Shown here: positions 1 through 64,000 of the stretch, piece after piece
Layout: every line of letters begins with the position of its first letter
Numbering within the stretch: position 1 is the first letter of the stretch
Source of the DNA: an uncultured Candidatus Saccharibacteria bacterium
GTDB taxonomy: Bacteria; Patescibacteriota; Minisyncoccia; Phycocordibacterales; JACOZG01
Assembly: GCA_964648765.1 (NCBI GenBank)
Contig: CAZYLF010000001.1
Coordinates: 357,797 to 421,796, forward strand
DNA: 64,000 nucleotides
Direction of reading: 5' to 3'
Notes under the pieces: model-generated
The model's database searches: none
Seen by the model: only the letters and a program-made list of their open reading frames with translations
Told to the model about the DNA's origin: nothing
Translations under genes and position numbers: made by a program

Positions 1-690
1 AACGAAACCTGACCGATCGCCGTACCAGCTTTTCCAAGTTGTTGGCAGAGCTTTATAATTTCGGTGTTCTTTCCTTTAACGACAAGGTCCAAACGCGCGA
101 TCTCACTATTACCCATTGCTACCCTCTGCTCGGTTTCCGCCAGAAGTTGGCGGGTGAGTTGGAGCTCCTCTTCAAGTTGCTCGAGGGACTTGACCGCCGC
201 AGCTTTCCAAATAAGCTCATGTGCGCTGGCGTCGAGATCCGCGAGGCTAGTCTTGCCTTCAATGTACTTCAGAATTGCCTGGATCTCAACCACTTTGTAG
301 TTGCGATCCAAAGTCTTCGGAGTCTCGGTGACGTAGTGGTTTACCTTTCCGTTGAACTGAGCAACGACCATGAGCCCCAGGCCAATCACCTGGGAAAATG
401 AATTTTTCGGTGATAGTATATTGTGTCCTACCACCACCCTGCCTCCATCCCAATGGTACTGGCAGAACTCAAAAAAGTGGTCCTTTCCGTTTGGCATTGT
501 TCCGCGAAACGCGACGATCCCCCCAACGCCAATTTGTGGGCGGAACCCGAATGTCTCATACTCAACATTCGTTGGGGGGAATTGTCCAGCACCGCTTGTG
601 CCTACAAAAGTTTTGGCACCAATCATTCCGGTGATGGTCACCGACGCATCTCGGGCACGTAAATCTCCAGACATGACTTCTCCTTTTTAA
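1..690 (-). CDS. hypothetical protein, C-terminal part cut by the window edge. Gly-rich N-terminal region followed by a probable coiled coil.
   Basis: Reverse-strand translation from ATG 690..688 reads MSGDLRARDASVTITGMIGAKTFVGTSGAG...QLEEELQLTRQLLAETEQRV... with no stop down to position 1. SD AAAGGAGAAG lies 6 nt upstream. The ORF track misses it because the stop is outside the window. The + ORFs 39..401 and 370..690 are overlapping shadow frames. Confidence 0.5.
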
Positions 691-852
691 AGAGCCGGGA
701 GTGGCCGCATCGCAGCTTCCCTTGAGAGTTTGCCCCCTCTCCGATTGGGGTAGGAACATCGTTCCATCTGCCACTAAGCTAGCATATTACATGATGTTTG
801 TCAAGTCTAAATAGGGCTTTAATTGATGAGGATTTTCTGCTATTATAGGTAG

Positions 853-1476
853 GTGATAATTACTTACCACGGTTTTGGGTTTGTTAAAATTCAGGTAGGC
901 GAGAAGATCGTCGCCATTAATCCTGTAGGCAAAGATGCCGACTTTAAGACAGCGCGTTTTGGGGCACATTTGGCGTTAGTTTCAGTTAACGATTCTTATT
1001 ATAATGGAGTAGAAAATGTGACGCTGGCCGGTAAAGAACCATTTGTGGTCAATGGCCCGGGCGAGTATGAGGTTGATGACGTGTTTATTCGGGGTTTGGA
1101 GACTAAAGGTCCCGCCGGCGAGATCAACACGGTGTACAGTTTAATGATCGACCAAACTCGCATTTTACATTTAGGGGCGATTATTGACGATGAAATTTCT
1201 GCCGGAGCCCGAGAGGAAATTGGCGAGGTTGATATTTTATTTGTGCCAGTTGATGAACGAATTATTGATCCTAAACTCGCTTCTAAACTCGCTTTCTCTT
1301 TTAATCCTAAAATTGTGATCCCGGTAAATCACGGTGTAGGCGAACCTAAAAATTCCCTTTCTGCTTTTCTTAAAGAATCCGGTGAGGAGGGGGTTAAGGA
1401 GATTGATAAACTGGTGGTGAAGAAGAAAGATATTTTAGAAAAAGAAGGAGATGTGATTGTGGTTAAATCATTTTAA
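853..1476 (+). CDS. MBL-fold (beta-lactamase-like) hydrolase-family protein; canonical HxHxDH metal motif not evident
   Basis: GTG start. N-terminus MIITYHGFGFVKIQ...AINP resembles the UPF0173 / metallo-beta-lactamase-fold start. Size is about 207 aa. No clear HxHxDH motif, so it may be catalytically degenerate. Confidence 0.45.
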   Translation: MIITYHGFGFVKIQVGEKIVAINPVGKDADFKTARFGAHLALVSVNDSYYNGVENVTLAGKEPFVVNGPGEYEVDDVFIRGLETKGPAGEINTVYSLMIDQTRILHLGAIIDDEISAGAREEIGEVDILFVPVDERIIDPKLASKLAFSFNPKIVIPVNHGVGEPKNSLSAFLKESGEEGVKEIDKLVVKKKDILEKEGDVIVVKSF

Positions 1477-1478
1477 TT

Positions 1479-1739
1479 ATGTCGCTCACTGCGTATTACC
1501 AAAATTTAAGACAAGCGCCGGAGATAAAGCGCCGGAGAGTGGCGTTTGTTTCAAGTTTGGCTCTCACAGCATTGATCGCTGTTGGTTGGCTTATTAATAT
1601 GGGTGTATTATTTCCCCCACAAGTCGGGAGTGTGCAAGTGGCGGCCGTGAGCGCGGTAGAGGAGTCGGGCGCGAGTATTTTAAGTGACGTTGCTGGCAGA
1701 ATAAGTAAGGGTTGGAAAACTTTAACTGATTTATTTTAA
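1479..1739 (+). CDS. small hypothetical membrane protein
   Basis: 86 aa ORF with one hydrophobic helix (ALTALIAVGWLINMGVLF). Tightly packed between the hydrolase-like gene and gyrA. Confidence 0.4.
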   Translation: MSLTAYYQNLRQAPEIKRRRVAFVSSLALTALIAVGWLINMGVLFPPQVGSVQVAAVSAVEESGASILSDVAGRISKGWKTLTDLF

Positions 1740-1748
1740 ATATTAAAC

Positions 1749-4187
1749 ATGCCGGAAGAAGAGAAAAAAGATTTCGATAAAATTATCCCCATCGACATTG
1801 TGAAGGAGATGAAGGATTCCTACCTTGACTATTCAATGTCGGTAATTGTCTCGCGCGCTTTGCCTGACGTGCGTGATGGTCTTAAGCCCGTGCATCGCCG
1901 CATTCTTTACTCCATGCATGAGCTTGGACTTTCAAGTCAGGCTAAGTTCCGCAAATCTGCGCTCGTAGTTGGAGATGTGTTAGGTAAATATCATCCGCAC
2001 GGCGACGTGGCCTGTTATGACGCACTTGCACGTATGGCCCAAGATTTCTCGATGCGTTATCCGCTCGCGCTTGGTCAAGGTAACTTCGGTTCAGTAGACG
2101 GCGATCCACCAGCCGCGATGCGTTACACTGAAATTAAGATGGCGCCACTGGCCGCGGAAGTACTCCGCGATATGGAGAAGGAGACAGTCGACTTCGGCCC
2201 GAACTACGACTCAAGTCGTGAGGAGCCACGCCTCTTACCTTCGGTTGTGCCCAATCTTTTACTCAACGGCACTATGGGTATTGCCGTGGGTATGGCTACT
2301 AAAATCCCACCGCACAATTTAGGCGAGGTGATGGAAGCGTTGGTAACGCTAATTGATGAACCAGAATCTTCAGGCGATGATTTAGCTAAAATTGTGAAGG
2401 GTCCGGACTTCCCCACTGGCGGGATTGTGTTTAATGAAGCCGACATTCGTCACGCGTCAGGCACGGGGCGTGGCGGAGTGTTGGTGCGAGGGCAAGCGGA
2501 TGTGGTAGATGACGATCAAATTGTGATCACTTCGCTGCCTTACCAAGTAAATAAAGCAGACTTAATTGTGCGCATCGCGGACTTGGTGCGTGAGAAAAAG
2601 TTAGAAGGAATTAAAGACATTAGAGATGAATCCACCACGCTCGCCGACACGCGCGTGGTGATAGAACTTAAAAACAATGCCTATCCAGAAAAGGTTTTAA
2701 ACAGTATTTATAAAAATACGGAGTTAGAAACGGTTTTCCATTACAACATGCTGGCGCTCGTGGACGGTGTGCCTAAACTCCTTTCGCTTAAAGGAATTTT
2801 AGAAGAATTTTTGAAACATCGTCGCGAGGTAATTACGCGTCGGGCTAAATTTGATCTCAAGCAAGCTGAAGCTCGTGAACACATTTTACTCGGTCTTAAG
2901 AAGGCGCTTGATCATATTGATGAGATTATTAAATTGATCCGAAAGTCTAAAGACGTAAATACTGCGGAAGCAAATTTGATTAAAGAATTTAAGTTTTCAG
3001 AACTGCAGGCCAGGGCGATTCTTGAAATGCGTTTACAGAAGCTTGCTGGTTTGGAACGCCAAAAAGTGGAGGATGAACTTAAAGAGAAGCAGGCGTTGAT
3101 TAAATATTTAAAGGAGTTGCTCGGCAGTCAGGCTAAAATTACGGCCGTGGTGCGCGAGGAATTTGTGGAAATTAAAACTAAGTACTCCGACGACCGTCGT
3201 ACACGAGTGATCAAAACTAGTCCGGGTGAAATTAAAACTGAAGACTTGATTCCGAACACTGAGGCCGTGCTCGTGGTGACTCAAGGCGGTTATGTGAAGC
3301 GCACTGACCCGAGTGAATATCGCGCGCAGCGGCGCGGCGGTGTGGGTGTGATTGATTTAAATACTAAAGAAGAAGATTTTGTGAATCTGTTTATTACGGC
3401 TTCCACTCACGATGATCTCTTATTCTTCACCGATCTTGGCAAAGTTTACCAAATTAAGATGTACGACGTGCCAGAAGGTAAACGCGCCACGCGCGGTAAA
3501 TCTGTGATGAACTTTTTGCCACTGGCAGAAGGGGAGAAGGTCACGTCAGTGTTGCCACTTAAAAAGGACGCCAAAACGGCCGAATCAATTATGCTTGCCA
3601 CGAGCGCTGGTGTAGCGAAGAAGGTGTCGCTCGAGAGCTTAAAGGATGTGCGTCGGAGCGGTATTATTGCCATCACGCTTGAAGATGGCGATCAATTACT
3701 TTCGGCTTTCCTCGTTGGTCCGGGTGATGAGGCAATTGTGGCCACGCGCGAGGGTATGGCGATCAGATTTAAAGAAAGTGATGTGCGCCAAATGGGCCGC
3801 AGCGCCATGGGTGTGCGAGTAATTAAACTTAAGAAAGGCGACAATGTGGTGGGCGCAAACGGAATTGGTAAAGAGATTAAAACTACTTCCAACTTCCTTG
3901 TGGTGGCCGGCAATGGCTATGGTAAAAAGACGGCGCTTAAAGAATATAAAGTTCAGAAGCGTGGCGGTTCGGGAATTAAAACAGCTAAACTCACAACTAA
4001 AACAGGAAAATTAATTAGCGGGCGCGTGGTGACTCTTGAAGATTCAGAAATTATTACCATTTCTAAACACGGACAAGTTATCCGCACTGGTCTTGATGAA
4101 ATTCCCGCCCTCGGCCGACAAACTCAAGGCGTCCGCGTAATGAAACTCCGCGACGACGATTCCTTGGCCTCACTCACTTGTTTGTAA
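1749..4187 (+). CDS. gyrA: DNA gyrase subunit A
   Basis: 812 aa with a classic GyrA N-terminus ([44 protein letters not shown]) and active-site tyrosine region. C-terminal beta-pinwheel repeats present. Confidence 0.95.
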
Positions 4188-4191
4188 AAAT

Positions 4192-4818
4192 ATGCCCCCA
4201 GAAATTAATCAATTTCTCGATAGCGGTGAAAGAGTGGAATTTGCGGTGTACTCAAAACGAGTAACGCCCCTGAGTTACACTTTGGCCGGTTTGTTTTTCA
4301 CTTTTATTTGGTTGTCTATCACTGGGACTGTCGGGTTTGGATTTTTGAGCCCGTGGTTTTTGAATGAATCTGCCAACTTTACCAAAAATGGTGCTCCTGT
4401 GACGGTTGGGCCAGGTAATTGGAGCGGTTTATTACTCCCTGCTTTAATTGTGGGAGTGTTTGCGGTTATAGGAGTAAGCGCTCTTTGTTTGATCGTTTAC
4501 TCTTTCTTCTCTAAAGGTGGTTGGTTTGTGGGTACTTCAAAACGTTTGATGCAATATAGGAAAGGGAAGGTAACCTCGACAAATTGGGATCAATTTACCG
4601 GAAACTTTGAGATGAAGGGGAGCCCAGAAAAAGGTAACCTTATGTTGGAGTTAAAGACAGGGATTACCACTACTCAGAATTCTCAAACTTTTAATGGAGT
4701 AAGCAGGCAAAAATATACGCCAAACCGGATTATGATTATTGGTATTCCAAATGTGTTTGAGATTGGGAAAATGTGCAAGGCGAGAATGGAGGAATCTAAG
4801 TCCGCAACAACTGCGTAG
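4192..4818 (+). CDS. hypothetical membrane protein
   Basis: 208 aa with two or three hydrophobic helices. Follows gyrA by 5 nt. No recognisable catalytic motif. Confidence 0.45.
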   Translation: MPPEINQFLDSGERVEFAVYSKRVTPLSYTLAGLFFTFIWLSITGTVGFGFLSPWFLNESANFTKNGAPVTVGPGNWSGLLLPALIVGVFAVIGVSALCLIVYSFFSKGGWFVGTSKRLMQYRKGKVTSTNWDQFTGNFEMKGSPEKGNLMLELKTGITTTQNSQTFNGVSRQKYTPNRIMIIGIPNVFEIGKMCKARMEESKSATTA

Positions 4819-4844
4819 TTTGTTTGTAAAAATTTAAAACAAAA

Positions 4845-4872
4845 AGCCCGCCTCTTAGTTTTGAGGCGGGCT
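4845..4872 (-). terminator. rho-independent terminator hairpin (agcccgcctc/gaggcgggct) for the minus-strand Sm-like gene; may act bidirectionally
   Basis: Perfect 10-bp GC-rich stem with an 8-nt loop. On the minus strand it is followed by TTTTTGTTTT. Confidence 0.6.
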
Positions 4873-4892
4873 GTAACTCTGGAAAAGTGGGT

Positions 4893-5114
4893 TTAGGCGA
4901 GTCTGATCGACAAGAACCAAGACGACGATGAATTGAACCATTGATCGGGAACTTTTTGAGACTGGCCAAGACTACTATCCCGAATGCCGTCGGTGATATA
5001 TATCAATACTCCATCAACCGCAGACACCTTCCCATTAAATTTGAGATGACCACTACTCCCTTCAATCACATTACAAATGACCTTTTTCCCAAGTAGATCT
5101 TTCAAACTATTCAT
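4893..5114 (-). CDS. Sm-like (LSm fold) small protein, paralog 1
   Basis: The start is ATG 5114, not the GTG at 5117, with SD AAAGGAGAA upstream. LKDLLGKKVICNVIEG...GKVSAVDGVLIYITDG matches the Sm1 pattern L..l.Gk.V.V....G....G.l...D..mNlvL.D. No Hfq-type Sm2 motif. Confidence 0.5.
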   Translation of the reverse strand: MNSLKDLLGKKVICNVIEGSSGHLKFNGKVSAVDGVLIYITDGIRDSSLGQSQKVPDQWFNSSSSWFLSIRLA

Positions 5115-5230
5115 CACTATTCTCCTTTTGATTAACTCCCTATTTCACGAGTACGGGTAAATTTCACTACCCAGAAACTAGCATAAGTTACATTTTTGTA
5201 AATACTACTGAGTTTAGTAAAAACAAAAAA

Positions 5231-5259
5231 ATGACCCAGGCACCGAAGTGCTGGGTCAT
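5231..5259 (-). terminator. rho-independent terminator (atgacccag...ctgggtcat) downstream of Sm-like paralog 2
   Basis: 9-bp stem with an 11-nt loop. On the minus strand it is followed by a T-run (TTTTTTTGTTT). Confidence 0.6.
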
Positions 5260-5279
5260 TTGCTTTTGAAGCTGTGCTG

Positions 5280-5509
5280 CTAAATTTCGCTCATGCCTAC
5301 GAAACTGAGTGAGGCGGTGTTTAGCCACAGCTCATTAGAGCCATCAGATTTTTCAGAAACAGGATCATCGATAACTTCAGTAAAAAGTACTAGTGTGCCT
5401 TCAATGGCAGAAACTACTCCTGTAAAACCCCCTTTGATGTAGCCGTCTTCATTTGGTACAATAACACCAACATCCATTTTCTTCCCAATCAAATCTTCCA
5501 GTTTTTTCA
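5280..5509 (-). CDS. Sm-like (LSm fold) small protein, paralog 2
   Basis: The internal ATG at 5509 (MKKLEDLIGKKMDVGVIV...) is preceded by SD AAAGGAGCC. GGFTGVVSAIEGTLVLFTEV matches Sm1, and ELWLNTASLSFV is a possible Sm2. The upstream 30 codons of the track ORF lack an RBS. Confidence 0.5.
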
Positions 5510-5572
5510 TTACTTGGCTCCTTTTGTATTCTACCACCCATTCCACGCGGAATAGGGATTCCCACTTCTTAC

Positions 5573-5600
5573 ATACTAGCATCATATGCTTTTTTGTCAA
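5573..5600 (-). promoter_or_regulatory. sigma70-like promoter for Sm-like paralog 2 (-35 TTGACA, 16-nt spacer, -10 TAGTAT)
   Basis: On the minus strand the sequence reads TTGACAaaaaagcatatgatgcTAGTATg, about 60 nt upstream of ATG 5509. It is divergent from the methyltransferase promoter region. Confidence 0.4.
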
Positions 5601-5654
5601 TGTTTACCAACTTATTCTATCGTCATAGGAATTTTGTTGTAGTATAATATTTCC

Positions 5655-6179
5655 GTGTTTACAAGGCCGGAAAATAATCTGGAAAATTTTAAAATTGATC
5701 ACGGGCAAATTGTGGCCGACTTTGGCGCTGGTATCGGAGCTTATTCTCTCGCCATGGCACGCCAAGTGGGCGACTCCGGCAAAGTGTATGCCATTGATGT
5801 GCAAAAGGATTTGCTCGGCCGACTCTCTAAGGAGGCCTCACGGTTAAAAATTTCTAATATTGAAGTTATTTGGGGCGATGTGGAGAAGGTGGGTGGGAGC
5901 AAATTGCCTGATCGCAGTGTGGACCTGGTACTTATCTCCAACATCCTATTTCAATCTCACGCTAAATATTCTATTCTTAAAGAGGCTAAGCGAATTTTAA
6001 AACCCGGCGGGCGTTTGGTGATTATTGATTGGGAGGATTCATTTAATAATCTCGGTCCAGAGCAAGGGGCAATAATAAAGCCCGAAGAGCTTGAGAAAAT
6101 TTTAATCGATCTTGGCCTAAAAATTTTAAAAAAGTTTAAAGCCGGCGACCACCATTATGGCCTGGTAACTACTTTATGA
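5655..6179 (+). CDS. class I SAM-dependent methyltransferase
   Basis: Motif I VADFGAGIGAYS (GxGxG). The later segment LKPGGRLVIIDWE is motif-IV-like. GTG start immediately after TATAAT. The stop overlaps the next gene start (ATGA). Confidence 0.7.
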   Translation: MFTRPENNLENFKIDHGQIVADFGAGIGAYSLAMARQVGDSGKVYAIDVQKDLLGRLSKEASRLKISNIEVIWGDVEKVGGSKLPDRSVDLVLISNILFQSHAKYSILKEAKRILKPGGRLVIIDWEDSFNNLGPEQGAIIKPEELEKILIDLGLKILKKFKAGDHHYGLVTTL

Positions 6180-7495
6180 AAAATTTAAATACATTCCAAC
6201 TAGTACTTATTGGCGGGCTTATTTTCTTAGGAATTGTGGGTGTGCTTGTTTTTTCTGGTATTTTGCCTGGTTTTCGCGACGGCATAAACAACAATAAAGC
6301 CTTGGTAAATTTAACTTTGTGGGGGACTTTTCCGGCAGATAAATTACGAATACCAATTGATAATTTTAATGAACTATACGATAAATCATTTCGTCTTACC
6401 TATGTGGCTAAACGAGATCAGAAAACACTTGAGAATGATTTTGTAAATGAGCTAGCAAGTGGCAGAGGACCAGATTTAATCATCATGGCACCAGAGATGA
6501 TTTGGAATCAGCGCGAGCGTCTCCACATGATCCCTTACAAGGTTTTTCCTCAAAGAGATTTTATTGATGCGTTTATTGATGCCGGAAAGATCTACTTAAA
6601 TCAGGAGGCGATCATAGCTTTGCCTTTAGTGGTTGATCCTTTGGTGATGTATTTCAATCGGGACTTAGTGCGAGGTCAGGGGATTGCCGAGCCGCCCAAA
6701 AATTGGACTAAGATTATTGAGACTATTCCAAGTTTTTTCTCTCGTGACGTAAATCAAAATATTTTACGTACTTCCATCGCACTGGGAGAATTTGGGAACA
6801 TCGATCACGCTAAGGAGATATTTGCGATGCTCCTACTTCAAGCTGAAAATCCAATTATGAACTGGGGAGCAGATAGTAAGCCGCAGGTGTTTATTAACGA
6901 TGTTAAGTTTGGTGGCCCAGAGTCTGCGTCATTAGTCCTCAATTTTTTCAACCAGTTTTCTGATCCAGCCAAAACTTCTTATACGTGGAATAGTGCCATG
7001 CCTCGCTCCCGCGATTATTTTAGCCAAGGGCTAAGCGCCTTCTACTTGGGTTTAGCTAGTGAAAATCCAATAATTAAAGCAAAAAATCCTCATCTTAATT
7101 TTGACGTAGCGATTGTCCCACAAAAGAATGAAATCAGAAGAAGCACCTACGGAAAATTGTTTGGTGTGGCTGTTTCGCGCTCGGCTAAAAGTCCAAACGA
7201 TGCTTTAGCTGTAGCGCGCGCTGTTACTTTGGGTAATTTTGCAAAAGATCTAGCCACATCGCTCGCGATTGCCCCTGTGCGACTTGATTTACTTGGTGCT
7301 CCTCCCACAAACAACACAGCCACCCCAATTTTTTATAAATCAGCTGTGATCTCTAGTACTTGGTTAGATATTAATCCACCCGCAACTTTAAATATATTTA
7401 GCCAAAATTTGATTAAACTTAAAACTGGTCAAGTTAATTTACGAGACACGGTGGCAAAAATTGGCACGGAGCTAAACGCTTTGATCCAAAATTGA
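6176..7495 (+). CDS. membrane-anchored extracellular solute-binding-protein-like protein (ABC SBP family 1 fold), orphan
   Basis: N-terminal TM anchor followed by a roughly 400 aa periplasmic-type domain (GPDLIIMAPEMIWNQRERL..., LPLVVDPLVMYFNRDL). No permease or ATPase genes are adjacent. Confidence 0.5.
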   Translation: MKNLNTFQLVLIGGLIFLGIVGVLVFSGILPGFRDGINNNKALVNLTLWGTFPADKLRIPIDNFNELYDKSFRLTYVAKRDQKTLENDFVNELASGRGPDLIIMAPEMIWNQRERLHMIPYKVFPQRDFIDAFIDAGKIYLNQEAIIALPLVVDPLVMYFNRDLVRGQGIAEPPKNWTKIIETIPSFFSRDVNQNILRTSIALGEFGNIDHAKEIFAMLLLQAENPIMNWGADSKPQVFINDVKFGGPESASLVLNFFNQFSDPAKTSYTWNSAMPRSRDYFSQGLSAFYLGLASENPIIKAKNPHLNFDVAIVPQKNEIRRSTYGKLFGVAVSRSAKSPNDALAVARAVTLGNFAKDLATSLAIAPVRLDLLGAPPTNNTATPIFYKSAVISSTWLDINPPATLNIFSQNLIKLKTGQVNLRDTVAKIGTELNALIQN

Positions 7496-7498
7496 TTT

Positions 7499-7936
7499 AT
7501 GCTTAATAAATTTAGTTTAACTTTTTTACTTATCCTCACTGTTATGATTGCGGTCGTTGCAATACCGGTTGTTACCAGTGCGCAAGGCATAGTTAATTGC
7601 GGTAAAACAGATATGAATGATTCTAATGGCAACCCCACAGTGAGTAATCCTTGTGATTTTGATGATTTTATAAATATTGTTGTTAAGTTATACAATTATT
7701 TATTAGTAATAATTATTCCTATTGCCACAATCTCAATTGCCTATGCCGGCGTATTATATATGGTGTATTCCACCAACGACGGGAAGCGTAAAGAGGCACA
7801 TGATATAATTACTTCAGCCGTGTGGGGTTTGGCGGTGGCCCTGGCTGGTTACGTTATAGTCACAAGTGTTTTCAAACTTTTAGCGAATCCTGAAACTGAA
7901 ACAAGAGTGTTAGATAGTATACCAATCGAGAATTAA
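7499..7936 (+). CDS. pilin-like small membrane protein (VirB2/TrbC-like two-helix architecture), array member 1
   Basis: Signal/TM segment, then a Cys-containing extracellular segment (CGKTDMNDSNGNPTVSNPCDFDDF), then two hydrophobic helices separated by a charged loop (TNDGKRKEAHDIITSAVWGLAVALAGYVIV). Confidence 0.5.
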   Translation: MLNKFSLTFLLILTVMIAVVAIPVVTSAQGIVNCGKTDMNDSNGNPTVSNPCDFDDFINIVVKLYNYLLVIIIPIATISIAYAGVLYMVYSTNDGKRKEAHDIITSAVWGLAVALAGYVIVTSVFKLLANPETETRVLDSIPIEN

Positions 7937-7945
7937 TTTATTTTT

Positions 7946-8311
7946 ATGAAAGAATTTTTTATTAAAAAAGTTTTTGCGCAAGCGGGGATCACAATTGATA
8001 ATCCAAACCCCAATCCAGGTTCTGGAATCACCGTCGAGAATACGGACAAAATCACAAACCCACTCGGGATCAACGACATTTCTGGCCTTCTTGACCTTAT
8101 TTTAAGTATTATCATTACTTTGGGCACACCTTTAATTGCGATTATGATTGTTTATGCTGGCTTCCTTTATCTTACCGCCCAGGGTAATACTGATAAAATT
8201 TCCAAGGCCCACACGGCGTTGCTTTACACAGTCATTGGTGCGGCGATTATCCTTGGTTCATTTGTGATTAAGGAGGCAATCCAGGGCACAATCACCAATC
8301 TTAATCCATAA
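7946..8311 (+). CDS. pilin-like small membrane protein, array member 2
   Basis: 121 aa. N-terminal hydrophobic segment, then ITLGTPLIAIMIVYAGFLYLTAQGNTDKISKAHTALLYTVIGAAIILGSFVI. Same two-helix plus charged-loop layout as its neighbours. Confidence 0.5.
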   Translation: MKEFFIKKVFAQAGITIDNPNPNPGSGITVENTDKITNPLGINDISGLLDLILSIIITLGTPLIAIMIVYAGFLYLTAQGNTDKISKAHTALLYTVIGAAIILGSFVIKEAIQGTITNLNP

Positions 8312-8318
8312 TTTATTC

Positions 8319-8618
8319 ATGTCACCTGATTTATCATCATTTAAAGCTGTCGTGAAGTTTGCAATTGATACTTTTATTAGTCCGTTTACAATTATTTTAA
8401 TTACTCTCTCGATCTTATATTTTCTTTACGGTTTGAGTCGCTATATTCGTACTGATATTAGCGAGGGCGATAAAGAGGAAGCCAAGCAAGTGATGATCTG
8501 GGGAGTGGTTGGGCTATTTGCCATTGTGGCGATGTGGGGCTTGGTGACAATTGTTCAGAAAACCTTTTCTCTTGATAGCAACACAATTGGCTTGCCGTCA
8601 GGAGTAACACCTCTATGA
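8319..8618 (+). CDS. pilin-like small membrane protein, array member 3
   Basis: 99 aa. ILYFLYGLSRYIRTDISEGDKEEAKQVMIWGVVGLFAIVAMWGLVTIV carries the conserved LYF..G....I......G..EEAK..M.WGV..LFA.V.MWGLV motif. Its stop overlaps the start of member 4. Confidence 0.55.
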   Translation: MSPDLSSFKAVVKFAIDTFISPFTIILITLSILYFLYGLSRYIRTDISEGDKEEAKQVMIWGVVGLFAIVAMWGLVTIVQKTFSLDSNTIGLPSGVTPL

Positions 8619-8920
8619 ACGCTTTTACTGAAAAAATTATAATACCAATAAACGGACTGCTTAAGATGGTGGCACCTATCATTATCGCTTTGGCTGTTCT
8701 TTATTTTGTATGGGGAATAGCCAAATATATTAAGGATTCAGCCAGTGAGGGTGCCCAAGAGGAGGCAAAGAACATAATGTTGTGGGGAGTGATTGTGATA
8801 TTTGTGATGGTCTCAATGTGGGGCTTGGTGGCGATCTTAACCAGAACGTTCGGTATCACTCCAGGTGGAGGACCACCAATAAATGGCATTGAAGAATTAA
8901 TTCCCGTGCCGACAAGTTAA
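8615..8920 (+). CDS. pilin-like small membrane protein, array member 4
   Basis: 101 aa. VLYFVWGIAKYIKDSASEGAQEEAKNIMLWGVIVIFVMVSMWGLVAIL is the same motif. The C-terminal tail is Gly/Pro-rich. Confidence 0.55.
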   Translation: MNAFTEKIIIPINGLLKMVAPIIIALAVLYFVWGIAKYIKDSASEGAQEEAKNIMLWGVIVIFVMVSMWGLVAILTRTFGITPGGGPPINGIEELIPVPTS

Positions 8921-8945
8921 ATTATTAATTTATAATAAATATATT

Positions 8946-9248
8946 ATGGCAGCATTTAATTGTTCGGGTGTAGGTTTAGAGAAGATAGTTTGTGTGGCTG
9001 GTAGTCTTATTGCGTCATTAGTGCCAATCGTAATGGTGCTTGCACTTCTTTACTTCTTCTGGGGTCTAGCTAAATTTATTTTGGCTGCAGGTAATGAGGG
9101 AGCTAAAGCAGAAGGTAAAAATATTATGATCTGGGGAGTGGTGGCACTTTTTGTGATGGTTAGTGTGTGGGGATTAGTGGCTTTCCTTCAAGATACCTTT
9201 GGGGTTAACGAATTTGTTGTACCCACAGTTGAGTTGCCAACGCTCTAA
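8946..9248 (+). CDS. pilin-like small membrane protein, array member 5
   Basis: 100 aa. LLYFFWGLAKFILAAGNEGAKAEGKNIMIWGVVALFVMVSVWGLVAFL. Confidence 0.55.
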   Translation: MAAFNCSGVGLEKIVCVAGSLIASLVPIVMVLALLYFFWGLAKFILAAGNEGAKAEGKNIMIWGVVALFVMVSVWGLVAFLQDTFGVNEFVVPTVELPTL

Positions 9249-9291
9249 GTAATTATTATAATTAATCATTATTAGTATTTAAGTTAAATAA

Positions 9292-9663
9292 ATGAAATTA
9301 AAAATTAAGTTATTAAGCACAGTTTCTTCTTTGGCTCTTTTGGCACCAGCTCTTGTGTTTGCTCAGAACGCCTCAAAGGTCACCGGTATTCTTAACATTC
9401 TCCAAACTATCGTAAACACTTTAGTACCAATCGTAATGGTGCTCGCTGTACTCTACTTCTTCTGGGGTTTGGCTCAATACATTTTGGCCGCTGGTAGTGA
9501 GGATGCTAAAGATAAAGGCAAGAGGATCATGATTGGAGGTGTTATTGCTCTTTTTGTGATGGTTTCAATCTGGGGATTAATTACCTGGTTAGGTGATGTG
9601 ATAGGCGTAGACACTGGTGGTGATATTGATCTACCCAACGTTAACGTCCCTGACGTAAGATAG
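9292..9663 (+). CDS. pilin-like small membrane protein, array member 6 (with a cleavable signal peptide)
   Basis: 123 aa. Signal peptide ...ALVFAQNAS, then VLYFFWGLAQYILAAGSEDAKDKGKRIMIGGVIALFVMVSIWGLITWL. Confidence 0.55.
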   Translation: MKLKIKLLSTVSSLALLAPALVFAQNASKVTGILNILQTIVNTLVPIVMVLAVLYFFWGLAQYILAAGSEDAKDKGKRIMIGGVIALFVMVSIWGLITWLGDVIGVDTGGDIDLPNVNVPDVR

Positions 9664-9670
9664 TTTATTT

Positions 9671-9919
9671 GTGGGAGCTACTGAGTTTATTGGTAAAATA
9701 AAAAGTGAGATCTTGGTGCCTGCCGTCACTTTGATGATGGCACTAGGAGTACTCTACTTTCTCTATGGGGTGTTTGTGTTTATCAAAGGCGCCAATAGTG
9801 AAGAGGCGCGGAGCACTGGCAGGAGACATATGATGTGGGGAGTTTTCGGACTCTTCCTTATGGTCTCAGTGCTTGGTATCATGAATCTTATTTGTGACAC
9901 ACTCGGAGCTGGTTGCTAG
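9671..9919 (+). CDS. pilin-like small membrane protein, array member 7 (GTG start)
   Basis: 82 aa. VLYFLYGVFVFIKGANSEEARSTGRRHMMWGVFGLFLMVSVLGIM. It is the shortest member and ends in a Cys pair. Confidence 0.5.
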   Translation: MGATEFIGKIKSEILVPAVTLMMALGVLYFLYGVFVFIKGANSEEARSTGRRHMMWGVFGLFLMVSVLGIMNLICDTLGAGC

Positions 9920-9938
9920 TTGATTCAAAGAATAAAAA

Positions 9939-9970
9939 GAGGGCCCGATCGATAAATCGACCGGGCCCTT
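9939..9970. terminator. bidirectional terminator hairpin between the pilin array (+) and a convergent minus-strand operon
   Basis: agggcccg atcgataaatcga cgggccct. The minus orientation is followed by TCTTTTTATT. Confidence 0.6.
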
Positions 9971-9974
9971 TGCC

Positions 9975-10688
9975 TTACTTCTTCTTTTTTGGTGCGTATG
10001 TCACAAGAGCCGGAAATCTTCCGCCACTTGTGCTTATGAGTCGGACGCGTGCGTCCTTCATAGGCGTATCTGCACCAATCCAGCAGTCGCTATTTTTGTT
10101 ATCCTTACAACTGCTGTTGTAGTTTGAACCAGCGGCGATTATCTTCACCTGCTTTCGCGGATCACCGTCTACTGGCCTAACACTAACATCCACGATACCT
10201 GGTATCGTGTTGATCTCGGTCAGAATCCGTGATGGTTCTGGCCCTACCTCGATCACAAACGATTTTGCATTTGGATCGTTCTCGGGTTTAGGGAGTTCAA
10301 TGTAACCTTGGGTTACTGGCTTTTGTGCACTGGCGCCCGCTGCATTCACCTGACGAATCAGGTCAATGTAACGGAGCACATCTGCTTGCCAGTAGTAACC
10401 AGCACCCACAATCAGCATTAGGAACACAAACCACGCCAACTTGTTCCCACCTTTCTTTTTTTCTGGCTTGGTTTCCTTAGTTTTTACCTCAGGCTTCTTG
10501 ATTTCAGGAACCTTTGCCTTGTCGGCATTTGCTACAGTGGAGTCGTCTTGCTTCTTTGCTCCCATCTCATCCTTCTTTCTACTTTTACTTCTGCTTCTTA
10601 GGATGATGGGTAGAGCAATGAAAGTGAGAGCCCCTCCAACTATGAGTAAGATTGGTACTGCCGCCCAAAAAAATTGGGTTGTAGTCAT
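9975..10688 (-). CDS. two-TM membrane protein with a Lys-rich linker and a C-terminal soluble domain. May be an NfeD-like partner of the upstream SPFH protein.
   Basis: 237 aa with two hydrophobic helices and a KKPEVKTKETKPEKKK linker. The start is translationally coupled to the SPFH stop (TAATG). SPFH genes commonly pair with NfeD-type membrane proteins, but no motif was confirmed. Confidence 0.4.
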   Translation of the reverse strand: MTTTQFFWAAVPILLIVGGALTFIALPIILRSRSKSRKKDEMGAKKQDDSTVANADKAKVPEIKKPEVKTKETKPEKKKGGNKLAWFVFLMLIVGAGYYWQADVLRYIDLIRQVNAAGASAQKPVTQGYIELPKPENDPNAKSFVIEVGPEPSRILTEINTIPGIVDVSVRPVDGDPRKQVKIIAAGSNYNSSCKDNKNSDCWIGADTPMKDARVRLISTSGGRFPALVTYAPKKKK

Positions 10689-11773
10689 TAGGGTGTTCCT
10701 TTCGTTTTGATTGGATTAACGGGCGGAAGATTAACTATGGTTGGGGAACCTGTCCCTCCAATGTTTAATACTTGCCCCTTAAATTCAGCCAACTTTGCTG
10801 TTGCTCTAGACTGCAGATAGTGGGGCATATTCTCACTACCTACTGCTGTTTTTTGTTTGTCCAAAACTTCGGCTTCCGCCCCACCAACTTCTCTGATTCC
10901 CTTTGCTTGGTACTTAGAGGTTTCGAACAGAGCCTCACCGTTCAAGGTAGCCAATTCCTTGGCCTTTTGAGCCTTAACGCTTTCGGCGTCGGAGCCAGCT
11001 GGGGTAGAGGAGACATAGTTATATGCGGCAACCCTGACTCCCGCTACTCTGATGAGTACATTTTCATACTCCTTAGTTACGGGGTCACGTGTGACGCTTT
11101 GGAATCTTCTGAGATACTCGGAGATTAACACTTGCTTGTCTTCACTGTTGAATGAAGTGTAATCTGGTATCTTTGGATTCTTGCAGCAGTTATCGATTGC
11201 ACCGTTTACTACGTTCACTGCTTTCAGGAACCACTTACCTTTTAGGGCAAAAACTGCCAACTCAGGATCAATGGCTTCAAAGGTGATCTCTCCCACTATG
11301 TCGACGGTGAAGCCACTTAGGAGTTCTACACCTTTAGTTTCAATTGGGTAGGTGAAAAGATGATACATTGAGTCTACCACTTCTGGTTCTCTCATTCGGA
11401 TTTTGTATTCTCCGGTATCAGTTTTTTTCTTTTCCCACTCTGCCCACTCAAATTTGTATTCGTGGATGGTATAAATTGGCCAAAAAAACGGACCATAAAT
11501 ACCAAACCAACCATACTTCCAGGGGTTGAGAATTTTCCTGAATCCAGAAGTATTGTCGTCAACAATACTCCTGTCCCCATCGATCGTTTTGTTTTTGACG
11601 TTGATTAGGATGTAGCGTAAGTCACCACCTGCGGTGACGAACTTGATCTCCCGCTCATCTACCAATGTGAAGATAATGTCATAATGTGCCAATGCGTATG
11701 CAGTCAAAGTAAGCCCAAGCACAAACACACCAACTGCCGATATCCCCGCGCTCACTGCCACCAAAATTTCCAT
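10688..11773 (-). CDS. SPFH / band-7 (stomatin-prohibitin-flotillin-HflK/C) domain membrane protein
   Basis: The start is at the internal ATG 11773 (MEILVAVSAG...) with SD AAAGGAGACTCAAA. N-terminal TM, then an SPFH-like core (VDIVGEITFEAIDPELAVF..., coiled-coil tail SVKAQKAKELATLNGEALFETSKYQAKG). Confidence 0.6.
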   Translation of the reverse strand: MEILVAVSAGISAVGVFVLGLTLTAYALAHYDIIFTLVDEREIKFVTAGGDLRYILINVKNKTIDGDRSIVDDNTSGFRKILNPWKYGWFGIYGPFFWPIYTIHEYKFEWAEWEKKKTDTGEYKIRMREPEVVDSMYHLFTYPIETKGVELLSGFTVDIVGEITFEAIDPELAVFALKGKWFLKAVNVVNGAIDNCCKNPKIPDYTSFNSEDKQVLISEYLRRFQSVTRDPVTKEYENVLIRVAGVRVAAYNYVSSTPAGSDAESVKAQKAKELATLNGEALFETSKYQAKGIREVGGAEAEVLDKQKTAVGSENMPHYLQSRATAKLAEFKGQVLNIGGTGSPTIVNLPPVNPIKTKGTP

Positions 11774-11843
11774 TTTGAGTCTCCTTTCCGCCCAAGGCGG
11801 AGGTAAATTCACTTATTAGGTTGTCAAACAACCACTGCTCGCG

Positions 11844-11871
11844 ATTATATCATACATTCGTAAAAAAGCAA
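11844..11871 (-). promoter_or_regulatory. sigma70-like promoter (-35 TTGCTT, 16-nt spacer, -10 TATAAT) carrying the shared ACTTGCTTTTTT element; drives the SPFH operon
   Basis: On the minus strand: cacaaaacTTGCTTttttacgaatgtatgaTATAATcgc. The same -35 block recurs at 13070..13098 and 13820..13847. Confidence 0.5.
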
Positions 11872-11902
11872 GTTTTGTGAGGGGTTAAAATATATAAGAA
11901 AA

Positions 11903-11931
11903 GACCCGCAAACGCTACGCGTTTGCGGGTC
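11903..11931 (-). terminator. rho-independent terminator (gacccgcaaacg/cgtttgcgggtc) after the 11959..12987 gene
   Basis: 12-bp stem. The minus orientation is followed by TTTTCTTATATATT. Confidence 0.65.
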
Positions 11932-11958
11932 CATATTTCTCCTTTTTCAAAAGAACAA

Positions 11959-12987
11959 TTACCGAAGTGGGCCAAACATCCGGACCTTGTCGGTGTCGCC
12001 AACCCCAGGCAGTGGGGCTCTAAGGTACGTGGTTCGCACAACCCCAGCATTGTCTGGATCAGTGTATTTACCTCCCCGGATTTGAATCACGTAGCACCCG
12101 TCAGGCGCTTTGACGCAATCCACATATCTTAGGAGGTTGAGGCCACCATACTCTCTCTCCACCAAAACATACGGCCACTTACCAACCGGACCTTCTGGGC
12201 TCTCGCGGTGGATGGATTCCGGTTCAACATCAATTGGTGGAGGTGAGTAGGATCTGTTATCACCACAGTTACCACTAGGGCAACGGTCGCGATGAAAGTT
12301 GTCGTACTCTTCCACACCTTTGTACATCATGTTGTTTTGTACGGGCGGTAACTCCTTGGTTACCACCACAGACTCAATCTGCTGGTTTGGAACGTTGGCG
12401 GCTGGTGTCGGAGCAGCAAGCTTGGCTGCTTCTAGCTCAGCTTCCAATTTTTTCCGATAATCCGCACCAGCATTTGAAGCTTCGTTGAACTTGGTCTGTT
12501 TCCACGCCTCGGTCTCATTGGTTTTGATGATTGCCCAGGTCACAGCAGCAGCTCCAATCACAAGCACAACAATCAGAACTGAATTACGGCTGAACCAAGA
12601 TAGGCCACTCTTCGGCTTCGTTTTTGCTGCTTTTTCAGCCTTCGCGATTTCGCTCAGCCGTTCCGCTTCCTTTTCAATGTAAGCTTGAACTTCCGTTTCT
12701 GTTATATTGGATCCTTCTGCGGGCTGAGCTTGCGCGGGTGGGGGATTGGCTGGCATTCGACACCCACCTTGGGTTGCAAGCTTTTCCAACGCTTTTTCCA
12801 TCCGATTGAATCCTGCAATCATTGCAGTTGATTCAGTTCGGTGTAAGGCTGCGTTGTCTTGCAGTTGGTTGAAGATCCTTTCGTACGGCGTTACCGTTCT
12901 TGCTGGTGCTGCAGCAGGCGCTGGTGTTTGAACAGGAACGGGCGCGCCCGTTCCATCTCCCGGGTCTCCATTTTGTCCGTCTGGCAT
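11959..12987 (-). CDS. hypothetical bitopic membrane protein (Pro/Ala-rich cytoplasmic N-terminus, one TM, C-terminal extracytoplasmic domain)
   Basis: 342 aa from a GC3-rich gene. The TM helix is VLIVVLVIGAAAVTWAII near residue 150. The C-terminal domain is ...WPYVLVEREYGGLNLLRYVDCVKAPDGCYVIQIRGGKYTDPDN.... No known motif recognised. Confidence 0.45.
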   Translation of the reverse strand: MPDGQNGDPGDGTGAPVPVQTPAPAAAPARTVTPYERIFNQLQDNAALHRTESTAMIAGFNRMEKALEKLATQGGCRMPANPPPAQAQPAEGSNITETEVQAYIEKEAERLSEIAKAEKAAKTKPKSGLSWFSRNSVLIVVLVIGAAAVTWAIIKTNETEAWKQTKFNEASNAGADYRKKLEAELEAAKLAAPTPAANVPNQQIESVVVTKELPPVQNNMMYKGVEEYDNFHRDRCPSGNCGDNRSYSPPPIDVEPESIHRESPEGPVGKWPYVLVEREYGGLNLLRYVDCVKAPDGCYVIQIRGGKYTDPDNAGVVRTTYLRAPLPGVGDTDKVRMFGPLR

Positions 12988-13069
12988 GATGTCTTCTCCT
13001 TATCTTTAGCTTTTGCCTCAATCTGAAACGATCAGAAGGGGCTCCACTAATTTTCAATGTCCTGGTCAT

Positions 13070-13098
13070 TTACTACCATATGATTATAAAAAAAGCAA
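13070..13098 (-). promoter_or_regulatory. promoter with shared -35 block (TTGCTT, 17-nt spacer, weak -10 TAGTAA) for the 11959..12987 gene
   Basis: On the minus strand: tccacatggacTTGCTTtttttataatcatatggTAGTAAatg. The CACA-N3-ACTTGCTTTTTT block is conserved with the promoters at 11844 and 13820. Confidence 0.4.
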
Positions 13099-13117
13099 GT
13101 CCATGTGGACGTAATAA

Positions 13118-13146
13118 AGGGGCCTCATAAATGAGACCCCTTTTTT
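13118..13146. terminator. terminator hairpin (aggggcctcat/atgagacccct plus T6) downstream of the lipoprotein gene
   Basis: 11-bp stem with one mismatch, followed by TTTTTT on the + strand. Lies between two minus-strand genes. Confidence 0.5.
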
Positions 13147-13155
13147 GGACGCTTA

Positions 13156-13752
13156 CTATCGTCCTCGTCCGCCTTTCCGACCTCCTCGGTCGTTGTTGGC
13201 TTGGCGATTAGATTCACCTCGCGCACGCCCACCCCCGCGCCCTGCATTTTCACTACGCTCAGGACGTGAGCCGTTGGCACTTTGCCTCGTGGGTGAGCTA
13301 CTCCTCACCGTGCGCCGTTCACCATGTTGCTCGATAGAAGAGCGACTGGCACGGACACTGCGAGGACCAGAGCCACGACTGTTGTTGTGCACATCAACGT
13401 CGACGTGAACCACGCGACCGCGACTTCCGTGACCGTGCACGTAGCCATGATCACGATACCACTCCCGGCGACCACACACATCGCGATAGTACCCCCACGC
13501 CACCACTGTGCCTGGGCACCAGGCGTCGTAGTATACATGCGTGACCGGATGGTACCAGCGGGACACGTAAGCGGGTCCACTAACTACCACTGACCCACTG
13601 ACCGCCACCGGCACACTGGGGGCAAAGCCCTCAGTGGTCTCGGTGACCACTTGCTGCCCTTGAGCATCGTACGACACTGTCCGCGTGTGTGTGGAGCAAC
13701 CGCTAGCCGCAAACAACAAACCAACCAAACCGATAATCGTGAAATTACGCAT
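13156..13752 (-). CDS. lipoprotein with an Arg/Gly-rich (RGG-like) disordered C-terminal tail
   Basis: The signal plus lipobox LFAASGC is followed by a Trp/Tyr/His-rich domain (WYHPVTHVYYDAWCPGTVVAWGYYRD). The last roughly 70 aa are RG/RS/GRG repeats (GRGGGRARGESNRQANNDRGGRKGGRGR). Confidence 0.45.
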   Translation of the reverse strand: MRNFTIIGLVGLLFAASGCSTHTRTVSYDAQGQQVVTETTEGFAPSVPVAVSGSVVVSGPAYVSRWYHPVTHVYYDAWCPGTVVAWGYYRDVCGRREWYRDHGYVHGHGSRGRVVHVDVDVHNNSRGSGPRSVRASRSSIEQHGERRTVRSSSPTRQSANGSRPERSENAGRGGGRARGESNRQANNDRGGRKGGRGR

Positions 13753-13819
13753 AGTAATTTCCTTTCATTTAAAGAACAAACATTCTTCTGATGAACCACT
13801 AGGCCCACCTTCTCTTACT

Positions 13820-13847
13820 ATTATATCATATATATATAAAAAAGCAA
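13820..13847 (-). promoter_or_regulatory. sigma70-like promoter (-35 TTGCTT, 16-nt spacer, -10 TATAAT) with shared ACTTGCTTTTTT block for the lipoprotein gene
   Basis: On the minus strand: atccacaggcacTTGCTTttttatatatatatgaTATAATagt. Confidence 0.5.
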
Positions 13848-13872
13848 GTGCCTGTGGATAACCCTAAATTTG

Positions 13873-13956
13873 TGCCGGGGAGAGGACTTGAACCTCCATG
13901 CCCTTGCGGGCGCCAGCTCCTAAGGCTGGTGCGTCTGCCAATTTCGCCACCCCGGC
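13873..13956 (-). tRNA. tRNA-Leu (anticodon UAG), long variable arm
   Basis: The reverse complement folds as a cloverleaf: acceptor GCCGGGG/CCCCGGC, anticodon loop CU-UAG-GA, 14-nt variable arm, T-loop TTCAAGT. No encoded CCA. Confidence 0.85.
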
Positions 13957-13964
13957 TTCCGTGA

Positions 13965-14037
13965 TCCGCCCGGTAGGAATCGAACCTACGACCGTACGCT
14001 TAAGAGGCGTCTGCTCTACCAACTGAGCTACGGGCGG
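13965..14037 (-). tRNA. tRNA-Lys (anticodon CUU)
   Basis: Acceptor CCGCCCG/CGGGCGG, D-arm GCTCAGTTGGTAGAGC, anticodon loop CT-CTT-AA, T-arm GTAGG-TTCGATT-CCTAC. Confidence 0.85.
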
Positions 14038-14060
14038 AAAAAAATTCTGCTTTCGCAGTG

Positions 14061-14142
14061 TGCCCGGGGTGGGAGTCGAACCCACATCCCTTTCGAGACA
14101 CGATTTTAAGTCGTGCGCGTATACCAATTCCGCCACCCGGGC
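14061..14142 (-). tRNA. tRNA-Leu (anticodon UAA), long variable arm
   Basis: Acceptor GCCCGGG/CCCGGGC, anticodon stem-loop CACGA-CTTAAAA-TCGTG, long variable arm, T-loop TTCGACT. Confidence 0.85.
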
Positions 14143-14146
14143 AATA

Positions 14147-14218
14147 AGGCCTAGGCCGGAATTGAACCGGCGCGTCGCGGTTTTGCAGACCGCTGCGTTA
14201 CCACTTCGCCACTAGGCC
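14147..14218 (-). tRNA. tRNA-Cys (anticodon GCA)
   Basis: Acceptor GGCCTAG/CTAGGCC, anticodon stem-loop GCGGT-CTGCAAA-ACCGC, T-arm GCCGG-TTCAATT-CCGGC. Sits 4 nt from tRNA-Leu(UAA). Confidence 0.85.
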
Positions 14219-14231
14219 AACTATTTAATTA

Positions 14232-14588
14232 TCAATTCTGCTTTTCAGCAGAAGCATCCTCTTTTCTCTCCATTATCAACTTCTCCGAAATATCGTTAAA
14301 GTTTTTCATTCCTTTATCAATCGCGAAGGCAAGTTGAGGAACGTAACGAATCTTCACTTTTTTACTAATGTACTCGCGGAGTTCGTGAAGTTTACGATTC
14401 ACAAATTTAAGCGCCCCCACCTCAGCCTCCTCGGGCAGGACACTGATATAGATTAGCCCATGCTCACCTCGCTTGTCTAGCGCAATGTCGGTGACAGTGA
14501 TCATGGAGGTGCGGTTTGACTCACGAGCTAAAAACTCAGCAGTGAGTTGTTTAATGGCGGTTTGAGTGCGTTCGTGATGATTATTCAT
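14232..14588 (-). CDS. rbfA: ribosome-binding factor A
   Basis: 118 aa. The KH-like RbfA signature region (...RTSMITVTDIALDKRGEHGLIYISVLP...KLHELREYISKKVKIRYVPQLAF) sits immediately downstream of infB, the canonical order. Confidence 0.85.
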   Translation of the reverse strand: MNNHHERTQTAIKQLTAEFLARESNRTSMITVTDIALDKRGEHGLIYISVLPEEAEVGALKFVNRKLHELREYISKKVKIRYVPQLAFAIDKGMKNFNDISEKLIMERKEDASAEKQN

Positions 14589-14595
14589 AGTAAAA

Positions 14596-16116
14596 TTATT
14601 TTTCTACTAGATCAAAAACTTCTAGCACATCGCCTGGCGCAATAGCGATTTTAGAATCCACTAAAGAACCAAACATTTTATCTTTCTCCACTTCTTTTAC
14701 TTTAATTTTTTGCGTCTCAAGTTCCAAAACTTTTCCGCGACTCAGCACACTGTCGCGACGGATAACGCGGAATTGTTTACCCAAAATCATTGATCCAGAG
14801 AGCACAGTGCCACCGAGCACTTGTTTGTCTTTATTAACACTAAAGATTTTCAACACTTTAATTTTACCTAAGATTTCTTCAGTAATAATTTTAGGAGTGC
14901 GTTTTACAATTTCTTCAGTAAGCCATTCGCTGAGTTTGTAAATAATATCAAAGGTTTGAATATTGATTCCAAATTTCTCAGCTAATTCTTTGGCTGACGA
15001 GTCGGCGGTAACGTTAAAGCCAATCATAATGGCATCGCGTCCGCTCGACACGAGCTTCACGTCGTTTTCCGTAATTTTGCCCACGCCTTTAACTATGACT
15101 TCTAAATGCACAAGGGGGGTACCTAATTTTTTCACTTCACGCTCAATGGCGGAGAGTGTGCCGAGCACATCAGTTTTAATACCAATCGGAATTATAACTT
15201 GTTTAATTTCACCTTCAGCTTGGGGGATGGTGTTGGCAATGTGCGCCACGCGGATTAATTTGGGAGTAATTTTTTGATCCTTCAAAAAGTTTTCAGCCTC
15301 TTTTTTATCACCAAAGGCAAAAAAGTTAGCGCCAACTTCAGGCAATTTTTCTAATCCAAAAATTTCTACCGGAGCTGAAACAGTGGCCTCTTTAATTTGT
15401 TCACCGAGGAAATTGTTCATCCGCTTAATTCTGAAAGCTTGGTCGCCAATTACTAAGTAATCGCCGTTTGCGATAGTGCCGTTTTTAATTATTAAGGTGG
15501 CGATGTTTCCGATTTTAGGATTCATATGCGCTTCAAGCACCAAACCTGTGGCTTGGGCGTTTGAGTCCGCTTTTAAATCCTCAAGTTCGGCCACGAGTAA
15601 AACTAAATCAAGAAGTTCCGAGATACCCTTACCACTTTTTGCTGAGATTTCAGCTACCGGGATATTACCACCATAATCTTCGACTAACACATTTTTTTCA
15701 GCTAAGTCTTGGCGGGTTCTCTGAGCGTTAGCATTCTCTTTATCAATTTTATTAATTGCCACAACGTAGGGGATTTTCTTTTCTGTAATCACTCTTATTG
15801 CTTCTTCAGTTTGAGCTTTAACACCGTCTTCTGCGGAAACTACTAAAATAGCTACGTCGGCAATCTTAGAACTTGTTTCGCGCATGGCGCTAAAAGCCTC
15901 ATGACCGGGTGTGTCGATGAAGGTGATTTTTTTGTTTGCCCCAGCTTTAGTTTTGTGCGTAATTTCGTAAGCGCTCACGTGTTGGGTAATACCACCCGCC
16001 TCGCCAGCCACCACGTTTGATTTACGAATAAAGTCGAGCAAAGTCGACTTACCATGGTCAATATGACCCACCACTACTACCACTGGTGGGCGTTCGATAG
16101 TTTTAAGATTTTTCAT
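14596..16116 (-). CDS. infB: translation initiation factor IF-2 (short form lacking the N-terminal extension)
   Basis: The G-domain starts at residue 10 ([19 protein letters not shown]), followed by [12 protein letters not shown] and the C-terminal beta-barrel domains. Only 506 aa. Confidence 0.9.
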
Positions 16117-16574
16117 TGTATAGGTTCTAAAACGGCGCGTTCTTCGTCTGAGAGTTCATGTTCTGAAGCGCGACTTTTTACTGGTTTGGCGTAAGCATTA
16201 AATTGTCCGCGAGTGTAAAGTCCAGAGAGTACTACACCATGACCCTCATCATTTAAAAATGCGGTGGCAAAACTTTGGTTGCCTCCGGCGCTGTTGAATG
16301 GATCAAAACGGATGGTGCGCACATGACGCACACTTTGGCGGAGGCTTGCTTTAAGCCAATCGATTTTTTCTTTATTTTCAAGATGTTGATTGGCGAGCTG
16401 ATCAAGTGCTTGCGCCATATCAATGATCACTTCCTCGAGATCTGTCGCATTTTTGCCTTTTAATAATTTTTTCAGACGAATTTCTTGTCTAATTACCAAA
16501 AAGCCAAGGATCACCACCAGTACTGCTAAAATCAGACTAATAAAAGCACTATTGGTTGCGAGGAACTGAGGCAT
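16113..16574 (-). CDS. DUF4446-like membrane-anchored protein upstream of infB
   Basis: 153 aa. N-terminal TM, coiled coil, then FDPFNSAGGNQSFATAFLNDEGHGVVLSGLYTRGQFNAYAKPV, which resembles the DUF4446 core. ATGA overlap with the infB start. Confidence 0.5.
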   Translation of the reverse strand: MPQFLATNSAFISLILAVLVVILGFLVIRQEIRLKKLLKGKNATDLEEVIIDMAQALDQLANQHLENKEKIDWLKASLRQSVRHVRTIRFDPFNSAGGNQSFATAFLNDEGHGVVLSGLYTRGQFNAYAKPVKSRASEHELSDEERAVLEPIQ

Positions 16575-16611
16575 GGCAAAATTCTACCTTACTTGCTAGG
16601 ATTTTACAAAT

Positions 16612-17724
16612 ATGAAAAAACGGATCTATTTAGACACAGCGGCCGGCCTGGCGAACCCCTCAAGTATTCATCAAGAGGGGGTGAAGGCGCGGGCAAAGCT
16701 TGAGGGAGCGCGCAGTGACGTGGCGCGCTTTTTGGGCGCACATGCGGATGAAATTGTCTTCACCTCTGGTGGCACGGAGAGTAATAATTTAGCAGTTTTT
16801 GGCATTGGCGGACCGATCATCACTTCGGTGATTGAGCATCCGTCAATTTTAAACGCGTGTATCAGATTGGAAGGTGCGGGAGAAAAAATTTCTTACTTGC
16901 CAGTGAATTCTGACGGCTTAATTGATCCGAGAATTTTAGCGGATAAATTAAAACCCGACACGCGCCTGGTGACACTACATTACGCCAACAGCGAGATCGG
17001 CGTGGTGCAACCAATCGCGGAAATTGCCAAAGTGATTCGTAAACATCGAAAATTTAATTCCACAAATTTTCCTTACCTTCATCTCGACGCTTGTCAGGCC
17101 ACAAGATTTTATGATCTCAACGTCGCCAAACTTGGTGTGGATCTTTTAACTTTGAATGGTGGGAAAATTTACCCCGCCCCTGGCGGGGTTTACGGACCCG
17201 AAGGCTCAGGCGTGCTCTTTGTGAAGCGGGGGATTAAACTGAAATCAATGTTTGTGGGTGGTGGGCAGGAGAATGGTCGCAGGTCAGGCACAGAAAATTT
17301 GCCGGCGATTGAAGGTTTAGCTAAAGCGCTTAAACTATGTGAGAAATTGCGAGACAAAGAAACTTTAAACCTCACCAAGCTCCGCGATTATTTTATTGAA
17401 AAATTATTAAAAATTCCTGACACCGTTTTAAACGGTAGTGCTAACTTTCGCGCGCCACATAACGTTAACGTTTCCTTTTTAAATACTGATAGTGAGTACG
17501 TGGTGCTCTCTCTTGATGCTAAAGGCGTGGCTTGTTCATCAGGCAGTGCTTGCTCCGCGCGCAGTGAGAGTGCGTCATATGTTCTTAAATCTCTTGGTGT
17601 CGATAACTCCCGCGCGCAATCCGCTGTGCGCTTCACCCTCGGCCGCGACACCACCAAATCCGACTTGAACTACGTCCTCAAAGTTCTACCGCAAATTATC
17701 GCTCGAGGCTGTCAGAAGTTTTAA
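16612..17724 (+). CDS. cysteine desulfurase (class V aminotransferase, NifS/IscS/SufS-type)
   Basis: 370 aa. IYLDTAAG..., FTSGGTESNN, and a PLP-lysine region (LHLDACQATRF...). C-terminal Cys loop SSGSACSA. Confidence 0.85.
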   Translation: MKKRIYLDTAAGLANPSSIHQEGVKARAKLEGARSDVARFLGAHADEIVFTSGGTESNNLAVFGIGGPIITSVIEHPSILNACIRLEGAGEKISYLPVNSDGLIDPRILADKLKPDTRLVTLHYANSEIGVVQPIAEIAKVIRKHRKFNSTNFPYLHLDACQATRFYDLNVAKLGVDLLTLNGGKIYPAPGGVYGPEGSGVLFVKRGIKLKSMFVGGGQENGRRSGTENLPAIEGLAKALKLCEKLRDKETLNLTKLRDYFIEKLLKIPDTVLNGSANFRAPHNVNVSFLNTDSEYVVLSLDAKGVACSSGSACSARSESASYVLKSLGVDNSRAQSAVRFTLGRDTTKSDLNYVLKVLPQIIARGCQKF

Positions 17725-17726
17725 AC

Positions 17727-17760
17727 TTGACACCGGCATTATAGTATGCTAGTTTGATAA
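17727..17760 (+). promoter_or_regulatory. promoter/operator element TTGACA-N5-ATTATAGTATGCTA (member of a recurrent module)
   Basis: TTGACAccggcATTATAGTATGCTAgtttgat. The same 14-mer (14/14) recurs at 58774..58787, and 12/14 at 57866..57879, each 4-5 nt after a TTGACA. Confidence 0.4.
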
Positions 17761-17827
17761 AAGTAAACAAGGAGCAACGTGCTCAGAATTTAAGGAATAG
17801 GATCTTTTAAAAGAGAGAGGAAAACCC

Positions 17828-18211
17828 ATGAACGGGATAAAGAGTCGGGAGGCATTTCCTAAGGTCACTGAGGCAACAAAGGATGGCTGGAAGATGACAG
17901 TTAGCTGCGTGGGGGTATACACCGAATTTGTTCAATATGTGGCGCAAGCCGGAGATCCGAAGGGCACAATAACCCTAGAAGGCCCAAATGGTATCAAAAT
18001 CTCAATTGGAAAGGGTCGGGGAAGTTGCCCATGTTGCGGTGGCTTTGGCAGACAAGTCCCAGTTAATCTAAACAAAGGAAGGGAGTTGGTTGACACCCGA
18101 ATACGAAATGAAATTCGGGACCGTTACAACGTCGAACCAGATCGTGATTTCCTCTTAAGTTTGGGTAAGGAGGCTTTTGCTCCGTATAATCTATACGGCC
18201 ACGAGTTCTAG
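17828..18211 (+). CDS. hypothetical small protein with a CPCCGG Cys-knuckle motif (GC3-rich codon usage)
   Basis: 127 aa with its own promoter module and a strong terminator. Motif GRGSCPCCGGFGRQVPVNL. No TM. Confidence 0.45.
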   Translation: MNGIKSREAFPKVTEATKDGWKMTVSCVGVYTEFVQYVAQAGDPKGTITLEGPNGIKISIGKGRGSCPCCGGFGRQVPVNLNKGRELVDTRIRNEIRDRYNVEPDRDFLLSLGKEAFAPYNLYGHEF

Positions 18212-18222
18212 AATTGAAAATG

Positions 18223-18259
18223 TCGCCCGTGACTGAAAAGTCACGGGCGATTTTTGTTT
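18223..18259 (+). terminator. strong rho-independent terminator (tcgcccgtgact GAAA agtcacgggcga plus TTTTTGTTT)
   Basis: Perfect 12-bp stem, GAAA tetraloop, U-tract. Confidence 0.8.
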
Positions 18260-18362
18260 GAAGTTATCTTTGTTTCTGTTTGACAGTAATATTTAGAACT
18301 GTTAATCTTGAAATCGCTTTTCTTTTTTTTGCTCTTTCTTTTTTTTTGACAGGAGGTCAGGC

Positions 18363-18596
18363 GTGAGTGCAATCAGTTTTGTTGGCTATGTGAAGCTTCC
18401 TATCGGCAGTGACGAAACCGTAGTGGCCATCTTTGACGGCCCAGAGGGACGCTTTCAGCGTACCTCAGCTGGCGTGGCAAAGTTAGCCAGAAGCAATCCC
18501 AAGATTGCGGGGTTGATTGCTGATGTGGTGAAAAGGTGGCCAGATCAATTCGAGAGAAGGGTTCTCGCTAGCTCTCTTCCACGTCACGTGCGTTAG
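18363..18596 (+). CDS. hypothetical small protein (GTG start, SD ACAGGAGG)
   Basis: 77 aa. SD GACAGGAGGTCAGGC lies before GTG 18363. Preceded by a T-rich tract and followed by its own terminator. Confidence 0.4.
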   Translation: MSAISFVGYVKLPIGSDETVVAIFDGPEGRFQRTSAGVAKLARSNPKIAGLIADVVKRWPDQFERRVLASSLPRHVR

Positions 18597-18624
18597 TGTT
18601 TCCTATTTGTCGTAGTTAAATTTT

Positions 18625-18660
18625 CCCCGCGGTCGTTCCACGACCGCGGGGTTTTCATTT
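18625..18660 (+). terminator. strong rho-independent terminator (ccccgcggtcg TTCCA cgaccgcgggg plus TTTTCATTTT)
   Basis: Perfect 11-bp GC stem with a U-tract. Confidence 0.8.
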
Positions 18661-18683
18661 TAAATTTATGCTAAAATAAATTC

Positions 18684-19274
18684 ATGCAAACATTACCTAA
18701 ATTGAAGTTTGAATATAATGCCCTGGAGCCGTACTTTGATGAGGCCACAATGAAGCTTCATCACACCAAGCATCATCAAACATATGTGGATAAGTTGAAT
18801 GAAGCGCTCGCTAAACATCCAGAATTGGCGGAGAAAAATTTAGAAGAACTTCTTGCCGATTTAAATAAAGTGCCGGAAGATATTCGTGGTGCAGTCAGGA
18901 ATCATGGTGGTGGTCATTTTAACCACACTTTTTTCTGGGACATTCTTAAACCAAATTCTGACGGGAAAGTCTCAATGCCGGAAGGGGAGATGTTAGAGAA
19001 AATCAACGCCAGTTTTGAAAGCTTTGAGAATTTCCAAAAGTTGTTTAAGGAAGCAGCACTCGCGCGCTTCGGCAGTGGCTGGGTGTGGCTCGTGGCTGAT
19101 GCAAATGATGAATTTAAAATTATCACCACGGCTAATCAAGACACGCCGCTTGAACTTAAGATGATCCCAATTATTGGTCTCGATGTGTGGGAGCATGCTT
19201 ATTATTTAAAATACCAAAATCGCCGCGCGGAATTTATTGACGCCTTCTTTTATTTGATTGACTGGAGCGTGTGA
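18684..19274 (+). CDS. sodA: Fe/Mn superoxide dismutase
   Basis: 196 aa with metal ligands and signatures: [32 protein letters not shown]. Confidence 0.9.
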
Positions 19275-19293
19275 GAGTGGTAAATTCAAGTTA

Positions 19294-20088
19294 ATGAATA
19301 TTGACGACTTAAATAAAAATCAAATCGTACTCTTGGTTCTTTTAGTTAGCTTTGTTACCTCAATTGCTACTGGCATTGTGACGGTGACGCTTATGGATCA
19401 AGCTCCCGCTGGTGTAACTCAAACTATTAATCGTGTGGTGGAGCGCACTGTGGAACGCGTGGTGCCAGGACCCACTCAAACCGCCACGGTGATTAAGGAG
19501 GTGCCGGTAATAATTACTGAAGAAGATCAGATCATCAGTGCAATTAAAAATTCTGAACCAGCAATTTTAAAGGTTGTTGCGGCAAATGATCCAGAAAAAA
19601 TGATTAGCTCTGGTTTCATTTTTTCTGATGATGGTTTGGTGGCCACCATTATGGACGCCTCCACTTCAAGCTCTAAAAAAATTAAATACCAAGCAATTTT
19701 AGCAAATGGAGACAAAAAGGATCTTGAATTTGTGCGAGAGGTTTCCGGAATTATGGTGATGCGTTTGCCACATACTGAAGTTGCCACAGATAAATTTACG
19801 TTTCTTGAACTAGCCGATGGTGAGCTTTCAGTGGGGCAAACTGTGCTTGCGATTGGCGCGCCACTTTCGTCATCTGAACCAAATATTTCAATTTCTAAAA
19901 TTGGCGCCATTTTAATGGGCAACGCTAGTTCAACACCTGAAATTAAAACTATCGCCGCCAGTCGCGAGAATTTTGGTGGCCCAGTTTTAAATATTAAGGG
20001 CAAAGTGGTGGGCATCAGCAAGGGCGCTGGACTTGCCACCAATTCCCAAGTCATTATGGCCCCACTTGCGAGCGCTGACACCATTTAG
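19294..20088 (+). CDS. membrane-anchored trypsin-fold (HtrA/DegP-like S1C) protein whose catalytic triad appears lost (pseudoprotease)
   Basis: Start is the internal ATG at 19294, read as MNIDDLNKNQIV. TM anchor, then a chymotrypsin-like fold, but the GNSGGP box reads ENFGGPVLN (Ser to Phe). The His (TNxHV to TIMDAS) and Asp positions are also substituted. Confidence 0.5.
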   Translation: MNIDDLNKNQIVLLVLLVSFVTSIATGIVTVTLMDQAPAGVTQTINRVVERTVERVVPGPTQTATVIKEVPVIITEEDQIISAIKNSEPAILKVVAANDPEKMISSGFIFSDDGLVATIMDASTSSSKKIKYQAILANGDKKDLEFVREVSGIMVMRLPHTEVATDKFTFLELADGELSVGQTVLAIGAPLSSSEPNISISKIGAILMGNASSTPEIKTIAASRENFGGPVLNIKGKVVGISKGAGLATNSQVIMAPLASADTI

Positions 20089-20112
20089 CCCTTAGAACGT
20101 TATAATACATAT

Positions 20113-22815
20113 ATGCCACCATTTGGTAATTTTACGTCTAAAGCAAAGGAGGTAATCCGCAAGAGCCAGGAGTTGGCTGTGGAGCGCGGGCAAAATCAAG
20201 TTAGTCCTGTGCATCTTTTGGCGTCTCTATTAATCCAAGATGAGAGTGTGATGGTGTCAATTTTAGATAAGATAGAAGTGGATACTGTGATGCTCACAGA
20301 TTTTGTAATTGAGAGTTTGGATGGCAATGAGTCTGGTGCGGTGATTTCTCCTTCATATCAACTTTATCTCACGCCAGAGCTCGTAAGAATTTTCGACACT
20401 TCAGGCAAAATTGCTTCCAACATGCAGGATGAGTTTGTCTCAACTGAGCATTTAATTTTGGCAATTTTAGAAAGCCCAAATCCAGCTCACGAGATTTTGG
20501 CCCGCTTCCGCGTAAGTAAAGATAAGGTGTGGCGGATTATTCAAGAAATTCGTTCAGGAAAAATTCGTGACGTAGGTGAGAATAAACGCTTACGTTCGAT
20601 TGAAAAGTTTACCAAAAATCTCACCGACCTCGCCCGGCAAGACAAACTTGACCCGGTAATTGGCAGAGAGGAGGAGACTCAAAGAGTGATGGAGATTCTC
20701 TCGCGCCGTACTAAAAATAATCCAATTTTAATTGGTGAAGCCGGCACGGGTAAAACGGCAATCGCTGAAGGCTTGGCAATTAAAATTGCAAAAGGTGATG
20801 TGCCAGAATCTTTACGGGACAAAGATCTAGTTTCTCTGGACCTCGGACTTTTGGTGGCCGGTACTAAATATCGCGGTGAGTTTGAGGAGCGTTTAAAAAA
20901 TGTGTTGAAGGAGGTGGAGAAAGCCCAAAACAAAATTATTTTATTTATCGACGAGATCCATACTATTGTGGGCGCTGGTGCCGCTGAAGGAGCGATTGAT
21001 GCTTCCAACATGCTCAAGCCAGCCTTGGCGCGCGGTGAGCTCCGAGCGATTGGTGCCACCACGCTTAAGGAATATCAAAAGCATATTGAACGTGATCAAG
21101 CACTCACACGCCGTTTTCAACCGGTGCTTGTGGAGGAACCAGCCGTGGATGATGCGGTGGCAATTTTGCGTGGTTTAAAAGATAAGTATGAATCGCATCA
21201 CGGTGTGCATATTACTGATGAGGCGCTTGTGTCTGCGGTTAATCTCTCAAGTCGCTATATTACTGACCGCTTTTTGCCAGACAAGGCTATTGATTTAGTA
21301 GATGAAGCTTGCTCGGCACTGAGATTACAACTTGAAAATAAACCCGCCTCACTTGATGTGGCGCAGACTAAAATTATGCGCTTGGAGGTGGAGCGCGAAG
21401 CACTTAAAAAAGAAATTTTAAGTAAGGATGATAAAAAGTTAAAAAATCGCATCCAGGTGGTGGAGCGAGCCATTGAGGAACTTAAAGAGTCTACTCGTGA
21501 GCTTGAACTGAAGTGGAAAAATGAAAAGCAAGTGATCAATGAAATTAAAACTCTAAAGCTCGAGCTTGAAACTTTGCGCCTCGAGGCCGATCAGGCCGAG
21601 ATGAAGTCCGACCTTACTCGCGCCGCCGAAATTCGCTATGGAAGAATCCCGGCGATAGATAAAGAATTAAAGTTAAAAAAGACCCGTCTTAAAAAACTCC
21701 AAAGCTCGCGCAAAATCTTAAAGGAGGAAATTACTGGTGAAGACATCGCGCGCGTGGTGGCGCGTTGGACCCACATCCCCGTGATGCGCATGCTTGAAGA
21801 AGAGTCAGAAAAATTAGGAAGAATTGAGGATTCGCTCAAATCGCGCGTGCGCGGACAAAATGATGCCGTGCGGAAAATCGCTGAAGCTATTAAACGTTCA
21901 CGCGCCGGCATTTCTGACCCTGATCGCCCAATTGGCTCATTTATTTTGCTCGGACCAACCGGCGTGGGTAAAACTGAATTGGCTAAAACTATCGCCAACT
22001 TTATGTTTGATGATGATAAGTCATTGATCCGTATTGATATGTCGGAATACATGGAGAAGTATTCTGTTTCAAAATTAATTGGTTCACCGCCGGGTTACGT
22101 GGGTCACGATGAGGGTGGTGCGCTCACGGAGGTGGTGCGTCACCGACCTTATTCGGTGTTACTTTTTGACGAAATTGAAAAGGCTCACCCAGAAGTTTTC
22201 AACATTTTACTTCAAGTACTCGATAACGGCCGACTTACCGACTCTAAAGGCCGCGTGGTTAACTTTAAAAACACCATCATTATCCTCACTTCAAACATTG
22301 GGAGCGAGTTTATGAACAAGATGAATAAAATCGGCTTCGTCTCTGATGGCGAGTCGCGGACTCAATATGTGGATGTGAAAACTAAAATTATGGAAAGTTT
22401 AAAAAATCATTTCCGACCAGAATTCTTAAACCGCTTGGATGATGTGATTATTTTTGATCCGCTCTCACAAGACACAATTAAAGAAATTGTGGAACTCCAA
22501 GTTAATTTGGTGCGCAAGCGTTTAGCTGATAAAAATCTGGAGTTAGAAATTACGCCCGAGATGCATGAGTACTTGGCTCGAGAGGGTTACTCGCATGAGT
22601 ATGGGGTGCGACCACTTAAACGCTTGATTCAAAATAAAATTTTAAATCCCGTGGCTGAGTTTATTATTGCTCGCAAAGTTGAGGGTGGGGGATTAATCTC
22701 TGTGGGAGTTAAGGAAGGCCAACCTAATGTTGAAATCAAAAAAGTTTTCACCATTGAGCGCTCTCCGCGTCCTAAAACCAAAAAAGAATCAAATCTCGCT
22801 GGAGTTACGGCTTAA
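20113..22815 (+). CDS. clpB: ClpB disaggregase (AAA+ chaperone with two NBDs and an M-domain)
   Basis: 900 aa. Clp-N repeats. D1 Walker A GEAGTGKT and Walker [10 protein letters not shown]. Long coiled-coil M-domain. D2 Walker A GPTGVGKT and Walker [12 protein letters not shown]. No ClpP-binding IGF loop. Confidence 0.9.
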
Positions 22816-22830
22816 AAAATACAAAATAAA

Positions 22831-22866
22831 AGGGGCACGCAAGAAATTTTCTGCGTACCCCTTTTG
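22831..22866. terminator. bidirectional terminator hairpin between clpB (+) and a convergent lipoprotein gene (-)
   Basis: aggggcacgca...tgcgtacccct stem with one mismatch. Flanked by A-run and T-run. Confidence 0.55.
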
Positions 22867-22884
22867 ACATGAATCAGCCGGTAA

Positions 22885-23187
22885 TTACTTACGACGTGAC
22901 TTGCGCGTAGTACTTGTGCTCCCTTCAAACAAAATGCCCGCACCGATCACGAAGCCAAAATCATACCAGCCACCATTGTTGTGAACTTCATAGATGCTCA
23001 CGTTGTCCGTGAAGAGCGAGATGATAAAGGTAAACCCTGAGATCATCCCATGCCACAGACCCATCCAGAAGCCGACCACTCCACCCACTGCAGGTGCTGT
23101 ATTAGTCAGAGTATTGGGTCCTGCGGCGCAACCCGTCAAGAGCAAAAGGCATGAAAATAGGACACAAATTACCAGTGCTTTCTTCAT
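22885..23187 (-). CDS. small lipoprotein with two hydrophobic helices
   Basis: Start is the internal ATG at 23187, read as MKKALVICVLFSCLLLLTGC with lipobox LTGC, and has SD GGAGATTGAAG. About 100 aa. Confidence 0.5.
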   Translation of the reverse strand: MKKALVICVLFSCLLLLTGCAAGPNTLTNTAPAVGGVVGFWMGLWHGMISGFTFIISLFTDNVSIYEVHNNGGWYDFGFVIGAGILFEGSTSTTRKSRRK

Positions 23188-23374
23188 CTTCAATCTCCAT
23201 TTGTATTTAGAACAAGGTCGCAGGTCCATCCTGCTACTGCCCTACATTATAGCAAGTTTAATTAATATGTCAAGTATTAAATTTATCCTTTGTTTGTATG
23301 GTTAAAATGGCTTATAATATTTCTAAATATAAAAGGGAGGCTTATTAATAAGGCGGAGTATTTAGAATATATAA

Positions 23375-26300
23375 ATGAATAAAATGAGCATGAAGGTTTT
23401 GGTCACATTAGTGATAGTTTTGGTGGTGGGTTTTGGGGTTTATTTTGCTTTGCCTTATCTCAATATTTCTCCCTCAGGCGCGTCGGCGCAAGTGGTGCAA
23501 TCTCGACTTGTACCAGAGAAGGTTTCAACCTCCGCGCCAATTTCTGTGGCTATACCAAATTCACTTGAAGCAAATGTAGTAGAGCAAGTAGTTTTTGAAC
23601 CTCAAATTTCTGGTAGATGGCAAGCTGATGAAGCGGGTAAGTTGGTGACGGTAAGCGATTCAAAATCCAAAACCAAAATTTATTATTTCCAACCAAGTAG
23701 AGAACTTGAACTTGGTAAATATTATGCGGCCAAAGTTAATATTTCCGCAGACCAAATCCTCTCAGAGGATTTTTTAGTTGCGCCTGATCCAGAGATTTTG
23801 GCAATTTTACCTGCTGATGAAGAGGTGTTGCCAGAGACTAAAATTACTATTTCATTTAGTCGTCCGATGGTGCCGCTTAGTCGCTTAGATGAATTTGTAA
23901 ATGAATCACTCCCCGTAACCGTTACTCCAATAACTGAAGGGCGCTTTAAATGGATCAACACCAGCACTTTGCAATTTATCCCAAGTGAAAAGTTAATTTC
24001 TTCAGCGCGATATCAAGTTTCAGTGGGTGAGGGGTTGCGGTCAATTGAGGGTTTAGCGGTTAAGCCCAAAAGTGCCACATTTACTACCTACCAATTAGGT
24101 TACCTAAAAACAAATGAAGAATATTTTGGTTCCGGTATTGTGCGCGGGTACAATCAGCCATTTATAATTCGTTTTAATCAGGGTGTGGATTTAGAAAAAA
24201 CTAAACCCAACATTTCAATTGTAAGTAATGGCAAGAGCATACCTTTTTCTGTTTCTTATGCGGAAAAGTTAGTTGATGATAAAAAAATTACTGATTTTAA
24301 TACTCTGGAACTTCATCCTGAGGGTGAGGGTGGCCGTTGGCAAACCAAACAAAGTTATGCGGTTAGGGTAAATAAGGCTTACCCCAAATCTGGTGGGGAT
24401 ATCATTATTGATCAACCTTCAGTTGTAAATTATCAGGTGGGGAGCGTGATCAGCAGCTCAAACGTGGTGTCACCACGCGGCCAAGTGGAGATGGATAGCT
24501 TTGATCCGATGGGTACACTTGAGGTGAGTTTTTATGAAGATATTGATTTGGACAGAAGCAGGATTGCGAGTGCAAAAATTTCAAAGATTGTGTATGGCGA
24601 AAAGTGTGACGAAACTTCACCTCGTAAATGTGTAAAAGTACCAAACAAAAAGCAAATTATTATTTCTTTTAAATCTAATCTTAAACCATCAGAAAAGTTC
24701 GCGGTGACATTTGAAAAAGTCATTTCAGCAAATGGCGATAATTTAGGTGATGAAGCCGAGATAATAAATTTAAAGGTTTATGATCCGTTAGTTATTTATA
24801 GTATTAGTAGCGGTGATCATCTTGGGCACTTTACTGTTTGTTCAAATAATCCACTTAAGGGCCCCGCCGACGACGGCACGGGCAGTGAATTTAATATCGT
24901 ACCTTCATTTGAGACAAGTAACTTTAATGGATCTTATTTGGTGAGGAGTCAGCAGAATCAGATATGTAAGGTTGGCCAATATTCTAGTACAGTTTCTGGT
25001 TATCTCGTTGGCAGTCAAAAGTATGATGTGAGCGCAAAAATTAAAGACGTATTTGGCGGTGAGGTAAGTGGCACTTACACCTTTACTTCTCGAGCCGTAA
25101 GAGAGAGTGATTATGTAATTTTGAGTCATCAACAAAGTGGGGTGGTCACCGTGCCTAGCCGCACTAAACTCACTTTTTCTGCTAAATATTTACCGTCAGT
25201 GTCGGTTAGTGTTTGCCGTTTAAGCCCAAGCAATTTTAATCAAGCCCGAGATAGTTATGATGAATCAATCAATCTCCCTTGTGATGAAAAAATTAATAAA
25301 GTAATCCCACTTGTGGTTAATAATCCCGAGAGTCGATTTTTCACTGTTGATCTTAAAGATTATTTCCCAAATGTAATTGGTAATTATTTGGTCACCGTGG
25401 ATAGCTCAATTCCTATTAGTGTCAAAAATTGGCAAAGAAGCGCTCGCACTTTGGTGTCGGTAACCAATTTAATTGTAACTGAAAAGCGGATTAACCCGAG
25501 CGAAAAGGGTGAGTACGATTCTTCAATTCTTAGTGGCGCCCAATTGGGTGAGCTTAAAAATCTTTATTGGGTAATTGATGCAAACACTCGTGAGCCGGTG
25601 GTGGGGGCGATTGTGGGACTTTACCGTAAGGGAGCTTTAGTAAGTAGTTCAGTCACCGATCTTAAAGGTTTGGCATTTATCTCTCCAGTGGCGGGTGCCG
25701 ACATGACGGTGATAACTAGCGGCCAAGACAAAGTTGTTCTCTCAAGCAATTCCTCGTCGCTAAGTTGGGCTTCAAAAGCGGTAAACAATAAACATTATTA
25801 TCTTTACACTGATAAGCCAATTTATCGCCCTGGGCAAGAAGTAAATATAAAAGGATTTTACCGACTTGGTTACGATGGTAATTATCAGGTGCCAGCAGGT
25901 CAAACTGTGCCGCTAAAAATTTCTGATTCTAGCGGAAAAATTATCAAAGAAGAGAATCTTCAAACAAATAGTTACGGGGCGATTGCCACCAATCTTAAGA
26001 TTGAGAGTTCTGCATCGCTTGGGAGTTATCGAGCTTGCGTGGGGTATCAATGTGCCACGTTTGAAGTTCTAAATTACGCTCCAGCCGCGTTTAGGGTAGC
26101 GCTTAGCACAGACGGTGATGAATTTACATTTAGTAATCCACCAAAAGTAAATCTTAAGGCGGACTATTACTTTGGTGTGCCAGTATCGGGAGCTACAGTG
26201 GATTATCATTTAAGTAGTCAGTATTACTACTTTGATAAATTTACTGGTGAGTATTTTAGTTTCAACAATATTTTTGAACAGGATGAAAATGGTTATGGCG

Positions 26301-29300
26301 AGTATTATTACTACGGTGATAGTTATATCGGAAACGGCAAAGCAGTGCTGGGTGAAAACGGTGAAGTAATAATTGAACCTAAAATAAAAGTAGGGGAACT
26401 TAATAATCCAAGCCAAAGCAAAATTATTATTCTTGACGCGACAGTTAAAAATCAAACAGGTCGCTCTATTAGCTCTCAGAAATCATACATTCTCCACGCT
26501 GCACCAATTTATTTGGGTAGTAAAGTTGAGGAAAATTTTGCTCCAGCCGGGTCACCAATTTCACTGAAAGTGAAAAGCGTAAATACTTCTGGTGAGCCAG
26601 TAGCGCTTGGAGGTATTGAGGCAGAAGTTTACAAAATAAATTGGGTGGAGGAGAAGCGTCCAGCCGGCAACGGTCAAGATTATTCTATTTGGAAGCGGAC
26701 AAGAGAGCTGGTAAAAACAGAAAACTTCAGAACCAACAACGCCGGTGACGCTAGCGTCAGTTTAGTGGTGAGCGGTGAAGGGGAGTATGAAGTGGATGTA
26801 AAGACGGGTGGCAATCAGGCGGTGGGTAGTCGCACGTGGTTTTATCTTTACGGCAATCAAAGCGTGAACGTGCGTGGTGGCGATGATACCTCGCTTAAAA
26901 TTAAAGCTGAAAAGCGCGATTTAAATCTAGGGGAAAAGGGTAAGGTGGTGATGGAGATTCCTGAAGGTAAAGCCAAAGCCTTGGTTACGATTGAGCGTGG
27001 CAGAGTGTTTACTTATGAAGTTTTGGATATTAAAGGCAACCTTGCTAACTACGAGTTCCCTGTGGTGGCTGATTATTATCCAAACGTGCGCTTGAGTGTG
27101 GTTTTGTACGCGCCTGATCGCGAGGTGCGATATGGGGCTTATGACTTTAAAGTGGCCAGCAAACAAAAAAATCTTAAAATTAGTCTCACTACAGATAAAA
27201 AAGTTTATAAACCGGGTGATGATGTGGTGCTAGTGGTAAATACCAGTGATGAGTTTGGTCGCCCACAAGCCGCCGAGCTCTCACTGGCCGTGGTAGATAT
27301 GAGCGTGCTTGCACTCCGTGGTAATCCTAAAAAAACTCCTGTAGATCAATTATATGGCAATTTACCACTTACTGTTGCCACTTACTCTAACTTTAAAAAT
27401 TTACTAAAGTACATTGATCCAAGTGGTGGAGAGGGCAAGGGTGGTAGCGGTAATGATCCTAATTCTGGCAAGAGGCGCGGGGTGTTTAAGGAGGTGGCAC
27501 TTTGGAAGCCTAGTTTAATCACCGATAGTGCCGGCCGAGCCAGTGTGACCTTTAAACTTCCAGACAATTTAACCACTTGGCAAGTGGAGGCAGTGGGCAT
27601 GACTCTCGACACTAAAGTTGGTGCTAGTTATCAAGAGTTTAGTACTAAAAAGCTTTTGATGGTCACGCCACTTAAACCACGCTTTGTGCTCCCTGGTGAT
27701 GAATTTGCAATTGGTGCTCAGGTGTTTAACCAAAGTGAGAACTCACTTAATCTTGATGTCACACTGGCAATCCCAGGGTTAGAGATTACTGATAAAGCCA
27801 ACAAGAGTGTTTCAGTAAAAAAAGGTGAGACCAAAACAATTTATTGGAATACTAAAGTCCCCACAACTATTAAACCCGGGAATCTAACTTACTCACTTAG
27901 TGCGATTGGCGGAGGGTTAAGTGATATTGTGGACGATGAGTTAAAGGTTAATGCCAATACTTTGTACGAGGTCACGGCTACGGCTGGCAAAACCACTTCT
28001 CGTACTACTGAATTAGTCTACGTGCCCGATACAATTTTGCGCGATCAAGGAGAATTGGTGATTGAAAGTTCTGCCACGTTAGCTGTGTATCTTGCGCCAG
28101 CACTTGAATACTTCAACAATTATCCATATCGAAATGCCGAGAATTTAGGTAGTCGCCTAAATACTTTGGCCTTAATTTCTGAAGTGGCTTCTGTGCCTAA
28201 TCTTAAAACTTGGAGTACTGGTGACGTTAAATTGCAAATCGCTGAAGATCTTAAATCCCTTTATAACTTACAAAATTATGATGGAGGTTTTCGTTTCTGG
28301 GCGGAGAGTCGGTATTCTGACACTTGGGCAACGTTTGAGGCAGTTTCAACATTTGCCCAATTAAGTCGTGCTGGTTACCCAGTTGATAATGGTGTATGGA
28401 CCAGAGCAAACAATTATCTTCTTGAGCAGTATCTTAGAACCGATGTAACTTACACCGATCCTGATTTACTCGAATTTGTTAAGGCCTTGTTTACGCAAGA
28501 AACCCACCGCGGTAATAACAGACTTACGAAAGATTTAACCAGAATCTCGAGAGCGTTAATTGATGATAAAAAGTCTTCAACCGCTCACTTGCTTACAGTG
28601 TCGGAAATCTTAAATCGCTACGGCATTTTAGGCAGTGAAGCTAGAAAAGTGGACTCAATGCTAAAGAATAGGATGGTAATCGACTCGCGCGGAACCTTCT
28701 TAGATCTTGGGCCTAGGGGATTATATTCTGGATCGGCTATTGCCAATACCGCTCGATACATTTCGCTTTTAGTAATGAAAAAAGAAAGTGAGAATGAGTT
28801 AATAAATCTCTTACGTTGGTTAACCGCGTCTCGCGATAAAGAGGGCGCCTGGGGTGGGACAAAAAATTCTCAATTAGCCGTGAAGGCGATTGTGGAATAT
28901 CTCAAATGGCAACCAGAGACCAACGCTCGCTTTACGTTAGAAAATCGGCTTAACGATCAGGCGGTGATGAACTTCAACTTTGAGCCAAACACTATTCTCT
29001 CGCAAATTAAAAAAGTTTTCCCACTTTCGGAGCTTAAGTTTGGCGATCTTAATACGGTAAGTATTGGCAAAAAGACCCCAGCGGAAATTGGTAACACTTA
29101 TTACAGCATGGTGTTTAAGTATTTCCTACCCGCAGATCAAGCTCTAGCTCGCGACGAGGGCATGTCGATTAGCCGGAACTTCTTTGCTTTAGACGATGAA
29201 GAAAACACTACGCCTCTCACCGAGGCCAAGGTGGGTGAGGTGATGAGAGCACAACTTGAGATCGTGGTGCCAGTAACCAGACGTCTTGTGGCCATTGAGG

Positions 29301-29596
29301 ACTTCATTCCGGCTGGACTAGAAATTATTGATACGAGTTTGAGCACTGAGGATCAAACACTTAACGATGAGCTTAGCCAGTTTAGACGTGATCAGTTTTC
29401 CCCATCGCACCGCGAGTGGCGAGACGATCGAGCCTTCCTCTTTAAAGAAAGATTGAGACCTGGAACTTATAAGTTTGAGTATTTGGTCAGAGCGTTAGTG
29501 CCAGGTAATTACTTACATTTGCCTGCGCAAATTTGGGAAATGGATAATCCAGAAAACTTTGGTCGCTCAAATGCTTCACGCTTCAGCGTAAAATAA
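23375..29596 (+). CDS. bacterial alpha-2-macroglobulin family protein (MG-domain-rich, apparently thioester-less)
   Basis: 2073 aa. Signal/anchor, many Ig-like MG domains, bait-like region, and LPDNLTTWQVEAVGMT (A2M signature). The thioester site aligns as YPYRNAENLG where YPYGCxEQ is expected (about 28131..28160), so Cys and Gln are absent. Confidence 0.8.
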   Translation: MNKMSMKVLVTLVIVLVVGFGVYFALPYLNISPSGASAQVVQSRLVPEKVSTSAPISVAIPNSLEANVVEQVVFEPQISGRWQADEAGKLVTVSDSKSKTKIYYFQPSRELELGKYYAAKVNISADQILSEDFLVAPDPEILAILPADEEVLPETKITISFSRPMVPLSRLDEFVNESLPVTVTPITEGRFKWINTSTLQFIPSEKLISSARYQVSVGEGLRSIEGLAVKPKSATFTTYQLGYLKTNEEYFGSGIVRGYNQPFIIRFNQGVDLEKTKPNISIVSNGKSIPFSVSYAEKLVDDKKITDFNTLELHPEGEGGRWQTKQSYAVRVNKAYPKSGGDIIIDQPSVVNYQVGSVISSSNVVSPRGQVEMDSFDPMGTLEVSFYEDIDLDRSRIASAKISKIVYGEKCDETSPRKCVKVPNKKQIIISFKSNLKPSEKFAVTFEKVISANGDNLGDEAEIINLKVYDPLVIYSISSGDHLGHFTVCSNNPLKGPADDGTGSEFNIVPSFETSNFNGSYLVRSQQNQICKVGQYSSTVSGYLVGSQKYDVSAKIKDVFGGEVSGTYTFTSRAVRESDYVILSHQQSGVVTVPSRTKLTFSAKYLPSVSVSVCRLSPSNFNQARDSYDESINLPCDEKINKVIPLVVNNPESRFFTVDLKDYFPNVIGNYLVTVDSSIPISVKNWQRSARTLVSVTNLIVTEKRINPSEKGEYDSSILSGAQLGELKNLYWVIDANTREPVVGAIVGLYRKGALVSSSVTDLKGLAFISPVAGADMTVITSGQDKVVLSSNSSSLSWASKAVNNKHYYLYTDKPIYRPGQEVNIKGFYRLGYDGNYQVPAGQTVPLKISDSSGKIIKEENLQTNSYGAIATNLKIESSASLGSYRACVGYQCATFEVLNYAPAAFRVALSTDGDEFTFSNPPKVNLKADYYFGVPVSGATVDYHLSSQYYYFDKFTGEYFSFNNIFEQDENGYGEYYYYGDSYIGNGKAVLGENGEVIIEPKIKVGELNNPSQSKIIILDATVKNQTGRSISSQKSYILHAAPIYLGSKVEENFAPAGSPISLKVKSVNTSGEPVALGGIEAEVYKINWVEEKRPAGNGQDYSIWKRTRELVKTENFRTNNAGDASVSLVVSGEGEYEVDVKTGGNQAVGSRTWFYLYGNQSVNVRGGDDTSLKIKAEKRDLNLGEKGKVVMEIPEGKAKALVTIERGRVFTYEVLDIKGNLANYEFPVVADYYPNVRLSVVLYAPDREVRYGAYDFKVASKQKNLKISLTTDKKVYKPGDDVVLVVNTSDEFGRPQAAELSLAVVDMSVLALRGNPKKTPVDQLYGNLPLTVATYSNFKNLLKYIDPSGGEGKGGSGNDPNSGKRRGVFKEVALWKPSLITDSAGRASVTFKLPDNLTTWQVEAVGMTLDTKVGASYQEFSTKKLLMVTPLKPRFVLPGDEFAIGAQVFNQSENSLNLDVTLAIPGLEITDKANKSVSVKKGETKTIYWNTKVPTTIKPGNLTYSLSAIGGGLSDIVDDELKVNANTLYEVTATAGKTTSRTTELVYVPDTILRDQGELVIESSATLAVYLAPALEYFNNYPYRNAENLGSRLNTLALISEVASVPNLKTWSTGDVKLQIAEDLKSLYNLQNYDGGFRFWAESRYSDTWATFEAVSTFAQLSRAGYPVDNGVWTRANNYLLEQYLRTDVTYTDPDLLEFVKALFTQETHRGNNRLTKDLTRISRALIDDKKSSTAHLLTVSEILNRYGILGSEARKVDSMLKNRMVIDSRGTFLDLGPRGLYSGSAIANTARYISLLVMKKESENELINLLRWLTASRDKEGAWGGTKNSQLAVKAIVEYLKWQPETNARFTLENRLNDQAVMNFNFEPNTILSQIKKVFPLSELKFGDLNTVSIGKKTPAEIGNTYYSMVFKYFLPADQALARDEGMSISRNFFALDDEENTTPLTEAKVGEVMRAQLEIVVPVTRRLVAIEDFIPAGLEIIDTSLSTEDQTLNDELSQFRRDQFSPSHREWRDDRAFLFKERLRPGTYKFEYLVRALVPGNYLHLPAQIWEMDNPENFGRSNASRFSVK

Positions 29597-29597
29597 A

Positions 29598-31316
29598 TTA
29601 TTCCCTCGAAGCCATTAGCTCCATCACACGACTCCAGATTTCACCAGCGCCAGTTTGGCCAGATAACTTTTTGGTGGGTTCATTAGTGGCATTGCCTACC
29701 CAAGTGCCCACAATAAAGTCGGGCGTGTAGCCAATTACCCACGAATCGCGATAGTCATCCGAAGTACCTGTTTTGAGGGCGTAATTGGCAATAGGCAAAC
29801 TTAAGTTACTCACATAGCCAAATTGGTCTGTGGCAATACGACGGTCGCTCAAAATCTCGGTAATTAATTCCACATATTCTTTATTAATGACCTGGCGATC
29901 GACGTTTGGGAAAACTTGATCGTTAGTGGCTTGATCTTGAAACAATTTAAGTGAACGGTAATTACCACCGCGTGGGAAAATAGAATAATCGTGGGTGAGC
30001 TCAAGCAAGCTAAATGGCAAGGTGCCGAGCGCCACACCTAGCTGATGTTCATCGACTTTATCTAAAGCTGAGTAATTTATTTTAGCCAAAAATTCCTTAA
30101 AGTTACTTAAACCAATTTGTTCCAAAGTTTTAACAGATGGCACATTAATGCTGTTGCCGAGCGCGTAGGCGGCCGTGATCATGCCATGATATTTATTGTC
30201 GTAATTTCTTAAGTTGAGCAATCGGCCGTCAGCAGTACGGAACTCGTACTCGCTATCATCAATTAATGTATCTCCACGCATCCCGCCCTCAAAAGCTTTA
30301 AGATAAATAAATGGTTTAACAGTTGAGGCAATTTGTCGTGGTGAGAGTGCCATATTAATCTGTTGGCCGTATAACTCACTTTTAGGATCTGGCGTGCCCA
30401 CAATCGCGAGTATCTCGTTAGTTTTGGCGTTTAACACCACCACGGCCGCATTGTGAGCATCACGATCATAAAATGATGGCATTGTGCTTTTTATAATCTC
30501 TCTGATCTCTTTTGTGAGCTTGAGGTCGATCGTGAGTTTGTGATTACCCAATTCAGTGCTTTCTAAAAACCCACTTAACTCAAAGGCATCGTTCCAGGTT
30601 ATAAATTTCTTTAAATTTTCTTTAGCAGTTTCTGGTTTAACAAAATTATTTATATTAACTTCCGCTTTAAGTTGCTTGGCTAAATTTTGAGCCAAAGAAA
30701 TATTAGTTTCCGAGGTTGGGCTTTGGTAACTTGGGTTACTTAAAGTAGCGAGAAGTTGTAAGGTTTGCTCATCACTTAATTTGCTTGCCGATACTTTAAA
30801 GTAAGCTCGACTGGCTGTTTCAAGTCCTTGCAGGCGATTGCCAAAATATGAACTATTTAAATATTGAGTAAGGATTTGCTTTTTACTCCGGATTAAATCG
30901 TGTGCTAAAGCATAGATTAGTTCCGTAGTTTTGTTTTGAGTTGAGCGTTTAGTTTCGTTGTCTAATAAAATCTTCACTAATTGCTGGGTAATAGTGCTTG
31001 AACCACGTCTTTCAATTACCCCTAACTTATCAAGGCCAGCTTTAAATAAACTCACTGGGTTAACGCCCGGGTGAAAGTAAAAATACTTATCCTCCTTCTT
31101 TAATAACCAAGCTTTAATTTGTGGTGGAACGTCATTATTATAAATGGCGTAATAATCTTTATTGTTTGGTTTCAGTAAAATAAGTTCGTCGTGGCGATCA
31201 GTAATGCGCGTTGATTGACCCGCTTTGTAAGCGACATTTAGCTTAAGAACAATAACGCCAGAGAATAAAAGCGAAAGTAATGCAATTACCCCAGCTAATT
31301 TGAAATACTTTTTAAT
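29598..31316 (-). CDS. pbpC: penicillin-binding protein 1C-type bifunctional transglycosylase/transpeptidase; start codon uncertain
   Basis: GT51 motif RRGSSTITQQLVK. Transpeptidase motifs STVK, SIN and KTGTS. The track ORF extends over tRNA-Tyr, so the real start must be at or below 31316. No in-frame ATG exists; ATT 31316 abuts the tRNA. Confidence 0.75.
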   Translation of the reverse strand: MKKYFKLAGVIALLSLLFSGVIVLKLNVAYKAGQSTRITDRHDELILLKPNNKDYYAIYNNDVPPQIKAWLLKKEDKYFYFHPGVNPVSLFKAGLDKLGVIERRGSSTITQQLVKILLDNETKRSTQNKTTELIYALAHDLIRSKKQILTQYLNSSYFGNRLQGLETASRAYFKVSASKLSDEQTLQLLATLSNPSYQSPTSETNISLAQNLAKQLKAEVNINNFVKPETAKENLKKFITWNDAFELSGFLESTELGNHKLTIDLKLTKEIREIIKSTMPSFYDRDAHNAAVVVLNAKTNEILAIVGTPDPKSELYGQQINMALSPRQIASTVKPFIYLKAFEGGMRGDTLIDDSEYEFRTADGRLLNLRNYDNKYHGMITAAYALGNSINVPSVKTLEQIGLSNFKEFLAKINYSALDKVDEHQLGVALGTLPFSLLELTHDYSIFPRGGNYRSLKLFQDQATNDQVFPNVDRQVINKEYVELITEILSDRRIATDQFGYVSNLSLPIANYALKTGTSDDYRDSWVIGYTPDFIVGTWVGNATNEPTKKLSGQTGAGEIWSRVMELMASRE

Positions 31317-31317
31317 G

Positions 31318-31401
31318 TGCGCCGGGTAGGATTCGAACCTACGTAGCCCAGAGGGCGACAGATTTACAGTCTGTTGCGATTGACCACTCCGCCACCGACG
31401 C
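31318..31401 (-). tRNA. tRNA-Tyr (anticodon GUA), long variable arm
   Basis: Acceptor GCGTCGG/CCGGCGC. Anticodon stem-loop ACAGA-CTGTAAA-TCTGT. 13-nt variable arm. T-arm GTAGG-TTCGAAT-CCTAC. Confidence 0.85.
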
Positions 31402-31468
31402 TTATAACTCGCGATTTTAACTCTAACATTTTTTATAATTTTTGCCACGCTGTGCTATGATAGCCCCC

Positions 31469-31795
31469 ATGGTCACAATTGATGATTTCAAAAAAATTGA
31501 ATTAAGGGTGGGGGAGGTGGTGAGCGCCGAGCGTGTGGCGGGGGCCGATAAATTGCTTAAATTACAAGTAAATTTAGGTGGCGAAACCAGGCAAATTGTG
31601 TCGGGGATTGCGCTCTCGTATCCGGACCCAAGCGTGCTTGTGGGCAAACAAATTGTGGTGTTTGCTAATCTTGAGCCGAGGGAAATTAGAGGGGAGATGA
31701 GTAACGGCATGCTCTTGGCCGCCACAGGCGAGGAGGGTTTGCCGGTTATTTTAACCCTTGAGCGCCCGGTGACGCCTGGGAGCGAAGTTAGGTAA
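31469..31795 (+). CDS. tRNA-binding domain protein (CsaA / Myf-domain, EMAP-like OB fold); possibly leaderless
   Basis: MVTIDDFKKIELRVGEVVSAERVAGADKLLKLQVNLGGETRQIVSGI matches the CsaA / MetRS C-terminal tRNA-binding domain. The extended -10 TGTGCTATGAT (31451..31461) ends 7 nt before ATG 31469. The track start is TTG 31442. Confidence 0.65.
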   Translation: MVTIDDFKKIELRVGEVVSAERVAGADKLLKLQVNLGGETRQIVSGIALSYPDPSVLVGKQIVVFANLEPREIRGEMSNGMLLAATGEEGLPVILTLERPVTPGSEVR

Positions 31796-31846
31796 AGCAT
31801 TTGCCTTTTCTCTTACTTTAAGCTAGGATATCTCCACAATCTGATT

Positions 31847-32005
31847 ATGTCACAAGATCAACTATTTAAATTAAATTGTTCCAAGTGCAAGCGCACTAAT
31901 TATTGGAGCCGCAAAAACCGCAAGTTAGTGGAGCGTAAAATCGAACTCAAGAAGTTCTGCAAATGGTGCAAAAAGCGCACCGTTCATAAAGAAGCTAAGA
32001 AATAG
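31847..32005 (+). CDS. rpmG: 50S ribosomal protein L33 (missed by the ORF track, 52 aa)
   Basis: MSQDQLFKLNCSKCKRTNYWSRKNRKLVERKIELKKFCKWCKKRTVHKEAKK. Shows the four-Cys zinc-ribbon pattern and NxxWSRKNR signature of L33. Confidence 0.8.
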   Translation: MSQDQLFKLNCSKCKRTNYWSRKNRKLVERKIELKKFCKWCKKRTVHKEAKK

Positions 32006-32035
32006 CTTGCCCGACCTCGGGCGGCGCGGTAAACT

Positions 32036-33040
32036 CTAGCCCAAGGGCTCATAGTTCAATGGTAGAATGACGGTCTCCAAAACCGTTGATCGAGGTTCGA
32101 CTCCTCGTGGGCCCGCTTCGATCCACGTAATTCTCTTGTCGCGTTTGAACCAGGTCATCTGGCGTTTGGCGTATTGATAAATAGCGGTTTGGGATTTCTC
32201 GATCATTTCCTTTTTATCAATCTTGCCTTCAAGAAATTCCGCGACGTAAAAGTATTCTAAACCAAATTCTTTAATTCGTTTGAAGGAGATTTTCTGCTTC
32301 CGTAACTTTTTTACTTCTTCCACTAAACCTTGTTTAAACCATTGCGCCAGGCGCTTATTAATCTTCTTTCGTAAAATTTCATCCGGAACCTTAATGCCGA
32401 TTTGTAAAAAATGATACCGAGGACTCCCCTTAAGGATGCCCCAAGGGGAGTCCTCGGTTCCCATTAACTTCGGAACTTTTCCGAGCGCGGTCGCAATTTC
32501 TATCGCGCGCATAAGGCGTCGGGGATTTTGCGCATCTATATTTTTAGCCCGGACTGGATCGAGAACTTTTAACTTTTCAAATAATTGATTCACACCTAAC
32601 TTTTCTAATTCCTTGCGTAATTTTAAATTTGGTTTAACTTCTGGCAAAATAATCCCATCCACAATTGATTGAATGTAAAATCCCGTGCCACCGCAAATTA
32701 TCGGTAACTTGTCGCGCTTAATTATTTCTTCAATTTTTTTATTTGCCAGCTTTTGAAAGTCGGAAACCGAGAATGTTTTCTTCGGGCTCACCACATCAAT
32801 TAAGTGGTGGGGGATTCCTTTCATCTCTTTTTTACTCAACTTGCCGCTGCCAATATCTAGTCCTTTGTAAACTTGTCGCGAGTCGGCGGAGATTACCTCA
32901 CCATGAAACCGCTTGGCGAGCTTTATCGCCAAATCACTCTTCCCACTCGCCGTGGGTCCCACAATCACTAAAATTTTTTGTTTAGACACTGCTGTTTTCT
33001 GAAACAAGCCCTTCACACTGACTTCTAACTTGCTGGTCAT
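32036..33040 (-). CDS. miaA: tRNA dimethylallyltransferase; C-terminal 25 codons read antisense through tRNA-Trp; start possibly GTG near 32989
   Basis: P-loop ILVIVGPTASGKSDLAIKLAK and the DSRQVYKGLDIGSGK signature. The in-frame tail ...GVEPRSTVLETVILPLNYEPLG is antisense tRNA. Confidence 0.85.
   Translation of the reverse strand: MTSKLEVSVKGLFQKTAVSKQKILVIVGPTASGKSDLAIKLAKRFHGEVISADSRQVYKGLDIGSGKLSKKEMKGIPHHLIDVVSPKKTFSVSDFQKLANKKIEEIIKRDKLPIICGGTGFYIQSIVDGIILPEVKPNLKLRKELEKLGVNQLFEKLKVLDPVRAKNIDAQNPRRLMRAIEIATALGKVPKLMGTEDSPWGILKGSPRYHFLQIGIKVPDEILRKKINKRLAQWFKQGLVEEVKKLRKQKISFKRIKEFGLEYFYVAEFLEGKIDKKEMIEKSQTAIYQYAKRQMTWFKRDKRITWIEAGPRGVEPRSTVLETVILPLNYEPLG
32045..32115 (+). tRNA. tRNA-Trp (anticodon CCA), embedded antisense within the 3' end of miaA
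   Basis: Acceptor GGGCTCA/TGGGCCC, anticodon stem-loop ACGGT-CTCCAAA-ACCGT, T-arm CGAGG-TTCGACT-CCTCG. Confidence 0.85.
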
Positions 33041-33698
33041 TGATCTTTTTACAAATTTTACTGTTTTTCCACTTTCTACTCATATTTAGATAACAGTAAT
33101 CACTATGGTATTCATCAGTTTTCTCGCAATATTGAATATCTCCTGCTTTCACTGCTCTGTCTGCGACGCAATAATAATTCTCATAAAAATTACATGTTAA
33201 AAAGGATGATATTAGGAACATAGCTAGTAAAATAAAAATTACTACGAAAAAGCTATAAATGAAACGAAAAATCTTTTTATTATTTCTAAATTTGTATAGC
33301 AGAAGTGTTGGGATAGTAAAAAATAATAGAGCAATTATTAGCCCACAGCCTATAACTATAACTATAAGTGGGGTAAGAAACAGAAAAGCCCAGATTGGCG
33401 GATGGCCACCAGGGTAAATAGAAGAAAGAACTAATGAGTAAATAAAGACAAATATTGTCGTTAGCAACATAATAATAAGAGTGTTTTTGAGGATCGATGG
33501 TCGAGTGTGTAAATCTTCTTTATTTTTGTGAAGCGTGTAAAGAAAAATAGCAGTTAAATATATACTAGAAATTGTGGTCGTGATTACATAAAATTCCCAA
33601 CTTGGTTCCAAGAATGGGTCTATTATGGGATTGAAAAACATACCCAAAGACATAAGGAATAAAAAACAAACAATTCCAGCTTTCCAGTTGATTTTCAT
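32982..33698 (-). CDS. polytopic membrane protein with a Cys-rich C-terminal tail
   Basis: 238 aa with about six hydrophobic helices. The tail is CNFYENYYCVADRAVKAGDIQYCEKTDEYHSDYCYLNMSRKWKNSKICKKINDQQVRSQCEGL, with 7 Cys. Overlaps the annotated miaA start. Confidence 0.5.
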   Translation of the reverse strand: MKINWKAGIVCFLFLMSLGMFFNPIIDPFLEPSWEFYVITTTISSIYLTAIFLYTLHKNKEDLHTRPSILKNTLIIMLLTTIFVFIYSLVLSSIYPGGHPPIWAFLFLTPLIVIVIGCGLIIALLFFTIPTLLLYKFRNNKKIFRFIYSFFVVIFILLAMFLISSFLTCNFYENYYCVADRAVKAGDIQYCEKTDEYHSDYCYLNMSRKWKNSKICKKINDQQVRSQCEGLVSENSSV

Positions 33699-33735
33699 AA
33701 TTTAATTTTATATTAATAATTTTACATCAAAACTG

Positions 33736-33807
33736 TGCTCTCGGCAGGAATCGAACCTGCATCACCTCCTTCGGAGGGAGATATTCTATCCATTGAAATA
33801 CGAGAGC
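33736..33807 (-). tRNA. tRNA-Arg (anticodon CCG)
   Basis: Acceptor GCTCTCG/CGAGAGC, anticodon stem-loop TCTCC-CTCCGAA-GGAGG, T-arm GCAGG-TTCGATT-CCTGC. Confidence 0.85.
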
Positions 33808-33814
33808 TTACTTG

Positions 33815-33895
33815 TGCCGGAGGTGGGAGTCGAACCCACACCCCTTACGAGACACGATTTTGAGTCGTGCGCGTCTGCCATTCCGCCACTCCGGC
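33815..33895 (-). tRNA. tRNA-Leu (anticodon CAA), long variable arm
   Basis: Acceptor GCCGGAG/CTCCGGC, anticodon stem-loop CACGA-CTCAAAA-TCGTG, long variable arm, T-loop TTCGACT. Confidence 0.85.
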
Positions 33896-33937
33896 TTCGA
33901 GTCTATTCTACTTAAAGTTGTGTTATAATCAACTTAA

Positions 33938-34906
33938 ATGCCCGAGCGACCCAGTGAATCAATTTTTTGGATTGAGGTTGATAAAATAAAACCCAATCCC
34001 TTCCAACCTCGTCACGAGTTTAATGAAGATCGTTTGCGCGATTTGGCTGACTCCATCCGCCAATATGGCGTGCTGCAACCCCTGGTGGTAACGCGGAAGG
34101 AATTCTCACGCGAGGATGGCAGTATTTATTCTGAATATGAATTGATTGCGGGTGAACGCCGTTGGCGCGCCTCACAACTTGCCGGCATCTCGGCCGTGCC
34201 TGCGATCATTAAGAGCGGCGAGCAGACTGATAAAATGAAGCTCGAGCTCGCGATTATTGAGAACTTACAACGTGAGGATCTCAACCCCGTGGAGCGGGCG
34301 AGAGCCTTTGATAAATTAGCCAACGAGTTTGGTTTGCGGCATCAAGACATTGCCAAGCGCGTGGGCAAAAGTCGCGTGTATGTCACCAACACGATGCGGA
34401 TTTTAAACTTGCCTGAAGAGATGGTGAGCGCGCTCAACGCTGGTGAGATTAATGAGGGACACACCAGGCCAATTTTAATGTTGATTGATAGGCCGGAGGA
34501 ACAACAAACTTTATTTAAAGAAATTATTGCCAAGCGCATGAGTGTGCGCGAGGCGGAATCTATTGCGCGCAAAATTGCTTACGAGCGCATCCGTAATAAA
34601 TCCTATTTGCCTGATCCAGCTATTGCCGAGATGGAGACAAAGTTAACGGAAGAACTTGGCACGCGCGTGCAAATTGAGAAGAAGCAAGTGGGAGGTAAGG
34701 TTACGATTGACTTCATCACCACCGATGACCTGCATCAGATCTTAGACTTACTTTCAAAAAATAACCCCGTAAAGTCTCTCGACCACGGGGCGCCGACGGC
34801 GGAAGAAATGGTTGAGGTGGCCAATGATCTCCCCAAAGATGAAATTTTAACTCAAACCGATTTAGACGACCCTGATTTGTATTCGCTGAAGGATTTTAGC
34901 TTATAA
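33938..34906 (+). CDS. parB: ParB/Spo0J-family chromosome partitioning protein
   Basis: ParB N-domain: IEVDKIKPNPFQPRHEF..LADSIRQYGVLQPLVV and ELIAGERRWRASQLAGISAVPAII. HTH region DIAKRVGKSRVYVTNTMRILNLP. No parA in the window. Confidence 0.8.
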   Translation: MPERPSESIFWIEVDKIKPNPFQPRHEFNEDRLRDLADSIRQYGVLQPLVVTRKEFSREDGSIYSEYELIAGERRWRASQLAGISAVPAIIKSGEQTDKMKLELAIIENLQREDLNPVERARAFDKLANEFGLRHQDIAKRVGKSRVYVTNTMRILNLPEEMVSALNAGEINEGHTRPILMLIDRPEEQQTLFKEIIAKRMSVREAESIARKIAYERIRNKSYLPDPAIAEMETKLTEELGTRVQIEKKQVGGKVTIDFITTDDLHQILDLLSKNNPVKSLDHGAPTAEEMVEVANDLPKDEILTQTDLDDPDLYSLKDFSL

Positions 34907-34910
34907 AAAA

Positions 34911-34936
34911 CCACCCTGTCGTAATTTGACGGGTGG
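34911..34936 (-). terminator. terminator hairpin (ccaccctgtcg...gacgggtgg) for the minus-strand two-gene unit 35541 to 34963
   Basis: The minus orientation is followed by TTTTTTATAAGC. On the + strand an A-run precedes it. Confidence 0.55.
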
Positions 34937-34962
34937 CGCTGTTGCTGCTGAAGACAATTTCC

Positions 34963-35289
34963 TCAATTTTGTCCACTAATATGAATTGGTGTACCGTACT
35001 TTACCAAAGGTAGACGCAGGTCACCAAGAACATGCTTTGCCGATATTTCTTCGTTGACAAACACCACAGCATCTTCTGCGCTCTTAAACGTCCTAGGAAT
35101 TTTTAATTCTCCTCCGCAGCAAATGGTTGTATTTGCTACGTCCTGGAGCAAATAAGGATCAGACTCATTCCTAACGAAAATCTCGATGACAGCGGCTCCT
35201 TTGGAGTGTACTTTGCCACAATGCTTACAGCTGAATTGATATCCACGCGGATCAATTCCAATGTTTACTCTCTCAATTTCCATTTCCAC
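34963..35289 (-). CDS. hypothetical small protein with CxxC ... CCGG motifs (GC3-rich codon usage)
   Basis: 108 aa. Strong SD AAAGGAGAAGTGGAA before ATG 35289. Motifs FSCKHCGKVH and TICCGGELKIP. Confidence 0.45.
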   Translation of the reverse strand: MEMEIERVNIGIDPRGYQFSCKHCGKVHSKGAAVIEIFVRNESDPYLLQDVANTTICCGGELKIPRTFKSAEDAVVFVNEEISAKHVLGDLRLPLVKYGTPIHISGQN

Positions 35290-35304
35290 TTCTCCTTTTT
35301 CAGG

Positions 35305-35541
35305 TCACTGCCTAGACCACAACTTCTTGGTCTTCATCTCCATCTCAAGATCAAGTCGAAGTTCCTTTTGTGTACTCCAATGTTGTCCCTCGGCCATTAT
35401 CCGATTGAACTCCAACTTTATCCCCGGCCACCAGCAGATGGTCAAAAAGATTAAACCAAAAAGATGCATGCACAGTTGAGCTCCCAACACTTTCAATTTT
35501 TCTGACACGATGTTCTCCTTGAATATTCTTTCTAGTTCCAC
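35305..35541 (-). CDS. possible small membrane protein (GTG start), first gene of a two-gene unit
   Basis: 78 aa. Hydrophobic core LCMHLFGLIFLTICWWPGI. Promoter TTGACA-N17-TAGTTAT about 40 nt upstream (minus strand, -35 at 35596..35591). No clear SD. Confidence 0.3.
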   Translation of the reverse strand: MELERIFKENIVSEKLKVLGAQLCMHLFGLIFLTICWWPGIKLEFNRIMAEGQHWSTQKELRLDLEMEMKTKKLWSRQ

Positions 35542-35655
35542 ATCGGAACAGGTTCTTACTATTCAAATAACTATCAATTTTAAATTGTTATGTCAAATGT
35601 AGCAAATTCATACGATCGTGCCGTTTTGCTACAGTATAAATTTTAACAAACAAAA

Positions 35656-35701
35656 AGCCCGCCCTGAAACGAAGAGCGGACTCTTTGTTTTGAGGGCGGG
35701 G
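35656..35701 (-). terminator. long imperfect terminator hairpin (gcccgccct...agggcgggg) after the 35708..35995 gene
   Basis: The minus orientation is followed by CTTTTTGTTTGTT. Arms resemble the terminator at 4845..4872 (aaaaagcccgcc ... gttttgagg(c)gggc). Confidence 0.55.
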
Positions 35702-35707
35702 GACCAT

Positions 35708-35995
35708 CTATGATCGTGGAGAAGTAACCGCAATATACATGGCTGCTAATGTGATCGCCTGGATAACCAATGCGGTGATAGGAATGATGGTCACGGACAT
35801 CATTATTCCCTTGAGTGATTGTGGTTGGCCCAGCGGGTATCCGCTCATTGTCCAAGCCAAGCTTAGTGCAGAGTCTGCGGTAGCAAACAGAAAAAGAAAG
35901 GTTGGAAATGCTACCGCAACGATCATCAGGTCGACAGTGATCCATGCCCACAAGGGCAGATCTGTTGGAATCAACATTGCTGGATCCCAGTTCAT
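35708..35995 (-). CDS. small polytopic membrane protein (95 aa, GC3-rich codon usage)
   Basis: Three predicted helices (LWAWITVDLMIVAVAFPTFLFLF, IMMSVTIIPITALVIQAITLAAMYIAV). SD AGAGGAGG before ATG 35995. Leader contains ACTTGAG plus a small hairpin. Confidence 0.45.
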   Translation of the reverse strand: MNWDPAMLIPTDLPLWAWITVDLMIVAVAFPTFLFLFATADSALSLAWTMSGYPLGQPQSLKGIMMSVTIIPITALVIQAITLAAMYIAVTSPRS

Positions 35996-36078
35996 GATAT
36001 TACCTCCTCTGTGCTTTTCGCACTCAAGTTGACATTCAATAGACCAGATTTACTGCTGAGACACTAGCACACTCAACC

Positions 36079-38292
36079 TTACTTTGTCAACTTGTGCGGA
36101 TTATGATTTGGGCAAAGTTTATTGGAACAACGTTCAGGGATAGTTTTAGTGCCCTCCATCATTAGGGAATTACACATCGGGCAGATGTTGCCAGTGGGTT
36201 TGGTTTTAATAATATTTTTACACTTCGGGTAATTAGAACAACCATAAAATAGTCCATACTTCCCACGCTTCTCGATCATCGAACCAACGTTACACAGCGG
36301 GCACTTCACGCCCGTATCACTCGCGCCACCGACGCCGCCATTCTCATCTTTTTTAATATATTTACATTTTGGATAATTGCCGCAAGAAGTAAATTTGCCG
36401 TAGCGACCCATGCGCTCCACCAATTTACCGCCGCAATCTGGGCAGATTTCGCCCGTCTCTTTTGGCCCTTCCATTTTCTCACCACTATCCGTGCGAGCGC
36501 CCAAGCAATCGGGGAATTTAGTACAACTCATGAAGCGACCATTCTTACCCAGCTTCCAGATCATTGAGTCGCTGCAGATTGGGCAGGGGAATTCTTTCGG
36601 CGCATCACCAAGGTTAGAAATTTTGGGAATTTTCTTTTTTGAAAGTACGGCTTTATGGAACGGTCCGTAAAAGTTTTTTAAAGATTTAACATATTCCATT
36701 TTGCCGGCGGCAATCTCATCCAGCTCATCTTCCATCTGCGCGGTGAAGGTGTCGCTTATGTAATTGGCAAAGTGCTCGGAGAGGAAGTCCGAGACCACGA
36801 TGCCCGTGTCGGTGGCCTTTAAACTCCGTTGAATTTTCTCTACATATCCGCGGTCAATAATTGTTTTAATAATTGAGGCGTAAGTAGACGGGCGACCAAT
36901 GCCGCGCTTCTCGAGTTCCTTCACTAAACCGGCTTCGCTGTAGCGATTGGGTGGAGAGGTTTCTTTGCCTTCAGAATTTATGGTTACAAGTTTAAGTGGC
37001 TCACCCTCGGCAAGCTTAGCAGGCAACTCCACTTCCTCACCGCGCGCAGCAGGGTCGGCTTTAAGCCAACCGTCAAACGTGACGCGGTAGCCGTTGGAGG
37101 TGAAGCTTGCCCCGTGTTCCGCTTCAGCGGAATTTACGGGGTCGGCCCATTTTGTTGTAACTTTAGTTTTCAAAACCTTCGCATCCGCCATCTGACTCGC
37201 GAGCGTGCGGCGCCAGATTAATTGATACAACTTTTCTTCGCCAGTGCCATTGCCAGCGCGTCGGACGTTTGGATGTGTAGGGCGAATAGCCTCGTGCGCT
37301 TCTTGAGCGTTTTTACTCCGCGTGGCGTACACCTTCACGCTCTCAGCATAATTATCACCAAAATCTTTCTTGGCGATTGCCACCATCTCGCTTGCAGCCG
37401 CGTTATTTAAATTAGTACTATCAGTACGCATGTAGGTGATGTGACCAGCTTCATAAAGTTTCTGGGCCAGGCGCATGGTTTGTGACGGTGAGAGTCCGAG
37501 CCTGGTGGAAGCTACTTGTTGTAAAGTTGAAGTTGTAAACGGCGCGCGAGATTTGCGAGCCATTTCAGTCGCTTCAATTTTGCCCACTTGCCAATTAGCT
37601 TTTTCACCAGCTTCCACAATTTTTTTAGCTTCGTCTTCAGTTTTTGGTTCGACAGTAGAGGTGAAAATAATTTTTTCATTCCGCGGGGTTTCCAGTTCGG
37701 CGGTGATCACCCAGAATTGCTCGGGGACGAAGTTCTGAATTTCCTTTTCGCGTTCCACTAAGATGCGGAGCGCTGGCGACTGCACGCGCCCGGCCGAGAG
37801 ACCGTAGCGGAGTTTGGTCCAAATGAGACCCGAGAGATCGTAGCCGAAGAGGCGATCAAGCACGCGTCTAGCTTCTTGCGCGGTTTTCAAATTATCATCA
37901 ATGGCGCGCGGGTGAGTGAGGGCCTCAATAATTGCGTCCTTAGTAATCTCGTGGAAGACCACGCGCTGGGGTTTTTTAAGTCCCACGGCTTCAGCAATGT
38001 GCCAGGCAATTGCTTCACCTTCGCGGTCAGGGTCGGTGGCGAGTAGCACAGCTGAAGCGCCCTTGCTAGCCGTTTTTAAATCACTTACTACTTTCTCTTT
38101 ACCCTTCGAGATTTCATAATGCGGCACAAAGCCCGCCTCGATGTCGATGGCGTTTTTATTTGATTTAGGTAAATCGCGAATGTGACCCACGGAGGCCATC
38201 ACTTTATATTCACTACCTAAATATTTGCCGATCGTCTTAGCCTTGGCCGGCGACTCCACGATCAATAATTTTTTCCCTGTGCTTGTGCTCAT
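36079..38292 (-). CDS. topA: DNA topoisomerase I with C-terminal zinc-ribbon repeats
   Basis: 737 aa. TOPRIM start KKLLIVESPAKAKTIGKYLG. Active-site Tyr region. Four C-terminal Cx2C...Cx2C ribbons (CPICSDSM, CPDCGGKL, CPLCNVGS, CPMCNSLM). Confidence 0.9.
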   Translation of the reverse strand: MSTSTGKKLLIVESPAKAKTIGKYLGSEYKVMASVGHIRDLPKSNKNAIDIEAGFVPHYEISKGKEKVVSDLKTASKGASAVLLATDPDREGEAIAWHIAEAVGLKKPQRVVFHEITKDAIIEALTHPRAIDDNLKTAQEARRVLDRLFGYDLSGLIWTKLRYGLSAGRVQSPALRILVEREKEIQNFVPEQFWVITAELETPRNEKIIFTSTVEPKTEDEAKKIVEAGEKANWQVGKIEATEMARKSRAPFTTSTLQQVASTRLGLSPSQTMRLAQKLYEAGHITYMRTDSTNLNNAAASEMVAIAKKDFGDNYAESVKVYATRSKNAQEAHEAIRPTHPNVRRAGNGTGEEKLYQLIWRRTLASQMADAKVLKTKVTTKWADPVNSAEAEHGASFTSNGYRVTFDGWLKADPAARGEEVELPAKLAEGEPLKLVTINSEGKETSPPNRYSEAGLVKELEKRGIGRPSTYASIIKTIIDRGYVEKIQRSLKATDTGIVVSDFLSEHFANYISDTFTAQMEDELDEIAAGKMEYVKSLKNFYGPFHKAVLSKKKIPKISNLGDAPKEFPCPICSDSMIWKLGKNGRFMSCTKFPDCLGARTDSGEKMEGPKETGEICPDCGGKLVERMGRYGKFTSCGNYPKCKYIKKDENGGVGGASDTGVKCPLCNVGSMIEKRGKYGLFYGCSNYPKCKNIIKTKPTGNICPMCNSLMMEGTKTIPERCSNKLCPNHNPHKLTK

Positions 38293-38403
38293 GTCATAAC
38301 ATTAGTACTACAGTTGTAAGTCCTTGGCAAATTTCTGGGGATAAGTTAGGATAAGAATGGATCGAACAAAATGTTTTTTTGCCTGCGGGCAGAAGGAGTC
38401 AAG

Positions 38404-38616
38404 ATGATCGGAAAACCTGCACCAGTAGAATGTCCGCGTTGTGGAGGATTGATCGACCACATTATTGATCAGACGGTTGGTCAATCAGCGGCACCAGAAG
38501 GAAGCATCGTTTGCGCCCCTGAGTCATATATTCAAGAGGACCACAAATGTGATCCTGAAAAGGTCGCAGAGCGTTCGGAACTTCGATTCAAAATCATGAG
38601 TTCCATGTCTGTCTAA
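38404..38616 (+). CDS. hypothetical small zinc-ribbon-like protein (CPRCGG ... C ... C)
   Basis: Start is the internal ATG at 38404, read as MIGKPAPVECPRCGGLIDH, with SD GGAGTCAAG. About 70 aa, GC3-rich. It has its own TTGGCA-N17-TAGGAT promoter and terminator. Confidence 0.4.
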   Translation: MIGKPAPVECPRCGGLIDHIIDQTVGQSAAPEGSIVCAPESYIQEDHKCDPEKVAERSELRFKIMSSMSV

Positions 38617-38621
38617 CTTAA

Positions 38622-38670
38622 AATTACCAAACTCTCACGGTCGTGGAAGTTTGGTAATTTTTTTGTTTTT
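38622..38670 (+). terminator. rho-independent terminator (aaattaccaaact...agtttggtaattt plus TTTTTGTTTTT)
   Basis: 13-bp AT-rich stem with a U-tract. It overlaps the last codons of the convergent dprA. Confidence 0.7.
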
Positions 38671-39538
38671 ATATCAATCTAAACTCGCCCGCAGATTCTT
38701 TAATCACGCCTTTGAGTTCAAGCATCATGAGCAAGGTGTTGGCGGCGCTGGGGTCGAGCTCGAGCTCCATAATTAATTCATCGCGCGGGAGTGGCTCAAC
38801 GCATAAAATTTCGTAAACCTTTTTCTCATCGTGAGTAAGATCGGCTAAATTAATTTTACTTTTTACATTTTCCTCAACTTTAAATCCGAGAACTTCGAGC
38901 AAATCTTTCGCCGAAGTGATAGGCGCGGCGCCTTGTTTGATCAACCAATTGGTGCCGTAAGATGAAGGGGAGAAGATTGACCCAGGCACGGCGTACACAT
39001 CGCGATTATATTCGGTAGTTAAACGCGCCGTGATAAGCGTGCCGGAACGTTCTCCAGCTTCAATCACCAGCGTACCTTTACTCATGCCGGCCATGATGCG
39101 ATTACGTTTAGGGAAGGTGTGAATGCCCGCCGGTTGATCTGGTTCAAGTTCTGAGAGTAAAGCGCCGCCAGCTGCCACAATCTCGTCAGCCAGTTTACGA
39201 TTGCTTGAAGGATGGAGCACGAGTCGACTTAAACCCGAGCCGGGGATGCCAATAGTTTTTAAATTCGCTTTAAGTGCTGCTTTGTGCGCCACGGTGTCGA
39301 TGCCGAGTGCGAGACCAGAAATTATCACAATCGGGTAACCCGCGAGGCCGGCAATAATTTCTTCACACGCCTCGCGACCGTAACTTGAGAATTTGCGTGA
39401 GCCCACGACGGTGAGATATGTAAATTCTTCCGGATCCGGCAACTCGCCTTCAATATAAAGTTCATCCGGCGGTCCCGGGATCTCACTTAACCCCTCCGGC
39501 CACTCACTTTTCGGCAGTAATTTTATTTTACTTTCCAT
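38669..39538 (-). CDS. dprA: DNA processing protein DprA (Smf)
   Basis: 289 aa. Rossmann-like core VVGSRKFSSYGREACEEIIAGLAGYPIVIISGLALGIDTVAHKAAL. C-terminal winged-helix-like tail. Upstream of topA, a conserved pairing. Confidence 0.85.
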   Translation of the reverse strand: MESKIKLLPKSEWPEGLSEIPGPPDELYIEGELPDPEEFTYLTVVGSRKFSSYGREACEEIIAGLAGYPIVIISGLALGIDTVAHKAALKANLKTIGIPGSGLSRLVLHPSSNRKLADEIVAAGGALLSELEPDQPAGIHTFPKRNRIMAGMSKGTLVIEAGERSGTLITARLTTEYNRDVYAVPGSIFSPSSYGTNWLIKQGAAPITSAKDLLEVLGFKVEENVKSKINLADLTHDEKKVYEILCVEPLPRDELIMELELDPSAANTLLMMLELKGVIKESAGEFRLI

Positions 39539-39669
39539 TTAACTTATTGTAGCAAAGAAATTTGTGATGGGGATAAAAAATTAGTGAGTAGTTAGTTTAA
39601 GGTGTTATTCTGTAAGCAGTTTAGGACAGGGAGGTTTTATTATTTAAATTATTAATTAGTTTTAAATTC

Positions 39670-41796
39670 ATGTTTAAGAAATATTTCGCCGGACTTCTCA
39701 TGTTGGCGCTTTTTGTTGTGCCATTTAATAGCGTGCAAGCGCAGACCATTGAAGATTTAAACGCAATGATCGCGCAGTTGGTTTATCAATTATGTTTAGC
39801 TCAAGGTGGCACAAATTGCGTACCACCTACGCCAACCCCTCCGCCGACATTGCCGGCAGTTAACCCAGTTTGTTTCGGTTATTCACGGCCATTGTTCGTT
39901 GGTTCACAAGGTGAGGATGTTAAAATGCTGCAGCTTTTCTTGCAGCAGAGAGGATATTTCACTGGAGTTGCTAATGGACTCTTTGAGATTTCTACTAAAA
40001 CAGCTTTAACTCAATTTCAACAGAGTGCAGGTATTTTAGCTACTGGTTACTTCGGTCCAGTTACAATTGCCTACCTTAAAACTCTTTGCCAGAGTACAAA
40101 CGTCCCAACTTTAAGTATTCTGACGCCAAATGGCGGTGAGAGTTATATAACTGGTGAGTCAACAATTAATATTGATTATCAATATTCGCCATCATCAATC
40201 GGAAGTCAGCCTATAACTGCTTACCTTTGGAGTCAGAATTCTGGCATCGGAAGGAGCGTCCACTCTACTTTAGGTGCAGGTACGCTTGTTATGCAACTAG
40301 CTAAAGGTGATTTGGTAGAAACTCCAGGGCAATACAAAATTCTTCTATGTACCGATAATGCAATGTCAAGCAGTGGTGATCAACTTTGCGATTACAGTGA
40401 TAATTTCTTTTACCTTACTAATGGTTCAACTAATTCTAATCAACCCCCATCAATCTCTGGCGTGTCTGGTCCAACCGTGTTAAACACTAACCAAAGTGGC
40501 ACTTGGTCTCTCACAGCCAGTGATCCAGAAAATGGCACTCTCTCGTACTCTGTGGATTGGGGTGATAATAAAACTGGTAAGGGAGTAAAAGGTGCCACAT
40601 CTGGCGTGTCTCAAACCGCTACCTTTACTCACTCGTACTCTGCGCCCGGTAATTATACGGTAACTTTGAAGGTTTCCGACAACGCTGGCCAATCTGCTCA
40701 CTCGACTTTGAGTGTTGTGGTGGGTGGGAGTAGTAGTAATGCCGCGCCATCAATAACCTACTATGAGTTACCAGTTGGGGCCTCAGTTGGTGAAACAGTT
40801 AACTTCTACTTAGAAGCATCTGACCCAGATGGCGACAATCTTTCTTGGAGTGGTAGCATACAAGATGTGAATAGTGGTGCGGGGTTTGCCGGTTCTTGCC
40901 CGTCATCACAACCAAATACTAGTTTTAACACCAGTAAAAAGTGGAATACTCCCGGTACCTATACAGTGAATTTTAAGGTGTCTGACTGCAAAGGAGGAAC
41001 AGATTCAAAATCGGTTACGGTAAATGTGGGTGGGATCGTACCTCCAGTTGCGCCATTGATAATGCTTACACCTAATGGCGGTGAGGTTTGGACGACGGGT
41101 TCAACACAAGGGATAAAATGGAACGATCCAAATTATGTTACAGGTACTCAATATGTTGTCTCAGCTAGATACTACACACAAACAGAAGTAGTTTATTTAT
41201 TGGGGCAGGTAACAAATGGACAATCATTCAATTGGACCGTGGGCCAACATCAGTCAGGGACAATTCCAGTTTATGATAAAAATTATTATTACATTGGTGT
41301 TTGTCGGATCCCTCCAGGTTCTACAATTTATGCTGGTTGTGACGATAGTGATAATTATATTTCGATTACTACCAACACTCCACCAACACCCACTCTCACT
41401 CCATCACTTAAACTTACAAAACCATCAAATGGCGTTAATCAGTTGATTGGTTCGCAAAAGAGTATTGAGTGGACGAGTTCAAATGTACCAGCTAGCAACT
41501 TAATGTTCATAAGGTACTACAATCTCAGTGGTGTACCACTTATTACCTCTGTTCCAATAGCTCAGGGTCAAAATGACGGAGTTCAGGTGATTACGGTTCC
41601 AAATTTACCTGTTGGGCAATATTACCTTGAGCTATCAACACAGCCTGTGAGTGGAGTAAATCTGTCAGATAAAAAACTCATAAATATCACTTCTCCAACT
41701 TCCAGTATTGATTCAAATCTCCAATACGCAAGCACGATTTCAGCAATTCAGAATTTGATTGAGGCACTTAGGGCGAGAGTTGGTGCGAGTCAGTAA
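39670..41796 (+). CDS. secreted or cell-surface protein: peptidoglycan-binding domain plus repeated Ig-like (Kre9/KNH-type and PKD-like) modules
   Basis: Signal peptide. PG_binding_1-like region (GEDVKMLQLFLQQRGYFTGVANGLFEISTKTALTQFQQSAG). Repeated LTPNGGE.w.tG....I.W modules and a VSDNAGQSAHSTLSVVV PKD-like strand. Confidence 0.55.
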   Translation: MFKKYFAGLLMLALFVVPFNSVQAQTIEDLNAMIAQLVYQLCLAQGGTNCVPPTPTPPPTLPAVNPVCFGYSRPLFVGSQGEDVKMLQLFLQQRGYFTGVANGLFEISTKTALTQFQQSAGILATGYFGPVTIAYLKTLCQSTNVPTLSILTPNGGESYITGESTINIDYQYSPSSIGSQPITAYLWSQNSGIGRSVHSTLGAGTLVMQLAKGDLVETPGQYKILLCTDNAMSSSGDQLCDYSDNFFYLTNGSTNSNQPPSISGVSGPTVLNTNQSGTWSLTASDPENGTLSYSVDWGDNKTGKGVKGATSGVSQTATFTHSYSAPGNYTVTLKVSDNAGQSAHSTLSVVVGGSSSNAAPSITYYELPVGASVGETVNFYLEASDPDGDNLSWSGSIQDVNSGAGFAGSCPSSQPNTSFNTSKKWNTPGTYTVNFKVSDCKGGTDSKSVTVNVGGIVPPVAPLIMLTPNGGEVWTTGSTQGIKWNDPNYVTGTQYVVSARYYTQTEVVYLLGQVTNGQSFNWTVGQHQSGTIPVYDKNYYYIGVCRIPPGSTIYAGCDDSDNYISITTNTPPTPTLTPSLKLTKPSNGVNQLIGSQKSIEWTSSNVPASNLMFIRYYNLSGVPLITSVPIAQGQNDGVQVITVPNLPVGQYYLELSTQPVSGVNLSDKKLINITSPTSSIDSNLQYASTISAIQNLIEALRARVGASQ

Positions 41797-41878
41797 TTGG
41801 GTAGTTGATAAAGAGAAGATCCTCGCTTGCTGCGGGGATTTTTTCTTTTGACGCAAAATCTGTTATCCTATTAGGCAT

Positions 41879-43139
41879 AATGTTAGATATTAAATTTATA
41901 AGAGAGAATGCCGATTTGGTGAAGGAGGCCGCACGGAAGAAGCATCTTAAAGTCGACCTTGATCAACTACTTAAACTTGATGAGGCTCGGCTCAAATTAA
42001 TGAGGCAAATTGAGGAGGCGCGGGCCAAACAAAATGCCGCAAGCACTGATATCGCCAAAGCCGATCCCACCTCTCGCGCAAGTTTAATCGCCGGCATGAC
42101 GGAAATTAAAACTGGTTTGCAAAAACTTGAAGAAGAGTTAAAGGGCGTGATGATGGAATGGAAGAAGTTGATGCTTGAAGTGCCAAACGTGCCCGACATG
42201 AGCGTGCCGGAGGGCGAGAGTGACGTTGATAACGCAGAGCTCAAACAAGTGGGAGAAAAGCCAAACTTTGATTTTACTCCCAAAAGTCATACTGAACTTT
42301 TGCCAAATTCTGGTATGGCGGACTTTACTCGAGGGGCCAAAGTCTCTGGCTTCCGTGGCTACTTCCTCGCTGGTGGAGCGATGCGTTTAACTTTTGCACT
42401 TTGGCAATTTGCCATTGATGAAATGATTGCTCAAGGTTTTACTCCAATGTTGGTGCCATCACTAGTGCGGCCCGAACCATTTTTAGGTACAGGCTACTTA
42501 CCTCAAGGAGCAGAGGATTTATATAAAACTCAAGATGGTGATTATCTCTCTGGCACAGCAGAAGTGGCCACGATGGGTTACTTTATGGATGAAGTGATCG
42601 CTGAGGCAGATTTACCAAAAAAACTTGTCTCATTTTCACCATGTTTTCGTCGGGAGGCGGGCAGTCATGGCAAGGATACTAAAGGATTAATTCGTGTGCA
42701 TGAGTTTTTTAAAGTTGAGCAGGTGGTGATTTGCCAAGCAAGTCATGAGGAAAGCGTGAAGTGGCATGAGGAATTGCTCAAGAATGCGGAGAGTTTTATG
42801 CAAAAGTTAAAGTTACCATATCGAGTGGTTACTAATTGCGCGGGTGATCTTGGGCAAGGTCAGGTTAAAAAGTATGACATTGAGGTTTGGCTCCCAGGCG
42901 AAAAAAGATATCTAGAAACTCACTCCATTTCATACTTCCACGATTTTCAAACTCGGCGCTTAAATCTTAGATACAAAAATGAAGATCGCACAAACTTTGC
43001 CCATTCGCTTAATGGTACTTTGGCGGCTACGCCTCGACTTTTAGTTGGCGTGGTAGAGAATTACCAAAATGCTGATGGCACAATGCGTGTGCCTGAAGCT
43101 CTCAAGAAATATGTAAACGCCGACACGCTTACGGTTTAA
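41879..43139 (+). CDS. serS: seryl-tRNA synthetase
   Basis: Start MLDIKFIRENADLV. N-terminal coiled coil. Class II motifs GFRGYFLAG, CFRREAGSHGKDTKGLIRVHEF, and motif 3 near the C-terminus. The track N-terminal extension is unlikely. Confidence 0.9.
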
Positions 43140-43149
43140 AATATTTTAA

Positions 43150-44016
43150 ATGACGACGCTCCGGAGAGAAATAATTGAGCGCTCACAAGAAGCCAAAAAA
43201 CGTCAACGCAAAATTAATATAATTTTACTTTTGGTGATTATTGCGCTCACTGTAGTTTTGTTTGTACAGATTTTTAATCATCCTAAAATTGCATTCAGGG
43301 GAGTTCAAATAATTGACCCATCAACTAAACTCGACAGCAAGGCAATTCTTGCCTTAGTGGGCGAGGAACTTAGAGGTAAGTACGGATATTTTTTAAATAA
43401 AACAAATTACTTTTTTTATCCGGCTGAAAAGTTAAAGTCAATGATTTTAACTGAGTTCCCAAAAATTAAAGATCTAAATTTACGTCGGGACGGCAATAAT
43501 TTAATGGTGGATGTGGTGGCGCGAGAGCCGGAGTTTATGTGGTGTCATGGGGCAGAGGATTTTTGCCAGTATTTAGATAATGAGGGAATTGCCATAAGTT
43601 TGGCGCCTAAATTTTCTGGAGAAACTCTGTTGATCTTTTCACCACATTCATCCAGCACCCCAATTACAAAACTTGGAGATTCACCTTTTAATATAGAAGA
43701 TTTTACCAGATTAACGAGCTTGATTGGTGAACTTAAGGTTGCTCTCCAAAATTCGCCATTTCAAACTTATAGTCTCCAAGAGATTCTGGTTCTTGAAGGG
43801 GGTGATTATAAAATTAAGCTAGATGAGGTGGGGCGGAAGGCTTTCCCACTTTATATTAACTTTAGCCTAAAAAATTCAAACCAAACCACTTTAACTTACT
43901 TAAAATCAGTTCTTAACTCACCAGAATTCAAGGCTTCACTCAATGTAAGTTCAAAGCCACTCAAGACTTTGGATTTAAGATTCAATCAAAAGGTGTTTTA
44001 CGAGTTCTGGGAGTAG
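43150..44016 (+). CDS. bitopic membrane protein with a possible FtsQ-type POTRA domain
   Basis: 288 aa. Basic N-terminus, one TM, then FRGVQIIDPSTKLDSKAILALVGEELRGKYGYFL...LNLRRDGNNLMVDVVAREP, which resembles FtsQ/DivIB POTRA. Weak call. Confidence 0.35.
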   Translation: MTTLRREIIERSQEAKKRQRKINIILLLVIIALTVVLFVQIFNHPKIAFRGVQIIDPSTKLDSKAILALVGEELRGKYGYFLNKTNYFFYPAEKLKSMILTEFPKIKDLNLRRDGNNLMVDVVAREPEFMWCHGAEDFCQYLDNEGIAISLAPKFSGETLLIFSPHSSSTPITKLGDSPFNIEDFTRLTSLIGELKVALQNSPFQTYSLQEILVLEGGDYKIKLDEVGRKAFPLYINFSLKNSNQTTLTYLKSVLNSPEFKASLNVSSKPLKTLDLRFNQKVFYEFWE

Positions 44017-44046
44017 CCAACTGGCAGTTGATTTTATATAATTTAA

Positions 44047-44442
44047 GTGATGAAGCTTTTTACTTTTCCGTTTAGTTATTTAGTTTGGCATTACACTTTA
44101 GCTATTCGTGACTTTGCAATTATTATAGGCAACTTACTTTGGTTCTTATATCACTACTTTTCCATCCCGATACTTTTAAAAACCCTATTCTCACCTTGGC
44201 GTCGACTTTCTGAGGGCTACAGTCACAACATACTTAAACCGGGGGATTTTTTTTCGACACTTATTGTTAATAGCTTAATACGGATTTTTGGCTTTGTGGT
44301 CAGAAGCGTAATGATCTTGGTCGGTATTTTAATGTGGCTTTCAAGTTTGGTGCTTAGTATTTTAGCAATGGTTTTCTGGCTATTCCTCCCTATTATTATT
44401 CCTACACTAATCTTTTTTGGTGGTTATTTGATTCTGACTTAA
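44047..44442 (+). CDS. small polytopic membrane protein
   Basis: 131 aa with four hydrophobic helices. Immediately upstream of the membrane-anchored AAA+ gene. Confidence 0.4.
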   Translation: MMKLFTFPFSYLVWHYTLAIRDFAIIIGNLLWFLYHYFSIPILLKTLFSPWRRLSEGYSHNILKPGDFFSTLIVNSLIRIFGFVVRSVMILVGILMWLSSLVLSILAMVFWLFLPIIIPTLIFFGGYLILT

Positions 44443-44445
44443 AAT

Positions 44446-46899
44446 ATGTACTTCTTCAGAGAACAATTGCGTGATAGCCGGCTGTATCCAAGTTTGGTGC
44501 TTGAGGGTTTTTTTGCTCATCGCTTTCGTCATCTCATAATTAAGACTCTTAATATTATTTTATTAATAATTGTCGGCTCAATAATTTTCTTTTCCCTTGT
44601 TCCTTCTTTTGCGAGTTTAAATGAGTATGTGCCTTTGGTTAAGGAGTTAATGCCACGACTGGTAGGATTGCTTAGTGTGTTGGTTGCTTTTTGGTTATTG
44701 GTATTTATTTTTGAAGTATTTTTTCGGCATTATTATTTATCAGGCACAGTAAATGAGAAAAAAGATCTGGTCGACTTTACTCTTGGACGATTACTTTACA
44801 GTACTAAACATCACGATCCAGTAATGATTTTTGCAGACAGTCGTTTGGGTAAGCGGATACTTGCCCGAGCGGGTTTTGATATTAGTTTTTTGCCCGACTT
44901 AGCAAAAGTTCGAGAGAGTAACAAAACAAGTATCACCGGCACCGTTCTTCGGGTGGGGCAGTATCTCACATTTGATCAATGGCTCGAGACGGTAATTACG
45001 GATAAAATCTTTTCCCAATTTTTACTCGAGCATGGCGTAAGAGTTGAGGATTTGAAGGGTGCAAGTAGGTGGGTGGAGGATGAGGCATCGCTTAAACGAG
45101 AGAGTGAGCGGTGGTGGAGTTTGGAGAGGTTAAGTGAGGTGCCGGGCCTCGCCAAAGATTGGTCATATGGCGGTTCATATTTACTTAGTCATTATGCTCG
45201 AGATTTAAATCGAGAGGTCGTTAGTGCAGTGAGGCAGGCTGTGAGCACTGTGCGCGATGAGGAGGTTCATACACTTGAAACGGTGCTTGGGCGGACAAGT
45301 GAGGCCAACGCTATTTTGATCGGGCAGACAAATGAAGACAGGTTAAGTGTATTGCTTGATTTTGCTTCCAAGATTAAGGCTGGTCGAGTGGTGCCCGCAC
45401 TTGAACACAAACATCTTTTTCTTTTTGATCCTGAAGCGATTCTTTCCACTAAGGCGGGTAAGGAGCTTGAGAGTGAACTTATAAAAATTTTGAACGAGGC
45501 GGTGAGGGCGGGCAATGTGATTTTGGCTATTGATAATTTTGCGAGTTTTGTGGCCGGAGCAAAAAAAGAAAACGTAAACATTGTTACGCTCTTTGATCCA
45601 TATTTATCATCAAGTAAATTACAGGTTATCGCTTTGTGTACGCCAGCTGAGTTCCATAAAAATATCGAGACTGATCAAGCGCTTTTAAATAGATTTGAAA
45701 AGGTTGAAGTTAACTCACCCGATCGTACTCATTTAAATCAAATTGCCATGCTTACCGCCTCACGACTCGAGCACCGTAGTTACGTTTTCTTTACTTACCC
45801 TGGATTAATGGAGCTTTCGGCGGCGAGTGAGCAATATTTTGCTAATGAACCGGCACTTGATAAGACCATCGATCTCTTAGTTGAGATTGTGTCGTGGGCG
45901 GGGGCAAACAATATTCAAGGCATTACTCGTGATGTGGCACTTAAATTTATTAGCCAAAAAACTAAAATTCCTCTGGGTGAAGCTACAAGTGATGAACGCG
46001 AGAGATTACTAAATGTTGAAAATATTTTGCATGAGCGCGTGGTAGGACAAAATCTAGCTATTGATGCCCTTGGTAAAGCTTTGCGCAGAGCGCGCACTGG
46101 CTTGCGTGATCCTAAGCGACCGATTGGTTCTTTCATTTTCCTCGGACCTACCGGTGTTGGAAAAACTGAAACAGCCAAAGCCCTCGGAAACTTTTTCTTT
46201 AAAGACGATTCCTCAATTCTTCGTTTAGACATGTCGGAGTATCAGGGTGCTGATGCGCTGGCTAAACTTACCGGTTCGTTTAATGATAAGAAACCAGGAA
46301 TTTTAGCCACAATGCTTCGCGAGCGACCTTACGGCGTGCTTTTGCTAGATGAGTTTGAGAAAACAACCTCAGAAGTTCTTAACCTGTTCTTGCAAATTTT
46401 AGATGAAGGATTCTTTTCTGATATGAACGGCGAAAGAGTAAATGCGCGCAATCTATTAATTGTGGCCACCTCAAACGCTGGTTCGGAAATGATTTGGCAA
46501 TTGGTTAAAACTGGTTCGCCGCTTAATAATGCTGAAATAGAGCTGGTAAATCACCTTGTAGAAAAGCAAATCTTTAAACCTGAACTTTTAAATCGCTTTG
46601 ACGGTATCATTATTTTCCATCCGCTTGTAGATGGCGATCTGGTTAAGGTGGCTAAACTCCAACTTGAGCGTTTAGTAAAACGGCTTAAGGATCAAGGCGT
46701 TACTCTCAAAATAGATGATAAGCTTATTGCTAAAGTAGCTGCCTCGGGCGCCAATCAAAATTTCGGTGCAAGGCCTATGGCGCGTTTTATTCAAGATCAT
46801 TTGGAGGAAGCAATTTCAAAAAAACTATTGACTAAAGAAATTGCCAGTGGTTCCACCATAGTTTTTGATGACCAATTAGGGGTAAGTAGTGTAAAATGA
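44446..46899 (+). CDS. membrane-anchored Clp/Hsp100-family AAA+ ATPase with a degenerate D1 and an intact D2 module
   Basis: 817 aa with two N-terminal TM helices. D1-like region lacks Walker A/B (ILIGQTNEDRL, VILAIDNFASFVAG). D2 is intact: [28 protein letters not shown], and sensor RPMARFIQ. No ClpP IGF loop. Confidence 0.7.
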   Translation: MYFFREQLRDSRLYPSLVLEGFFAHRFRHLIIKTLNIILLIIVGSIIFFSLVPSFASLNEYVPLVKELMPRLVGLLSVLVAFWLLVFIFEVFFRHYYLSGTVNEKKDLVDFTLGRLLYSTKHHDPVMIFADSRLGKRILARAGFDISFLPDLAKVRESNKTSITGTVLRVGQYLTFDQWLETVITDKIFSQFLLEHGVRVEDLKGASRWVEDEASLKRESERWWSLERLSEVPGLAKDWSYGGSYLLSHYARDLNREVVSAVRQAVSTVRDEEVHTLETVLGRTSEANAILIGQTNEDRLSVLLDFASKIKAGRVVPALEHKHLFLFDPEAILSTKAGKELESELIKILNEAVRAGNVILAIDNFASFVAGAKKENVNIVTLFDPYLSSSKLQVIALCTPAEFHKNIETDQALLNRFEKVEVNSPDRTHLNQIAMLTASRLEHRSYVFFTYPGLMELSAASEQYFANEPALDKTIDLLVEIVSWAGANNIQGITRDVALKFISQKTKIPLGEATSDERERLLNVENILHERVVGQNLAIDALGKALRRARTGLRDPKRPIGSFIFLGPTGVGKTETAKALGNFFFKDDSSILRLDMSEYQGADALAKLTGSFNDKKPGILATMLRERPYGVLLLDEFEKTTSEVLNLFLQILDEGFFSDMNGERVNARNLLIVATSNAGSEMIWQLVKTGSPLNNAEIELVNHLVEKQIFKPELLNRFDGIIIFHPLVDGDLVKVAKLQLERLVKRLKDQGVTLKIDDKLIAKVAASGANQNFGARPMARFIQDHLEEAISKKLLTKEIASGSTIVFDDQLGVSSVK

Positions 46900-46905
46900 C
46901 GATTC

Positions 46906-49185
46906 ATGTCTTTTAATTTCCGAAAAACTTTTAATTATACTGTCCACGTTTTATTAGCTGGCGCTTTCGGAGCCGCCTTTTTGTTTTTGGTAGGTAATGG
47001 TTTTGAGTCGGCGTATCATTTTGTGACCAACACCCCAAACGAGGTTGAAAAGTTCACCGAGCTTGCCGCCGCGGTAACCCAACCACCAAAAGTAATCGCC
47101 AAAAAAATTGAAGAAGAAGTCGCGCCAGTTTCAACTGAAAAATCAATCAGAGTTGATCTCAAAACAATGACTCTAGGACTTTACGTAGGTGAGAAAGTTA
47201 TAGATACAATGCCTGTGCTCTCAAAAGGTCGTCCGGGTTCAGCTTGGGAAACGCCAACCGGTAGTTATGAGGTTGAAACAATGGAGTTAAATCACTTTTC
47301 TTCAATCGGGCGGGTGTGGATGCCATATAGCATGCAATTTTTTGGGAATTTTTTCATCCATGGTTGGCCGTACTATGAAGGAGGCGAGCCGGTAAGTGAG
47401 GGTTATTCTGGTGGTTGTATTCGGCTATCAACTTTAGACGCTAAAAGAGTTTTTGAGTTTAGTAAGAAAAGTACACCAGTAATTGTAATTAACGGAGAAG
47501 AAGTATTAAGTAGTCAGACCTCAAAACTTGCCTACTTAACAAAGCCAAACAGTGCTTTGCCACCTTTAAGTGCCTCAGCTTATCTTGTGGCCGATATTGA
47601 AACAGGAAAGGTAATTCTTGAGAAAGAAAAAAATACCGAGCTCCCTATTGCTTCAATCACAAAACTCATGACCGCGCTCGTGTCGCTTGAAACAATAAAC
47701 CAAGAGCGGCAGGTGACGGTTTCTGCTAACGCTTTGGCAACTTATGGTGAGGCTGGCGGTCTAAGTTTGGGAGAAAAAATCAGAATGCAGGATTTGATCT
47801 TCCCACTTTTGCTCGAGTCAAGCAATGATGCATCAGAAGTAATTGCTGAAGCAGCCGGGCGACACAACTTTATTAATCACATGAATGAGCGCGCCAAAGC
47901 AATTGGTTTGTCTAAAACAAAATTTGCTGATCCAAGTGGAATCTCACCAGGGAACGTTTCCACCCCTACAGACATTTTAAAGCTCACATCGTATTTATTT
48001 AAAGACAAGAGTTATCTTTTTCAAATTTTAAGAAAGAAGACGGCCACTGCACCAGGACATTCGTGGGTAAACTTTTTAACTTTTGTGAATGATGAGCGTT
48101 ATTTGGGAGGTAAAAGTGGGCACACCACTGCCGCTCGCGATACTTTGGTGACCGTGTTTTCATTACCGCTCGCAGAATTTGAGAGCCGGCCAATTGCCAT
48201 AATTATACTTGGTAGTGAGAATCGTGAAGCCGACACTGCTAAGATCCTTAACTATTTAACCGGAAATATTTATTATGGTGAGGCTTTACCCAAACCACTT
48301 AGTACTCGTGTGGGGGATGCAGAAGGGGAGGAATCAATTACTTTAAGTTTTGTGGGTGACATTATGCTTGATCGAGGCGTGGCAAGTGTTTTAACCAAAA
48401 AGCATGAAGGGGATTTTAAGAAGATTTTTGAGGGCGTACCTATACTCCGCAGCGCTGATATCTTGTTTGGTAATTTAGAAGGCCCACTCTCCGATCAGGG
48501 TAAAGAGATTGGCAATCTTTACTCATTTAGAATGTCTCCAAATGCACTCCCCGCACTAACTCAGGCGGGGTTTGATGTTTTATCTGTGGCAAATAACCAC
48601 GCCGGTGATTGGGGCAAAGAGGCCATGGTGGACACTTTAAAAAAGTTAGAGGATTACCAAATTACTCCGGTGGGTGGTGGTGATAATATTGCTGAAGCTA
48701 GCGCACTTAAAATTATTGAAAGAGATGGAATTAAGGTCGGTTATTTGGCGGCAAGTGATGTGGGTCCAAATTGGCTAAAAGCCACGGAGGTTAGTGCTGG
48801 CATAATGATTGCTGATGAAGTCTTTTTTGAGTCTATCGCTAAAGCTAAAGGTAAGGTGGATGTGATCGTTGCGTCGTTTCATTTTGGTGATGAATATCAA
48901 ACAAAATCAAACACTCGCCAACAAACTTTAGCTAGGCGGGCCGTTGATGCTGGTGCAAATTTAGTAATTGGTCATCATCCGCACGTGAGGCAAGAAATTG
49001 AAAAGTATCGGAATGGTTTAATTGCCTACAGCTTAGGGAATTTTGTGTTTGATCAATATTTTTCAGAAGAAACAATGACGGGCATGGCGCTTGAAGTGGC
49101 AGTAAACAAGCAAGGTAAAATTTTGGATTTTAAGGAACATGTGGTAAAAATTGATAGTGATTATCATCCAAGTATCTCAAGCTAG
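46906..49185 (+). CDS. three-domain cell-wall enzyme: L,D-transpeptidase (YkuD) + D-Ala-D-Ala carboxypeptidase (S11) + CapA/PgsA-like metallophosphatase
   Basis: TM anchor. YkuD catalytic HGW...SGGCIRLS. S11 SxxK (ASITKLMT) and SNDAS. CapA-like SFVGDIMLDRG, GNLEGP, VANNHAGDWG, HHPHV. Confidence 0.65.
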   Translation: MSFNFRKTFNYTVHVLLAGAFGAAFLFLVGNGFESAYHFVTNTPNEVEKFTELAAAVTQPPKVIAKKIEEEVAPVSTEKSIRVDLKTMTLGLYVGEKVIDTMPVLSKGRPGSAWETPTGSYEVETMELNHFSSIGRVWMPYSMQFFGNFFIHGWPYYEGGEPVSEGYSGGCIRLSTLDAKRVFEFSKKSTPVIVINGEEVLSSQTSKLAYLTKPNSALPPLSASAYLVADIETGKVILEKEKNTELPIASITKLMTALVSLETINQERQVTVSANALATYGEAGGLSLGEKIRMQDLIFPLLLESSNDASEVIAEAAGRHNFINHMNERAKAIGLSKTKFADPSGISPGNVSTPTDILKLTSYLFKDKSYLFQILRKKTATAPGHSWVNFLTFVNDERYLGGKSGHTTAARDTLVTVFSLPLAEFESRPIAIIILGSENREADTAKILNYLTGNIYYGEALPKPLSTRVGDAEGEESITLSFVGDIMLDRGVASVLTKKHEGDFKKIFEGVPILRSADILFGNLEGPLSDQGKEIGNLYSFRMSPNALPALTQAGFDVLSVANNHAGDWGKEAMVDTLKKLEDYQITPVGGGDNIAEASALKIIERDGIKVGYLAASDVGPNWLKATEVSAGIMIADEVFFESIAKAKGKVDVIVASFHFGDEYQTKSNTRQQTLARRAVDAGANLVIGHHPHVRQEIEKYRNGLIAYSLGNFVFDQYFSEETMTGMALEVAVNKQGKILDFKEHVVKIDSDYHPSISS

Positions 49186-49191
49186 ATTATA

Positions 49192-50388
49192 ATGAAGAAG
49201 TTTTTTTATATTGCATTGGTGGGGATGACGGCGTTTATTTTTTGGCTTTGGCCAGATGGACAAGGTAACTACCCTGTTCCTTTTATAACTTACTTGGGCC
49301 AAGTGTTTGAGGAAACGATTACGCCTGAAGATCTTAAGGATGCCTACAACGAAAATAAGCTTAAAATCCTTTTGGTCCCTGGCCACGATAATGAGTATTC
49401 AGGTACTGAGTTTCAGGGTTTGAAGGAGGCTGATGTAAACTTGGAATTGACCGAGTGGCTTTATAATTATCTAAACAATGATCCTCGGTTTGAGGTGATG
49501 GTGACACGGGATTTTGAAACAGGTAATTACTTGCCGGAATTTTTGAATTATTTTACTGATAACCGAGAAGACATTATTTCATTTAGATTAAAAACTAGAG
49601 AAAGATTTTTGAACCTTGTGAAGTCAGGGGATATTAAAGAACATATTGGGGTAACCCATAATTTTGCCAAAAATGAAGTCTCGATTAGGCTTTATGGAAT
49701 TAATAAATGGGCGAATGAAAATGATATTGATTTAGCTTTTCATATTCATGTTAATGACTATCCGGGGAGAGGTTACAATCGCGCTGGCAAACACACAGGT
49801 TTTTCAATTTATATTCCTGAATCACAATACCCTAATGCTCGGGCGAGTAAGCAGTTGGCTGAAAGTTTAGCGCTTGAAATAAAAAATTTACAATCACCTA
49901 GCACACTTGCGATTGAAAGTGACGTGGTAATTGAGGATCAAGAATTAATTGCACTTGGCTCACAAGGCTCGCGTGATGGGGCGGCAGTTTTAGTTGAGTA
50001 TGGGTATATTTATGAGCCACAATTTATTAACCCACAAATCAGGACGAAAATGTTGCCTGAACTTGCCTGGCAAACTTATCTCGGAATGAAGAATTATTTT
50101 GCGGATCGAGGTGATTTGCCAGCTACCGTTCTTTTGCCCCACGTTTTCCGTGCACCACTATATGAAGGTTTGAAGGGGAGTGCTGATGCTTTAGCTTTAC
50201 AGAGATTTTTGCAACTCAAAGGATTTTACCCGCCAACGGGTCAAACGTTAGATGATTGCCCTGTAAACGGAAACTTTGGACCGTGTGTTAAAAGGGCAGT
50301 GACTAATTTCCAAACAGCCAATGGTTTACCTGCAACTGGGTCAGTGGGTGAACTCACCTTGACTAAAATAAATAACACGGCAATCTAG
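49192..50388 (+). CDS. N-acetylmuramoyl-L-alanine amidase (Amidase_3 type) with a C-terminal peptidoglycan-binding domain
   Basis: KILLVPGHDNEYSGTEFQGLKEADVNLELT is the Amidase_3 zinc site. C-terminal LALQRFLQLKGFYPPTGQTLDDCPVNGNFGPCVKRAVTNFQTANGLPATG is PG_binding_1-like. Confidence 0.7.
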   Translation: MKKFFYIALVGMTAFIFWLWPDGQGNYPVPFITYLGQVFEETITPEDLKDAYNENKLKILLVPGHDNEYSGTEFQGLKEADVNLELTEWLYNYLNNDPRFEVMVTRDFETGNYLPEFLNYFTDNREDIISFRLKTRERFLNLVKSGDIKEHIGVTHNFAKNEVSIRLYGINKWANENDIDLAFHIHVNDYPGRGYNRAGKHTGFSIYIPESQYPNARASKQLAESLALEIKNLQSPSTLAIESDVVIEDQELIALGSQGSRDGAAVLVEYGYIYEPQFINPQIRTKMLPELAWQTYLGMKNYFADRGDLPATVLLPHVFRAPLYEGLKGSADALALQRFLQLKGFYPPTGQTLDDCPVNGNFGPCVKRAVTNFQTANGLPATGSVGELTLTKINNTAI

Positions 50389-50392
50389 GGAG

Positions 50393-51379
50393 ATGAGTGG
50401 AAACTTTTGGGAAAAATTACCTAAGCCAATAATGGCGCTGGCACCGATGGCGAATGTCACCGACGTGGCCTTTCGACGTATCATCGCGAAGTATGGTAAG
50501 CCTCAAATAATGTGGACGGAGTTTGTCGCGGCTGATGGTTTGATGAGTAGGGGACGGGAAATTTTACTACACGATTTAAAATATTCTGAAAGTGAGCGGC
50601 CAATTGTGGCGCAACTTTTTGGTTCAAATTTAGAAAAGATGGAAGGTGCTGCCAAACTGGTGGCTGAGCTCGGCTTCGACGGCTTAGATATTAATATGGG
50701 TTGTCCGGATAAAACAATTGAGAAGCAATTGGCTGGCGCGGCCATGATTAAGAATCCGCAATTGGCGAGAGAGATTATTAGAGCAGCCAAAAGGGGAGTG
50801 AAAGCCGCGGGGCGCGAGATTCCGATCTCGGTGAAAACCAGATTGGGTTATAATAAAGATGAATTGGAAACTTGGTTGCCGGAACTTTTAGCTGAAGGTT
50901 TGGCCGCTCTCACCATCCACGCGCGGACACGTAAAGAGATGAGTAAAGTGCCGGCACGCTGGGAGCGAGTAAAGCGCGCGGTGGAAATTAGAGATGAATT
51001 AAAATCTAAAACTTTAATATTGGGTAATGGCGATGTAATAGATCTCACTGATGCAAGAAAAAAAGTAGCAGAAACCGGCTGCGACGGCGTGATGCTTGGC
51101 AGAGCGATATTTGGTAATCCATGGTTATTTTCAGCAGAAAATAATTCCGAGCGTAGTCGAGGAACTGAAGAAAAACTAAAAGTCATGCTTGAGCACACTA
51201 AACTCTTTGAAGAATTATTAGGTGGCGTAAAAAGCTTCGCGATTATGAAGAAGCATTACAAGGCGTATGTGAATGGCTTCCCCGGCGCTACCGAACTCCG
51301 CGCCAAATTGATGGAAACTAACAACTATAACGAAGTCACAGCCCTAGTTGACAGATTTCTGAAAGGTGATATAATCTGA
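50393..51379 (+). CDS. dus: tRNA-dihydrouridine synthase
   Basis: 328 aa TIM-barrel flavoenzyme: ALAPMANVTDVAFRRI, LDINMGCPDK (catalytic Cys), HARTRKEMS. Confidence 0.85.
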   Translation: MSGNFWEKLPKPIMALAPMANVTDVAFRRIIAKYGKPQIMWTEFVAADGLMSRGREILLHDLKYSESERPIVAQLFGSNLEKMEGAAKLVAELGFDGLDINMGCPDKTIEKQLAGAAMIKNPQLAREIIRAAKRGVKAAGREIPISVKTRLGYNKDELETWLPELLAEGLAALTIHARTRKEMSKVPARWERVKRAVEIRDELKSKTLILGNGDVIDLTDARKKVAETGCDGVMLGRAIFGNPWLFSAENNSERSRGTEEKLKVMLEHTKLFEELLGGVKSFAIMKKHYKAYVNGFPGATELRAKLMETNNYNEVTALVDRFLKGDII

Positions 51380-51424
51380 AAAGTTATACGGAAACAGAAA
51401 GACCTTTAATTGAAAGGAAAATGA

Positions 51425-52393
51425 ATGTCTAACATCCGACGGTATGGACCATTTTCGGTGATTGCGTTACCAAGATTAAGTATGGATTGGGACGCATTTC
51501 TAAAGTCTGCGCCCAATCGCTCAATTGCACTCGATGGTGTGGTTAAGGGAGGGCCAAACTTTAACGAGCAGACCGCTCACATCAACTTCGATCACCACGA
51601 CAACGTGGTGAGGGAAGCGACTATGAGCACGGCAATGCAGGTTTTCTATGCCATCAAGGGTGGACTTATGCACTCGATGATTGGCTCTGATGGAAAAGTG
51701 TCAGCCATGATTCACATCAACGACACTGACCAAGACACTACTCTCGCTGTCTGGTATCTCCTCAACCACAAAAAGTTTGAGGGTACCCAGAGCATCCCAA
51801 CGATGAGTCGTCTTTTGGCGCTTACCGATCGTTTGGATATCACGGGTGGAGCATTCCCGATGAATCTTGAGGATTCACTGATCCGTAAACACTCTTGGGT
51901 CTTCAGGCCTTACACTGACTTGCGTAAGTCTGGTGAGTTGGCTCGAGCCTCAGCGGAGATGTTGCTCGACAATCTCGAGGCAATGCTCCATCGACTTGAT
52001 CAATTTGTAATGAATCAGGCCGAAGAAGTGGAGCTCGATATCCGCCATGAGGTGTACTATGACTCACCGGTCTACATGATTTACAACGAGATCGGTGGAA
52101 ACGAGGCGCGTTACCATCTCTTAAGTAAGGGAATGGATGCGTACATCTGCGAGGTGGCTACGCGACCAGATGGACGCAAGGTTTACACGGTTGGTCGTCG
52201 CTCGCGCTACATTCGTTTCCCCGTGCCAAAGCTTTACGCCGCGTTCAACGCTGTTGAGGGTTTTGCGCCAGGAGAAGGTTGGAATGGATCTGACATCATC
52301 GGCGGTGCTCCGCGGGCGAAGGGTAGCGGATTGTCTTGGGAGCAGATCCGCGACATTACGAACGAAGTTCTGAAAGGAGAAGGTGTACTATGA
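51425..52393 (+). CDS. hypothetical soluble protein (GC3-rich), first gene of an inserted two-gene cassette
   Basis: 322 aa with an Asp/His-rich N-terminal half (ALDGVVKGGPN, HINFDHHDNV, MIHINDTDQD), suggestive of a metal-binding phosphoesterase-like site but not assignable. SD GAAAGGAAAATGAATG. Confidence 0.45.
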   Translation: MSNIRRYGPFSVIALPRLSMDWDAFLKSAPNRSIALDGVVKGGPNFNEQTAHINFDHHDNVVREATMSTAMQVFYAIKGGLMHSMIGSDGKVSAMIHINDTDQDTTLAVWYLLNHKKFEGTQSIPTMSRLLALTDRLDITGGAFPMNLEDSLIRKHSWVFRPYTDLRKSGELARASAEMLLDNLEAMLHRLDQFVMNQAEEVELDIRHEVYYDSPVYMIYNEIGGNEARYHLLSKGMDAYICEVATRPDGRKVYTVGRRSRYIRFPVPKLYAAFNAVEGFAPGEGWNGSDIIGGAPRAKGSGLSWEQIRDITNEVLKGEGVL

Positions 52394-52650
52394 GAAGTAT
52401 TCCTGTATCGTTCCAACACAAAGGTGACGGGGCAGTCCATGTTTCGGTTCTTGGGAAAAGTGCCAGACCACTTGTGTCTGAGCACACTTGCGGACATGTG
52501 AGTTTTACTGGATACTCACTCCAGTTATCATGCCCCGGGTGCATGAGCACCAGGGGGCAGTCGTTCCGTCGTCTGGCAACGGATGCCGAGCTTGTGAGTG
52601 CTGGGCATGAAGTCGCCAAGTTCTTTCCAGTATTGCCAGTTAGTCCGTGA
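52390..52650 (+). CDS. hypothetical small Cys-containing protein, translationally coupled (ATGA) to the upstream gene
   Basis: Start is the internal ATG at 52390, read as MRSIPVSFQHKGDG, with SD GGAGAAGGTG. 86 aa. Contains HTCGH and CPGC. Confidence 0.4.
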   Translation: MRSIPVSFQHKGDGAVHVSVLGKSARPLVSEHTCGHVSFTGYSLQLSCPGCMSTRGQSFRRLATDAELVSAGHEVAKFFPVLPVSP

Positions 52651-52668
52651 ACCCCACAGACGTTGGCC

Positions 52669-52704
52669 GGGTCGTCGCAACGTGCGACGACCCGCTTTTT
52701 TTTA
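52669..52704 (+). terminator. strong rho-independent terminator (gggtcgtcgca ACG tgcgacgaccc plus T9) ending the cassette
   Basis: 11-bp GC stem followed by nine T. The -10 TATATAAT of dnaX follows directly. Confidence 0.8.
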
Positions 52705-52716
52705 TATAATCAAGTA

Positions 52717-53760
52717 ATGGGAGAAACTATTGCTTTATATCGTAAATACCGTCCGCGGAAGTTTAGCGAGGTAATCGGTCAAGATCATATCGTGGAGGCG
52801 TTAAGTCAGGCCACTAAAGGTGCTGGCTTAGCCCATGCTTATTTATTTATCGGTTCGCGCGGTACGGGTAAAACAAGTCTCGCCCGGATTTTATCTCGTG
52901 AGCTCGGCACCAATCCTGAAGATCTTTATGAAATTGATGGCGCTTCAAATCGTGGCATCGACGAGATCCGCGAACTCCGTGACGCGGCGCAAACTTTACC
53001 ATTTACTTCAGAAAAAAAAGTTTACATTATTGATGAGGTGCACATGCTTACCAAGGAGGCCTTCAACGCGCTTCTTAAAACTCTTGAGGAACCACCATCA
53101 CATGTGATTTTTATTCTTGCTACTACTGAGGGTCATAAAGTTCCGGAGACAATTATTTCGCGTTGCCAAACTTTTAATTTTAAAAAGCCAAGTATCAATG
53201 ATTTAGTAAAAGCAATTTTACGGATTGCTAAAGCGGAGAGTTGGAAGGTGGAGGCCGATGCGGCAGAGCTTTTAGCTATGCTTGGTGACGGCTCGTATCG
53301 TGACGCGGTGGGTATGCTCCAAAAAGTTACCACCGCACTCGTAGATAAAAAGCTAACAGCTGAAGAGGTAGCGCGACTCACTGGCGCACCAGGACTCCAC
53401 TTAGCTCGAGGTTTGGTGAGCGCTTTGGCCGACAATAGTCTGGAGTCAGCGCTTAAGATAATTAGTGAAGTAGCAGATAATAATTATGATGCTAAAGTAT
53501 TTTTAAAAATGGTTTTACGCTTAGTGCGTTTAATAATGATTATTAACTTAGCACCAAAGCTCGCCCCAAACTTTTTGAAGGGATTAAGTGATGATGAGGT
53601 TAAATTTTTAAAGGAGACGGCACTCAAACCCGCTTCTGCTGCCTTCTCTAAAACTCTGCGGGAACTTTTGGTAGCTTATGATGATCTGGGTCGCTCATAT
53701 TTACCCACCGCACCACTCGAGCTTGCAATCATCAAACTTTTAGGCGAGTCTAAGGCATAA
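52717..53760 (+). CDS. dnaX: DNA polymerase III subunit gamma/tau (short form)
   Basis: Start at the internal ATG 52717 (MGETIALYRKYRPRKFSEVIGQDHI). P-loop GSRGTGKTS. DEVHMLT box. Sensor SRCQTF. Only about 347 aa. Confidence 0.85.
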   Translation: MGETIALYRKYRPRKFSEVIGQDHIVEALSQATKGAGLAHAYLFIGSRGTGKTSLARILSRELGTNPEDLYEIDGASNRGIDEIRELRDAAQTLPFTSEKKVYIIDEVHMLTKEAFNALLKTLEEPPSHVIFILATTEGHKVPETIISRCQTFNFKKPSINDLVKAILRIAKAESWKVEADAAELLAMLGDGSYRDAVGMLQKVTTALVDKKLTAEEVARLTGAPGLHLARGLVSALADNSLESALKIISEVADNNYDAKVFLKMVLRLVRLIMIINLAPKLAPNFLKGLSDDEVKFLKETALKPASAAFSKTLRELLVAYDDLGRSYLPTAPLELAIIKLLGESKA

Positions 53761-53761
53761 G

Positions 53762-54970
53762 ATGCCGATAAGTTTAAAAAGTTTAAAAAAATTGCCAGAA
53801 GGGCCAGGGGTCTACTTTTTCAAAAAAGGAAAGGAGATTCTCTATATTGGCAAAGCCACCTCACTCCGCGACCGCGTGCGGAGTTATTTGGCCCGCGATG
53901 TGGCGGCCACGCGCGGGGTAAGAGTGGCAGGGTTACCACTAGTTTCTACGCGCGTAGATCACCTTACCACCGGCTCAGTGCTTGAGGCGCTGCTGCTTGA
54001 AGCTGAGTTAATAAAAAAACATCTCCCGCCGTTTAATACTAGAGAGAAGGATGATAAGAGTTTTTTGCATATTGTGATCACTGATGAATCTTGGCCTCGC
54101 GTTTTACTCGTGCGCGGAAAGGATTTAAAAGGTGAAAAAATTGTTTACGGCCCTTTCCCAAACGGTGGGGAATTAAAAAAAGCGATGGTGTTAATTAGAA
54201 AGATTTTTCCGTATCGCGATAAATGTCAGCCCTTCGACTCCGCTCAGGGCAAGCCTTGTTTTAACGCGCAAATTGGACTTTGCCCCGGGGTTTGTTCTGG
54301 TGCAATTGACCAGAAAACATACCGCAAACAAATTTCTCAACTGAAACTTTTCCTCTCTGGCAAACAAAAAAGTTTATATCGTGAACTTGCGCGCGAAATG
54401 AAGTTGTTAGTAGAAGGGCAAAAATTTGAAGAAGCCCAAATTGTTCGTGATCGCATCTTCTCGCTCAAACATATTCGTGATGTGGCGTTAATTGCAAGAG
54501 ATAAAGAGAATGAGCCATTAGAGCGCATTGAGGCTTACGACATTGCCCACATGAGTGGGCAAAATACGGTGGGAGTAATGACTGTGGTGGAGGGGGGTGA
54601 GTTAATGAAAAATGAATATCGAAAGTTTAAACTAAAAGGCGATAATAAGGATAAAACAAATGACACAGCAAATTTGCGTGAGATATTAACGCGCCGATTT
54701 GCTCATAATGAATGGCCAAGAGCTAAAATAATTGTGGTAGATGGCGGGGTGGCGCAAGTGAATGTGGCAAAAAAAGTAGTCAAAGAAAACAAAACAAACA
54801 TTTCAATTATTGGCGTAGTAAAAAATGATAAACATAAACCCACTCGATTAATTGGGGGTATTAAAATCTTAAATGATGAATTATCTAGGGCAATTTTGCT
54901 AGCCAACAGTGAGGCTCACCGTTTTTCCATTGCCTATCATAGGCAAATTCGTGGTAAAATAATTGGGTGA
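53762..54970 (+). CDS. UvrC-homologous excinuclease lacking the C-terminal RNaseH/HhH half (Cho-like)
   Basis: GIY-YIG (PEGPGVYFFKKGKEILYIGKATSLRDRVRSY). Cys cluster CPGVCSG. UvrBC-interaction region. Ends at 402 aa, whereas UvrC is about 600 aa. No uvrA or uvrB in the window. Confidence 0.65.
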   Translation: MPISLKSLKKLPEGPGVYFFKKGKEILYIGKATSLRDRVRSYLARDVAATRGVRVAGLPLVSTRVDHLTTGSVLEALLLEAELIKKHLPPFNTREKDDKSFLHIVITDESWPRVLLVRGKDLKGEKIVYGPFPNGGELKKAMVLIRKIFPYRDKCQPFDSAQGKPCFNAQIGLCPGVCSGAIDQKTYRKQISQLKLFLSGKQKSLYRELAREMKLLVEGQKFEEAQIVRDRIFSLKHIRDVALIARDKENEPLERIEAYDIAHMSGQNTVGVMTVVEGGELMKNEYRKFKLKGDNKDKTNDTANLREILTRRFAHNEWPRAKIIVVDGGVAQVNVAKKVVKENKTNISIIGVVKNDKHKPTRLIGGIKILNDELSRAILLANSEAHRFSIAYHRQIRGKIIG

Positions 54971-56043
54971 ATCCGAGTGACGATTCTCGTTTGAGAGATA
55001 AGGAAGTGAACCCATTAATTTTTTGGGGTGTAATCACGGTCGCTTTGGCAGGTTCATTACTTTTAATTTTAAACGCCACGGGGGTGAGCGGTGGAGTTTA
55101 TGCTTTGCTTTTGGTGCCCATTGTTGCCTACTTGGTGATTATGGGATTTTTCCTCATGTATTTGTCGCGTTTAAATCGTGAGCGCAACAAACTACTTTCT
55201 GAACGGATTGGGGTTGAGCAAAATCGCGCTGAAGAATTTGCCAAACTTAATAAAGAACTCTCCGATTATGCCAAACAACTTTTTGATAAAGACTTCGAGT
55301 TAACCTTAGCAAACAAGCGTTTGCAAAGTTTGGAGCAAGCCAAATCCAAATTTATTTCTGTTACTACCCACCAACTCCGCACCCCGCTCTCGGCCATCAA
55401 GTGGACATTCCACATGTTGCTAAAAGAGAATTTGGGTAAAGTTACAAGTGAACAAAAAGATTTTCTTCAAAAAGGTTATGACAGCACCCAGCGCATAATC
55501 TCAATCGTAAATGATTTATTAAATGTGGATTATATTGAGGCGGATAAATCTGACTACAATTACATCCCAACTAAAATTAGCGAACTTATTGAGGGTGTGA
55601 TTTTTGAATTTACCACTCCAGCCGAGTCTAAAAAAATTGACCTAAAGTTAATTAAACCTCAAAACGTGTTGCCTGAAGTTACGTTGGATCCAGTAAAGAT
55701 CTCGATGGTGTTAGAAAATCTAATTGACAATGCGATAAAATATTGCCCAGATAAGGGTAAGGTTACTGTTTATCTTAAAGATGATAGAATTAATACCGCC
55801 CAGGGTAGTGTGGAGGTGGTAGTGGCCGACACGGGCATTGGCATACCCTCGTCGGATCGTGATAAAATCTTTCATCGGTTCTTTAGAGCGCCAAATGCTA
55901 TTAAAGTAAAAACCGATGGTTCGGGTCTTGGGCTATTTATTGCCAAAGATATTATTGAAAAGCATGGTGGTCAGATATGGTTTGAGAGTAAAGAGGGTGA
56001 GGGTTCATCATTTCACTTTACCTTACCGCTTAATAGGCACTAA
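54967..56043 (+). CDS. sensor histidine kinase (two TM helices, HisKA + HATPase_c)
   Basis: H-box TTHQLRTPLSAIKW, N-box ENLIDNAIKYCP, G-boxes DTGIGIP and GSGLGLFIAKDIIEKHGG. Confidence 0.8.
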   Translation: MNPSDDSRLRDKEVNPLIFWGVITVALAGSLLLILNATGVSGGVYALLLVPIVAYLVIMGFFLMYLSRLNRERNKLLSERIGVEQNRAEEFAKLNKELSDYAKQLFDKDFELTLANKRLQSLEQAKSKFISVTTHQLRTPLSAIKWTFHMLLKENLGKVTSEQKDFLQKGYDSTQRIISIVNDLLNVDYIEADKSDYNYIPTKISELIEGVIFEFTTPAESKKIDLKLIKPQNVLPEVTLDPVKISMVLENLIDNAIKYCPDKGKVTVYLKDDRINTAQGSVEVVVADTGIGIPSSDRDKIFHRFFRAPNAIKVKTDGSGLGLFIAKDIIEKHGGQIWFESKEGEGSSFHFTLPLNRH

Positions 56044-56073
56044 TTTTATATTAAAAATTTAAAAAATAATTTT

Positions 56074-56457
56074 ATGGATGCAGAAGCAAAAAAATACAAA
56101 GTTTTAATTATTGAGGATGATGAATTTTTACGTTCGCTTACCGCTAAACGCTTAGAGAAGGAGGGTTATGCAGTGGAGGTGGGTGTGGATGGCGAGAGCG
56201 GTGTGGCTCAAGCTGAAAGCAAAAAGCCAGATTTAATTTTACTCGACCTCTTACTCCCAGGACTTGATGGTTTTGAGGTTCTTAAGCGTGTGCGCGCCAA
56301 CGATGCTCTTAAGGAGACCCCGGTAATCATCTTTTCAAACCTTGGACAAAAAGAGGACATTGAACGAGCTAAGGGTTTGGGAGCTAACGACTTTTTAATT
56401 AAAGCCAACTTTACTCTTGATGATGTGGTCGGAAAGATCAAATCTTTTCTTAAGTAG
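56074..56457 (+). CDS. stand-alone response-regulator receiver domain (CheY-like, no output domain)
   Basis: 127 aa: KVLIIEDDEFLRSL, phospho-acceptor region LILLDLLLPGLDG, conserved T/K region IIFSNLGQ...K. Confidence 0.8.
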   Translation: MDAEAKKYKVLIIEDDEFLRSLTAKRLEKEGYAVEVGVDGESGVAQAESKKPDLILLDLLLPGLDGFEVLKRVRANDALKETPVIIFSNLGQKEDIERAKGLGANDFLIKANFTLDDVVGKIKSFLK

Positions 56458-56460
56458 TTT

Positions 56461-57429
56461 ATGGCATTGATTCGAGTTGGTGTGGTGCGAGGAGGACCAG
56501 GACACGAGTATGACGTGTCGCTTAAAACTGGACAAAGTGTGCTTAAGCATCTCAATTCGGAAAAGTATCAATCCAAAGATATTTTGATTACTCGCGATGG
56601 CACTTGGCATTTAAATGGCATGGAGACTACGCCGGATCGTTTGGTGCCGCAGGTGGATGTTTTTTTTAACGCTATGCATGGTGAGTATGGAGAGGATGGT
56701 CAGGTGCAAGCGTTGTTTGACGACCTTAGCGTGCCTTACACTGGGTCTGGGCGCTTGGCTTCAAGTTTGGCGATGAACAAACAACTCACCAAAGAGGCGC
56801 TTGAAGTGGCGGGGTTTAAAATGGCGCCAGGGCAAGTGGTGAGTAGGGAGGATGATATCCCGGTGAAGATTCAGCAAATCTTTTTTAAGATGGCACCGCC
56901 GTGGATTGTGAAGCCGCTAGATTCTGGTTCATCGGTCGGGCTCGGGTATGCACTCACCGTGAGTCAGTTGGCGGAGGCGATTATTGATTCATTAAATTAT
57001 TCGGGCCAAGTTTTAGTTGAGCGGTATATCAGAGGTAAAGAGGCCACTTGCGGCGTGGTAGATAACTTCAGAAATCATGAGGTGTATGCTTTGCCACCGA
57101 TTGAGATAAGAAAGCCGGCCGGGCACAAGGTGTGGAATTATGAGTTTAAATATAATGGCCAAACGGCAGAAATTTGCCCTGGCAATTTTACAGATGCGGA
57201 AAAGCGCGAACTTGCCGAAGCCGCAATTAAGATTCATCAAATTTTAGGTTTGAGGCATTACTCACGTTCGGACTTTATTGTGACGCCCAAAGGCATTTAT
57301 TTTTTGGAAGTTAACACCTTGCCGGGCATGACTTCAGAATCCCTTTTGCCAAAAGCCCTCGACGCTGTGGGTTGCTCATACCCGCAATTCCTTGATCACG
57401 TTATTTCTCTCGCGCTTAGTAAAAATTAA
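56461..57429 (+). CDS. ddl: D-alanine--D-alanine ligase
   Basis: 322 aa ATP-grasp enzyme: RVGVVRGGPGHEYDVSL, PVDVFFNAMHGEYGEDG, C-terminal EVNTLPGMTSESL. Confidence 0.85.
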   Translation: MALIRVGVVRGGPGHEYDVSLKTGQSVLKHLNSEKYQSKDILITRDGTWHLNGMETTPDRLVPQVDVFFNAMHGEYGEDGQVQALFDDLSVPYTGSGRLASSLAMNKQLTKEALEVAGFKMAPGQVVSREDDIPVKIQQIFFKMAPPWIVKPLDSGSSVGLGYALTVSQLAEAIIDSLNYSGQVLVERYIRGKEATCGVVDNFRNHEVYALPPIEIRKPAGHKVWNYEFKYNGQTAEICPGNFTDAEKRELAEAAIKIHQILGLRHYSRSDFIVTPKGIYFLEVNTLPGMTSESLLPKALDAVGCSYPQFLDHVISLALSKN

Positions 57430-57432
57430 GGA

Positions 57433-57759
57433 ATGTCGCTTATTAGCAAAAAATGTGTAGTGTGTGAGATGGGCGGGAGTCCACTTGCAAAAGGTGAGGT
57501 GGATAAATTTTTGAGTGAGGTAAAAAATTGGCAGGTGGCCGATGATTATATAAAGATTAAGAGAGAGTGGAAGTTTAAAAATTTTAAAGAGGCCCTAAAT
57601 TTCACCAATCAGGTAGGAAATTTGGCCGAAGATGAGGGACATCATCCAGATATCGCTCTTGGTTGGGGGTATGTCAAAATTGACCTGACTACTCATGCGG
57701 TTAAGGGTCTTTCAGAAAACGACTTTATTTTAGCCGCAAAAATTGATAGGCTTGAATAG
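57433..57759 (+). CDS. pterin-4a-carbinolamine dehydratase (PCD/DCoH)
   Basis: 108 aa with the signature EDEGHHPDIALGWGYVKIDLTTHAV. Confidence 0.8.
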   Translation: MSLISKKCVVCEMGGSPLAKGEVDKFLSEVKNWQVADDYIKIKREWKFKNFKEALNFTNQVGNLAEDEGHHPDIALGWGYVKIDLTTHAVKGLSENDFILAAKIDRLE

Positions 57760-57771
57760 TAGCCCATATAT

Positions 57772-57844
57772 GGGCCGTTAGCTCATTTGGTAGAGCACCA
57801 CATTTGCAATGTGGGGGTGATCGGTTCGAATCCGATACGGTCCA
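57772..57844 (+). tRNA. tRNA-Ala (anticodon UGC)
   Basis: GGGCCGT acceptor with the G3:U70 Ala identity pair. Anticodon stem-loop CCACA-TTTGCAA-TGTGG. T-arm ATCGG-TTCGAAT-CCGAT. Confidence 0.9.
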
Positions 57845-57856
57845 CTCGATTCACTC

Positions 57857-57957
57857 TTGACAAAATATGATAGTATGATACGTTAGCATAGGATTAACTT
57901 GAGCTTTGTGGCTCAAGGAAAGTACATTTCAAAACTAAACAAAGCAAGGAGAAAATT
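57857..57957 (+). promoter_or_regulatory. recurrent promoter/operator plus leader module, copy A (TTGACA-N4-ATGATAGTATGATA ... AGGATTAACTTGAGCTTTGTGGCTCAAG hairpin ... AAGGAG)
   Basis: Shares the TTGACA + ATnATAGTATGmTA core with 17727 and 58764. Shares a 25-nt leader block (57891..57915) with 58797..58822. Confidence 0.45.
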
Positions 57958-58692
57958 ATGGCAACAGATGGCCCCACTCCGACTCCATGTAACCCCGACA
58001 TTTTTAAGAAAGGCAGAGGTGTTTGTGTTGTCCGTGGTAGTTCCAACGCTGTAGAGCGTTGGGTACGGTCCGTCGCTAAGAAAGCTAATGCTCAAGTTGA
58101 TTGGCATTACAGTGGAGGAATGGCGAGTGTCCTTCATCTTGGTGACGATGAAAGTCGTCAGCGAGTTTTGAACGCTATCCACGAGCTCAAGGGCAAACTC
58201 GACGGACACATTATTAGCGTTGACGGCCCCGCTCTTTACAGGGATGGAGTCGAAGGTTCAAATGTTACCGCTGCGGTCGTTCGCAAAGACAATGGGGAAA
58301 TTGTCCTTGTTGATCCGGAAGTCATTGCAGTAATTGGTGCCGTTGGTAAGTACAACTGCAAAAATACTCTTGAGATTAACTCTGATCGCGTTGATCATTT
58401 CAAGCAACGATTGACGGAGCGCGGTATGACTGCCGACGAGGCGGTAATCGTACTTTTAAACGTTGACGATGTTCACGGTGGTCCACTTGCTGACGTACTG
58501 ATGCCCGGTCACGACTGGCAGGAAATACGTGACAGGGGTGAAGTTCCTTTCGCCAGAGGACTTGCCGTGCGGAATGGCATTCAGCAAGCACTTGGTATCT
58601 TCGATGAGGATGCTGCGATGAAGCTCAAGGGTATGACTGAGGTGGCTGTTGTGGTTGTAGACCATGGAGTCGCCGAGGTGTTTGCGGCCTAG
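57958..58692 (+). CDS. hypothetical acidic soluble protein (244 aa, GC3-rich)
   Basis: ATG with SD AAGGAG. No TM or recognisable catalytic motif. Residues ...VLLNVDDVHGGPLADVLMPGHDWQEIRD.... Has its own terminator. Confidence 0.45.
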   Translation: MATDGPTPTPCNPDIFKKGRGVCVVRGSSNAVERWVRSVAKKANAQVDWHYSGGMASVLHLGDDESRQRVLNAIHELKGKLDGHIISVDGPALYRDGVEGSNVTAAVVRKDNGEIVLVDPEVIAVIGAVGKYNCKNTLEINSDRVDHFKQRLTERGMTADEAVIVLLNVDDVHGGPLADVLMPGHDWQEIRDRGEVPFARGLAVRNGIQQALGIFDEDAAMKLKGMTEVAVVVVDHGVAEVFAA

Positions 58693-58722
58693 ATGTTAAG
58701 TCCTTACAATTTTGTACACACA

Positions 58723-58759
58723 AGCGCACGACCCTCGGGGACGTGCGCTTTTTTCTTTT
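58723..58759 (+). terminator. rho-independent terminator (agcgcacg ... cgtgcgct plus T6CT4)
   Basis: 8-bp outer stem with an inner ccc/ggg extension, followed by TTTTTTCTTTT. Confidence 0.75.
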
Positions 58760-58763
58760 ACTA

Positions 58764-58865
58764 TTGACAAAGTATTATAGTATGCTACGATAGGGCAGGA
58801 TTAACTTGAGCTTTGTGGCTCTAAAAAGTACATTTTCATTTGGAACTCGAAAAAAGGAGACTTGC
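58764..58865 (+). promoter_or_regulatory. recurrent promoter/operator plus leader module, copy B (TTGACA-N4-ATTATAGTATGCTA ... AGGATTAACTTGAGCTTTGTGGCTC ... AAAGGAGA)
   Basis: Its 14-mer is identical to 17738..17751. The leader block is identical to copy A over about 25 nt. Confidence 0.45.
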
Positions 58866-59249
58866 ATGAACATTTCTCAAAAGATTGCCGAACTACACAG
58901 GCGCTTGGGAAAACACGTTAAGGTGTGGCATCACAAGAAGCTACTTGGCTTTATCCCAATTTTTTGGCCAGGAGGCTGGTTGTCAATTGATGAAGAAGAG
59001 AATAGTTGGTCTGTGATGCTTACTTCAAATAAACACACGCATCACCCATTCCTAGGTTCGGCTCTCGGAGCTGATTTTCAGAAAAGTGACGGTGAGCGTA
59101 AGATTGGGCCAGGTAATCTAACGGGAGCGTGGTTCACAATTCTTTCTATGTGGCCAGCAAAAAATGAGGATGAGGCTGTAAGAATTTTTAATACAGTGGC
59201 GTCAAAAATTAATGCAGCCTACGGCCATCGCATTCAACGCAACACTTAG
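58866..59249 (+). CDS. hypothetical small protein (127 aa, His/Trp-rich, GC3-rich)
   Basis: Start is the internal ATG at 58866, read as MNISQKIAELHRRLGKH, with SD AAAGGAGA 5 nt upstream. The track N-terminal extension overlaps the leader module. Confidence 0.4.
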   Translation: MNISQKIAELHRRLGKHVKVWHHKKLLGFIPIFWPGGWLSIDEEENSWSVMLTSNKHTHHPFLGSALGADFQKSDGERKIGPGNLTGAWFTILSMWPAKNEDEAVRIFNTVASKINAAYGHRIQRNT

Positions 59250-59277
59250 GTCTGAGAAAAGTCACAAAAACCGCTAG

Positions 59278-59312
59278 AGGTGTTTACTCACTAGCGGTTT
59301 TTCTTTGCCTTA
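59278..59312 (+). terminator. rho-independent terminator (aaccgctag ... ctagcggtt plus TTTTCTTT)
   Basis: 9-10 bp stem with a 13-nt loop and a U-tract. Confidence 0.7.
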
Positions 59313-59341
59313 TAGACTGATATAACCCCCTCGACTTACTT

Positions 59342-60403
59342 ATGGTACAATCGACTCATATGGAAACAAATAATCAGAAGGTGATTAGGATTTCGAAAAA
59401 GAAGTTGATTATTACACTAATTGTGTTGGTGATTGGGGCTTATATAGTTTTAAATTCACTTGGCACAGCAAGGATGAAGAGTGGTGTTGATTACGCGGAG
59501 AATGCCATGATGCCGAGTGGGGGTGGATCGTATGGTGGTGCCAATATTCCGGTATCAAGTGGGGTGATGCCAGATTATTACCCCTATCCATACCCCGAGC
59601 AGGACGACGTTACCGACACCAGAGAATTTTTGAAAACCTCGTATTCCGGAAATTTGAAGACGCGCGATGTGTCTGAAACAGCTGATGATGTTAAAAATAT
59701 TGTTCGCGATGTGGAAGGTCGCCTTGATAACTTTAATACTTCGGAAAAGTATAGTTACATTACTTTTGTGGTACCCAAAAGTCGTTTTGATGAATTTAAA
59801 AATCGGGTAGGGGATTTGGTGGGGGCCAAACTTTATGTTGAGAGCATTTCATCCCAAAATCTTTTAAACCAAAAGCAATCAATTGAAGGTCGCACTGAGA
59901 CAGCCGAGGAGGCTCTGGTTACTCTTGAAAAGCGTAAAAAGGATCTCGCTACCGCTCACGTGGCCACGCTTAACAATATTAAGAGTGAATTAACTGCGAC
60001 ACAAAGCAAATTAAATATTACAGAATCACAAATTCTTTTAACTGATGATCCGGGAGAGTCTGCGGCGCTTAGGAGCCAACTGGCCGTTTTACTTCAAACT
60101 CAAGCTGATTTGCTAGGGCGTCAAAGTGTTGAAAATCAAAATTTTGCTAATCAAAACAAGTGGATTGATCAGAGCATCGCTCAAACCAAAGCTCAATTAA
60201 CTAATCTTGATAAAGAAGATACCAAGTTTGCCAATAATATTGAAACGGTAAATGGCACGGTGAATATCCAATGGATCAGTGTTTGGGATTTAATTAAATT
60301 ATATTCGCCAATTAATCCAATTCTAATCATTATCATTGTTCTCCTCCTCGCCCGCTGGATCCTGGTCCGCAAAGGCTATCTCTCCCGAATCGAGTTTGTG
60401 TAG
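59342..60403 (+). CDS. membrane-anchored coiled-coil protein (N-terminal TM, long Gln/Leu-rich coiled coil, C-terminal TM; DUF4349-like architecture)
   Basis: 353 aa (or start at ATG 59360, 8 nt after a TACAAT box). Helices LIITLIVLVIGAYIVL and ILIIIIVLLLARWILV flank a roughly 250 aa coiled coil. Confidence 0.45.
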   Translation: MVQSTHMETNNQKVIRISKKKLIITLIVLVIGAYIVLNSLGTARMKSGVDYAENAMMPSGGGSYGGANIPVSSGVMPDYYPYPYPEQDDVTDTREFLKTSYSGNLKTRDVSETADDVKNIVRDVEGRLDNFNTSEKYSYITFVVPKSRFDEFKNRVGDLVGAKLYVESISSQNLLNQKQSIEGRTETAEEALVTLEKRKKDLATAHVATLNNIKSELTATQSKLNITESQILLTDDPGESAALRSQLAVLLQTQADLLGRQSVENQNFANQNKWIDQSIAQTKAQLTNLDKEDTKFANNIETVNGTVNIQWISVWDLIKLYSPINPILIIIIVLLLARWILVRKGYLSRIEFV

Positions 60404-60531
60404 AAGTTTGTAAATACTTATCAGACAGTCACACATTCAATACCTTGACATTCAATCTTGTTTATGATAGGGTAATTTTGGAGTCCAGTGTGCACTGGGC
60501 AATTAAATTTTTCCATAACCAGGAGAATCAA

Positions 60532-60792
60532 ATGCCTAAGGTCAAGAAAAGTGTGGAACATGAGGCACAAGCAAAGCTTGATGCTGTGATCAAGCAGTAT
60601 GGCCCACAGATCAAAACCATCACCAAAGAGATTGGCCAGAACTTTCGATGTTTTGGAGGAGGTAGCGTCAACATGGACAACCCAATCTCAAGAGCACTTG
60701 TGAATGATCCACTCCAATTTGCAGCAGCTGTGGACGTTGAACAGGTGGTCACTTTTGTCATTTTTCGTTTATTCGAGAAGACGCACATTTAG
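60532..60792 (+). CDS. hypothetical small protein (86 aa)
   Basis: Start is the internal ATG at 60532, read as MPKVKKSVEHE, with SD AGGAGAA. Upstream promoter TTGACATTCAATcttgtttatgaTAGGGT and a leader hairpin ccagtgtgcactgg. Confidence 0.4.
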   Translation: MPKVKKSVEHEAQAKLDAVIKQYGPQIKTITKEIGQNFRCFGGGSVNMDNPISRALVNDPLQFAAAVDVEQVVTFVIFRLFEKTHI

Positions 60793-60811
60793 ATCTTAGC
60801 GCAGACAATCG

Positions 60812-60850
60812 AGGCGCCAGATAGATATACCTATCTGGCGCCTTTTCATT
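60812..60850 (+). terminator. rho-independent terminator (aggcgccagatag ATATA cctatctggcgcct plus TTTTCATTTTC)
   Basis: 13-14 bp stem with a U-tract, 30 nt before tRNA-Val. Confidence 0.75.
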
Positions 60851-60883
60851 TTCAATAAAATACGGTTTACTTAATGAGCTAAA

Positions 60884-60958
60884 GGCACCCTTAGCTCAGC
60901 TGGTTAGAGCGTACGATTCACATTCGTAAGGCCTCAGGTTCGATTCCTGAAGGGTGCA
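60884..60958 (+). tRNA. tRNA-Val (anticodon CAC); its 3' half is the likely integration target of the downstream element
   Basis: Acceptor GCACCCT/AGGGTGC. D-arm GCTCAGCTGGTTAGAGC. Anticodon stem-loop TACGA-TTCACAT-TCGTA. T-arm TCAGG-TTCGATT-CCTGA. Confidence 0.9.
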
Positions 60959-62428
60959 CCGTTGGGGAATTTCCACGTCCTGGTGGACCCGCTGAAACGG
61001 TTTCGCGGCTTCAATTAAGAGTTTTTTGTCCGTGAGCAAAAGGTTCGATCCGACTGTTTGAGCGATCAGCCGCTTGAGTTCCGTCGTGCCGTGCTGGAAC
61101 CAGAATACGGCCCTATCGTTGAATGATTTGAGATTTTGAAGGGGTTCGATCCTATCCCCCTGATCCTCCGGTGCCCTCGCCAAAAGTTGTTCCAACCGCA
61201 GCCGCTCCTGCTGCAGGCCCTGCCGCTTAGTTGCAAATTCAGCATCATCGATGAGATCCCGCAAGCGCAGGCTGGTGAGGTTGTCCAACTGACGCACCGT
61301 GTCCGCAAGAATCTGATGCCGGTTATCCATTTCACGCTTGGCCTGTTCAATCCGTTCGGATTCGGTCTGCTTCACCATGCGCAGGGCCCAGTCATGCAGA
61401 GAAGCGGGGAGGATGATCGACTCCAGGAAGGCGAGAAACTGCCGTTCCAATTCGCGGCCTTCAATCGAGGGCTGGCGGCAATAGCAGCGCGCATGGCGAT
61501 GGGTGCAATGATAGTAAACATAACGGTGCCCATGGCGATTGGTCTTATGTTCGGCTGTAATGGCCAGTCCGCAGGCTCCGCATCGTATAAGGCCCCTAAA
61601 TGGGAAATCCTGGTGCTTGGGGCGCGGAGGGGTGGGTCGTCCCAACAAGGCCTGCACGCGCTCAAACTCATCAATCGACACCATCGCCGGATGACGGCCC
61701 ACATGCGTCTGTCCTTCCCAACGGATCAATCCAGCATAAAAGGGATTGGAAATCAGTTTATAGATGGCGCTCAAGGCCATCGCATTGCCCCCAACTCGCT
61801 TCTTTTGAGCGGTGCGGAGCCCCCATTCGTCGCGTGCCTGCCGGTGGAGCTGGCTGGGGCTGGCTACACCGGTGAGCATCCCATCCCACAGCTTGCGAAC
61901 CACATCAAATCGATCGGGGTCGGCGACGATGGTTTTGGCTGTCGAGTCTATGCGATAGCCGATCGGCACATTTCCCGGTCGCCACCCCTTGAGCACCTTC
62001 GTGCGATTGCCACGTTTAACATTCTCGCTCAAGTTGTCCACATAATATTTGGAATAGCCGAAGATGATCGACAGCATGAACTTGCCTTGCGAATTGTTTT
62101 CAAAACTGAAATTGGAAAAGCGGAGGTCTTTGAGGACTTGCTGGTCGAGCATATAGATAATCTTGCCACCATCGATGGAATTGCGGGCCAGCCGGTCGGG
62201 GTGCCAAGCAATAATGCCATCGGCCTCACGACGTTCCAAGCGTTTGAGCATCGCATCAAAAACGACCCTGCCCGGCGTTTTGGCACTGTAGGCCTCCTCG
62301 AAGATTTCCACGATTTGATCGTTGTCGTTCCGCAGCGCGCGCTGTAGTTCCATGCGCTGCGATTCAATCGACAGCACCTGGCGATCCTCTGATTCTGTGG
62401 ACTTGCGACAGTAGGCGAAGTACCTCAT
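60896..62428 (-). CDS. large serine recombinase (integrase) of the integrated element
   Basis: 510 aa, GC-rich. Resolvase-type N-domain with catalytic Ser ([24 protein letters not shown]). Recombinase domain, Cys ribbon ([12 protein letters not shown]...[13 protein letters not shown]) and coiled coil. The last 21 codons are antisense tRNA-Val (...[17 protein letters not shown]). Confidence 0.85.
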
Positions 62429-63332
62429 TGAAAGGGATGATTAGGCTTCCATCGACGCCACCTGGCTATTTGCGTCTGTGGCAGTGCCTTTGACGCAATA
62501 GCACGCTGTTGATGAGCAGGAATTATTCGATGCGAGCGCGCCAGCATAGAGCGCCGTTGCCTTTGTGTCAAAGCGCGACGGTTGATAAATCGGATATCTC
62601 GATGCCGCTGTCTATACCGCCTGCGTTTGTTTGGTGACTTCCGCATGACGGTAGATTATGAGCCATGGACCGGTGGATCCCAGGATGCCAACTTTGTCTG
62701 CGCCGACAAGTTGCCTCGCCTTCATATGTTGCAAGTCCGAATTCAGAGGTCTGGTAGACGAGCATAACAAAAAGGGGGACCGCATCGCGGCCCCTCTGAA
62801 AGAGAACTCATCGGATTTAGCTACCGAGCTGTCAGCTCGCCGACGCGATTCCGAGCCAACCATGGAGGGAGCCGAATACCTCGAACTGGCAAATAACGTT
62901 CAACGGCTTTACGGTTTGGCGAATGACATGAAAAACGTGAATTAATGCAAATCACGACCTCGAACCGTGCGCTGATCGGAAAAAATGTTGTGGTTAAGCT
63001 CTCGAAACCGTTTGCGACCCTCGCCGAACACGCCGAATCAACAGAATGTGACCCTTATCGAGCCAGACCTCGAACTTTGGAAATAATCGCACGCTGGTTA
63101 CGCGACACACCCAAGGAGTCTCGGAAGCCTTTCGACCTCCTGCTCAATGCGAGCGCTGCGGAACGTGCATCAATTGCTGATTCGCAGCGTTCGTCCGCGC
63201 CGCCGGCATCGCTGGCTGCTTTCATGTGCCGCTTCGCACTGCCAGGAACCCGGCCTAGCCCAGATACTCACGCACCTCGCCGAATCTCTTTCGCCATACG
63301 GGCCGAAGTACCAATCGCTTGGCGCGGGGACA

Positions 63333-63677
63333 TCACGAGCGAAACGTGAGGTCAGATTTTGAAATGTCAACATCAAATATTCGGTGTGCTCCTCGTACCG
63401 GGATGGGAGCGATGGCTCCTATATGCGCCAGAACCAATGCGAAGGCCCCCTCATAAAACTTGCAGCGTGCTTCGGCCTCGTCAGCTTTGTTCATCGGCCG
63501 GCAATCAATTAGCTCTGCGACCGCAAGCGCAAATCCCGCTGGAGCAATCGGTGGGCTCTTTGAGGAAACGATGAGAAGCGGGCCGCGGTACGTTGTTGAC
63601 CACGTGCGGGTCTCAATCGTCTTCTGACCCGAGGCGACAAGATTTGCCCAAGGCTGCTTTAGTGAGATTGCCTTCAT
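63333..63677 (-). CDS. ASCH (PUA-like) domain protein, element cargo
   Basis: 114 aa. MKAISLKQPWANLVASGQKTIETRTW matches the ASCH N-terminal beta-barrel signature. ATGA overlap with an upstream partial ORF. Confidence 0.55.
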   Translation of the reverse strand: MKAISLKQPWANLVASGQKTIETRTWSTTYRGPLLIVSSKSPPIAPAGFALAVAELIDCRPMNKADEAEARCKFYEGAFALVLAHIGAIAPIPVRGAHRIFDVDISKSDLTFRS

Positions 63678-64000
63678 GTTGTCCGCTTAACCTGCCCAGT
63701 TGGCAATCCTAGGGTTTGCAGAGTTTGCCTCGTTGACTTGTCCTGAACAGTCTGAAGAAACGACCCAGCCCAATGTTTGATCATTCCAATCCAAGGAGCA
63801 TATGAATCAGTTTCATGGCCAAGTTGCCGCGCATCCGAGGGTGAAAAGTGGCCATGCGATAGCACGATCCCGGACATTTCGGCAACACCCGCCCCCTCGA
63901 CCCGGCGAGCAAATCGAACGAGCGCGCGAAAGTCGGCTTGCAGCGCGTTAGTAAGCGACGAAAGCGATCGAAAGGCGTCAAACGCATAATCGCGAGCTCG
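63674..64000 (-). CDS. hypothetical protein, N-terminal part outside the window (element cargo, coupled to the ASCH gene)
   Basis: An open reverse-strand frame runs from the window edge to the stop at 63674 (...GIVLSHGHFSPSDARQLGHETDSYAPWIGMIKHW...). Its stop overlaps the ASCH start. Confidence 0.3.
   Translation of the reverse strand, partial: RARDYAFDAFRSLSSLTNALQADFRALVRFARRVEGAGVAEMSGIVLSHGHFSPSDARQLGHETDSYAPWIGMIKHWAGSFLQTVQDKSTRQTLQTLGLPTGQVKRTT

What the first reader, a model, noticed from the sequence alone, without database searches (positions are those of the whole stretch)
4893..5509. Two adjacent Sm-fold (LSm-like) paralogs, each with its own SD and terminator
Both small proteins (about 73 and 76 aa) match the Sm1 pattern (Gxxxx-hydrophobic-x-D-xx-hNhhhxD) but not the Hfq Sm2 box (YKHAI). 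They look more like archaeal or eukaryotic-type Sm proteins than Hfq. Each has a canonical SD (AAAGGAGAA, AAAGGAGCC), a hairpin terminator, and for paralog 2 a textbook TTGACA-16-TAGTAT promoter. Non-Hfq Sm proteins in bacteria are rare. A duplicated pair hints at a hetero-oligomeric ring or two RNA-chaperone specificities.
Basis: partly seen in the sequence, partly recalled or inferred. Interest (0 to 1): 0.55.

Follow-up and report, generated by a model that had tools for sequence, protein, structure and literature searches.

The report
Two orphan Sm-fold mini-proteins, RimP-C-like
Two neighbouring, separately transcribed genes in an ultra-small (Patescibacteria) bacterial genome encode about 75-residue proteins that very probably have the Sm-type small beta-barrel fold, but they form a tiny unnamed family that most resembles the monomeric C-terminal domain of the ribosome-assembly factor RimP and lacks the RNA pocket of true Sm/Hfq proteins, so a ring-shaped RNA chaperone is possible but not shown.

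Summary
Two real minus-strand paralogous genes (4893-5114, 73 aa; 5280-5510, 76 aa; 36% identical) each have the quoted SD, a promoter and a strong hairpin-plus-U terminator. The quoted Sm1 pattern fits except for its diagnostic Asn.

Neither protein passes any Pfam, NCBIfam, PHROG or PADLOC model. An exhaustive HMM search of 1.84 billion representatives found only about eight other small homologues. The one member that carries a source name is from a Patescibacteria MAG.

A family profile hits only Sm-fold proteins in the PDB: SmAP3, RimP, LSm6 and AF-Sm2. Profile-profile scores are RimP C-domain 85.6% (E 5.5e-6), LSm/SmAP 61.5% (E 7.8e-5), Hfq 0.9% and bL19 3.7%. None of 200 column shuffles came close to the first two scores.

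The AlphaFold2 model (pLDDT 86.9) shows one helix followed by five strands. Its best structural matches are LSm domains and bL19, at weak E-values.

The uridine-pocket residues of Sm proteins are not conserved, and charge ranges from -7 to +2 across the family. The nearest relative, RimP-C, is a monomer. Ring formation could not be tested.

Verdict: a new small family inside the Sm-like superfamily. An RNA- or ribosome-linked role is inferred, not shown. Interest is modest.

The parts
5280..5510 (-). Paralog 2 CDS (P0001): 76 aa, acidic (pI 4.2, net charge -7), Sm-like small beta-barrel
   Evidence: ORF and translation. Homology to paralog 1. Family and profile hits. AF2 model with pLDDT 86.9: helix 4-7, strands 11-20, 23-37, 40-47, 60-64 and 70-75. 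Charge.
4893..5114 (-). Paralog 1 CDS (P0002): 73 aa, mildly basic (pI 8.9, net charge +2), same family
   Evidence: It falls in a different subgroup from paralog 2: the two are NJ-bootstrap sisters in 0% of replicates, whereas P0001+P0003 are sisters in 85%.
5516..5524 (-). SD of paralog 2, AAAGGAGCC, with GGAG 7 nt before the ATG
   Evidence: Read from the sequence.
5120..5128 (-). SD of paralog 1, AAAGGAGAA, with GGAG 7 nt before the ATG
   Evidence: Read from the sequence.
5573..5600 (-). Promoter of paralog 2: TTGACA-16-TAGTAT with an upstream TG (10 of 12 consensus matches)
   Evidence: Consensus scan.
5175..5202 (-). Promoter-like site of paralog 1: TTTACA-16-TAGTTT. It aligns base for base with the paralog 2 promoter (shared ACAAAAA...ATGCTAGT). 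It is weaker than consensus and was not called by the scan.
   Evidence: Alignment of the two loci; the promoter block is 73% identical.
5511..5572 (-). 5' UTR of paralog 2, about 60 nt, homologous to the 5' UTR of paralog 1 (58% identity with 2 gaps)
   Evidence: No significant fold (z = -1.1). No Rfam match.
5115..5174 (-). 5' UTR of paralog 1, containing GTGAAAT twice
   Evidence: No significant fold (z = -1.0).
5219..5259 (-). Intrinsic terminator of paralog 2: hairpin AUGACCCAGCAC-UUCG-GUGCCUGGGUCAU followed by U7GU5
   Evidence: Fold of -24.9 kcal/mol, z = -5.6, 0 of 200 shuffles as stable. The consensus scan missed it, probably because of its one-base bulge.
4835..4872 (-). Intrinsic terminator of paralog 1: 10-bp stem with 8 GC pairs, followed by UUUUUGUUUUA
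   Evidence: z = -4.6.

Best explanation
Shown or strongly indicated:
- These are two genuine small genes. Each is a monocistronic unit with its own promoter, long 5' UTR, strong SD and intrinsic terminator.
- They encode paralogous single-domain proteins of about 8 kDa with the Sm-type small beta-barrel: an N-terminal helix followed by five strands.
- They belong to a very small, unnamed family of about 10 known sequences. The window genome and one named member place it in Patescibacteria; the other members' hosts were not determined.
- The family sits inside the Sm-like superfamily. It is nearest to the C-terminal domain of the 30S assembly factor RimP, next nearest to archaeal/eukaryotic LSm proteins, and is not Hfq.

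Inferred function and mechanism:
- They act as small RNA- or ribosome-associated binding modules.
- They would use a family-specific surface: the invariant Asn in the W-x-N-(T/S)-x-S segment spanning beta4, loop 5 and beta5, plus the conserved G-K at the junction of the helix and beta1. The canonical Sm uridine pocket is absent.
- Whether they work as monomers (like RimP-C) or as homo- or hetero-oligomeric rings (like Sm proteins) is undecided.
- The acidic/basic pairing of the two paralogs, and their long retention side by side under homologous promoters and UTRs, is compatible with joint action.
For: Real genes:
- Paralogy at E 8e-12.
- Codon-position identity of 65% (position 2), 50% (position 1) and 38% (position 3).
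- Homologues in other genomes at 21-51% identity, sharing L..L(I/V)GK.V, F.G.V..V(D/E)GT and W.NT.S..F.
- Expression signals are present.
- Four other members whose flanks were read also show TTGACA-type -35 boxes upstream, and three of them hairpin-plus-T runs downstream.

Sm-like superfamily:
- The family profile's nine PDB hits are all Sm-fold proteins: SmAP3 2.6e-4, RimP 9e-3, and LSm6, AF-Sm2 and 1ycy at 0.13-0.26.
- hhalign against RimP-C gives 85.6%, E 5.5e-6. Against LSm/SmAP it gives 61.5%, E 7.8e-5.
- In the same small-alignment set-up, Sm vs Hfq scores 79.9% (a pair that PMC3710371 places in one family) and Sm vs RimP-C scores 55%.
- Column shuffles score 9 +/- 2 with a maximum of 18.6, against observed scores of 32.6 and 27.9. 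None of 200 shuffles reached either.
- An independent Sm HMM picked a family member as its best hit among 1384 ORFs.
- The AF2 model has pLDDT 86.9, with all five models between 86.0 and 86.9. It shows a helix followed by five strands.
- The top Foldseek PDB hit is the LSm domain of RAP55. Edc3 and the LSm2-8 subunits also appear.
- RimP-C is described as one helix plus a five-stranded sheet with an Sm fold (PMC9032327).

Not Hfq, and not phage- or defence-related.
Against: - No family-level model passes its threshold.
- All Foldseek E-values are above 0.02. bL19, an SH3-like barrel, matches the model as well as or better than LSm domains (TM 0.66-0.70 against 0.60). RimP is not among the top 50.
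- The hhalign match covers only the first three strands. The C-terminal Sm2 half does not align with any confidence.
- In the LSm6 and hhalign alignments, the His/Asn of DxxMN correspond to Thr and Val/Ile; in the low-confidence extension, Arg-Gly of loop 5 falls opposite the family's Asn-Thr.
- Charge is not conserved and is strongly negative in some members (-7). That is unusual for an RNA binder.
- There is no conserved gene neighbourhood.
- No experimental or multimer evidence exists.
Confidence: 0.55

Rival explanations
1. One reading: a bona fide LSm/SmAP-type pair that assembles into a homo- or hetero-oligomeric ring and acts as the RNA chaperone of a bacterium lacking Hfq.
For: - Sm-like fold and an Sm1-type sequence match.
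- Two old paralogs with opposite charge (-7 and +2) kept in tandem under homologous promoters and UTRs.
- No Hfq in the 64-kb window.
- A weak structural match to MnxE/F and to the LSm2-8 subunits. From my own recollection, not tested here, MnxE/F is a pair of small paralogs that forms a hetero-hexamer.
- Strong expression signals.
Against: - It fails PF01423.
- The uridine-pocket residues are not conserved.
- The Sm2 half is not alignable.
- The nearest relative is monomeric RimP-C (PMC9032327).
- The family has only about 10 sequences, against 1.84 billion cluster representatives standing for about 15 billion proteins, and is absent next to gyrA in 80 related genomes. It therefore cannot be the general Patescibacteria chaperone.
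- Oligomerisation is untested.
Confidence: 0.2
2. A generic SH3-like small barrel that mediates protein-protein contacts, as a scaffold or adaptor (bL19-like, GerQ-like or MnxE/F-like), with no RNA role. On this reading the Sm-like sequence signal only reflects the shared barrel pattern.
For: - bL19 dominates the Foldseek list with the highest TM-scores (0.66-0.70) and 20-27% identity. GerQ and Mnx subunits also match.
- Some members are acidic.
- There is no RNA-pocket conservation.
- Pfam names the closest domain 'RimP C-terminal SH3 domain'.
Against: - Profile-profile scores against bL19 (18.3; 3.7%) fall within the shuffle range. RimP-C and LSm are far above it.
- The profile's PDB sequence hits are exclusively Sm-fold proteins.
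Confidence: 0.2
3. A mobile, moron-like or phage-derived accessory gene pair (for example anti-defence or toxin/antitoxin-like) that has been dropped into different genomes.
For: - The family occurs sporadically and at a different locus in every genome.
- The four other members whose flanks were read also show promoter-like boxes, and three of them terminator-like hairpins.
- It is absent beside gyrA in 80 relatives.
Against: - No PHROG or PADLOC match.
- No relative in 2.9 million viral contigs.
- The neighbours are housekeeping genes (gyrA, argS/metG, msrB, ksgA). No integrase, transposase or repeats were seen.
Confidence: 0.05

Closest known systems
RimP C-terminal domain (Pfam PF17384 DUF150_C; PDB 7afi_X, 8bdv, 1ib8, 5gl6)
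   Same: - It gives the best profile-profile match: 85.6%, E 5.5e-6, 43 columns.
- Both share G-x-x-V at the start of beta1, an equally long beta1-beta2 hairpin, and (W/F)-x-G-V-(I/V)-x-A-V-D-G-x-(M/L)-I.
- The architecture is the same: one helix plus five strands, an Sm fold (PMC9032327).
   Different: - The window proteins are stand-alone, with no RimP_N domain.
- They are not in a rimP-nusA-infB operon. The window's infB-rbfA lies 9 kb away and has no rimP upstream.
- They fall below the Pfam threshold.
- Their C-terminal W-x-N-T-x-S-x-x-F motif has no evident counterpart in RimP.
- RimP does not appear among the top 50 Foldseek hits.
Archaeal/eukaryotic Sm/LSm proteins (Pfam PF01423; e.g. 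P. aerophilum SmAP3 1m5q, LSm6, AF-Sm1/2)
   Same: - The size, helix-plus-five-strand topology and variable loop between beta3 and beta4 are the same.
- The Sm1-like segment L..L.GK.V.V......(F/Y).G.L...D is shared, including the beta2 Gly (PMC3710371).
- Having two paralogs per genome recalls archaeal SmAP1/SmAP2 (that comparison is from my own knowledge).
   Different: - They fail the PF01423 threshold.
- They have Thr and a hydrophobic residue in place of the His/Asn of DxxMN, and apparently Asn-Thr in place of Arg-Gly (the latter from a low-confidence alignment).
- The beta1-beta2 hairpin is 3-7 residues longer.
- The Sm2 half is not alignable.
- Ring formation is unknown.
Hfq (Pfam PF17209)
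   Same: Both are small bacterial proteins with the Sm-type barrel, encoded by strongly expressed genes. The conserved basic residue between the helix and beta1 sits where Hfq carries its arginine rim patch. That positional analogy rests on my own knowledge and was not tested.
   Different: hhalign gives 0.9%. There is no YKHAI motif and no Pfam hit. This is a different family.
Ribosomal protein bL19 (Pfam PF01245), barrel domain
   Same: It gives the highest structural TM-scores (0.66-0.70) and shares a local F-x-G-V-V-x-A-I string.
   Different: The profile score is not above shuffles (18.3; 3.7%). bL19 is 115 aa long and has a basic C-terminal tail. This is not a family relationship that can be demonstrated.

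Membership tests
LSM domain family (PF01423) | Score above the Pfam gathering threshold | tested here: not met
   Neither window protein hits it, even at E<=10. One of nine family members reaches E 0.026. Seven genuine Sm proteins scored 1e-23 to 1e-25 in the same test.
LSM domain family (PF01423) | N-terminal helix followed by a five-stranded bent antiparallel sheet, with a variable loop between beta3 and beta4 | tested here: met
   The AF2 model (pLDDT 86.9) has H4-7 and strands E11-20, 23-37, 40-47, 60-64 and 70-75. Residues 48-59 form a variable loop of lower confidence. This is a prediction only.
LSM domain family (PF01423) | Conserved Gly in beta2 and the Asp of the Sm1 segment | tested here: met
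   G31 is conserved in 8 of 10 members and D/E37 in all. Both align to the Sm Gly and Asp in HMMER and hhalign alignments.
LSM domain family (PF01423) | Uridine-pocket residues: an aromatic residue or His plus Asn in loop 3 (DxxMN), and Arg in loop 5 (RG) | tested here: not met
   The aligned positions read (D/E)-G-T-(L/M)-(I/V). The loop-5 region reads W-x-N-(T/S). The loop-5 alignment has low confidence.
LSM domain family (PF01423) | Assembly into a 5- to 8-membered ring through beta4-beta5' pairing | not testable with these tools
   Both structure-prediction jobs were monomer jobs, and no multimer tool is available.
Hfq (PF17209) | Pfam match, profile similarity and the YKHAI Sm2 motif | tested here: not met
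   No Pfam hit. hhalign 0.9%. The motif is absent from the sequences.
RimP C-terminal domain (PF17384) | Score above the Pfam gathering threshold | tested here: not met
   The best of nine members reaches E 0.029. E. coli RimP scores 1e-23.
RimP C-terminal domain (PF17384) | Profile-profile similarity to RimP C-domains | tested here: met
   hhalign 85.6%, E 5.5e-6, score 32.6. Shuffles reach at most 18.6, and none of 200 reached the observed score. The match covers only 43 columns.
RimP (whole protein) | An N-terminal RimP_N domain fused upstream, and a rimP-nusA-infB operon context | tested here: not met
   The proteins are 73 and 76 aa, a single domain, and monocistronic. The window's infB-rbfA at 14235-16116 is preceded by a DUF4446 gene.
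RimP (whole protein) | Binding to uS12 and the pre-30S subunit | not testable with these tools
   This needs biochemistry or cryo-EM.
Ribosomal protein bL19 (PF01245) | Sequence-profile similarity | tested here: not met
   hhalign 3.7%, score 18.3, within the shuffle range. Only structural similarity is seen.

The most novel reading that the evidence does not exclude
The acidic and the basic paralog co-assemble into a hetero-oligomeric Sm-type ring. The ring binds RNA through a non-canonical pocket built from the invariant Asn of the W-x-N-T-x-S loop. Each gene is autoregulated through its conserved 5' UTR. This would be a previously unrecognised, Hfq-independent RNA-chaperone system in genome-reduced Patescibacteria.
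Probability: 0.12. Interest if true: 0.65.

Novelty: new variant of a known kind. Interest (0 to 1): 0.35.

Why it matters
Patescibacteria have tiny genomes and very little is known about their post-transcriptional regulation. If these proteins bind RNA or pre-ribosomes, there are two possibilities:
- They would be a stand-alone relative of the RimP Sm domain. That would bear on how Sm-fold modules were recruited to ribosome assembly.
- They would be a bacterial Sm-type protein distinct from Hfq.

In practical terms, this defines an unannotated protein family. All members seen are labelled 'hypothetical' or carry no name. The family has a clear signature: L..LIGK.V / F.G.V.AVDGT / W.NT.S..F. 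Its rarity, about 10 sequences against 1.84 billion cluster representatives (standing for about 15 billion proteins), limits its general importance.

Tried and rejected
- Single-sequence Pfam, NCBIfam and PDB searches gave nothing. The GST, SAKe and Phage_tube_C hits at E>0.07 are noise.
- Word-indexed homology searches returned only the proteins themselves and the members already known.
- The first AF2 run, with a two-sequence alignment, was poor (pLDDT 56.7) and was discarded in favour of the eight-sequence run.
- The long multi-stretch hits in the exhaustive search (P0005, 7, 8, 9, 11, 14) were rejected as repeat artefacts. Three are CARDB, Big_13 or saposin repeat proteins and the other three have no coherent Pfam assignment.
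- Scans of genome, metagenome and viral contigs for more relatives found none. Family alignments were too divergent for the pattern-based locus finder.
- A phage or defence origin finds no support in PHROGs, PADLOC or BFVD.
- A structured regulatory RNA in the 5' UTRs was not supported: folds give z of about -1 and there is no Rfam match. The shared GTGRAAT heptamer is not enriched window-wide.
- No conserved gene neighbourhood was found across eight loci.
- No third copy and no Hfq were found in the window.
- A weak family-profile hit at 59321-60400 turned out to be a DUF4349 protein, which is unrelated.
- Literature searches for Hfq or RimP in CPR/Patescibacteria returned nothing relevant.

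Full report
**Observation**

The region holds two ORFs on the minus strand:
- Paralog 1: 5114..4893, ATG start, 73 aa (P0002).
- Paralog 2: 5510..5280, ATG start, 76 aa (P0001). The finding's end coordinate is one base short.

They are homologous: 36% identity over 73 residues, BLASTP E 8e-12. Aligned at the DNA level, identity is 65% at codon position 2, 50% at position 1 and 38% at position 3. That is the signature of an old duplicate pair under protein-level selection.

Both SDs are exactly as quoted, AAAGGAGAA at 5120-5128 and AAAGGAGCC at 5516-5524. In each, GGAG lies 7 nt before the ATG. The consensus scan confirms TTGACA-16-TAGTAT, with an upstream TG, at 5600-5573(-). It also confirms a hairpin with 8 GC pairs plus a U-run at 4872-4835(-).

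The hairpin after paralog 2 (5259-5219) has one bulge, which is probably why the scan missed it. It folds at -24.9 kcal/mol with z = -5.6. The other terminator gives z = -4.6. No shuffle out of 200 folded as well as either one.

Paralog 1 has a weaker promoter-like site, TTTACA-16-TAGTTT at 5202-5175. It aligns base for base with the promoter of paralog 2.

Upstream identity between the two loci is 73% in the promoter block and 58% in the roughly 60-nt 5' UTRs. That is higher than in the coding sequence (51%) or in the downstream DNA (49%, with many gaps). The regulatory region was therefore duplicated with the gene and has been conserved.

The quoted Sm1 pattern is only partly there. The Gly, Asp/Glu and hydrophobic residues fit, but the diagnostic Asn is a hydrophobic residue in both proteins.

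**What the proteins are**

Taken singly, neither protein matches Pfam, NCBIfam or any PDB sequence.

An exhaustive HMMER search used a profile of the two paralogs against 1.84 billion cluster representatives. It found 15 proteins at E <= 1e-3:
- The two queries themselves.
- Seven other small proteins of 72-86 aa.
- Six long proteins that matched in several short stretches. Three are CARDB, Big_13 or saposin repeat proteins and the other three have no coherent Pfam assignment, so I discarded all six.

A word-indexed search with the nine-member profile added one more member. Pattern scans of GTDB genomes, JGI metagenomes and IMG/VR found no others.

The family signature is M..L..L(I/V)GK.V ... 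(F/Y).G.V..V(D/E)GT(L/M)(I/V) ... W.N(T/S).S..F..I. G9 and N64 are invariant.

The one member that carries a public name is a 'hypothetical protein' from a Patescibacteria MAG. The window itself is from a Patescibacteria genome. Its GyrA is 91% identical to that of groundwater MAG H52-bin079, and 63-69% identical to many Paceibacteria, Nomurabacteria and Vogelbacteria MAGs.

**Fold and superfamily**

The nine-member profile's PDB hits are all Sm-fold proteins:

| PDB protein | E-value |
|---|---|
| P. aerophilum SmAP3 | 2.6e-4 |
| E. coli RimP | 9e-3 |
| LSm6, 1ycy, AF-Sm2 | 0.13-0.26 |

For profile-profile tests I built reference alignments from sequences I could verify:
- Seven Sm/LSm proteins, all of which hit PF01423 at about 1e-23.
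- Four RimP C-domains recovered from PDB alignments.
- Three Hfq sequences and E. coli bL19.

hhalign results for the family profile:

| Reference | Probability | E-value | Columns |
|---|---|---|---|
| RimP-C | 85.6% | 5.5e-6 | 43 |
| LSm/SmAP | 61.5% | 7.8e-5 | 53 |
| Hfq | 0.9% | 0.061 | 17 |
| bL19 | 3.7% | 0.011 | 46 |

For calibration, the same small-alignment set-up gives Sm vs Hfq 79.9% (one family according to PMC3710371) and Sm vs RimP-C 55%.

I then shuffled the family alignment's columns 200 times. Shuffled scores were 9 +/- 2, with maxima of 18.6 and 17.6. The observed scores were 32.6 and 27.9. The bL19 and Hfq scores fall inside the shuffle range.

An HMM built only from the seven Sm proteins ranked a family member first among 1384 ORFs (E 0.005).

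AlphaFold2 with an eight-sequence alignment gave pLDDT 86.9, with all five models between 86.0 and 86.9. The model has a short N-terminal helix, then strands 11-20, 23-37, 40-47, 60-64 and 70-75. A lower-confidence variable loop spans 48-59. This matches the Sm architecture and its variable L4 loop (PMC3710371). [quoted passage not shown] Sm fold' (PMC9032327).

Foldseek against the PDB gave no hit better than E 0.028. The list is led by the LSm domain of RAP55/LSm14. After that it is dominated by bL19 (TM 0.62-0.70). Edc3-LSm, LSm2-8 subunits, GerQ and an Mnx accessory subunit also appear. BFVD returned only unnamed phage proteins at similarly weak scores.

My reading is that the Sm-like small barrel is well supported and placement in the Sm/LSm/RimP-C superfamily is probable. 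Membership of any named family is not met.

**What argues against a canonical Sm or Hfq function**

- In the HMMER and hhalign alignments, the Sm loop-3 residues that bind uridine (His/aromatic and Asn of DxxMN) correspond to Thr and Val/Ile. The loop-5 Arg-Gly corresponds to Asn-Thr, although that part of the alignment has low confidence.
- Net charge across the family runs from -7 to +2. Paralog 2 is -7 (pI 4.2) and paralog 1 is +2 (pI 8.9).
- The closest relative, RimP-C, works as a monomer that docks on uS12 of the pre-30S particle (PMC9032327).
- The family is extremely rare and sits at a different locus in each genome:

| Genome or member | Neighbouring genes |
|---|---|
| The window | gyrA and a SAM methyltransferase |
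| P0003 | argS and metG |
| P0004 and P0016 | msrB |
| P0006 | ksgA |
| P0013 | an HD-domain gene and a Dabb gene |

- None of 80 related genomes has a family member within 3 kb of gyrA.

**What remains suggestive**

- The two window paralogs are not each other's closest relatives. In an NJ bootstrap, P0001 pairs with P0003 (also -7) in 85% of replicates and never with P0002.
- The pair is therefore old. It has nonetheless been kept in tandem under homologous promoters and UTRs, and the two members have opposite charge. This is compatible with joint action, possibly hetero-oligomerisation.
- I could not test oligomerisation.
- The window contains no Hfq and no third copy.
- The window carries infB and rbfA at 14235-16116. 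The gene upstream of them is a DUF4446 gene, not the usual rimP-nusA. Whether the genome has a rimP elsewhere is unknown.

**Mechanism: what I commit to**

Shown or strongly indicated: these are real, independently and probably strongly transcribed genes encoding Sm-type barrels of a new small family.

Inferred: they are RNA- or ribosome-associated binding modules (about 0.45 for an RNA/ribosome role overall). They would use a family-specific polar surface, namely the invariant N64 in W-x-N-T-x-S together with the conserved G-K at the helix/beta1 junction.

I put ring formation at about 0.25 and a purely protein-binding barrel at about 0.2. A mobile accessory gene is unlikely, since there is no PHROG, PADLOC or viral signal. 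Spurious ORFs are essentially excluded.

**Novelty and score**

This is a new sequence family within a known fold superfamily. It is unnamed in Pfam and NCBIfam, and it departs from the functional residues of its relatives. I class it as a new variant of a known kind.

Interest is modest at 0.35. However, the family is tiny, its function is open, and the exciting reading of a hetero-ring RNA chaperone replacing Hfq is neither supported nor excluded by anything I could run.

Noticed in passing
window 7499-9663 (+): A run of six small ORFs of about 100-145 aa lies just downstream of the methyltransferase and the 439-aa gene. For the three that lay inside the fetched locus, the precomputed Pfam hit is a weak PF18895 T4SS_pilin match. 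This looks like a paralogous pilin-like array, of the kind discussed for Patescibacteria type IV secretion (preprint 10.1101/2025.01.22.634366 was listed but not read).
   Followed up: no
window 14235-16574 (-): infB (a short IF-2 of 506 aa) and rbfA are adjacent. The gene upstream of infB is a DUF4446 protein, not the usual rimP-nusA, so rimP is missing from its canonical place. This is relevant because the finding's proteins most resemble the RimP C-domain.
   Followed up: partly
window 5115-5174 and 5511-5572 (-): The two 5' UTRs are homologous (58% identity). They share GTG(A/G)AAT-type heptamers, two in the UTR of paralog 1 and one exact plus one GTGGGAAT in that of paralog 2. There is no significant fold, no Rfam match and no window-wide enrichment. 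A shared regulatory or autoregulatory site is possible.
   Followed up: partly
L007 2348-3081; L011 56-745; L093 195-1294: Two family members (P0004, P0016) sit next to msrB (SelR), in different orientations. One (P0006) is convergent with ksgA/rsmA (RrnaAD), a 30S maturation methyltransferase said to cooperate with RimP (PMC9032327). There are too few cases to call this a pattern.
   Followed up: partly
window 23375-29593 (+): A single uninterrupted ORF of 2073 aa, very large for a genome of about 0.55 Mb. It was not analysed.
   Followed up: no
window 18684-19271 (+): An Fe/Mn superoxide dismutase gene (Sod_Fe_N plus Sod_Fe_C) in this reduced genome.
   Followed up: no
window 13872-14218 (-): A tight cluster of four tRNA genes (Leu-TAG, Lys-CTT, Leu-TAA, Cys-GCA) lies immediately downstream of rbfA.
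   Followed up: no
window 5511-5654: The 144-bp gap between paralog 2 and the divergent SAM-methyltransferase gene (5655-6179, +) carries back-to-back promoter-like sites: TTGACA-16-TAGTAT on the minus strand and TCGTCA-17-TATAAT on the plus strand.
   Followed up: no
window 4192-4818 (+) and 6176-7495 (+): The flanking 208-aa protein (whose translation shows long hydrophobic stretches) and the 439-aa protein have no Pfam match at all.
   Followed up: no

Follow-up and report, generated by a model that had tools for sequence, protein, structure and literature searches.

Type IV secretion system (T4SS) genes of Patescibacteria include arrays of 2–11 VirB2-like pilin genes, found in 383 assemblies, mostly of Microgenomatia and Saccharimonadia (Quinonero-Coronel et al. 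2025, PMC12102498). In that paper, virB4 is present in 2,417 of 3,035 assemblies, a pilin gene lies near virB4 in only 1,135 of 1,948, and in Paceibacteria virB4 is located near dnaA; the idea of antigenic or host-range variation is also raised there. In ‘Ca. Southlakia epibionticum’ ML1, six tandem PF18895 genes (SEML1_0014–0019) lie beside T4SS genes, each of them scored essential (Wang et al. 2023, PMC10633639), which argues for non-redundant subunits and not for interchangeable variants. Among the genes of unknown function in Paceibacteria enrichments, those of T4SS pilins rank with the most strongly expressed, and two of these are adjacent (PMC10936435). No pilus built of these proteins has been reported for any Patescibacterium. 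The T4SS and the pilin array are essential in the one genetically tractable species, and they bear on the question of how ultrasmall CPR/Patescibacteria attach to their hosts and draw resources from them.

Other related systems are the VirB2/TrbC/TraA pilins of diderm bacteria (PF04956), the tandem VirB2 paralogs of Bartonella and Anaplasma, for which an antigenic or host-range role was proposed, and the Mbov_0395 family (NF045849), which belongs to monoderm conjugation of the MPF-FATA type, the presumed ancestral class of the Patescibacteria T4SS.

Organization of the locus

In the window, which is the whole stretch of 64,000 nucleotides that was analysed, seven plus-strand genes with products of 82–145 aa were called at 7499–9919 (Table 1), exactly where a sequence-only reading had placed seven same-strand ORFs. 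The spacing along the array is 9, 7, −4, 25, 43 and 7 nt. The negative value is an ATGA overlap at 8615, in line with that reading, while its gaps of 8–50 nt were close to, but not the same as, the measured 7–43 nt. A single apparent transcription unit is represented by the methyltransferase gene, the gene of the membrane-anchored solute-binding protein and the seven PF18895 genes. Syntenic relatives with flanking genes are nearly all records of Patescibacteria, mostly of Paceibacteria/Parcubacteria lineages, which suggests that the source chromosome is of the Paceibacteria type.

Table 1. Features of the pilin array and of its surroundings in the window
Feature	Position	Strand	Remarks
Promoter-like site	5620–5648		Ahead of the methyltransferase gene
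SAM-dependent methyltransferase	5655–6179	+	Pfam Methyltransf_31/11/25; first gene of the apparent transcription unit; 4-nt overlap with the next gene
MalE-type family-1 extracellular solute-binding protein, oligosaccharide class, 439 aa	6176–7495	+	Membrane-anchored; the hypervariable cassette has its left edge here
Pilin paralog 1, type P1, 145 aa	7499–7936	+	Signal-peptide-like N-terminus, Cys34...Cys52 extracellular segment, two-helix hairpin
Pilin paralog 2, type P2, 121 aa	7946–8311	+	Asn/Pro/Gly-rich N-terminal segment, (E/T)NP(L/I) motif, hairpin
Pilin paralog 3, type P3, 99 aa	8319–8618	+	No signal peptide; C-terminal tail contains Pro
Pilin paralog 4, 101 aa	8615–8920	+	Extra middle copy, between P3 and P4; 4-nt overlap with paralog 3
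Promoter-like site	8909–8936		Before paralog 5
Pilin paralog 5, 100 aa	8946–9248	+	Extra middle copy, between P3 and P4; N-terminal Cys 6 and 16
Promoter-like site TTGCCA-17-TATAAT, 11/12	9234–9262	+	Shortly before the start of paralog 6
Pilin paralog 6, type P4, 123 aa	9292–9663	+	Sec-type signal peptide and hairpin
Pilin paralog 7, type P5, 82 aa	9671–9919	+	Shortest; GTG start; no signal peptide; C-terminal Cys
G+C-rich hairpin, 13 bp	9940–9969		Separates the array from the convergent minus-strand gene 9975–10688

The gene of the methyltransferase was found upstream in 55 of the 56 related loci, and its product has 94% amino acid identity to that of a close relative (L059); this gene belongs to the conserved backbone, outside the variable cassette. 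Homologs of the solute-binding protein contain the domains PF13416/PF01547 and go by the name of extracellular solute-binding protein, and the family profile matches sugar-binding proteins of the PDB (4r9f, E 2e-20). On its own, the protein of the window has no Pfam match and is recognized by NCBIfam MalE only (E 3.6e-5). Its AlphaFold2 model (pLDDT 94) contains a transmembrane (TM) helix at residues 6–27 and is matched in Foldseek by 2zyo (E 1e-20, TM-score 0.72–0.81). The 439-aa protein accordingly has both the two-lobed periplasmic-binding-protein type II fold and the family HMM of family 1, and fold, profile and homolog domains agree with the earlier statement that the array directly follows a membrane-anchored solute-binding-like protein. 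No gene for an ABC permease or ATPase was found beside it in the 64-kb window or in the conserved neighbourhood of the related loci.

The P4–P5 pair may have an internal promoter of its own, the promoter-like site at 9234–9262 being the candidate. Across 32 five-gene arrays, P4 is preceded by a median gap of 114 nt, versus ≤21 nt in the other gaps, and promoter-like hexamers are enriched there, at least 9 of 12 positions being matched in 78% of the arrays versus 29% of shuffles. The hairpin downstream of the array folds with −26.6 kcal/mol (z −3.8) and is a likely terminator for both transcription units. The T-tract rule holds on the minus-strand side only, the T-run of the plus strand starting a few bases later; of the ‘bidirectional terminator’ proposed earlier, the strong hairpin stands and action in both directions is plausible.

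Family of the array proteins

All seven proteins match PF18895 (T4SS_pilin), and five of them, paralogs 3–7, reach its gathering score of 26.6 bits (29.0, 30.6, 39.3, 42.5 and 29.4 bits). Paralogs 1 and 2 are just under this cut-off (23.9 and 25.3 bits); a family profile including both gives 78 and 59 bits, and independent position-specific HMMs give 98 and 113 bits. Weak matches to TrbC/VirB2 (PF04956, gathering score 27.9 bits) were found, the best being those of paralog 2 (19.5 bits, E 1.2e-3) and paralog 6 (19.2 bits, E 1.4e-3), both below the threshold. With these matches the earlier term ‘pilin-like’, in the sense of a VirB2/TrbC-like T4SS pilin family, is borne out. The model NF045849, describing the ‘pilin-like conjugal transfer protein’ of mycoplasma ICEs, is matched by all seven proteins over nearly the full length of its 80 positions (E 7e-9 to 9e-4, 18.9–35.3 bits; E 6.8e-9 for paralog 4), under the equivalog cut-off of 40 bits, which points to remote homology only.

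Neither a class III signal peptide (G↓F/M-T/S-L-I/V-E) nor a Flp motif is present in any of the seven proteins, and the type IV pilin, Flp and TadE models of Pfam gave no match at E values up to 1; readings as type IV pilins (PilA/ComGC) or Flp/TadE proteins were dropped for these reasons. In fold searches with the hairpin model against solved structures, all matches were helical hairpins of a generic kind, none of them a conjugative pilin, and the PDB sequence-profile search with the array family gave no match. By a word-indexed search, in which the 8,000 best candidates were scored, at least 3,263 homologs were found; the 120 homologs listed all have PF18895, and NCBI gives five of them the name ‘pilin’. 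An exhaustive search yielded 43,260 cluster representatives.

Each of the seven products contains two hydrophobic helices and a short charged loop between them, as seen from hydropathy and loop composition; the loop has 2–4 Lys/Arg residues, and the C-terminal tails are acidic. For paralog 6 the AlphaFold2 model is likewise a hairpin, with helices 27–65 and 70–103 (pLDDT 79.7). This layout, in proteins of about 80–150 aa, is that of the PF18895 family. The loop and helix-2 motifs that had been quoted for the whole array are present in paralogs 3–7 and absent from paralogs 1 and 2. Pairwise local identity between members is 18–59%; all seven are membrane hairpins with two helices and belong to a single family.

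The N-terminal regions differ between members. Of the Cys-bonded insert ascribed earlier to paralog 1, the Cys pair is present, along with a putative signal peptide, and is kept in P1 orthologs as C..GxDCGFDDL. Paralog 2 lacks a hydrophobic signal-peptide core, which P2 orthologs have. The cleavable signal proposed for paralog 6 is predicted, by reading of the sequence, to be of the classical Sec type (ALVFA↓QN); this protein, having the top PF18895 score among the seven, is a candidate for the major subunit.

Comparison with known pilin systems

The locus adds a member to a kind that is already known, the VirB2-like pilin arrays published for Patescibacteria. An array is taken in PMC12102498 as at least two tandem PF18895/PF04956 genes in a Patescibacteria genome; seven are present here, the taxon of the window being assigned from its relatives. 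Similar to SEML1_0014–0019 and the TM7x ‘Sec-secreted array’, the genes are tandem, same-strand PF18895 genes for proteins of about 80–185 aa. Two-helix hairpins, a chromosomal location in CPR bacteria and the lack of a relaxase context are common to the published arrays and the array of the window, and inter-paralog identity is low in both, with a published mean of 25% and maximum of 54% versus 18–59% here. Unlike the published arrays, that of the window is situated outside a T4SS gene cluster and is co-operonic with a MalE-type protein beside gyrA. The terms for a solute- or substrate-binding protein and for gyrA are absent from the searched text of PMC12102498, and the consulted text of PMC12102498 and PMC10633639 holds no mention of a fixed P1–P5 order or of cassette hypervariability. 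Relative to the arrays as described in these texts, the conserved operon with the solute-binding protein, the ancient positional types and the hypervariable cassette are added here.

With the VirB2/TrbC/TraA pilins of diderms the proteins share small size, two hydrophobic helices, a short basic loop and, in some members, a cleaved leader, as well as HMM cross-matches (E ~1e-3) that are weak and under the family threshold. They differ from these systems by the monoderm organism, by several paralog types versus one major pilin and by the lack of adjacent VirB3/4/5/6 genes; a structural match was not obtained. Unlike the Mbov_0395 family, which is encoded by a single gene in a mobile element, a chromosomal array was found. 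Several diverged VirB2-like genes in a row also occur in Bartonella and Anaplasma, but those belong to effector-translocating systems of diderms. The ancient paralog types of the present array, with their fixed order, speak for a division of labour.

Pfam scans detected no genes for VirB4, VirB6, VirD4, PrgI, PilB, PilC or prepilin peptidase among ORFs of at least 150 aa in the 64-kb window, consistent with the sequence-only reading, which had noted the lack of VirB4/VirB6/VirD4, PilB/PilC and prepilin peptidase genes. The scans covered 38 of the 39 such ORFs, the other one (185 aa, minus strand, 19527–20084) being wholly within the plus-strand gene 19258–20088. No conserved MPF/T4SS gene occurs within 10 kb in the 56 related loci, and the sole T4SS-type ATPase among their large ORFs is a T4CP-like protein located 9 kb away in one locus (L032). 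A location inside a virB/trb/tra mating-pair-formation operon, as is characteristic of PF04956 genes, was thus found neither in the window nor within 10 kb on either side in the 56 loci.

Positional types

The pilin array is present after the solute-binding protein in 50 of the 56 related loci, namely those with enough downstream DNA. A positional best-hit matrix and position-specific HMMs distinguish five types in the fixed order P1–P2–P3–P4–P5. In the 32 five-gene arrays, the best match was at the same position in 93, 100, 52, 65 and 86% of comparisons for positions 1–5, respectively. The array of the window consists of the five types and two extra P3/P4-like middle copies, and the number of middle copies (paralogs 3–5) differs between genomes. 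The P3 and P4 HMMs score 99 and 81 bits with paralog 3, 98 and 96 with paralog 4 and 99 and 101 with paralog 5, the latter having 58% local identity to paralog 6; paralog 6 has 119 bits with the position-4 HMM and paralog 7 has 100 bits with the position-5 HMM. The best matches of paralog 1 are at array position 1 in other genomes, and those of paralog 7, which the NCBI record includes as gene call P0082, are the last genes of other arrays.

The paralogs represent five ancient, positionally conserved types across Paceibacteria. Their DNA copies are only 62–77% identical and show no sign of recent duplication; recent gene conversion or duplication among them was therefore rejected. The earlier view of recently diversifying paralogs, and of seven adjacent diverged paralogs as the signature of a diversifying system, is not supported, given these old copies, the fixed order of the types and the essentiality of each of the six genes of ‘Ca. 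S. epibionticum’. Natural fusions in array order, P2–P3 (P0007) and P4–P5 (P0003), suggest that the types work together. Polyproteins with up to 8 hairpin domains and up to 16 predicted TM helices were also found; those of 6–8 covalently joined hairpins are awkward for a classical pilus of free subunits.

Hypervariable cassette

Comparison with one close relative (L059) showed 94–97% protein identity in the flanks and 48–65% in the solute-binding protein and the pilins, with 60% in the former; synonymous sites of the cassette, those of the solute-binding protein included, are saturated. Four-fold sites differ at 68.5% in the cassette versus 34% in the flanks (p = 6e-18), a result obtained for a single closely related lineage pair. 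The most variable parts of the array are the exposed N-terminal segments, and the C-terminal segments are variable as well. The much greater divergence of the cassette than of the flanks indicates that diversification of a surface module between genomes is real; this part of the earlier proposal holds for the whole cassette in the pair compared, with the exposed N-terminal segments changing most, while paralog number as its signature does not. In this lineage pair the solute-binding protein and the pilins seem to evolve as one cassette, exchanged or kept as old alleles between genomes that are otherwise nearly identical. This would suit surface contact that is specific for a host or ligand, and a determinant of host specificity would be expected to show such a pattern. 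For the right-hand boundary of the cassette, the downstream 361-aa protein was used as a query and had no match at E ≤ 1e-10 other than itself.

Clustering of contig ends inside the array was dropped as a statistic of strain heterogeneity, since short contigs end near the query by construction. Contig ends inside the array were seen anecdotally in three related loci (L059, L060 and L061).

Proposed function

The array is probably the Paceibacteria version of the VirB2-like T4SS pilin arrays of Patescibacteria, and its products would serve, without redundancy, as subunits of a surface conduit or pilus that depends on a T4SS. Insertion into the cytoplasmic membrane would leave both termini of each protein on the outer side and its Lys/Arg-containing loop on the inner side; cleavable Sec signals are proposed for P1 and P4, and helix 1 would anchor the other types. 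From these types, each with a non-redundant part, a VirB4-type T4SS (monoderm, MPF-FATA-like), presumably encoded elsewhere in the genome, would build one hetero-oligomeric tube or pilus across the envelope, which may contact the host cell on which the bacteria depend. P4 and P5, preceded by a conserved region with a candidate internal promoter, are probably abundant subunits, while P1 and P2, having extra exposed N-terminal modules, are probably minor or distal ones. As a system the locus is of a known kind; the comparison around it nevertheless gives testable handles, namely the fixed five-subunit set, the likely highly expressed P4–P5 pair, the co-evolving solute-binding protein and, from one lineage pair, the exchange of the whole cassette or its retention as old alleles. 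Together they predict the subunits to tag, delete or image first.

A bolder version, regarded as speculative and rather doubtful, is that the five fixed pilin types and the orphan solute-binding protein form one hetero-oligomeric organelle of host contact or uptake, the cassette of which is swapped by recombination between Paceibacteria that are otherwise nearly identical, to change the host or substrate range. Such an organelle could be a tube with layers of different paralogs, the binding protein being the component of specificity or ligand capture; it would be a new modular T4SS-derived surface machine and not a homopolymeric conjugative pilus.

Non-redundant subunits have to be weighed against interchangeable variants of one pilin, with the seven paralogs offering alternative surfaces, as proposed for VirB2 of Bartonella and Anaplasma; this is an unlikely account of the array. 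The low identity between members, the concentration of variability in the exposed terminal segments, the hypervariability of the cassette between close relatives and the differing count of middle copies are all in keeping with it, and the idea is raised in PMC12102498. However, five types recur in the same order across many Paceibacteria lineages, the DNA copies are old, the genes share a single operon in which neither a switching element nor an arrangement of silent copies is present, the fusions suggest joint working, and the six paralogs of ‘Ca. S. epibionticum’ are each scored essential (PMC10633639).

It is also improbable that the proteins are not pilins and that the hairpins form, independently of a T4SS, a membrane-embedded hetero-oligomeric ring or channel serving uptake or sensing together with the orphan solute-binding protein. 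The strict operon linkage to a permease-less binding protein in 50 loci, the joint divergence of this protein and the pilins, the lack of T4SS genes within 10 kb (apart from the T4CP-like ATPase), the lack of signal peptides in three of the five types and the polyproteins with up to 16 predicted TM helices, which resemble integral membrane proteins, speak for such a channel. Against it, PF18895 genes are found inside the essential T4SS locus of Saccharimonadia, from which a solute-binding protein is absent (PMC10633639), and the proteins have remote similarity to TrbC/VirB2 and to the mycoplasma ICE transfer protein. Moreover, gyrA and the methyltransferase gene are equally syntenic, so conserved adjacency on its own counts for little as evidence that the genes are functionally linked.

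Chance ORFs or pseudogenes in an AT-rich spacer, as might be thought of small genes the seventh of which was missed by Logan gene calls, are refuted by the conservation data: the seven genes are real because positional orthologs occur in 50 other loci, all seven have family HMM matches, dN/dS is 0.11–0.20 where estimable, well below 1, and the sequence is the same in two independent assemblies.

Array genes and family assignment

The seven-gene array proposed by the sequence-only reading was confirmed: the ORF listing contains seven plus-strand ORFs at the positions given there, of 145, 121, 99, 101, 100, 123 and 82 aa, with intergenic distances of 9, 7, −4, 25, 43 and 7 nt, and all seven proteins have a short charged loop between two long hydrophobic segments. 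In the AlphaFold2 model of member 6, obtained from 64 aligned sequences, a signal-like helix at the N-terminus precedes a hairpin formed by helices 27–65 and 70–103 (pLDDT 79.7). Local identity of paralog pairs is 18–59%, highest among members 3–6; as DNA, the copies share 62–77% identity and are thus old duplicates. The array starts 3 nt past the end of the gene of a 439-aa protein, which overlaps the upstream methyltransferase gene by 4 nt. The array proteins were also found on a 553,057-bp NCBI contig and on Logan contigs, the latter 100% identical over 14 kb.

Coordinates of features in the window and in one related locus (L032)
Feature	Coordinates	Strand	Remarks
Solute-binding protein gene	6176–7495		439 aa
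Pilin-like array, members 1–7	7499–9919	+	
Member 2	7946–8311	+	
Promoter-like site	9234–9262		11/12 match
Hairpin	9940–9969		13 bp, G+C-rich, −26.6 kcal/mol, z −3.8; between array and convergent gene
Four convergent ORFs	9975–13752	−	237, 374, 342 and 198 aa; no above-threshold Pfam match
374-aa gene	10688–11812	−	one of the four
Plus-strand gene	19258–20088	+	
185-aa ORF	19527–20084	−	inside the preceding gene
Full ClpB	20113–22815		separate from the 817-aa protein
Alpha-2-macroglobulin	23375–29596	+	bacterial, 2,073 aa; tail to tail with the next gene
Penicillin-binding protein	29598–31448	−	class A (transglycosylase + transpeptidase)
817-aa protein	44446–46899		of ClpB/ClpC only the second AAA module (AAA_2 + ClpB_D2-small, residues 558–806); N-terminal 550 residues without domain assignment
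Large serine recombinase	60896–62428	−	Resolvase, Recombinase, Zn_ribbon_recom domains
T4CP-like ATPase, L032	999–3512		837 aa; TrwB_AAD_bind, T4SS-DNA_transf, TraG-D_C

The proteins belong to the T4SS_pilin family PF18895, and their description as pilin-like was right: members 3–7 exceed the gathering score (26.6 bits), with members 1 and 2 under it at 23.9 and 25.3 bits. Matches to PF04956 (TrbC/VirB2) are weak and limited to members 2 and 6 (E ~1e-3). All seven match NF045849 of NCBIfam, the ‘Mbov_0395 family pilin-like conjugal transfer protein’ of mycoplasma ICEs (E 7e-9 to 9e-4, every score below the equivalog cut-off), which hints at a relative of these pilins in monoderm MPF-FATA-type systems; a 2025 survey reports the MPF-FATA class to lack VirB2 homologues (PMC12102498). 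As for type IV pilins and Flp, neither a motif nor a model was matched in any of the seven proteins. A seven-member profile retrieved at least 3,263 homologs in a word-indexed search in which the best 8,000 candidates were scored; among the 120 matches listed, PF18895 is present in all, and five bear the NCBI name ‘pilin’. An exhaustive search yielded 43,260 cluster representatives (50% identity) at E ≤ 1e-3. Solved structures, searched by sequence and by fold, gave no useful information, as the two-helix hairpin is too generic.

The array belongs to an already described kind. Quinonero-Coronel et al. (Microb Genom 2025, PMC12102498) used PF18895 and PF04956 to search 3,035 Patescibacteria genomes and reported 441 ‘VirB2 arrays’ of 2–11 genes in 383 assemblies, with a mean identity of 25% and a maximum of 54%; VirB4 was present in 2,417 Patescibacteria assemblies, a pilin gene lay close to virB4 in 1,135 of 1,948, and virB4 of Paceibacteria was located near dnaA and dnaN. 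Six tandem PF18895 genes of S. epibionticum (SEML1_0014-0019) adjoin T4SS genes, and all six were scored essential by Tn-seq (Wang et al., Cell 2023, PMC10633639); a 2025 T4SS review repeats this result and puts forward a pilus-like conduit as speculation. Among genes of unknown function, those for T4SS pilins (an adjacent pair among them) ranked with the most strongly expressed in enrichment cultures of Paceibacteria (PMC10936435).

Conserved operon and paralog types

The 439-aa protein is a family-1 (MalE-type) solute-binding protein with a membrane anchor: PF13416 and PF01547 are present in its homologs, the family profile matches sugar-binding proteins of the PDB (E 2e-20), and the AF2 model (pLDDT 94, TM helix 6–27) matches the cyclo/maltodextrin-binding protein 2zyo (E 1e-20). 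No ABC permease or ATPase was found near the gene. Relatives are encoded in 56 GTDB species genomes, labelled nearly all as Patescibacteria and mostly as Parcubacteria/Paceibacteria lineages, including Yonath-, Vogel-, Nomura-, Giovannoni- and Terrybacteria. PF18895 genes, usually five, follow on the same strand in 50 loci with enough downstream DNA, within the syntenic block Lactamase_B_3 – gyrA – methyltransferase – binding protein – array.

When proteins were compared between 32 five-gene arrays, the best match occupied the same array position in 93, 100, 52, 65 and 86% of cases for positions 1–5, and position-specific HMMs typed members 1–7 as P1, P2, P3, P3/4, P3/4, P4 and P5. The order P1-P2-(P3)-P4-P5 is kept in nearly all four- or six-gene arrays, the exceptions being loci L032, L042 and L050. 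By these comparisons, the paralogs are five ancient types in fixed order. P1, with a conserved Cys pair, P2, with an ENP(I/L) motif, and P4, with the best family score, have signal peptides; P3, with a Pro-rich C-terminal tail, and P5, of about 80 aa, have none in most sequences inspected. The N-terminal segment of member 2 comprises 45 residues; its N-terminus, MKEFFIKKVFAQAG, lacks the hydrophobic signal-peptide core present in P2 orthologs, and upstream there is no space for a longer ORF.

Ahead of P4 the median intergenic distance is 114 nt, versus at most 21 nt at other array junctions, and promoter-like hexamers matching at 9/12 or better precede P4 in 78% of cases versus 29% of shuffles; an internal promoter ahead of P4 is therefore probable.

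Two database proteins are natural fusions in array order, P2-P3 (P0007) and P4-P5 (P0003). Single polypeptides with three (P0242), six (P0256, P0300), seven (P0268) and eight (P0313) PF18895 hairpin domains also exist. Together these proteins point to different pilin types lying in contact side by side. In the ‘polypilins’, metagenome proteins with 3–8 tandem domains, as many as about 16 TM helices are predicted, and no obvious signal-peptidase sites were seen in the linkers inspected. They look like fused arrays and are difficult to reconcile with a classical pilus of free subunits.

Divergence of the cassette

The window was compared with one close relative, sampled in three Logan assemblies (L059–L061). 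Amino acid identity is 94% for Lactamase_B_3, 97% for GyrA and 94% for the methyltransferase, versus 60% for the binding protein and 48–65% for the pilins; dS is 0.5–0.9 in the flanks and saturated in the cassette of binding protein and pilins (pS 0.69–0.80), and dN is 0.02–0.03 and 0.33–0.50, respectively. At four-fold degenerate third positions, compared only at residues identical in both genomes, 34% of sites differ in the flanks (n=555, including a fourth flank gene, orf86) and 68.5% in the cassette (n=216; Fisher p = 6e-18). The change from one level to the other occurs where the methyltransferase gene ends and the binding-protein gene begins. Binding-protein identity stays at ~60–63% for methyltransferase identities of both 94% and 79%, and for gyrA nucleotide identities of both 88% and 76%; the history of the cassette is thus deeper than that of the backbone. 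For this one close lineage, the pattern suggests either exchange of the cassette by recombination or maintenance of divergent alleles.

All three assemblies, which are independent (SRR25435840, SRR25435848, SRR25435842), end inside the array, two of them at the identical base of the fourth pilin gene and the third within P1; these breaks in short contigs, an anecdote only, could reflect strain heterogeneity. A hydrophobic TM-like segment is present in three of the four convergent ORFs downstream. Homologs in related loci exist for the 374-aa gene alone (weak, ~27%, 10–17 loci), and a search of 5.8 billion proteins with a 361-aa form of its product returned only itself at E ≤ 1e-10 and no close homolog. 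G+C is 0.525 at 12–14 kb versus ~0.40 in the array. These downstream genes appear variable too, and the variable region may reach past the array.

Proposed role of the array

The favoured reading, of moderate confidence, is that the seven proteins are non-redundant subunits, representing five types, of a hetero-oligomeric structure that depends on a T4SS and contacts the host, either a conduit or a pilus. P4 and P5 would probably be the abundant subunits, with P1 and P2 probably minor or distal. The solute-binding protein would be part of the same fast-diverging specificity cassette, and the T4SS machinery would be encoded elsewhere in the genome. Family, hairpin architecture, operon structure, positional orthology of the paralog types and divergence of the cassette from its flanks are shown by the data; the topology of the proteins, their link to a T4SS, the subunit roles and any pilus are inferred. 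VirB4, VirB6, VirD4, PrgI, PilB, PilC and prepilin peptidase were not detected by Pfam in the scanned window ORFs of at least 150 aa, in agreement with the earlier option that the machinery lies elsewhere. No conserved VirB4-sized gene lies within 10 kb of the operon in the 56 related loci, near which the sole T4SS-type gene seen is the T4CP-like ATPase of L032, ~9 kb upstream.

That the proteins form a T4SS-independent membrane complex acting with the solute-binding protein is unlikely: linkage of the two, their co-divergence and the existence of polyproteins agree with it, but elsewhere the family sits inside T4SS loci. Interchangeable antigenic variants, in line with the diversifying surface system claimed at first, are equally improbable given the fixed paralog order, the essentiality of every paralog in S. 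epibionticum and the fusions in array order. Diversification was not upheld among the paralogs; for the one close lineage compared, it holds for the whole cassette between genomes. Chance ORFs are excluded by the conservation data.

Other genes of the window

Pfam scans covered all window ORFs of at least 150 aa except the 185-aa minus-strand ORF. By gene content, the window belongs to a small-genome bacterial chromosome, with genes of information processing (gyrA, IF-2, topA, dprA, parB, serS, uvrC and the DNA polymerase III clamp-loader gamma/tau subunit) and of envelope and stress functions (Fe/Mn SOD, ClpB, a PBP, ddl and an alpha-2-macroglobulin). The pairing of alpha-2-macroglobulin with a class A penicillin-binding protein is known in other bacteria. 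Around the recombinase gene, at 60–64 kb, G+C climbs to 0.49–0.54, and this region may mark the boundary of an integrated element.

Follow-up and report, generated by a model that had tools for sequence, protein, structure and literature searches.

The upstream regions of three genes (A, B and C) in a 64,000-nt stretch of a Patescibacteria genome, in the following called the window, most likely combine three things: promoters of the -35/TGn class, a local duplication that links A and B, and, in front of gene A, a conserved and hitherto undescribed leader RNA of one protein family. Here, we establish how the promoters are built, that the upstream regions of A and B are duplicates, and that the leader is conserved, covaries and is strand-specific; the A leader probably acts after transcription. 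An earlier, sequence-only reading had described these sites as a repressor operator shared by a dispersed regulon. That they are regulatory is upheld, in the form of a promoter plus a 5' leader; the operator and regulon part fails, and what had been taken for an operator-defined regulon reduces to the usual promoter grammar of this genome.

The 14-mer repeat on which that reading was based is indeed present. ATTATAGTATGCTA occurs exactly at 17738-17751 and 58774-58787 of the 64-kb window, and the variant with two mismatches, ATGATAGTATGATA, exists as well, at 57867-57880 and thus one position off the 57866-57879 given for it. Allowing at most two mismatches, we found 3 matches in the window where 0.28 would be expected, a count that none of 100 shuffles reached, while at three mismatches the window holds 4 against 5.0 expected, i.e. 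nothing beyond chance. Each copy lies 4-5 nt downstream of a TTGACA, as had been claimed, and ends 77-79 nt upstream of the ATGs at 17828 (C), 57958 (A) and 58866 (B). What does this 14-mer consist of? It divides into ATKATAG, 7 nt of spacer, and TATGMTA, 7 nt of promoter consensus; its 3' half, TATGCTA, is the -17 TRTG or extended -10 TGn element and runs into a weak -10 hexamer, of which it includes the two leading bases.

Placed in this frame, all three upstream regions show the features of the sigma-70 extended -10 class on the forward strand, with a perfect TTGACA, a spacer of 16 (A, B) or 17 nt (C), and TATGc or TATGa in front of the hexamer. Promoter A (57857-57884) has its -35 element at 57857-57862, a spacer ending in TATGa with the TG at 57876-57877, and the weak -10 hexamer TACGTT at 57879-57884. 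Its duplicate, promoter B (58764-58791), carries ATTATAGTATGc in the spacer, the 14-mer at 58774-58787 and TACGAT at 58786-58791, a 10/12 match with TG. In promoter C (17727-17755) the 14-mer occupies 17738-17751, the TG 17747-17748 and TAGTTT 17750-17755. The promoter and leader of a further gene, the 95-aa gene D, lie on the reverse strand (35996-36090), with TTGACA at 36090 and TGc TAGTGT. Two other readings of the 14-mer were rejected: its reverse complement contains TATAAT and has no good -35, so that it would drive antisense transcripts only, and TATAGT as a -10 would stand just 7-8 nt from TTGACA.

Both the TRTG extended -10 and a -35/TGn class whose -10 hexamers are weak are already established promoter types (PMC2613000), as is the -17 TRTG -14 motif (Helmann 1995; Voskuil & Chambliss; reviewed in PMC2613000). 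With these Gram-positive sigma-70 promoters our sites share the TTGACA, the 16-17 nt spacer and the TRTG abutting the -10, and also the class property that TG compensates for weak hexamers, here TACGAT, TACGTT and TAGTTT. They differ in occurring in Patescibacteria, in a hexamer reduced to TAnnnT and in a frequent C at -13 (TGCTA). Our literature search returned no description of Patescibacteria promoters.

Is this architecture common? The same TRTG/TGn columns are conserved across 78 unique promoters. In 460 kb of low-GC related DNA, TTGACN-N13-15-TGnTAnnnT occurs 92 times versus 4.2 in shuffles, a roughly 22-fold enrichment; counted from where the -10 hexamer starts, position -5 (conventional -17) is occupied by T in 68% of the sites in this DNA, and A or G stands at -4 (conventional -16) in 87%. 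Some 11 TTGACA sites of the window have TGnTAnnnT downstream at the right distance, and the promoters of the closest orthologues retain TATGCTA, not ATKATAG. The conserved leader begins where a start 6-8 nt past the -10 would fall, which is consistent with the predicted +1. By their consensus, which also yields the predicted +1, promoters A, B and C are to be assigned to the ordinary sigma-70-type housekeeping promoters of the -35/TGn class, and the stereotyped promoter of this genome would consist of a perfect TTGACA and a weak TAnnnT separated by 16-17 nt that end in TRTGn. TTGACA-N16/17 with TRTGnTAnnnT can be used for promoter annotation in uncultivated, reduced Patescibacteria genomes.

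A and B are not independent copies of a motif, as had been assumed. A 25-mer, AGGATTAACTTGAGCTTTGTGGCTC, with 0 copies expected, is exactly repeated at 57890-57914 and 58797-58821; the shared leader block had been noted correctly. Together with the promoters it forms one direct repeat, 65 nt at 86% or 80 nt at 85% (57850-57929 versus 58757-58835), the copies lying 907 nt apart, and the duplicated unit comprises the promoter and the first ~40 nt of the 5' UTR. A larger repeat of this kind is what the sequence-only reading itself had named as speaking against its proposal. The leader of gene B (58797-58865, forward strand) is an eroded copy of the A leader, with a 5-bp hairpin at 58808-58821, the motif decayed to GUACAUUUUCAUUU at 58828-58841, and the RBS AAGGAG at 58854-58859. 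The duplication would have given an orphan gene the same promoter together with a decaying leader copy, and as such is a concrete example of a new gene acquiring expression signals.

The leader of gene A (57890-57957, forward strand) contains an 8-bp hairpin, CUUGAGCU-UUGU-GGCUCAAG, at 57898-57917, the single-stranded GUACAUUUCAAAAC at 57922-57935 and the RBS AAGGAG at 57946-57951; its transcription would start at about 57890-57892. The hairpin suggested for copy A does form in the A/B leader, at -12 kcal/mol in A, and is part of an evolutionarily conserved RNA element. Indeed, as expected of a structured cis-regulatory leader, the same leader stands at the orthologous position in many genomes, upstream of orthologues as well as of a short-form paralogous family. 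Its layout is a start near AGGAUU, a 5'-proximal hairpin of 5-10 bp, a linker of 0-8 nt, the single-stranded GCACAUUCCCAAAC, 5-25 nt and the RBS. A covariance model (R1) built without the window sequences matched A at 57889-57935 with 30.2 bits (E 1e-5) and B with 18 bits (E 0.02) and nothing else in the 64 kb, and in 508 kb of loci its matches fall only at family genes. A match in coding-like sequence (L024:6135-6183, E 0.11) was set aside as noise.

The stems covary on the sense strand, the outcome of a check across homologous loci that had been proposed along with the hairpin. Pairing holds for 90.7% of cells in the model-fitted alignment, and 7 of 8 pairs show double changes, which 0 of 500 shuffles equalled and slid controls approached to at most 40%; in a hand-built structural alignment the covariation score was 0.754 versus 0.185. 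Both of these alignments lean towards structure, and where hairpins were chosen per sequence (A6), the 100% pairing arises by construction. For 24 of 29 sequences a hairpin as good appeared in at most 5% of shuffles, and the sense strand was more stable than the antisense strand in 22 of 25 cases (p = 3e-5). The single-stranded motif is 76% identical (core 85%), whereas synonymous third positions reach 52%, or 34% in diverged pairs, and its conservation thus exceeds the neutral expectation. It is found at 10/14 or better upstream of 35% of family genes versus 1.3% of other genes.

Other structures and matches were sought for this leader. RNAalifold returned the hairpin alone, with no helix that sequesters the RBS. 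Pairing of the loop or of the Shine-Dalgarno sequence with the tail lacked consistent covariation, the single possible loop/tail case (L065/L066) not being general. An attenuator or intrinsic terminator was rejected, as the sequence after the hairpin is A-rich and no forward-strand terminator was called in the leaders. Rfam 15 gave only tRNAs at gathering score in the whole window and only noise at E <= 10 in 57840-58900, our literature search found no description of the motif, and a scan of viral contigs with GCACATTCCCAAAC produced random 14-mer matches of 15-23 bits with R1, none with the full motif.

Against this background, we consider it unlikely that ATKATAGTATGMTA is a repressor operator that overlaps the promoter and co-regulates the dispersed small genes A, B, C and possibly D. 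An operator would fit the identity of B and C at 14/14 positions, although neither the stretch from the -35 to the 14-mer nor the sequence beyond it is similar, the palindromic core TAGTA/TGCTA and the like lengths of the 5' UTRs (66-68 nt). However, this dyad is weak, pairing at only 4/5 positions, and half of it, like half of the entire block, belongs to the general TRTGnTA promoter consensus; the block had been placed in the spacer as distinct from a -10 element, whereas TATGCTA is the extended -10 and the start of the hexamer, a consensus in this genome and its relatives. Orthologous promoters do not preserve the spacer part ATKATAG, the one site-specific portion of the block, even where the proteins are ~80% identical, and it was not found in 124 related loci. 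A deviates at 2 of 14 positions, and because A and B are paralogous copies, the independent evidence for an operator shrinks to one 7-mer coincidence with p = 0.05 or so in the window. The sites have no regulator gene beside them, and the proposed look for a nearby HTH gene found none adjacent; the neighbours encode an IscS-like protein, DUF4446, IF-2, SOD, a protease, ClpB, Ddl, a pterin dehydratase, DUF4349 and a stand-alone receiver domain. A near-identical promoter (26/30) is also common to a second pair of unrelated genes in the same genome, so stereotyped or copied promoters recur here. C shares only the promoter core with A and B, which would be through chance or such stereotypy. The exact identity of B and C is improbable for independent promoters (~2e-5 per pair and ~1e-3 for ~12 window promoters, estimated from frequencies in related DNA), and an extra influence on ATTATAG may therefore exist; promoter copying or a lineage-specific factor could act on it beyond the consensus.

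We give very little weight to the notion that the repeats stem from a small MITE- or REP-like element, mobile or repetitive, and have no regulatory role. The 80-nt repeat and the variable contexts of family genes, often beside tRNA genes, would agree with it, but the 64 kb contain just two copies, which lack terminal inverted repeats and target duplications, the repeat runs from the -35 into the 5' UTR with an RBS, an ATG and a terminator after each copy, and the leader keeps its orthologous position in dozens of genomes. Equally improbable is a palindromic operator that acts in the DNA, past the start site, in place of an RNA structure. An inverted repeat does lie at about +9 to +28, yet between lineages the stem sequences differ wholly while pairing is kept, and 25 of 183 pairs are G-U, i.e. 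A-C mismatches on the other strand; the sense strand also folds better. A small riboswitch, in which a ligand-binding hairpin and tail control translation in the manner of preQ1-I, is improbable too, though less so than these two. The A leader resembles preQ1-I (Rfam RF00522) in size and layout, a compact hairpin and an invariant single-stranded tail just 5' of the RBS, its sequence is strongly conserved beyond structure, and it is tied to one gene family. In contrast to preQ1-I, it has no model match and no pseudoknot covariation, and the downstream genes are unrelated; the absence of any Rfam match holds even at E <= 10, no loop-tail or tail-SD pairing is conserved, the loop varies freely in sequence and length (3-7 nt), unusual for a ligand pocket, and the gene product is without known metabolic role.

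How could a post-transcriptional leader of this kind work? We propose that the hairpin shields the 5' end of the mRNA, and that a trans-acting factor, perhaps the protein encoded downstream, would bind the invariant single-stranded motif and tune translation or decay. The RBS itself lies outside any conserved helix. Stem-loops at the 5' terminus stabilise mRNAs by blocking 5'-end-dependent attack of RNase E or RNase J, as in the ompA 5' UTR of E. coli and the aprE and ermC leaders of B. subtilis. Like these, the A leader has a stable hairpin within ~10 nt of the predicted 5' end and then an open RBS, but it also carries a 14-nt single-stranded motif, invariant and specific to a single gene family, for which a generic stabiliser has no need. 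Autoregulatory leaders bound by proteins include those of ribosomal proteins such as L20 and S15 and the thrS operator. They, too, are short structured 5' UTR elements before one protein family only, in many genomes, whereas the A leader lacks a mimicry target and an Rfam family, and binding by the encoded protein is our conjecture. A bolder proposal, which we put forward tentatively and judge rather doubtful, is that the hairpin and GCACAUUCCCAAAC represent a new and specific class of cis-regulatory RNA in Patescibacteria, sensed by a protein (e.g. in autoregulation by the encoded family protein) or by a small ligand, that controls a widespread, highly conserved and frequently relocated family, with B an orphan recruited by duplication of promoter and leader. 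Structured regulatory RNAs are apparently little documented in these lineages, and the present motif has no Rfam match, is supported by covariation and is specific to a large uncharacterised protein family. Such a gene-specific leader offers a handle on the biology of the family, suggests post-transcriptional control and could serve as bait for pull-downs.

Gene A (57958-58692, forward strand) encodes 244 aa of an uncharacterised Patescibacteria family, with a ferredoxin-like domain at the N-terminus and, at the C-terminus, a widespread domain of ~140 aa, and is followed by an intrinsic terminator (58724-58756, forward strand), read from sequence as GCGCACG...CGTGCGC and a T run. We found 565 homologues and, at E<=1e-3, 1343 clusters at 50% identity; the leader accompanies both the long (244 aa) and the short (~150 aa) forms across Paceibacteria-type genomes. 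Pfam, NCBIfam, PHROGs and PADLOC had no match for A, nor did Pfam for 10 family representatives or a sequence profile search of the PDB. The structural model (pLDDT 86) gave no significant fold match, and Foldseek against PDB and BFVD returned generic ferredoxin-like matches to the N-terminal domain only.

The description of the genes as small accessory proteins does not suit A, a member of a large conserved family, and B and C are orphans. Gene B (58866-59249, forward strand, 127 aa, terminator ~59270-59305) matched only itself among 5.8 billion proteins and resembles neither A nor C; in 124 other loci, no gene next to a family gene is homologous to it, and the B region is without similarity to the family. 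Gene C (17828-18211, forward strand, 127 aa, terminator 18222-18251) likewise matched only itself. Pfam, NCBIfam, PHROGs and PADLOC gave nothing for B, C and D except C against SduA (0.036, noise). The genes are not GC3-rich either, at 0.46, 0.41, 0.47 and 0.51 (A, B, C, D) versus 0.43 +/- 0.075 in 34 background genes. Only A and B, adjacent products of a local duplication, share a leader, and a dispersed regulon is not supported. The C and D leaders had no R1 match (C run with filters off), and a common ancestry of the C leader with those of A and B was rejected at alignment z-scores of 0.4-1.2. The ACTTGAG hairpin said to link gene D (35708-35995) to them reflects chance, the 7-mer occurring 15 times in the window, and the D leader is otherwise unrelated. 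The leader of C (17761-17827, forward strand) forms a 5-bp hairpin of its own, GAGCA-ACG-UGCUC at 17772-17784, distinct from the A/B leader motif. Leaders after other promoters here show a mild general tendency towards 5' structure (mean z -0.63, p = 0.003).

The 14-mer promoter block (as a pattern, ATKATAGTATGMTA) was found exactly, as ATTATAGTATGCTA, at 17738-17751 and 58774-58787, and with two mismatches at 57867-57880; the variant described by the sequence-only reading thus exists, but its true site lies one base further right than had been given. With up to two mismatches the window holds 3 matches vs 0.28 expected, a number attained in 0 shuffles; at three mismatches, the extra matches are at chance level only. 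Every copy follows a TTGACA at a distance of 4-5 nt. Likewise, exact copies of a 25-mer, AGGATTAACTTGAGCTTTGTGGCTC, occupy 57890-57914 and 58797-58821. Given these exact copies and a 14-mer count above that of shuffles, the recurrence of the 14-mer and of the 25-nt leader block is real, and the observation is confirmed. We also agree that the module is regulatory; the sequence comparisons, however, indicate that it is the lineage's standard promoter together with a duplicated 5' UTR and not a dispersed, operator-defined regulon of small-protein genes. The HTH regulator looked for nearby is not encoded beside gene A, B or C. The ORFs do not stand out as GC3-rich, with a GC3 of 0.41-0.51 vs 0.43 ± 0.075 in 34 other genes, and the supposed link to a further gene at 35708-35995 (D) through an ACTTGAG hairpin dissolves, this 7-mer being present 15 times in the window.

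We compiled all TTGACA occurrences in the window, each with the sequence that follows it, and added a targeted promoter scan. About 11 intergenic sites read TTGACA-N16-18-TAnnnT with a TG two bases 5' of the hexamer; the TTGACA promoter sites include 804(-), 5202(-), 5600(-), 17727, 23273(-), 36090(-), 51348, 57857, 58764 and 60445. In 460 kb of low-GC DNA, comprising the window and related Patescibacteria loci, the pattern TTGACN-N13-15-TGnTAnnnT occurred 92 times (78 unique), compared with 4.2 in composition-preserving shuffles. The two bases preceding the TG at these sites are T in 68% and then A/G in 87%, columns that, judged by sequence, represent the Gram-positive '-17 TRTG -14' extended -10. 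Weak -10 hexamers are known to be tolerated in the '-35/TGn' promoter class (PMC2613000). The 14-mer is made up of ATKATAG, an AT-rich spacer with unconserved columns, followed by TATG (TRTG), C/A and TA, with which the hexamers TAGTTT, TACGTT and TACGAT begin. Thus, only part of the block lies in the spacer, and what had been read as an operator instead of a -10 element carries an extended -10 in its 3' half. In the closest relatives (79-81% protein identity), the ATKATAG spacer has not been kept: the orthologous promoters read ...gaatagcatccaTATGCTAGGAT and ...aaactcttaccaTATGCTAGGAT. It is missing from the other related loci too. Right after the -10, the 8-mer TAGGGCAG followed by CAGGAT is common to promoter B (58790-58800) and to 23235-23245 (minus), where the promoter at 23273(-) drives a lipoprotein-like gene; the shared stretch may be a preferred start-site context. 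In some orthologous promoters of the family of gene A (loci L084, ~2385-2410; L005, ~2905-2930; L057, ~2400-2430), an inverted repeat flanks the -10, reading GCTATCC-N8-GGATAGC, or ACGTTCTT..AAGGTCGT in L057. This repeat, not in the window copies, is possibly an operator or a DNA hairpin.

Does the identity of the B and C blocks reflect a lineage-specific factor acting on their common spacer? From the 460-kb column frequencies, we estimated that two independent TGnTA promoters are identical at all 14 positions with a probability of ~2e-5, which amounts to ~1e-3 across the pairs of the window's ~12 promoters and is of order 0.4 for a genome with ~200 promoters; the spacer 7-mer alone, with the window's pairs and register slack, is worth ~0.05. 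Nothing else is common to the two sites: what separates the -35 from the 14-mer has neither the same sequence nor the same length in C and B (ccggc vs aagt). The C leader showed no alignment to the A and B leaders (z 0.4-1.2), and R1, a covariance model of the A-type leader built from 15 leaders outside the window, matched neither the C nor the D leader, even with filters off. A second, unrelated pair of near-identical promoters, at 11844-11873 and 13820-13849 on the minus strand, agrees at 26/30 positions from -35 to -10 (ACTTGCTTTTTTA...TATGATATAAT) and precedes two different genes (starts ~11812 and ~13752), so that stereotyped or copied promoters recur here and are not the mark of one regulon. 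In our view, C is a standard strong promoter, and its spacer match to B arose by chance or promoter copying; a lineage-specific factor is unlikely.

A and B, which had been counted as separate copies, in fact form one direct repeat of 65 nt at 86% in a repeat search, or 80 nt at 85% by blastn (57850-57929 vs 58757-58835). The promoter and the first ~40 nt of the leader of B duplicate those of A. In the B leader, the stem has shortened from 8 to 5 bp, the motif stands at 8/14, the R1 score is 18 bits compared with 30 for A, and the fold z-score is +0.4: the RNA element is decaying. A, B and C are each self-contained, with promoter, leader, ribosome-binding site, ORF and terminator, and for both B and C the promoter is predicted to be strong, the ribosome-binding site is good and the terminator is their own. 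Gene B (58866-59249, 127 aa) counts as an orphan: its sole match among 5.8 billion proteins is to itself, and it has no homologue beside family genes elsewhere and no sequence similarity to A or C; gene C (17828-18211, 127 aa), also an orphan, has no homologue in 5.8 billion proteins. The simplest history for B is that a lineage-specific duplication placed these expression signals ahead of an ORF that is either new or rapidly evolving.

Gene A (57958-58692, 244 aa) is a member of an uncharacterised Patescibacteria family, whose named sources include Paceibacterota, Azambacteria, Wildermuthbacteria and Yonathbacteria. A word-indexed search returned 565 homologues and an exhaustive search 1343 50%-identity clusters, most of them stand-alone ~150-aa proteins matching residues 100-244 of gene A. 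The family has no model in Pfam, NCBIfam, PHROG or PADLOC and no PDB relative. The AlphaFold model of gene A (pLDDT 86) contains an N-terminal ferredoxin-like domain and gave no significant fold match in PDB or BFVD.

The element to retain from this analysis is the family's conserved leader RNA. Reading the upstream regions of 124 fetched loci, we found a common 5' UTR ahead of long and short family forms alike. The promoter and a predicted start at ~AGGAUU are followed by a hairpin (stem 5-10 bp, loop 3-7 nt), a linker of 0-8 nt, the near-invariant single-stranded GCACAUUCCCAAAC and, 5-25 nt on, the ribosome-binding site. The stems vary by lineage (UUGAGCUA/UGGCUCAA, AUCUAGGCA/UGCUUAGAU, ACCUAAGC/GCUUGGGU, UGCCACGA/UCGUGGUA, UGGCGCG/CGCGCUA, AAUCGAGCUA/UAGCUCGAUU), and they covary across homologous loci: 90.7% of cells in the model-fitted alignment are paired, with changes on both sides in 7/8 pairs, while 0/500 shuffles were as good and slid controls pair at no more than 40%. 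A hand-built structural alignment, in which pairing is present by construction, gave a covariation score of 0.754 vs 0.185. In 24 of 29 leaders, at most 5% of shuffles yield an equally good hairpin at the same position. G-U pairs make up 25/183 stem pairs, and in 22/25 leaders the fold of the sense strand is better than that of the antisense strand (p = 3e-5), which argues for RNA and against a DNA palindrome. Between loci, the motif is 76% identical, and its core ACAUUCC 85%, compared with 52% at synonymous third positions of the adjacent genes, or 34% in diverged pairs. A motif of at least 10/14 lies upstream of 35% of family genes vs 1.3% of other genes. R1 matched the 64-kb window only at 57889-57935 (30.2 bits, E 1e-5) and 58796-58841 (18 bits, E 0.02), and 508 kb of loci only in family-gene leaders, apart from one marginal match in L024 that we rejected as lying within coding-like sequence. 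No Rfam family matches the leader. Taken together, these comparisons are evidence that hairpin and motif form a selected RNA element, which would belong with the gene-specific structured leaders already known as a kind, its function being putative.

How might such a leader act? The first 45 nt after non-family promoters of the same genomes have a mild structure bias (mean z -0.63, p = 0.003), and the family leaders are far more structured (mean z -1.71). We propose that the 5'-proximal hairpin, which is like known stem-loop stabilisers, would shield the transcript 5' end, and that the invariant C/A-rich single strand could be the recognition site for a trans-acting factor setting translation or decay. 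Because the motif keeps company with the C-terminal domain that family members share, the most parsimonious candidate would be autoregulation, with the encoded protein as the factor. An attenuator is ruled out, since no U tract follows the hairpin. We found no conserved helix sequestering the ribosome-binding site, RNAalifold giving the hairpin alone, and no consistent loop-tail covariation across leaders. The pair L065 (loop UGG, tail CCA) and L066 (loop UGU, tail ACA) alone hints at it, possibly as one pseudoknot covariation absent in other lineages. A specific sensor-type regulatory RNA seems somewhat doubtful, and a riboswitch proper highly improbable.

Family genes are frequently found shortly after a tRNA gene: a tRNA end lies at most 500 nt upstream of the family gene in 13/63 unique loci vs 4.7% of positions. 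These tRNAs are of varied identity (L002, L017, L021, L030, L050, L057, L061, L066, L071, L083, L086, L090, L105; window 57772-57958). Wider contexts vary, with Shedu SduA_C and HTH in L246 and M14 peptidases and LAGLIDADG in L247/L248, which suggests that the family gene relocates or sits in variable hotspots. In L078, the same leader and start of the gene recur as mirror images on the two strands (377+, 1904-); this contig has the appearance of a palindromic assembly artefact. In the window, the stretch between tRNA-Ala and tRNA-Val (60885-60960, +) holds A, B, a DUF4349 gene and a 115-aa ORF. This tRNA-Val is overlapped by the 3' end of a large serine recombinase ORF (60896-62428, minus, 510 aa; Resolvase, Recombinase and Zn_ribbon_recom), and the region (60885-62428) possibly marks the edge of an integrated element. 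Elsewhere, a single ORF of 2073 aa occupies 23375-29596, and four tandem paralogous ORFs of ~100 aa (8319-8618, 8615-8920, 8946-9248 and 9292-9663) contain 92-159-nt repeats at 62-77% identity that encode hydrophobic stretches.
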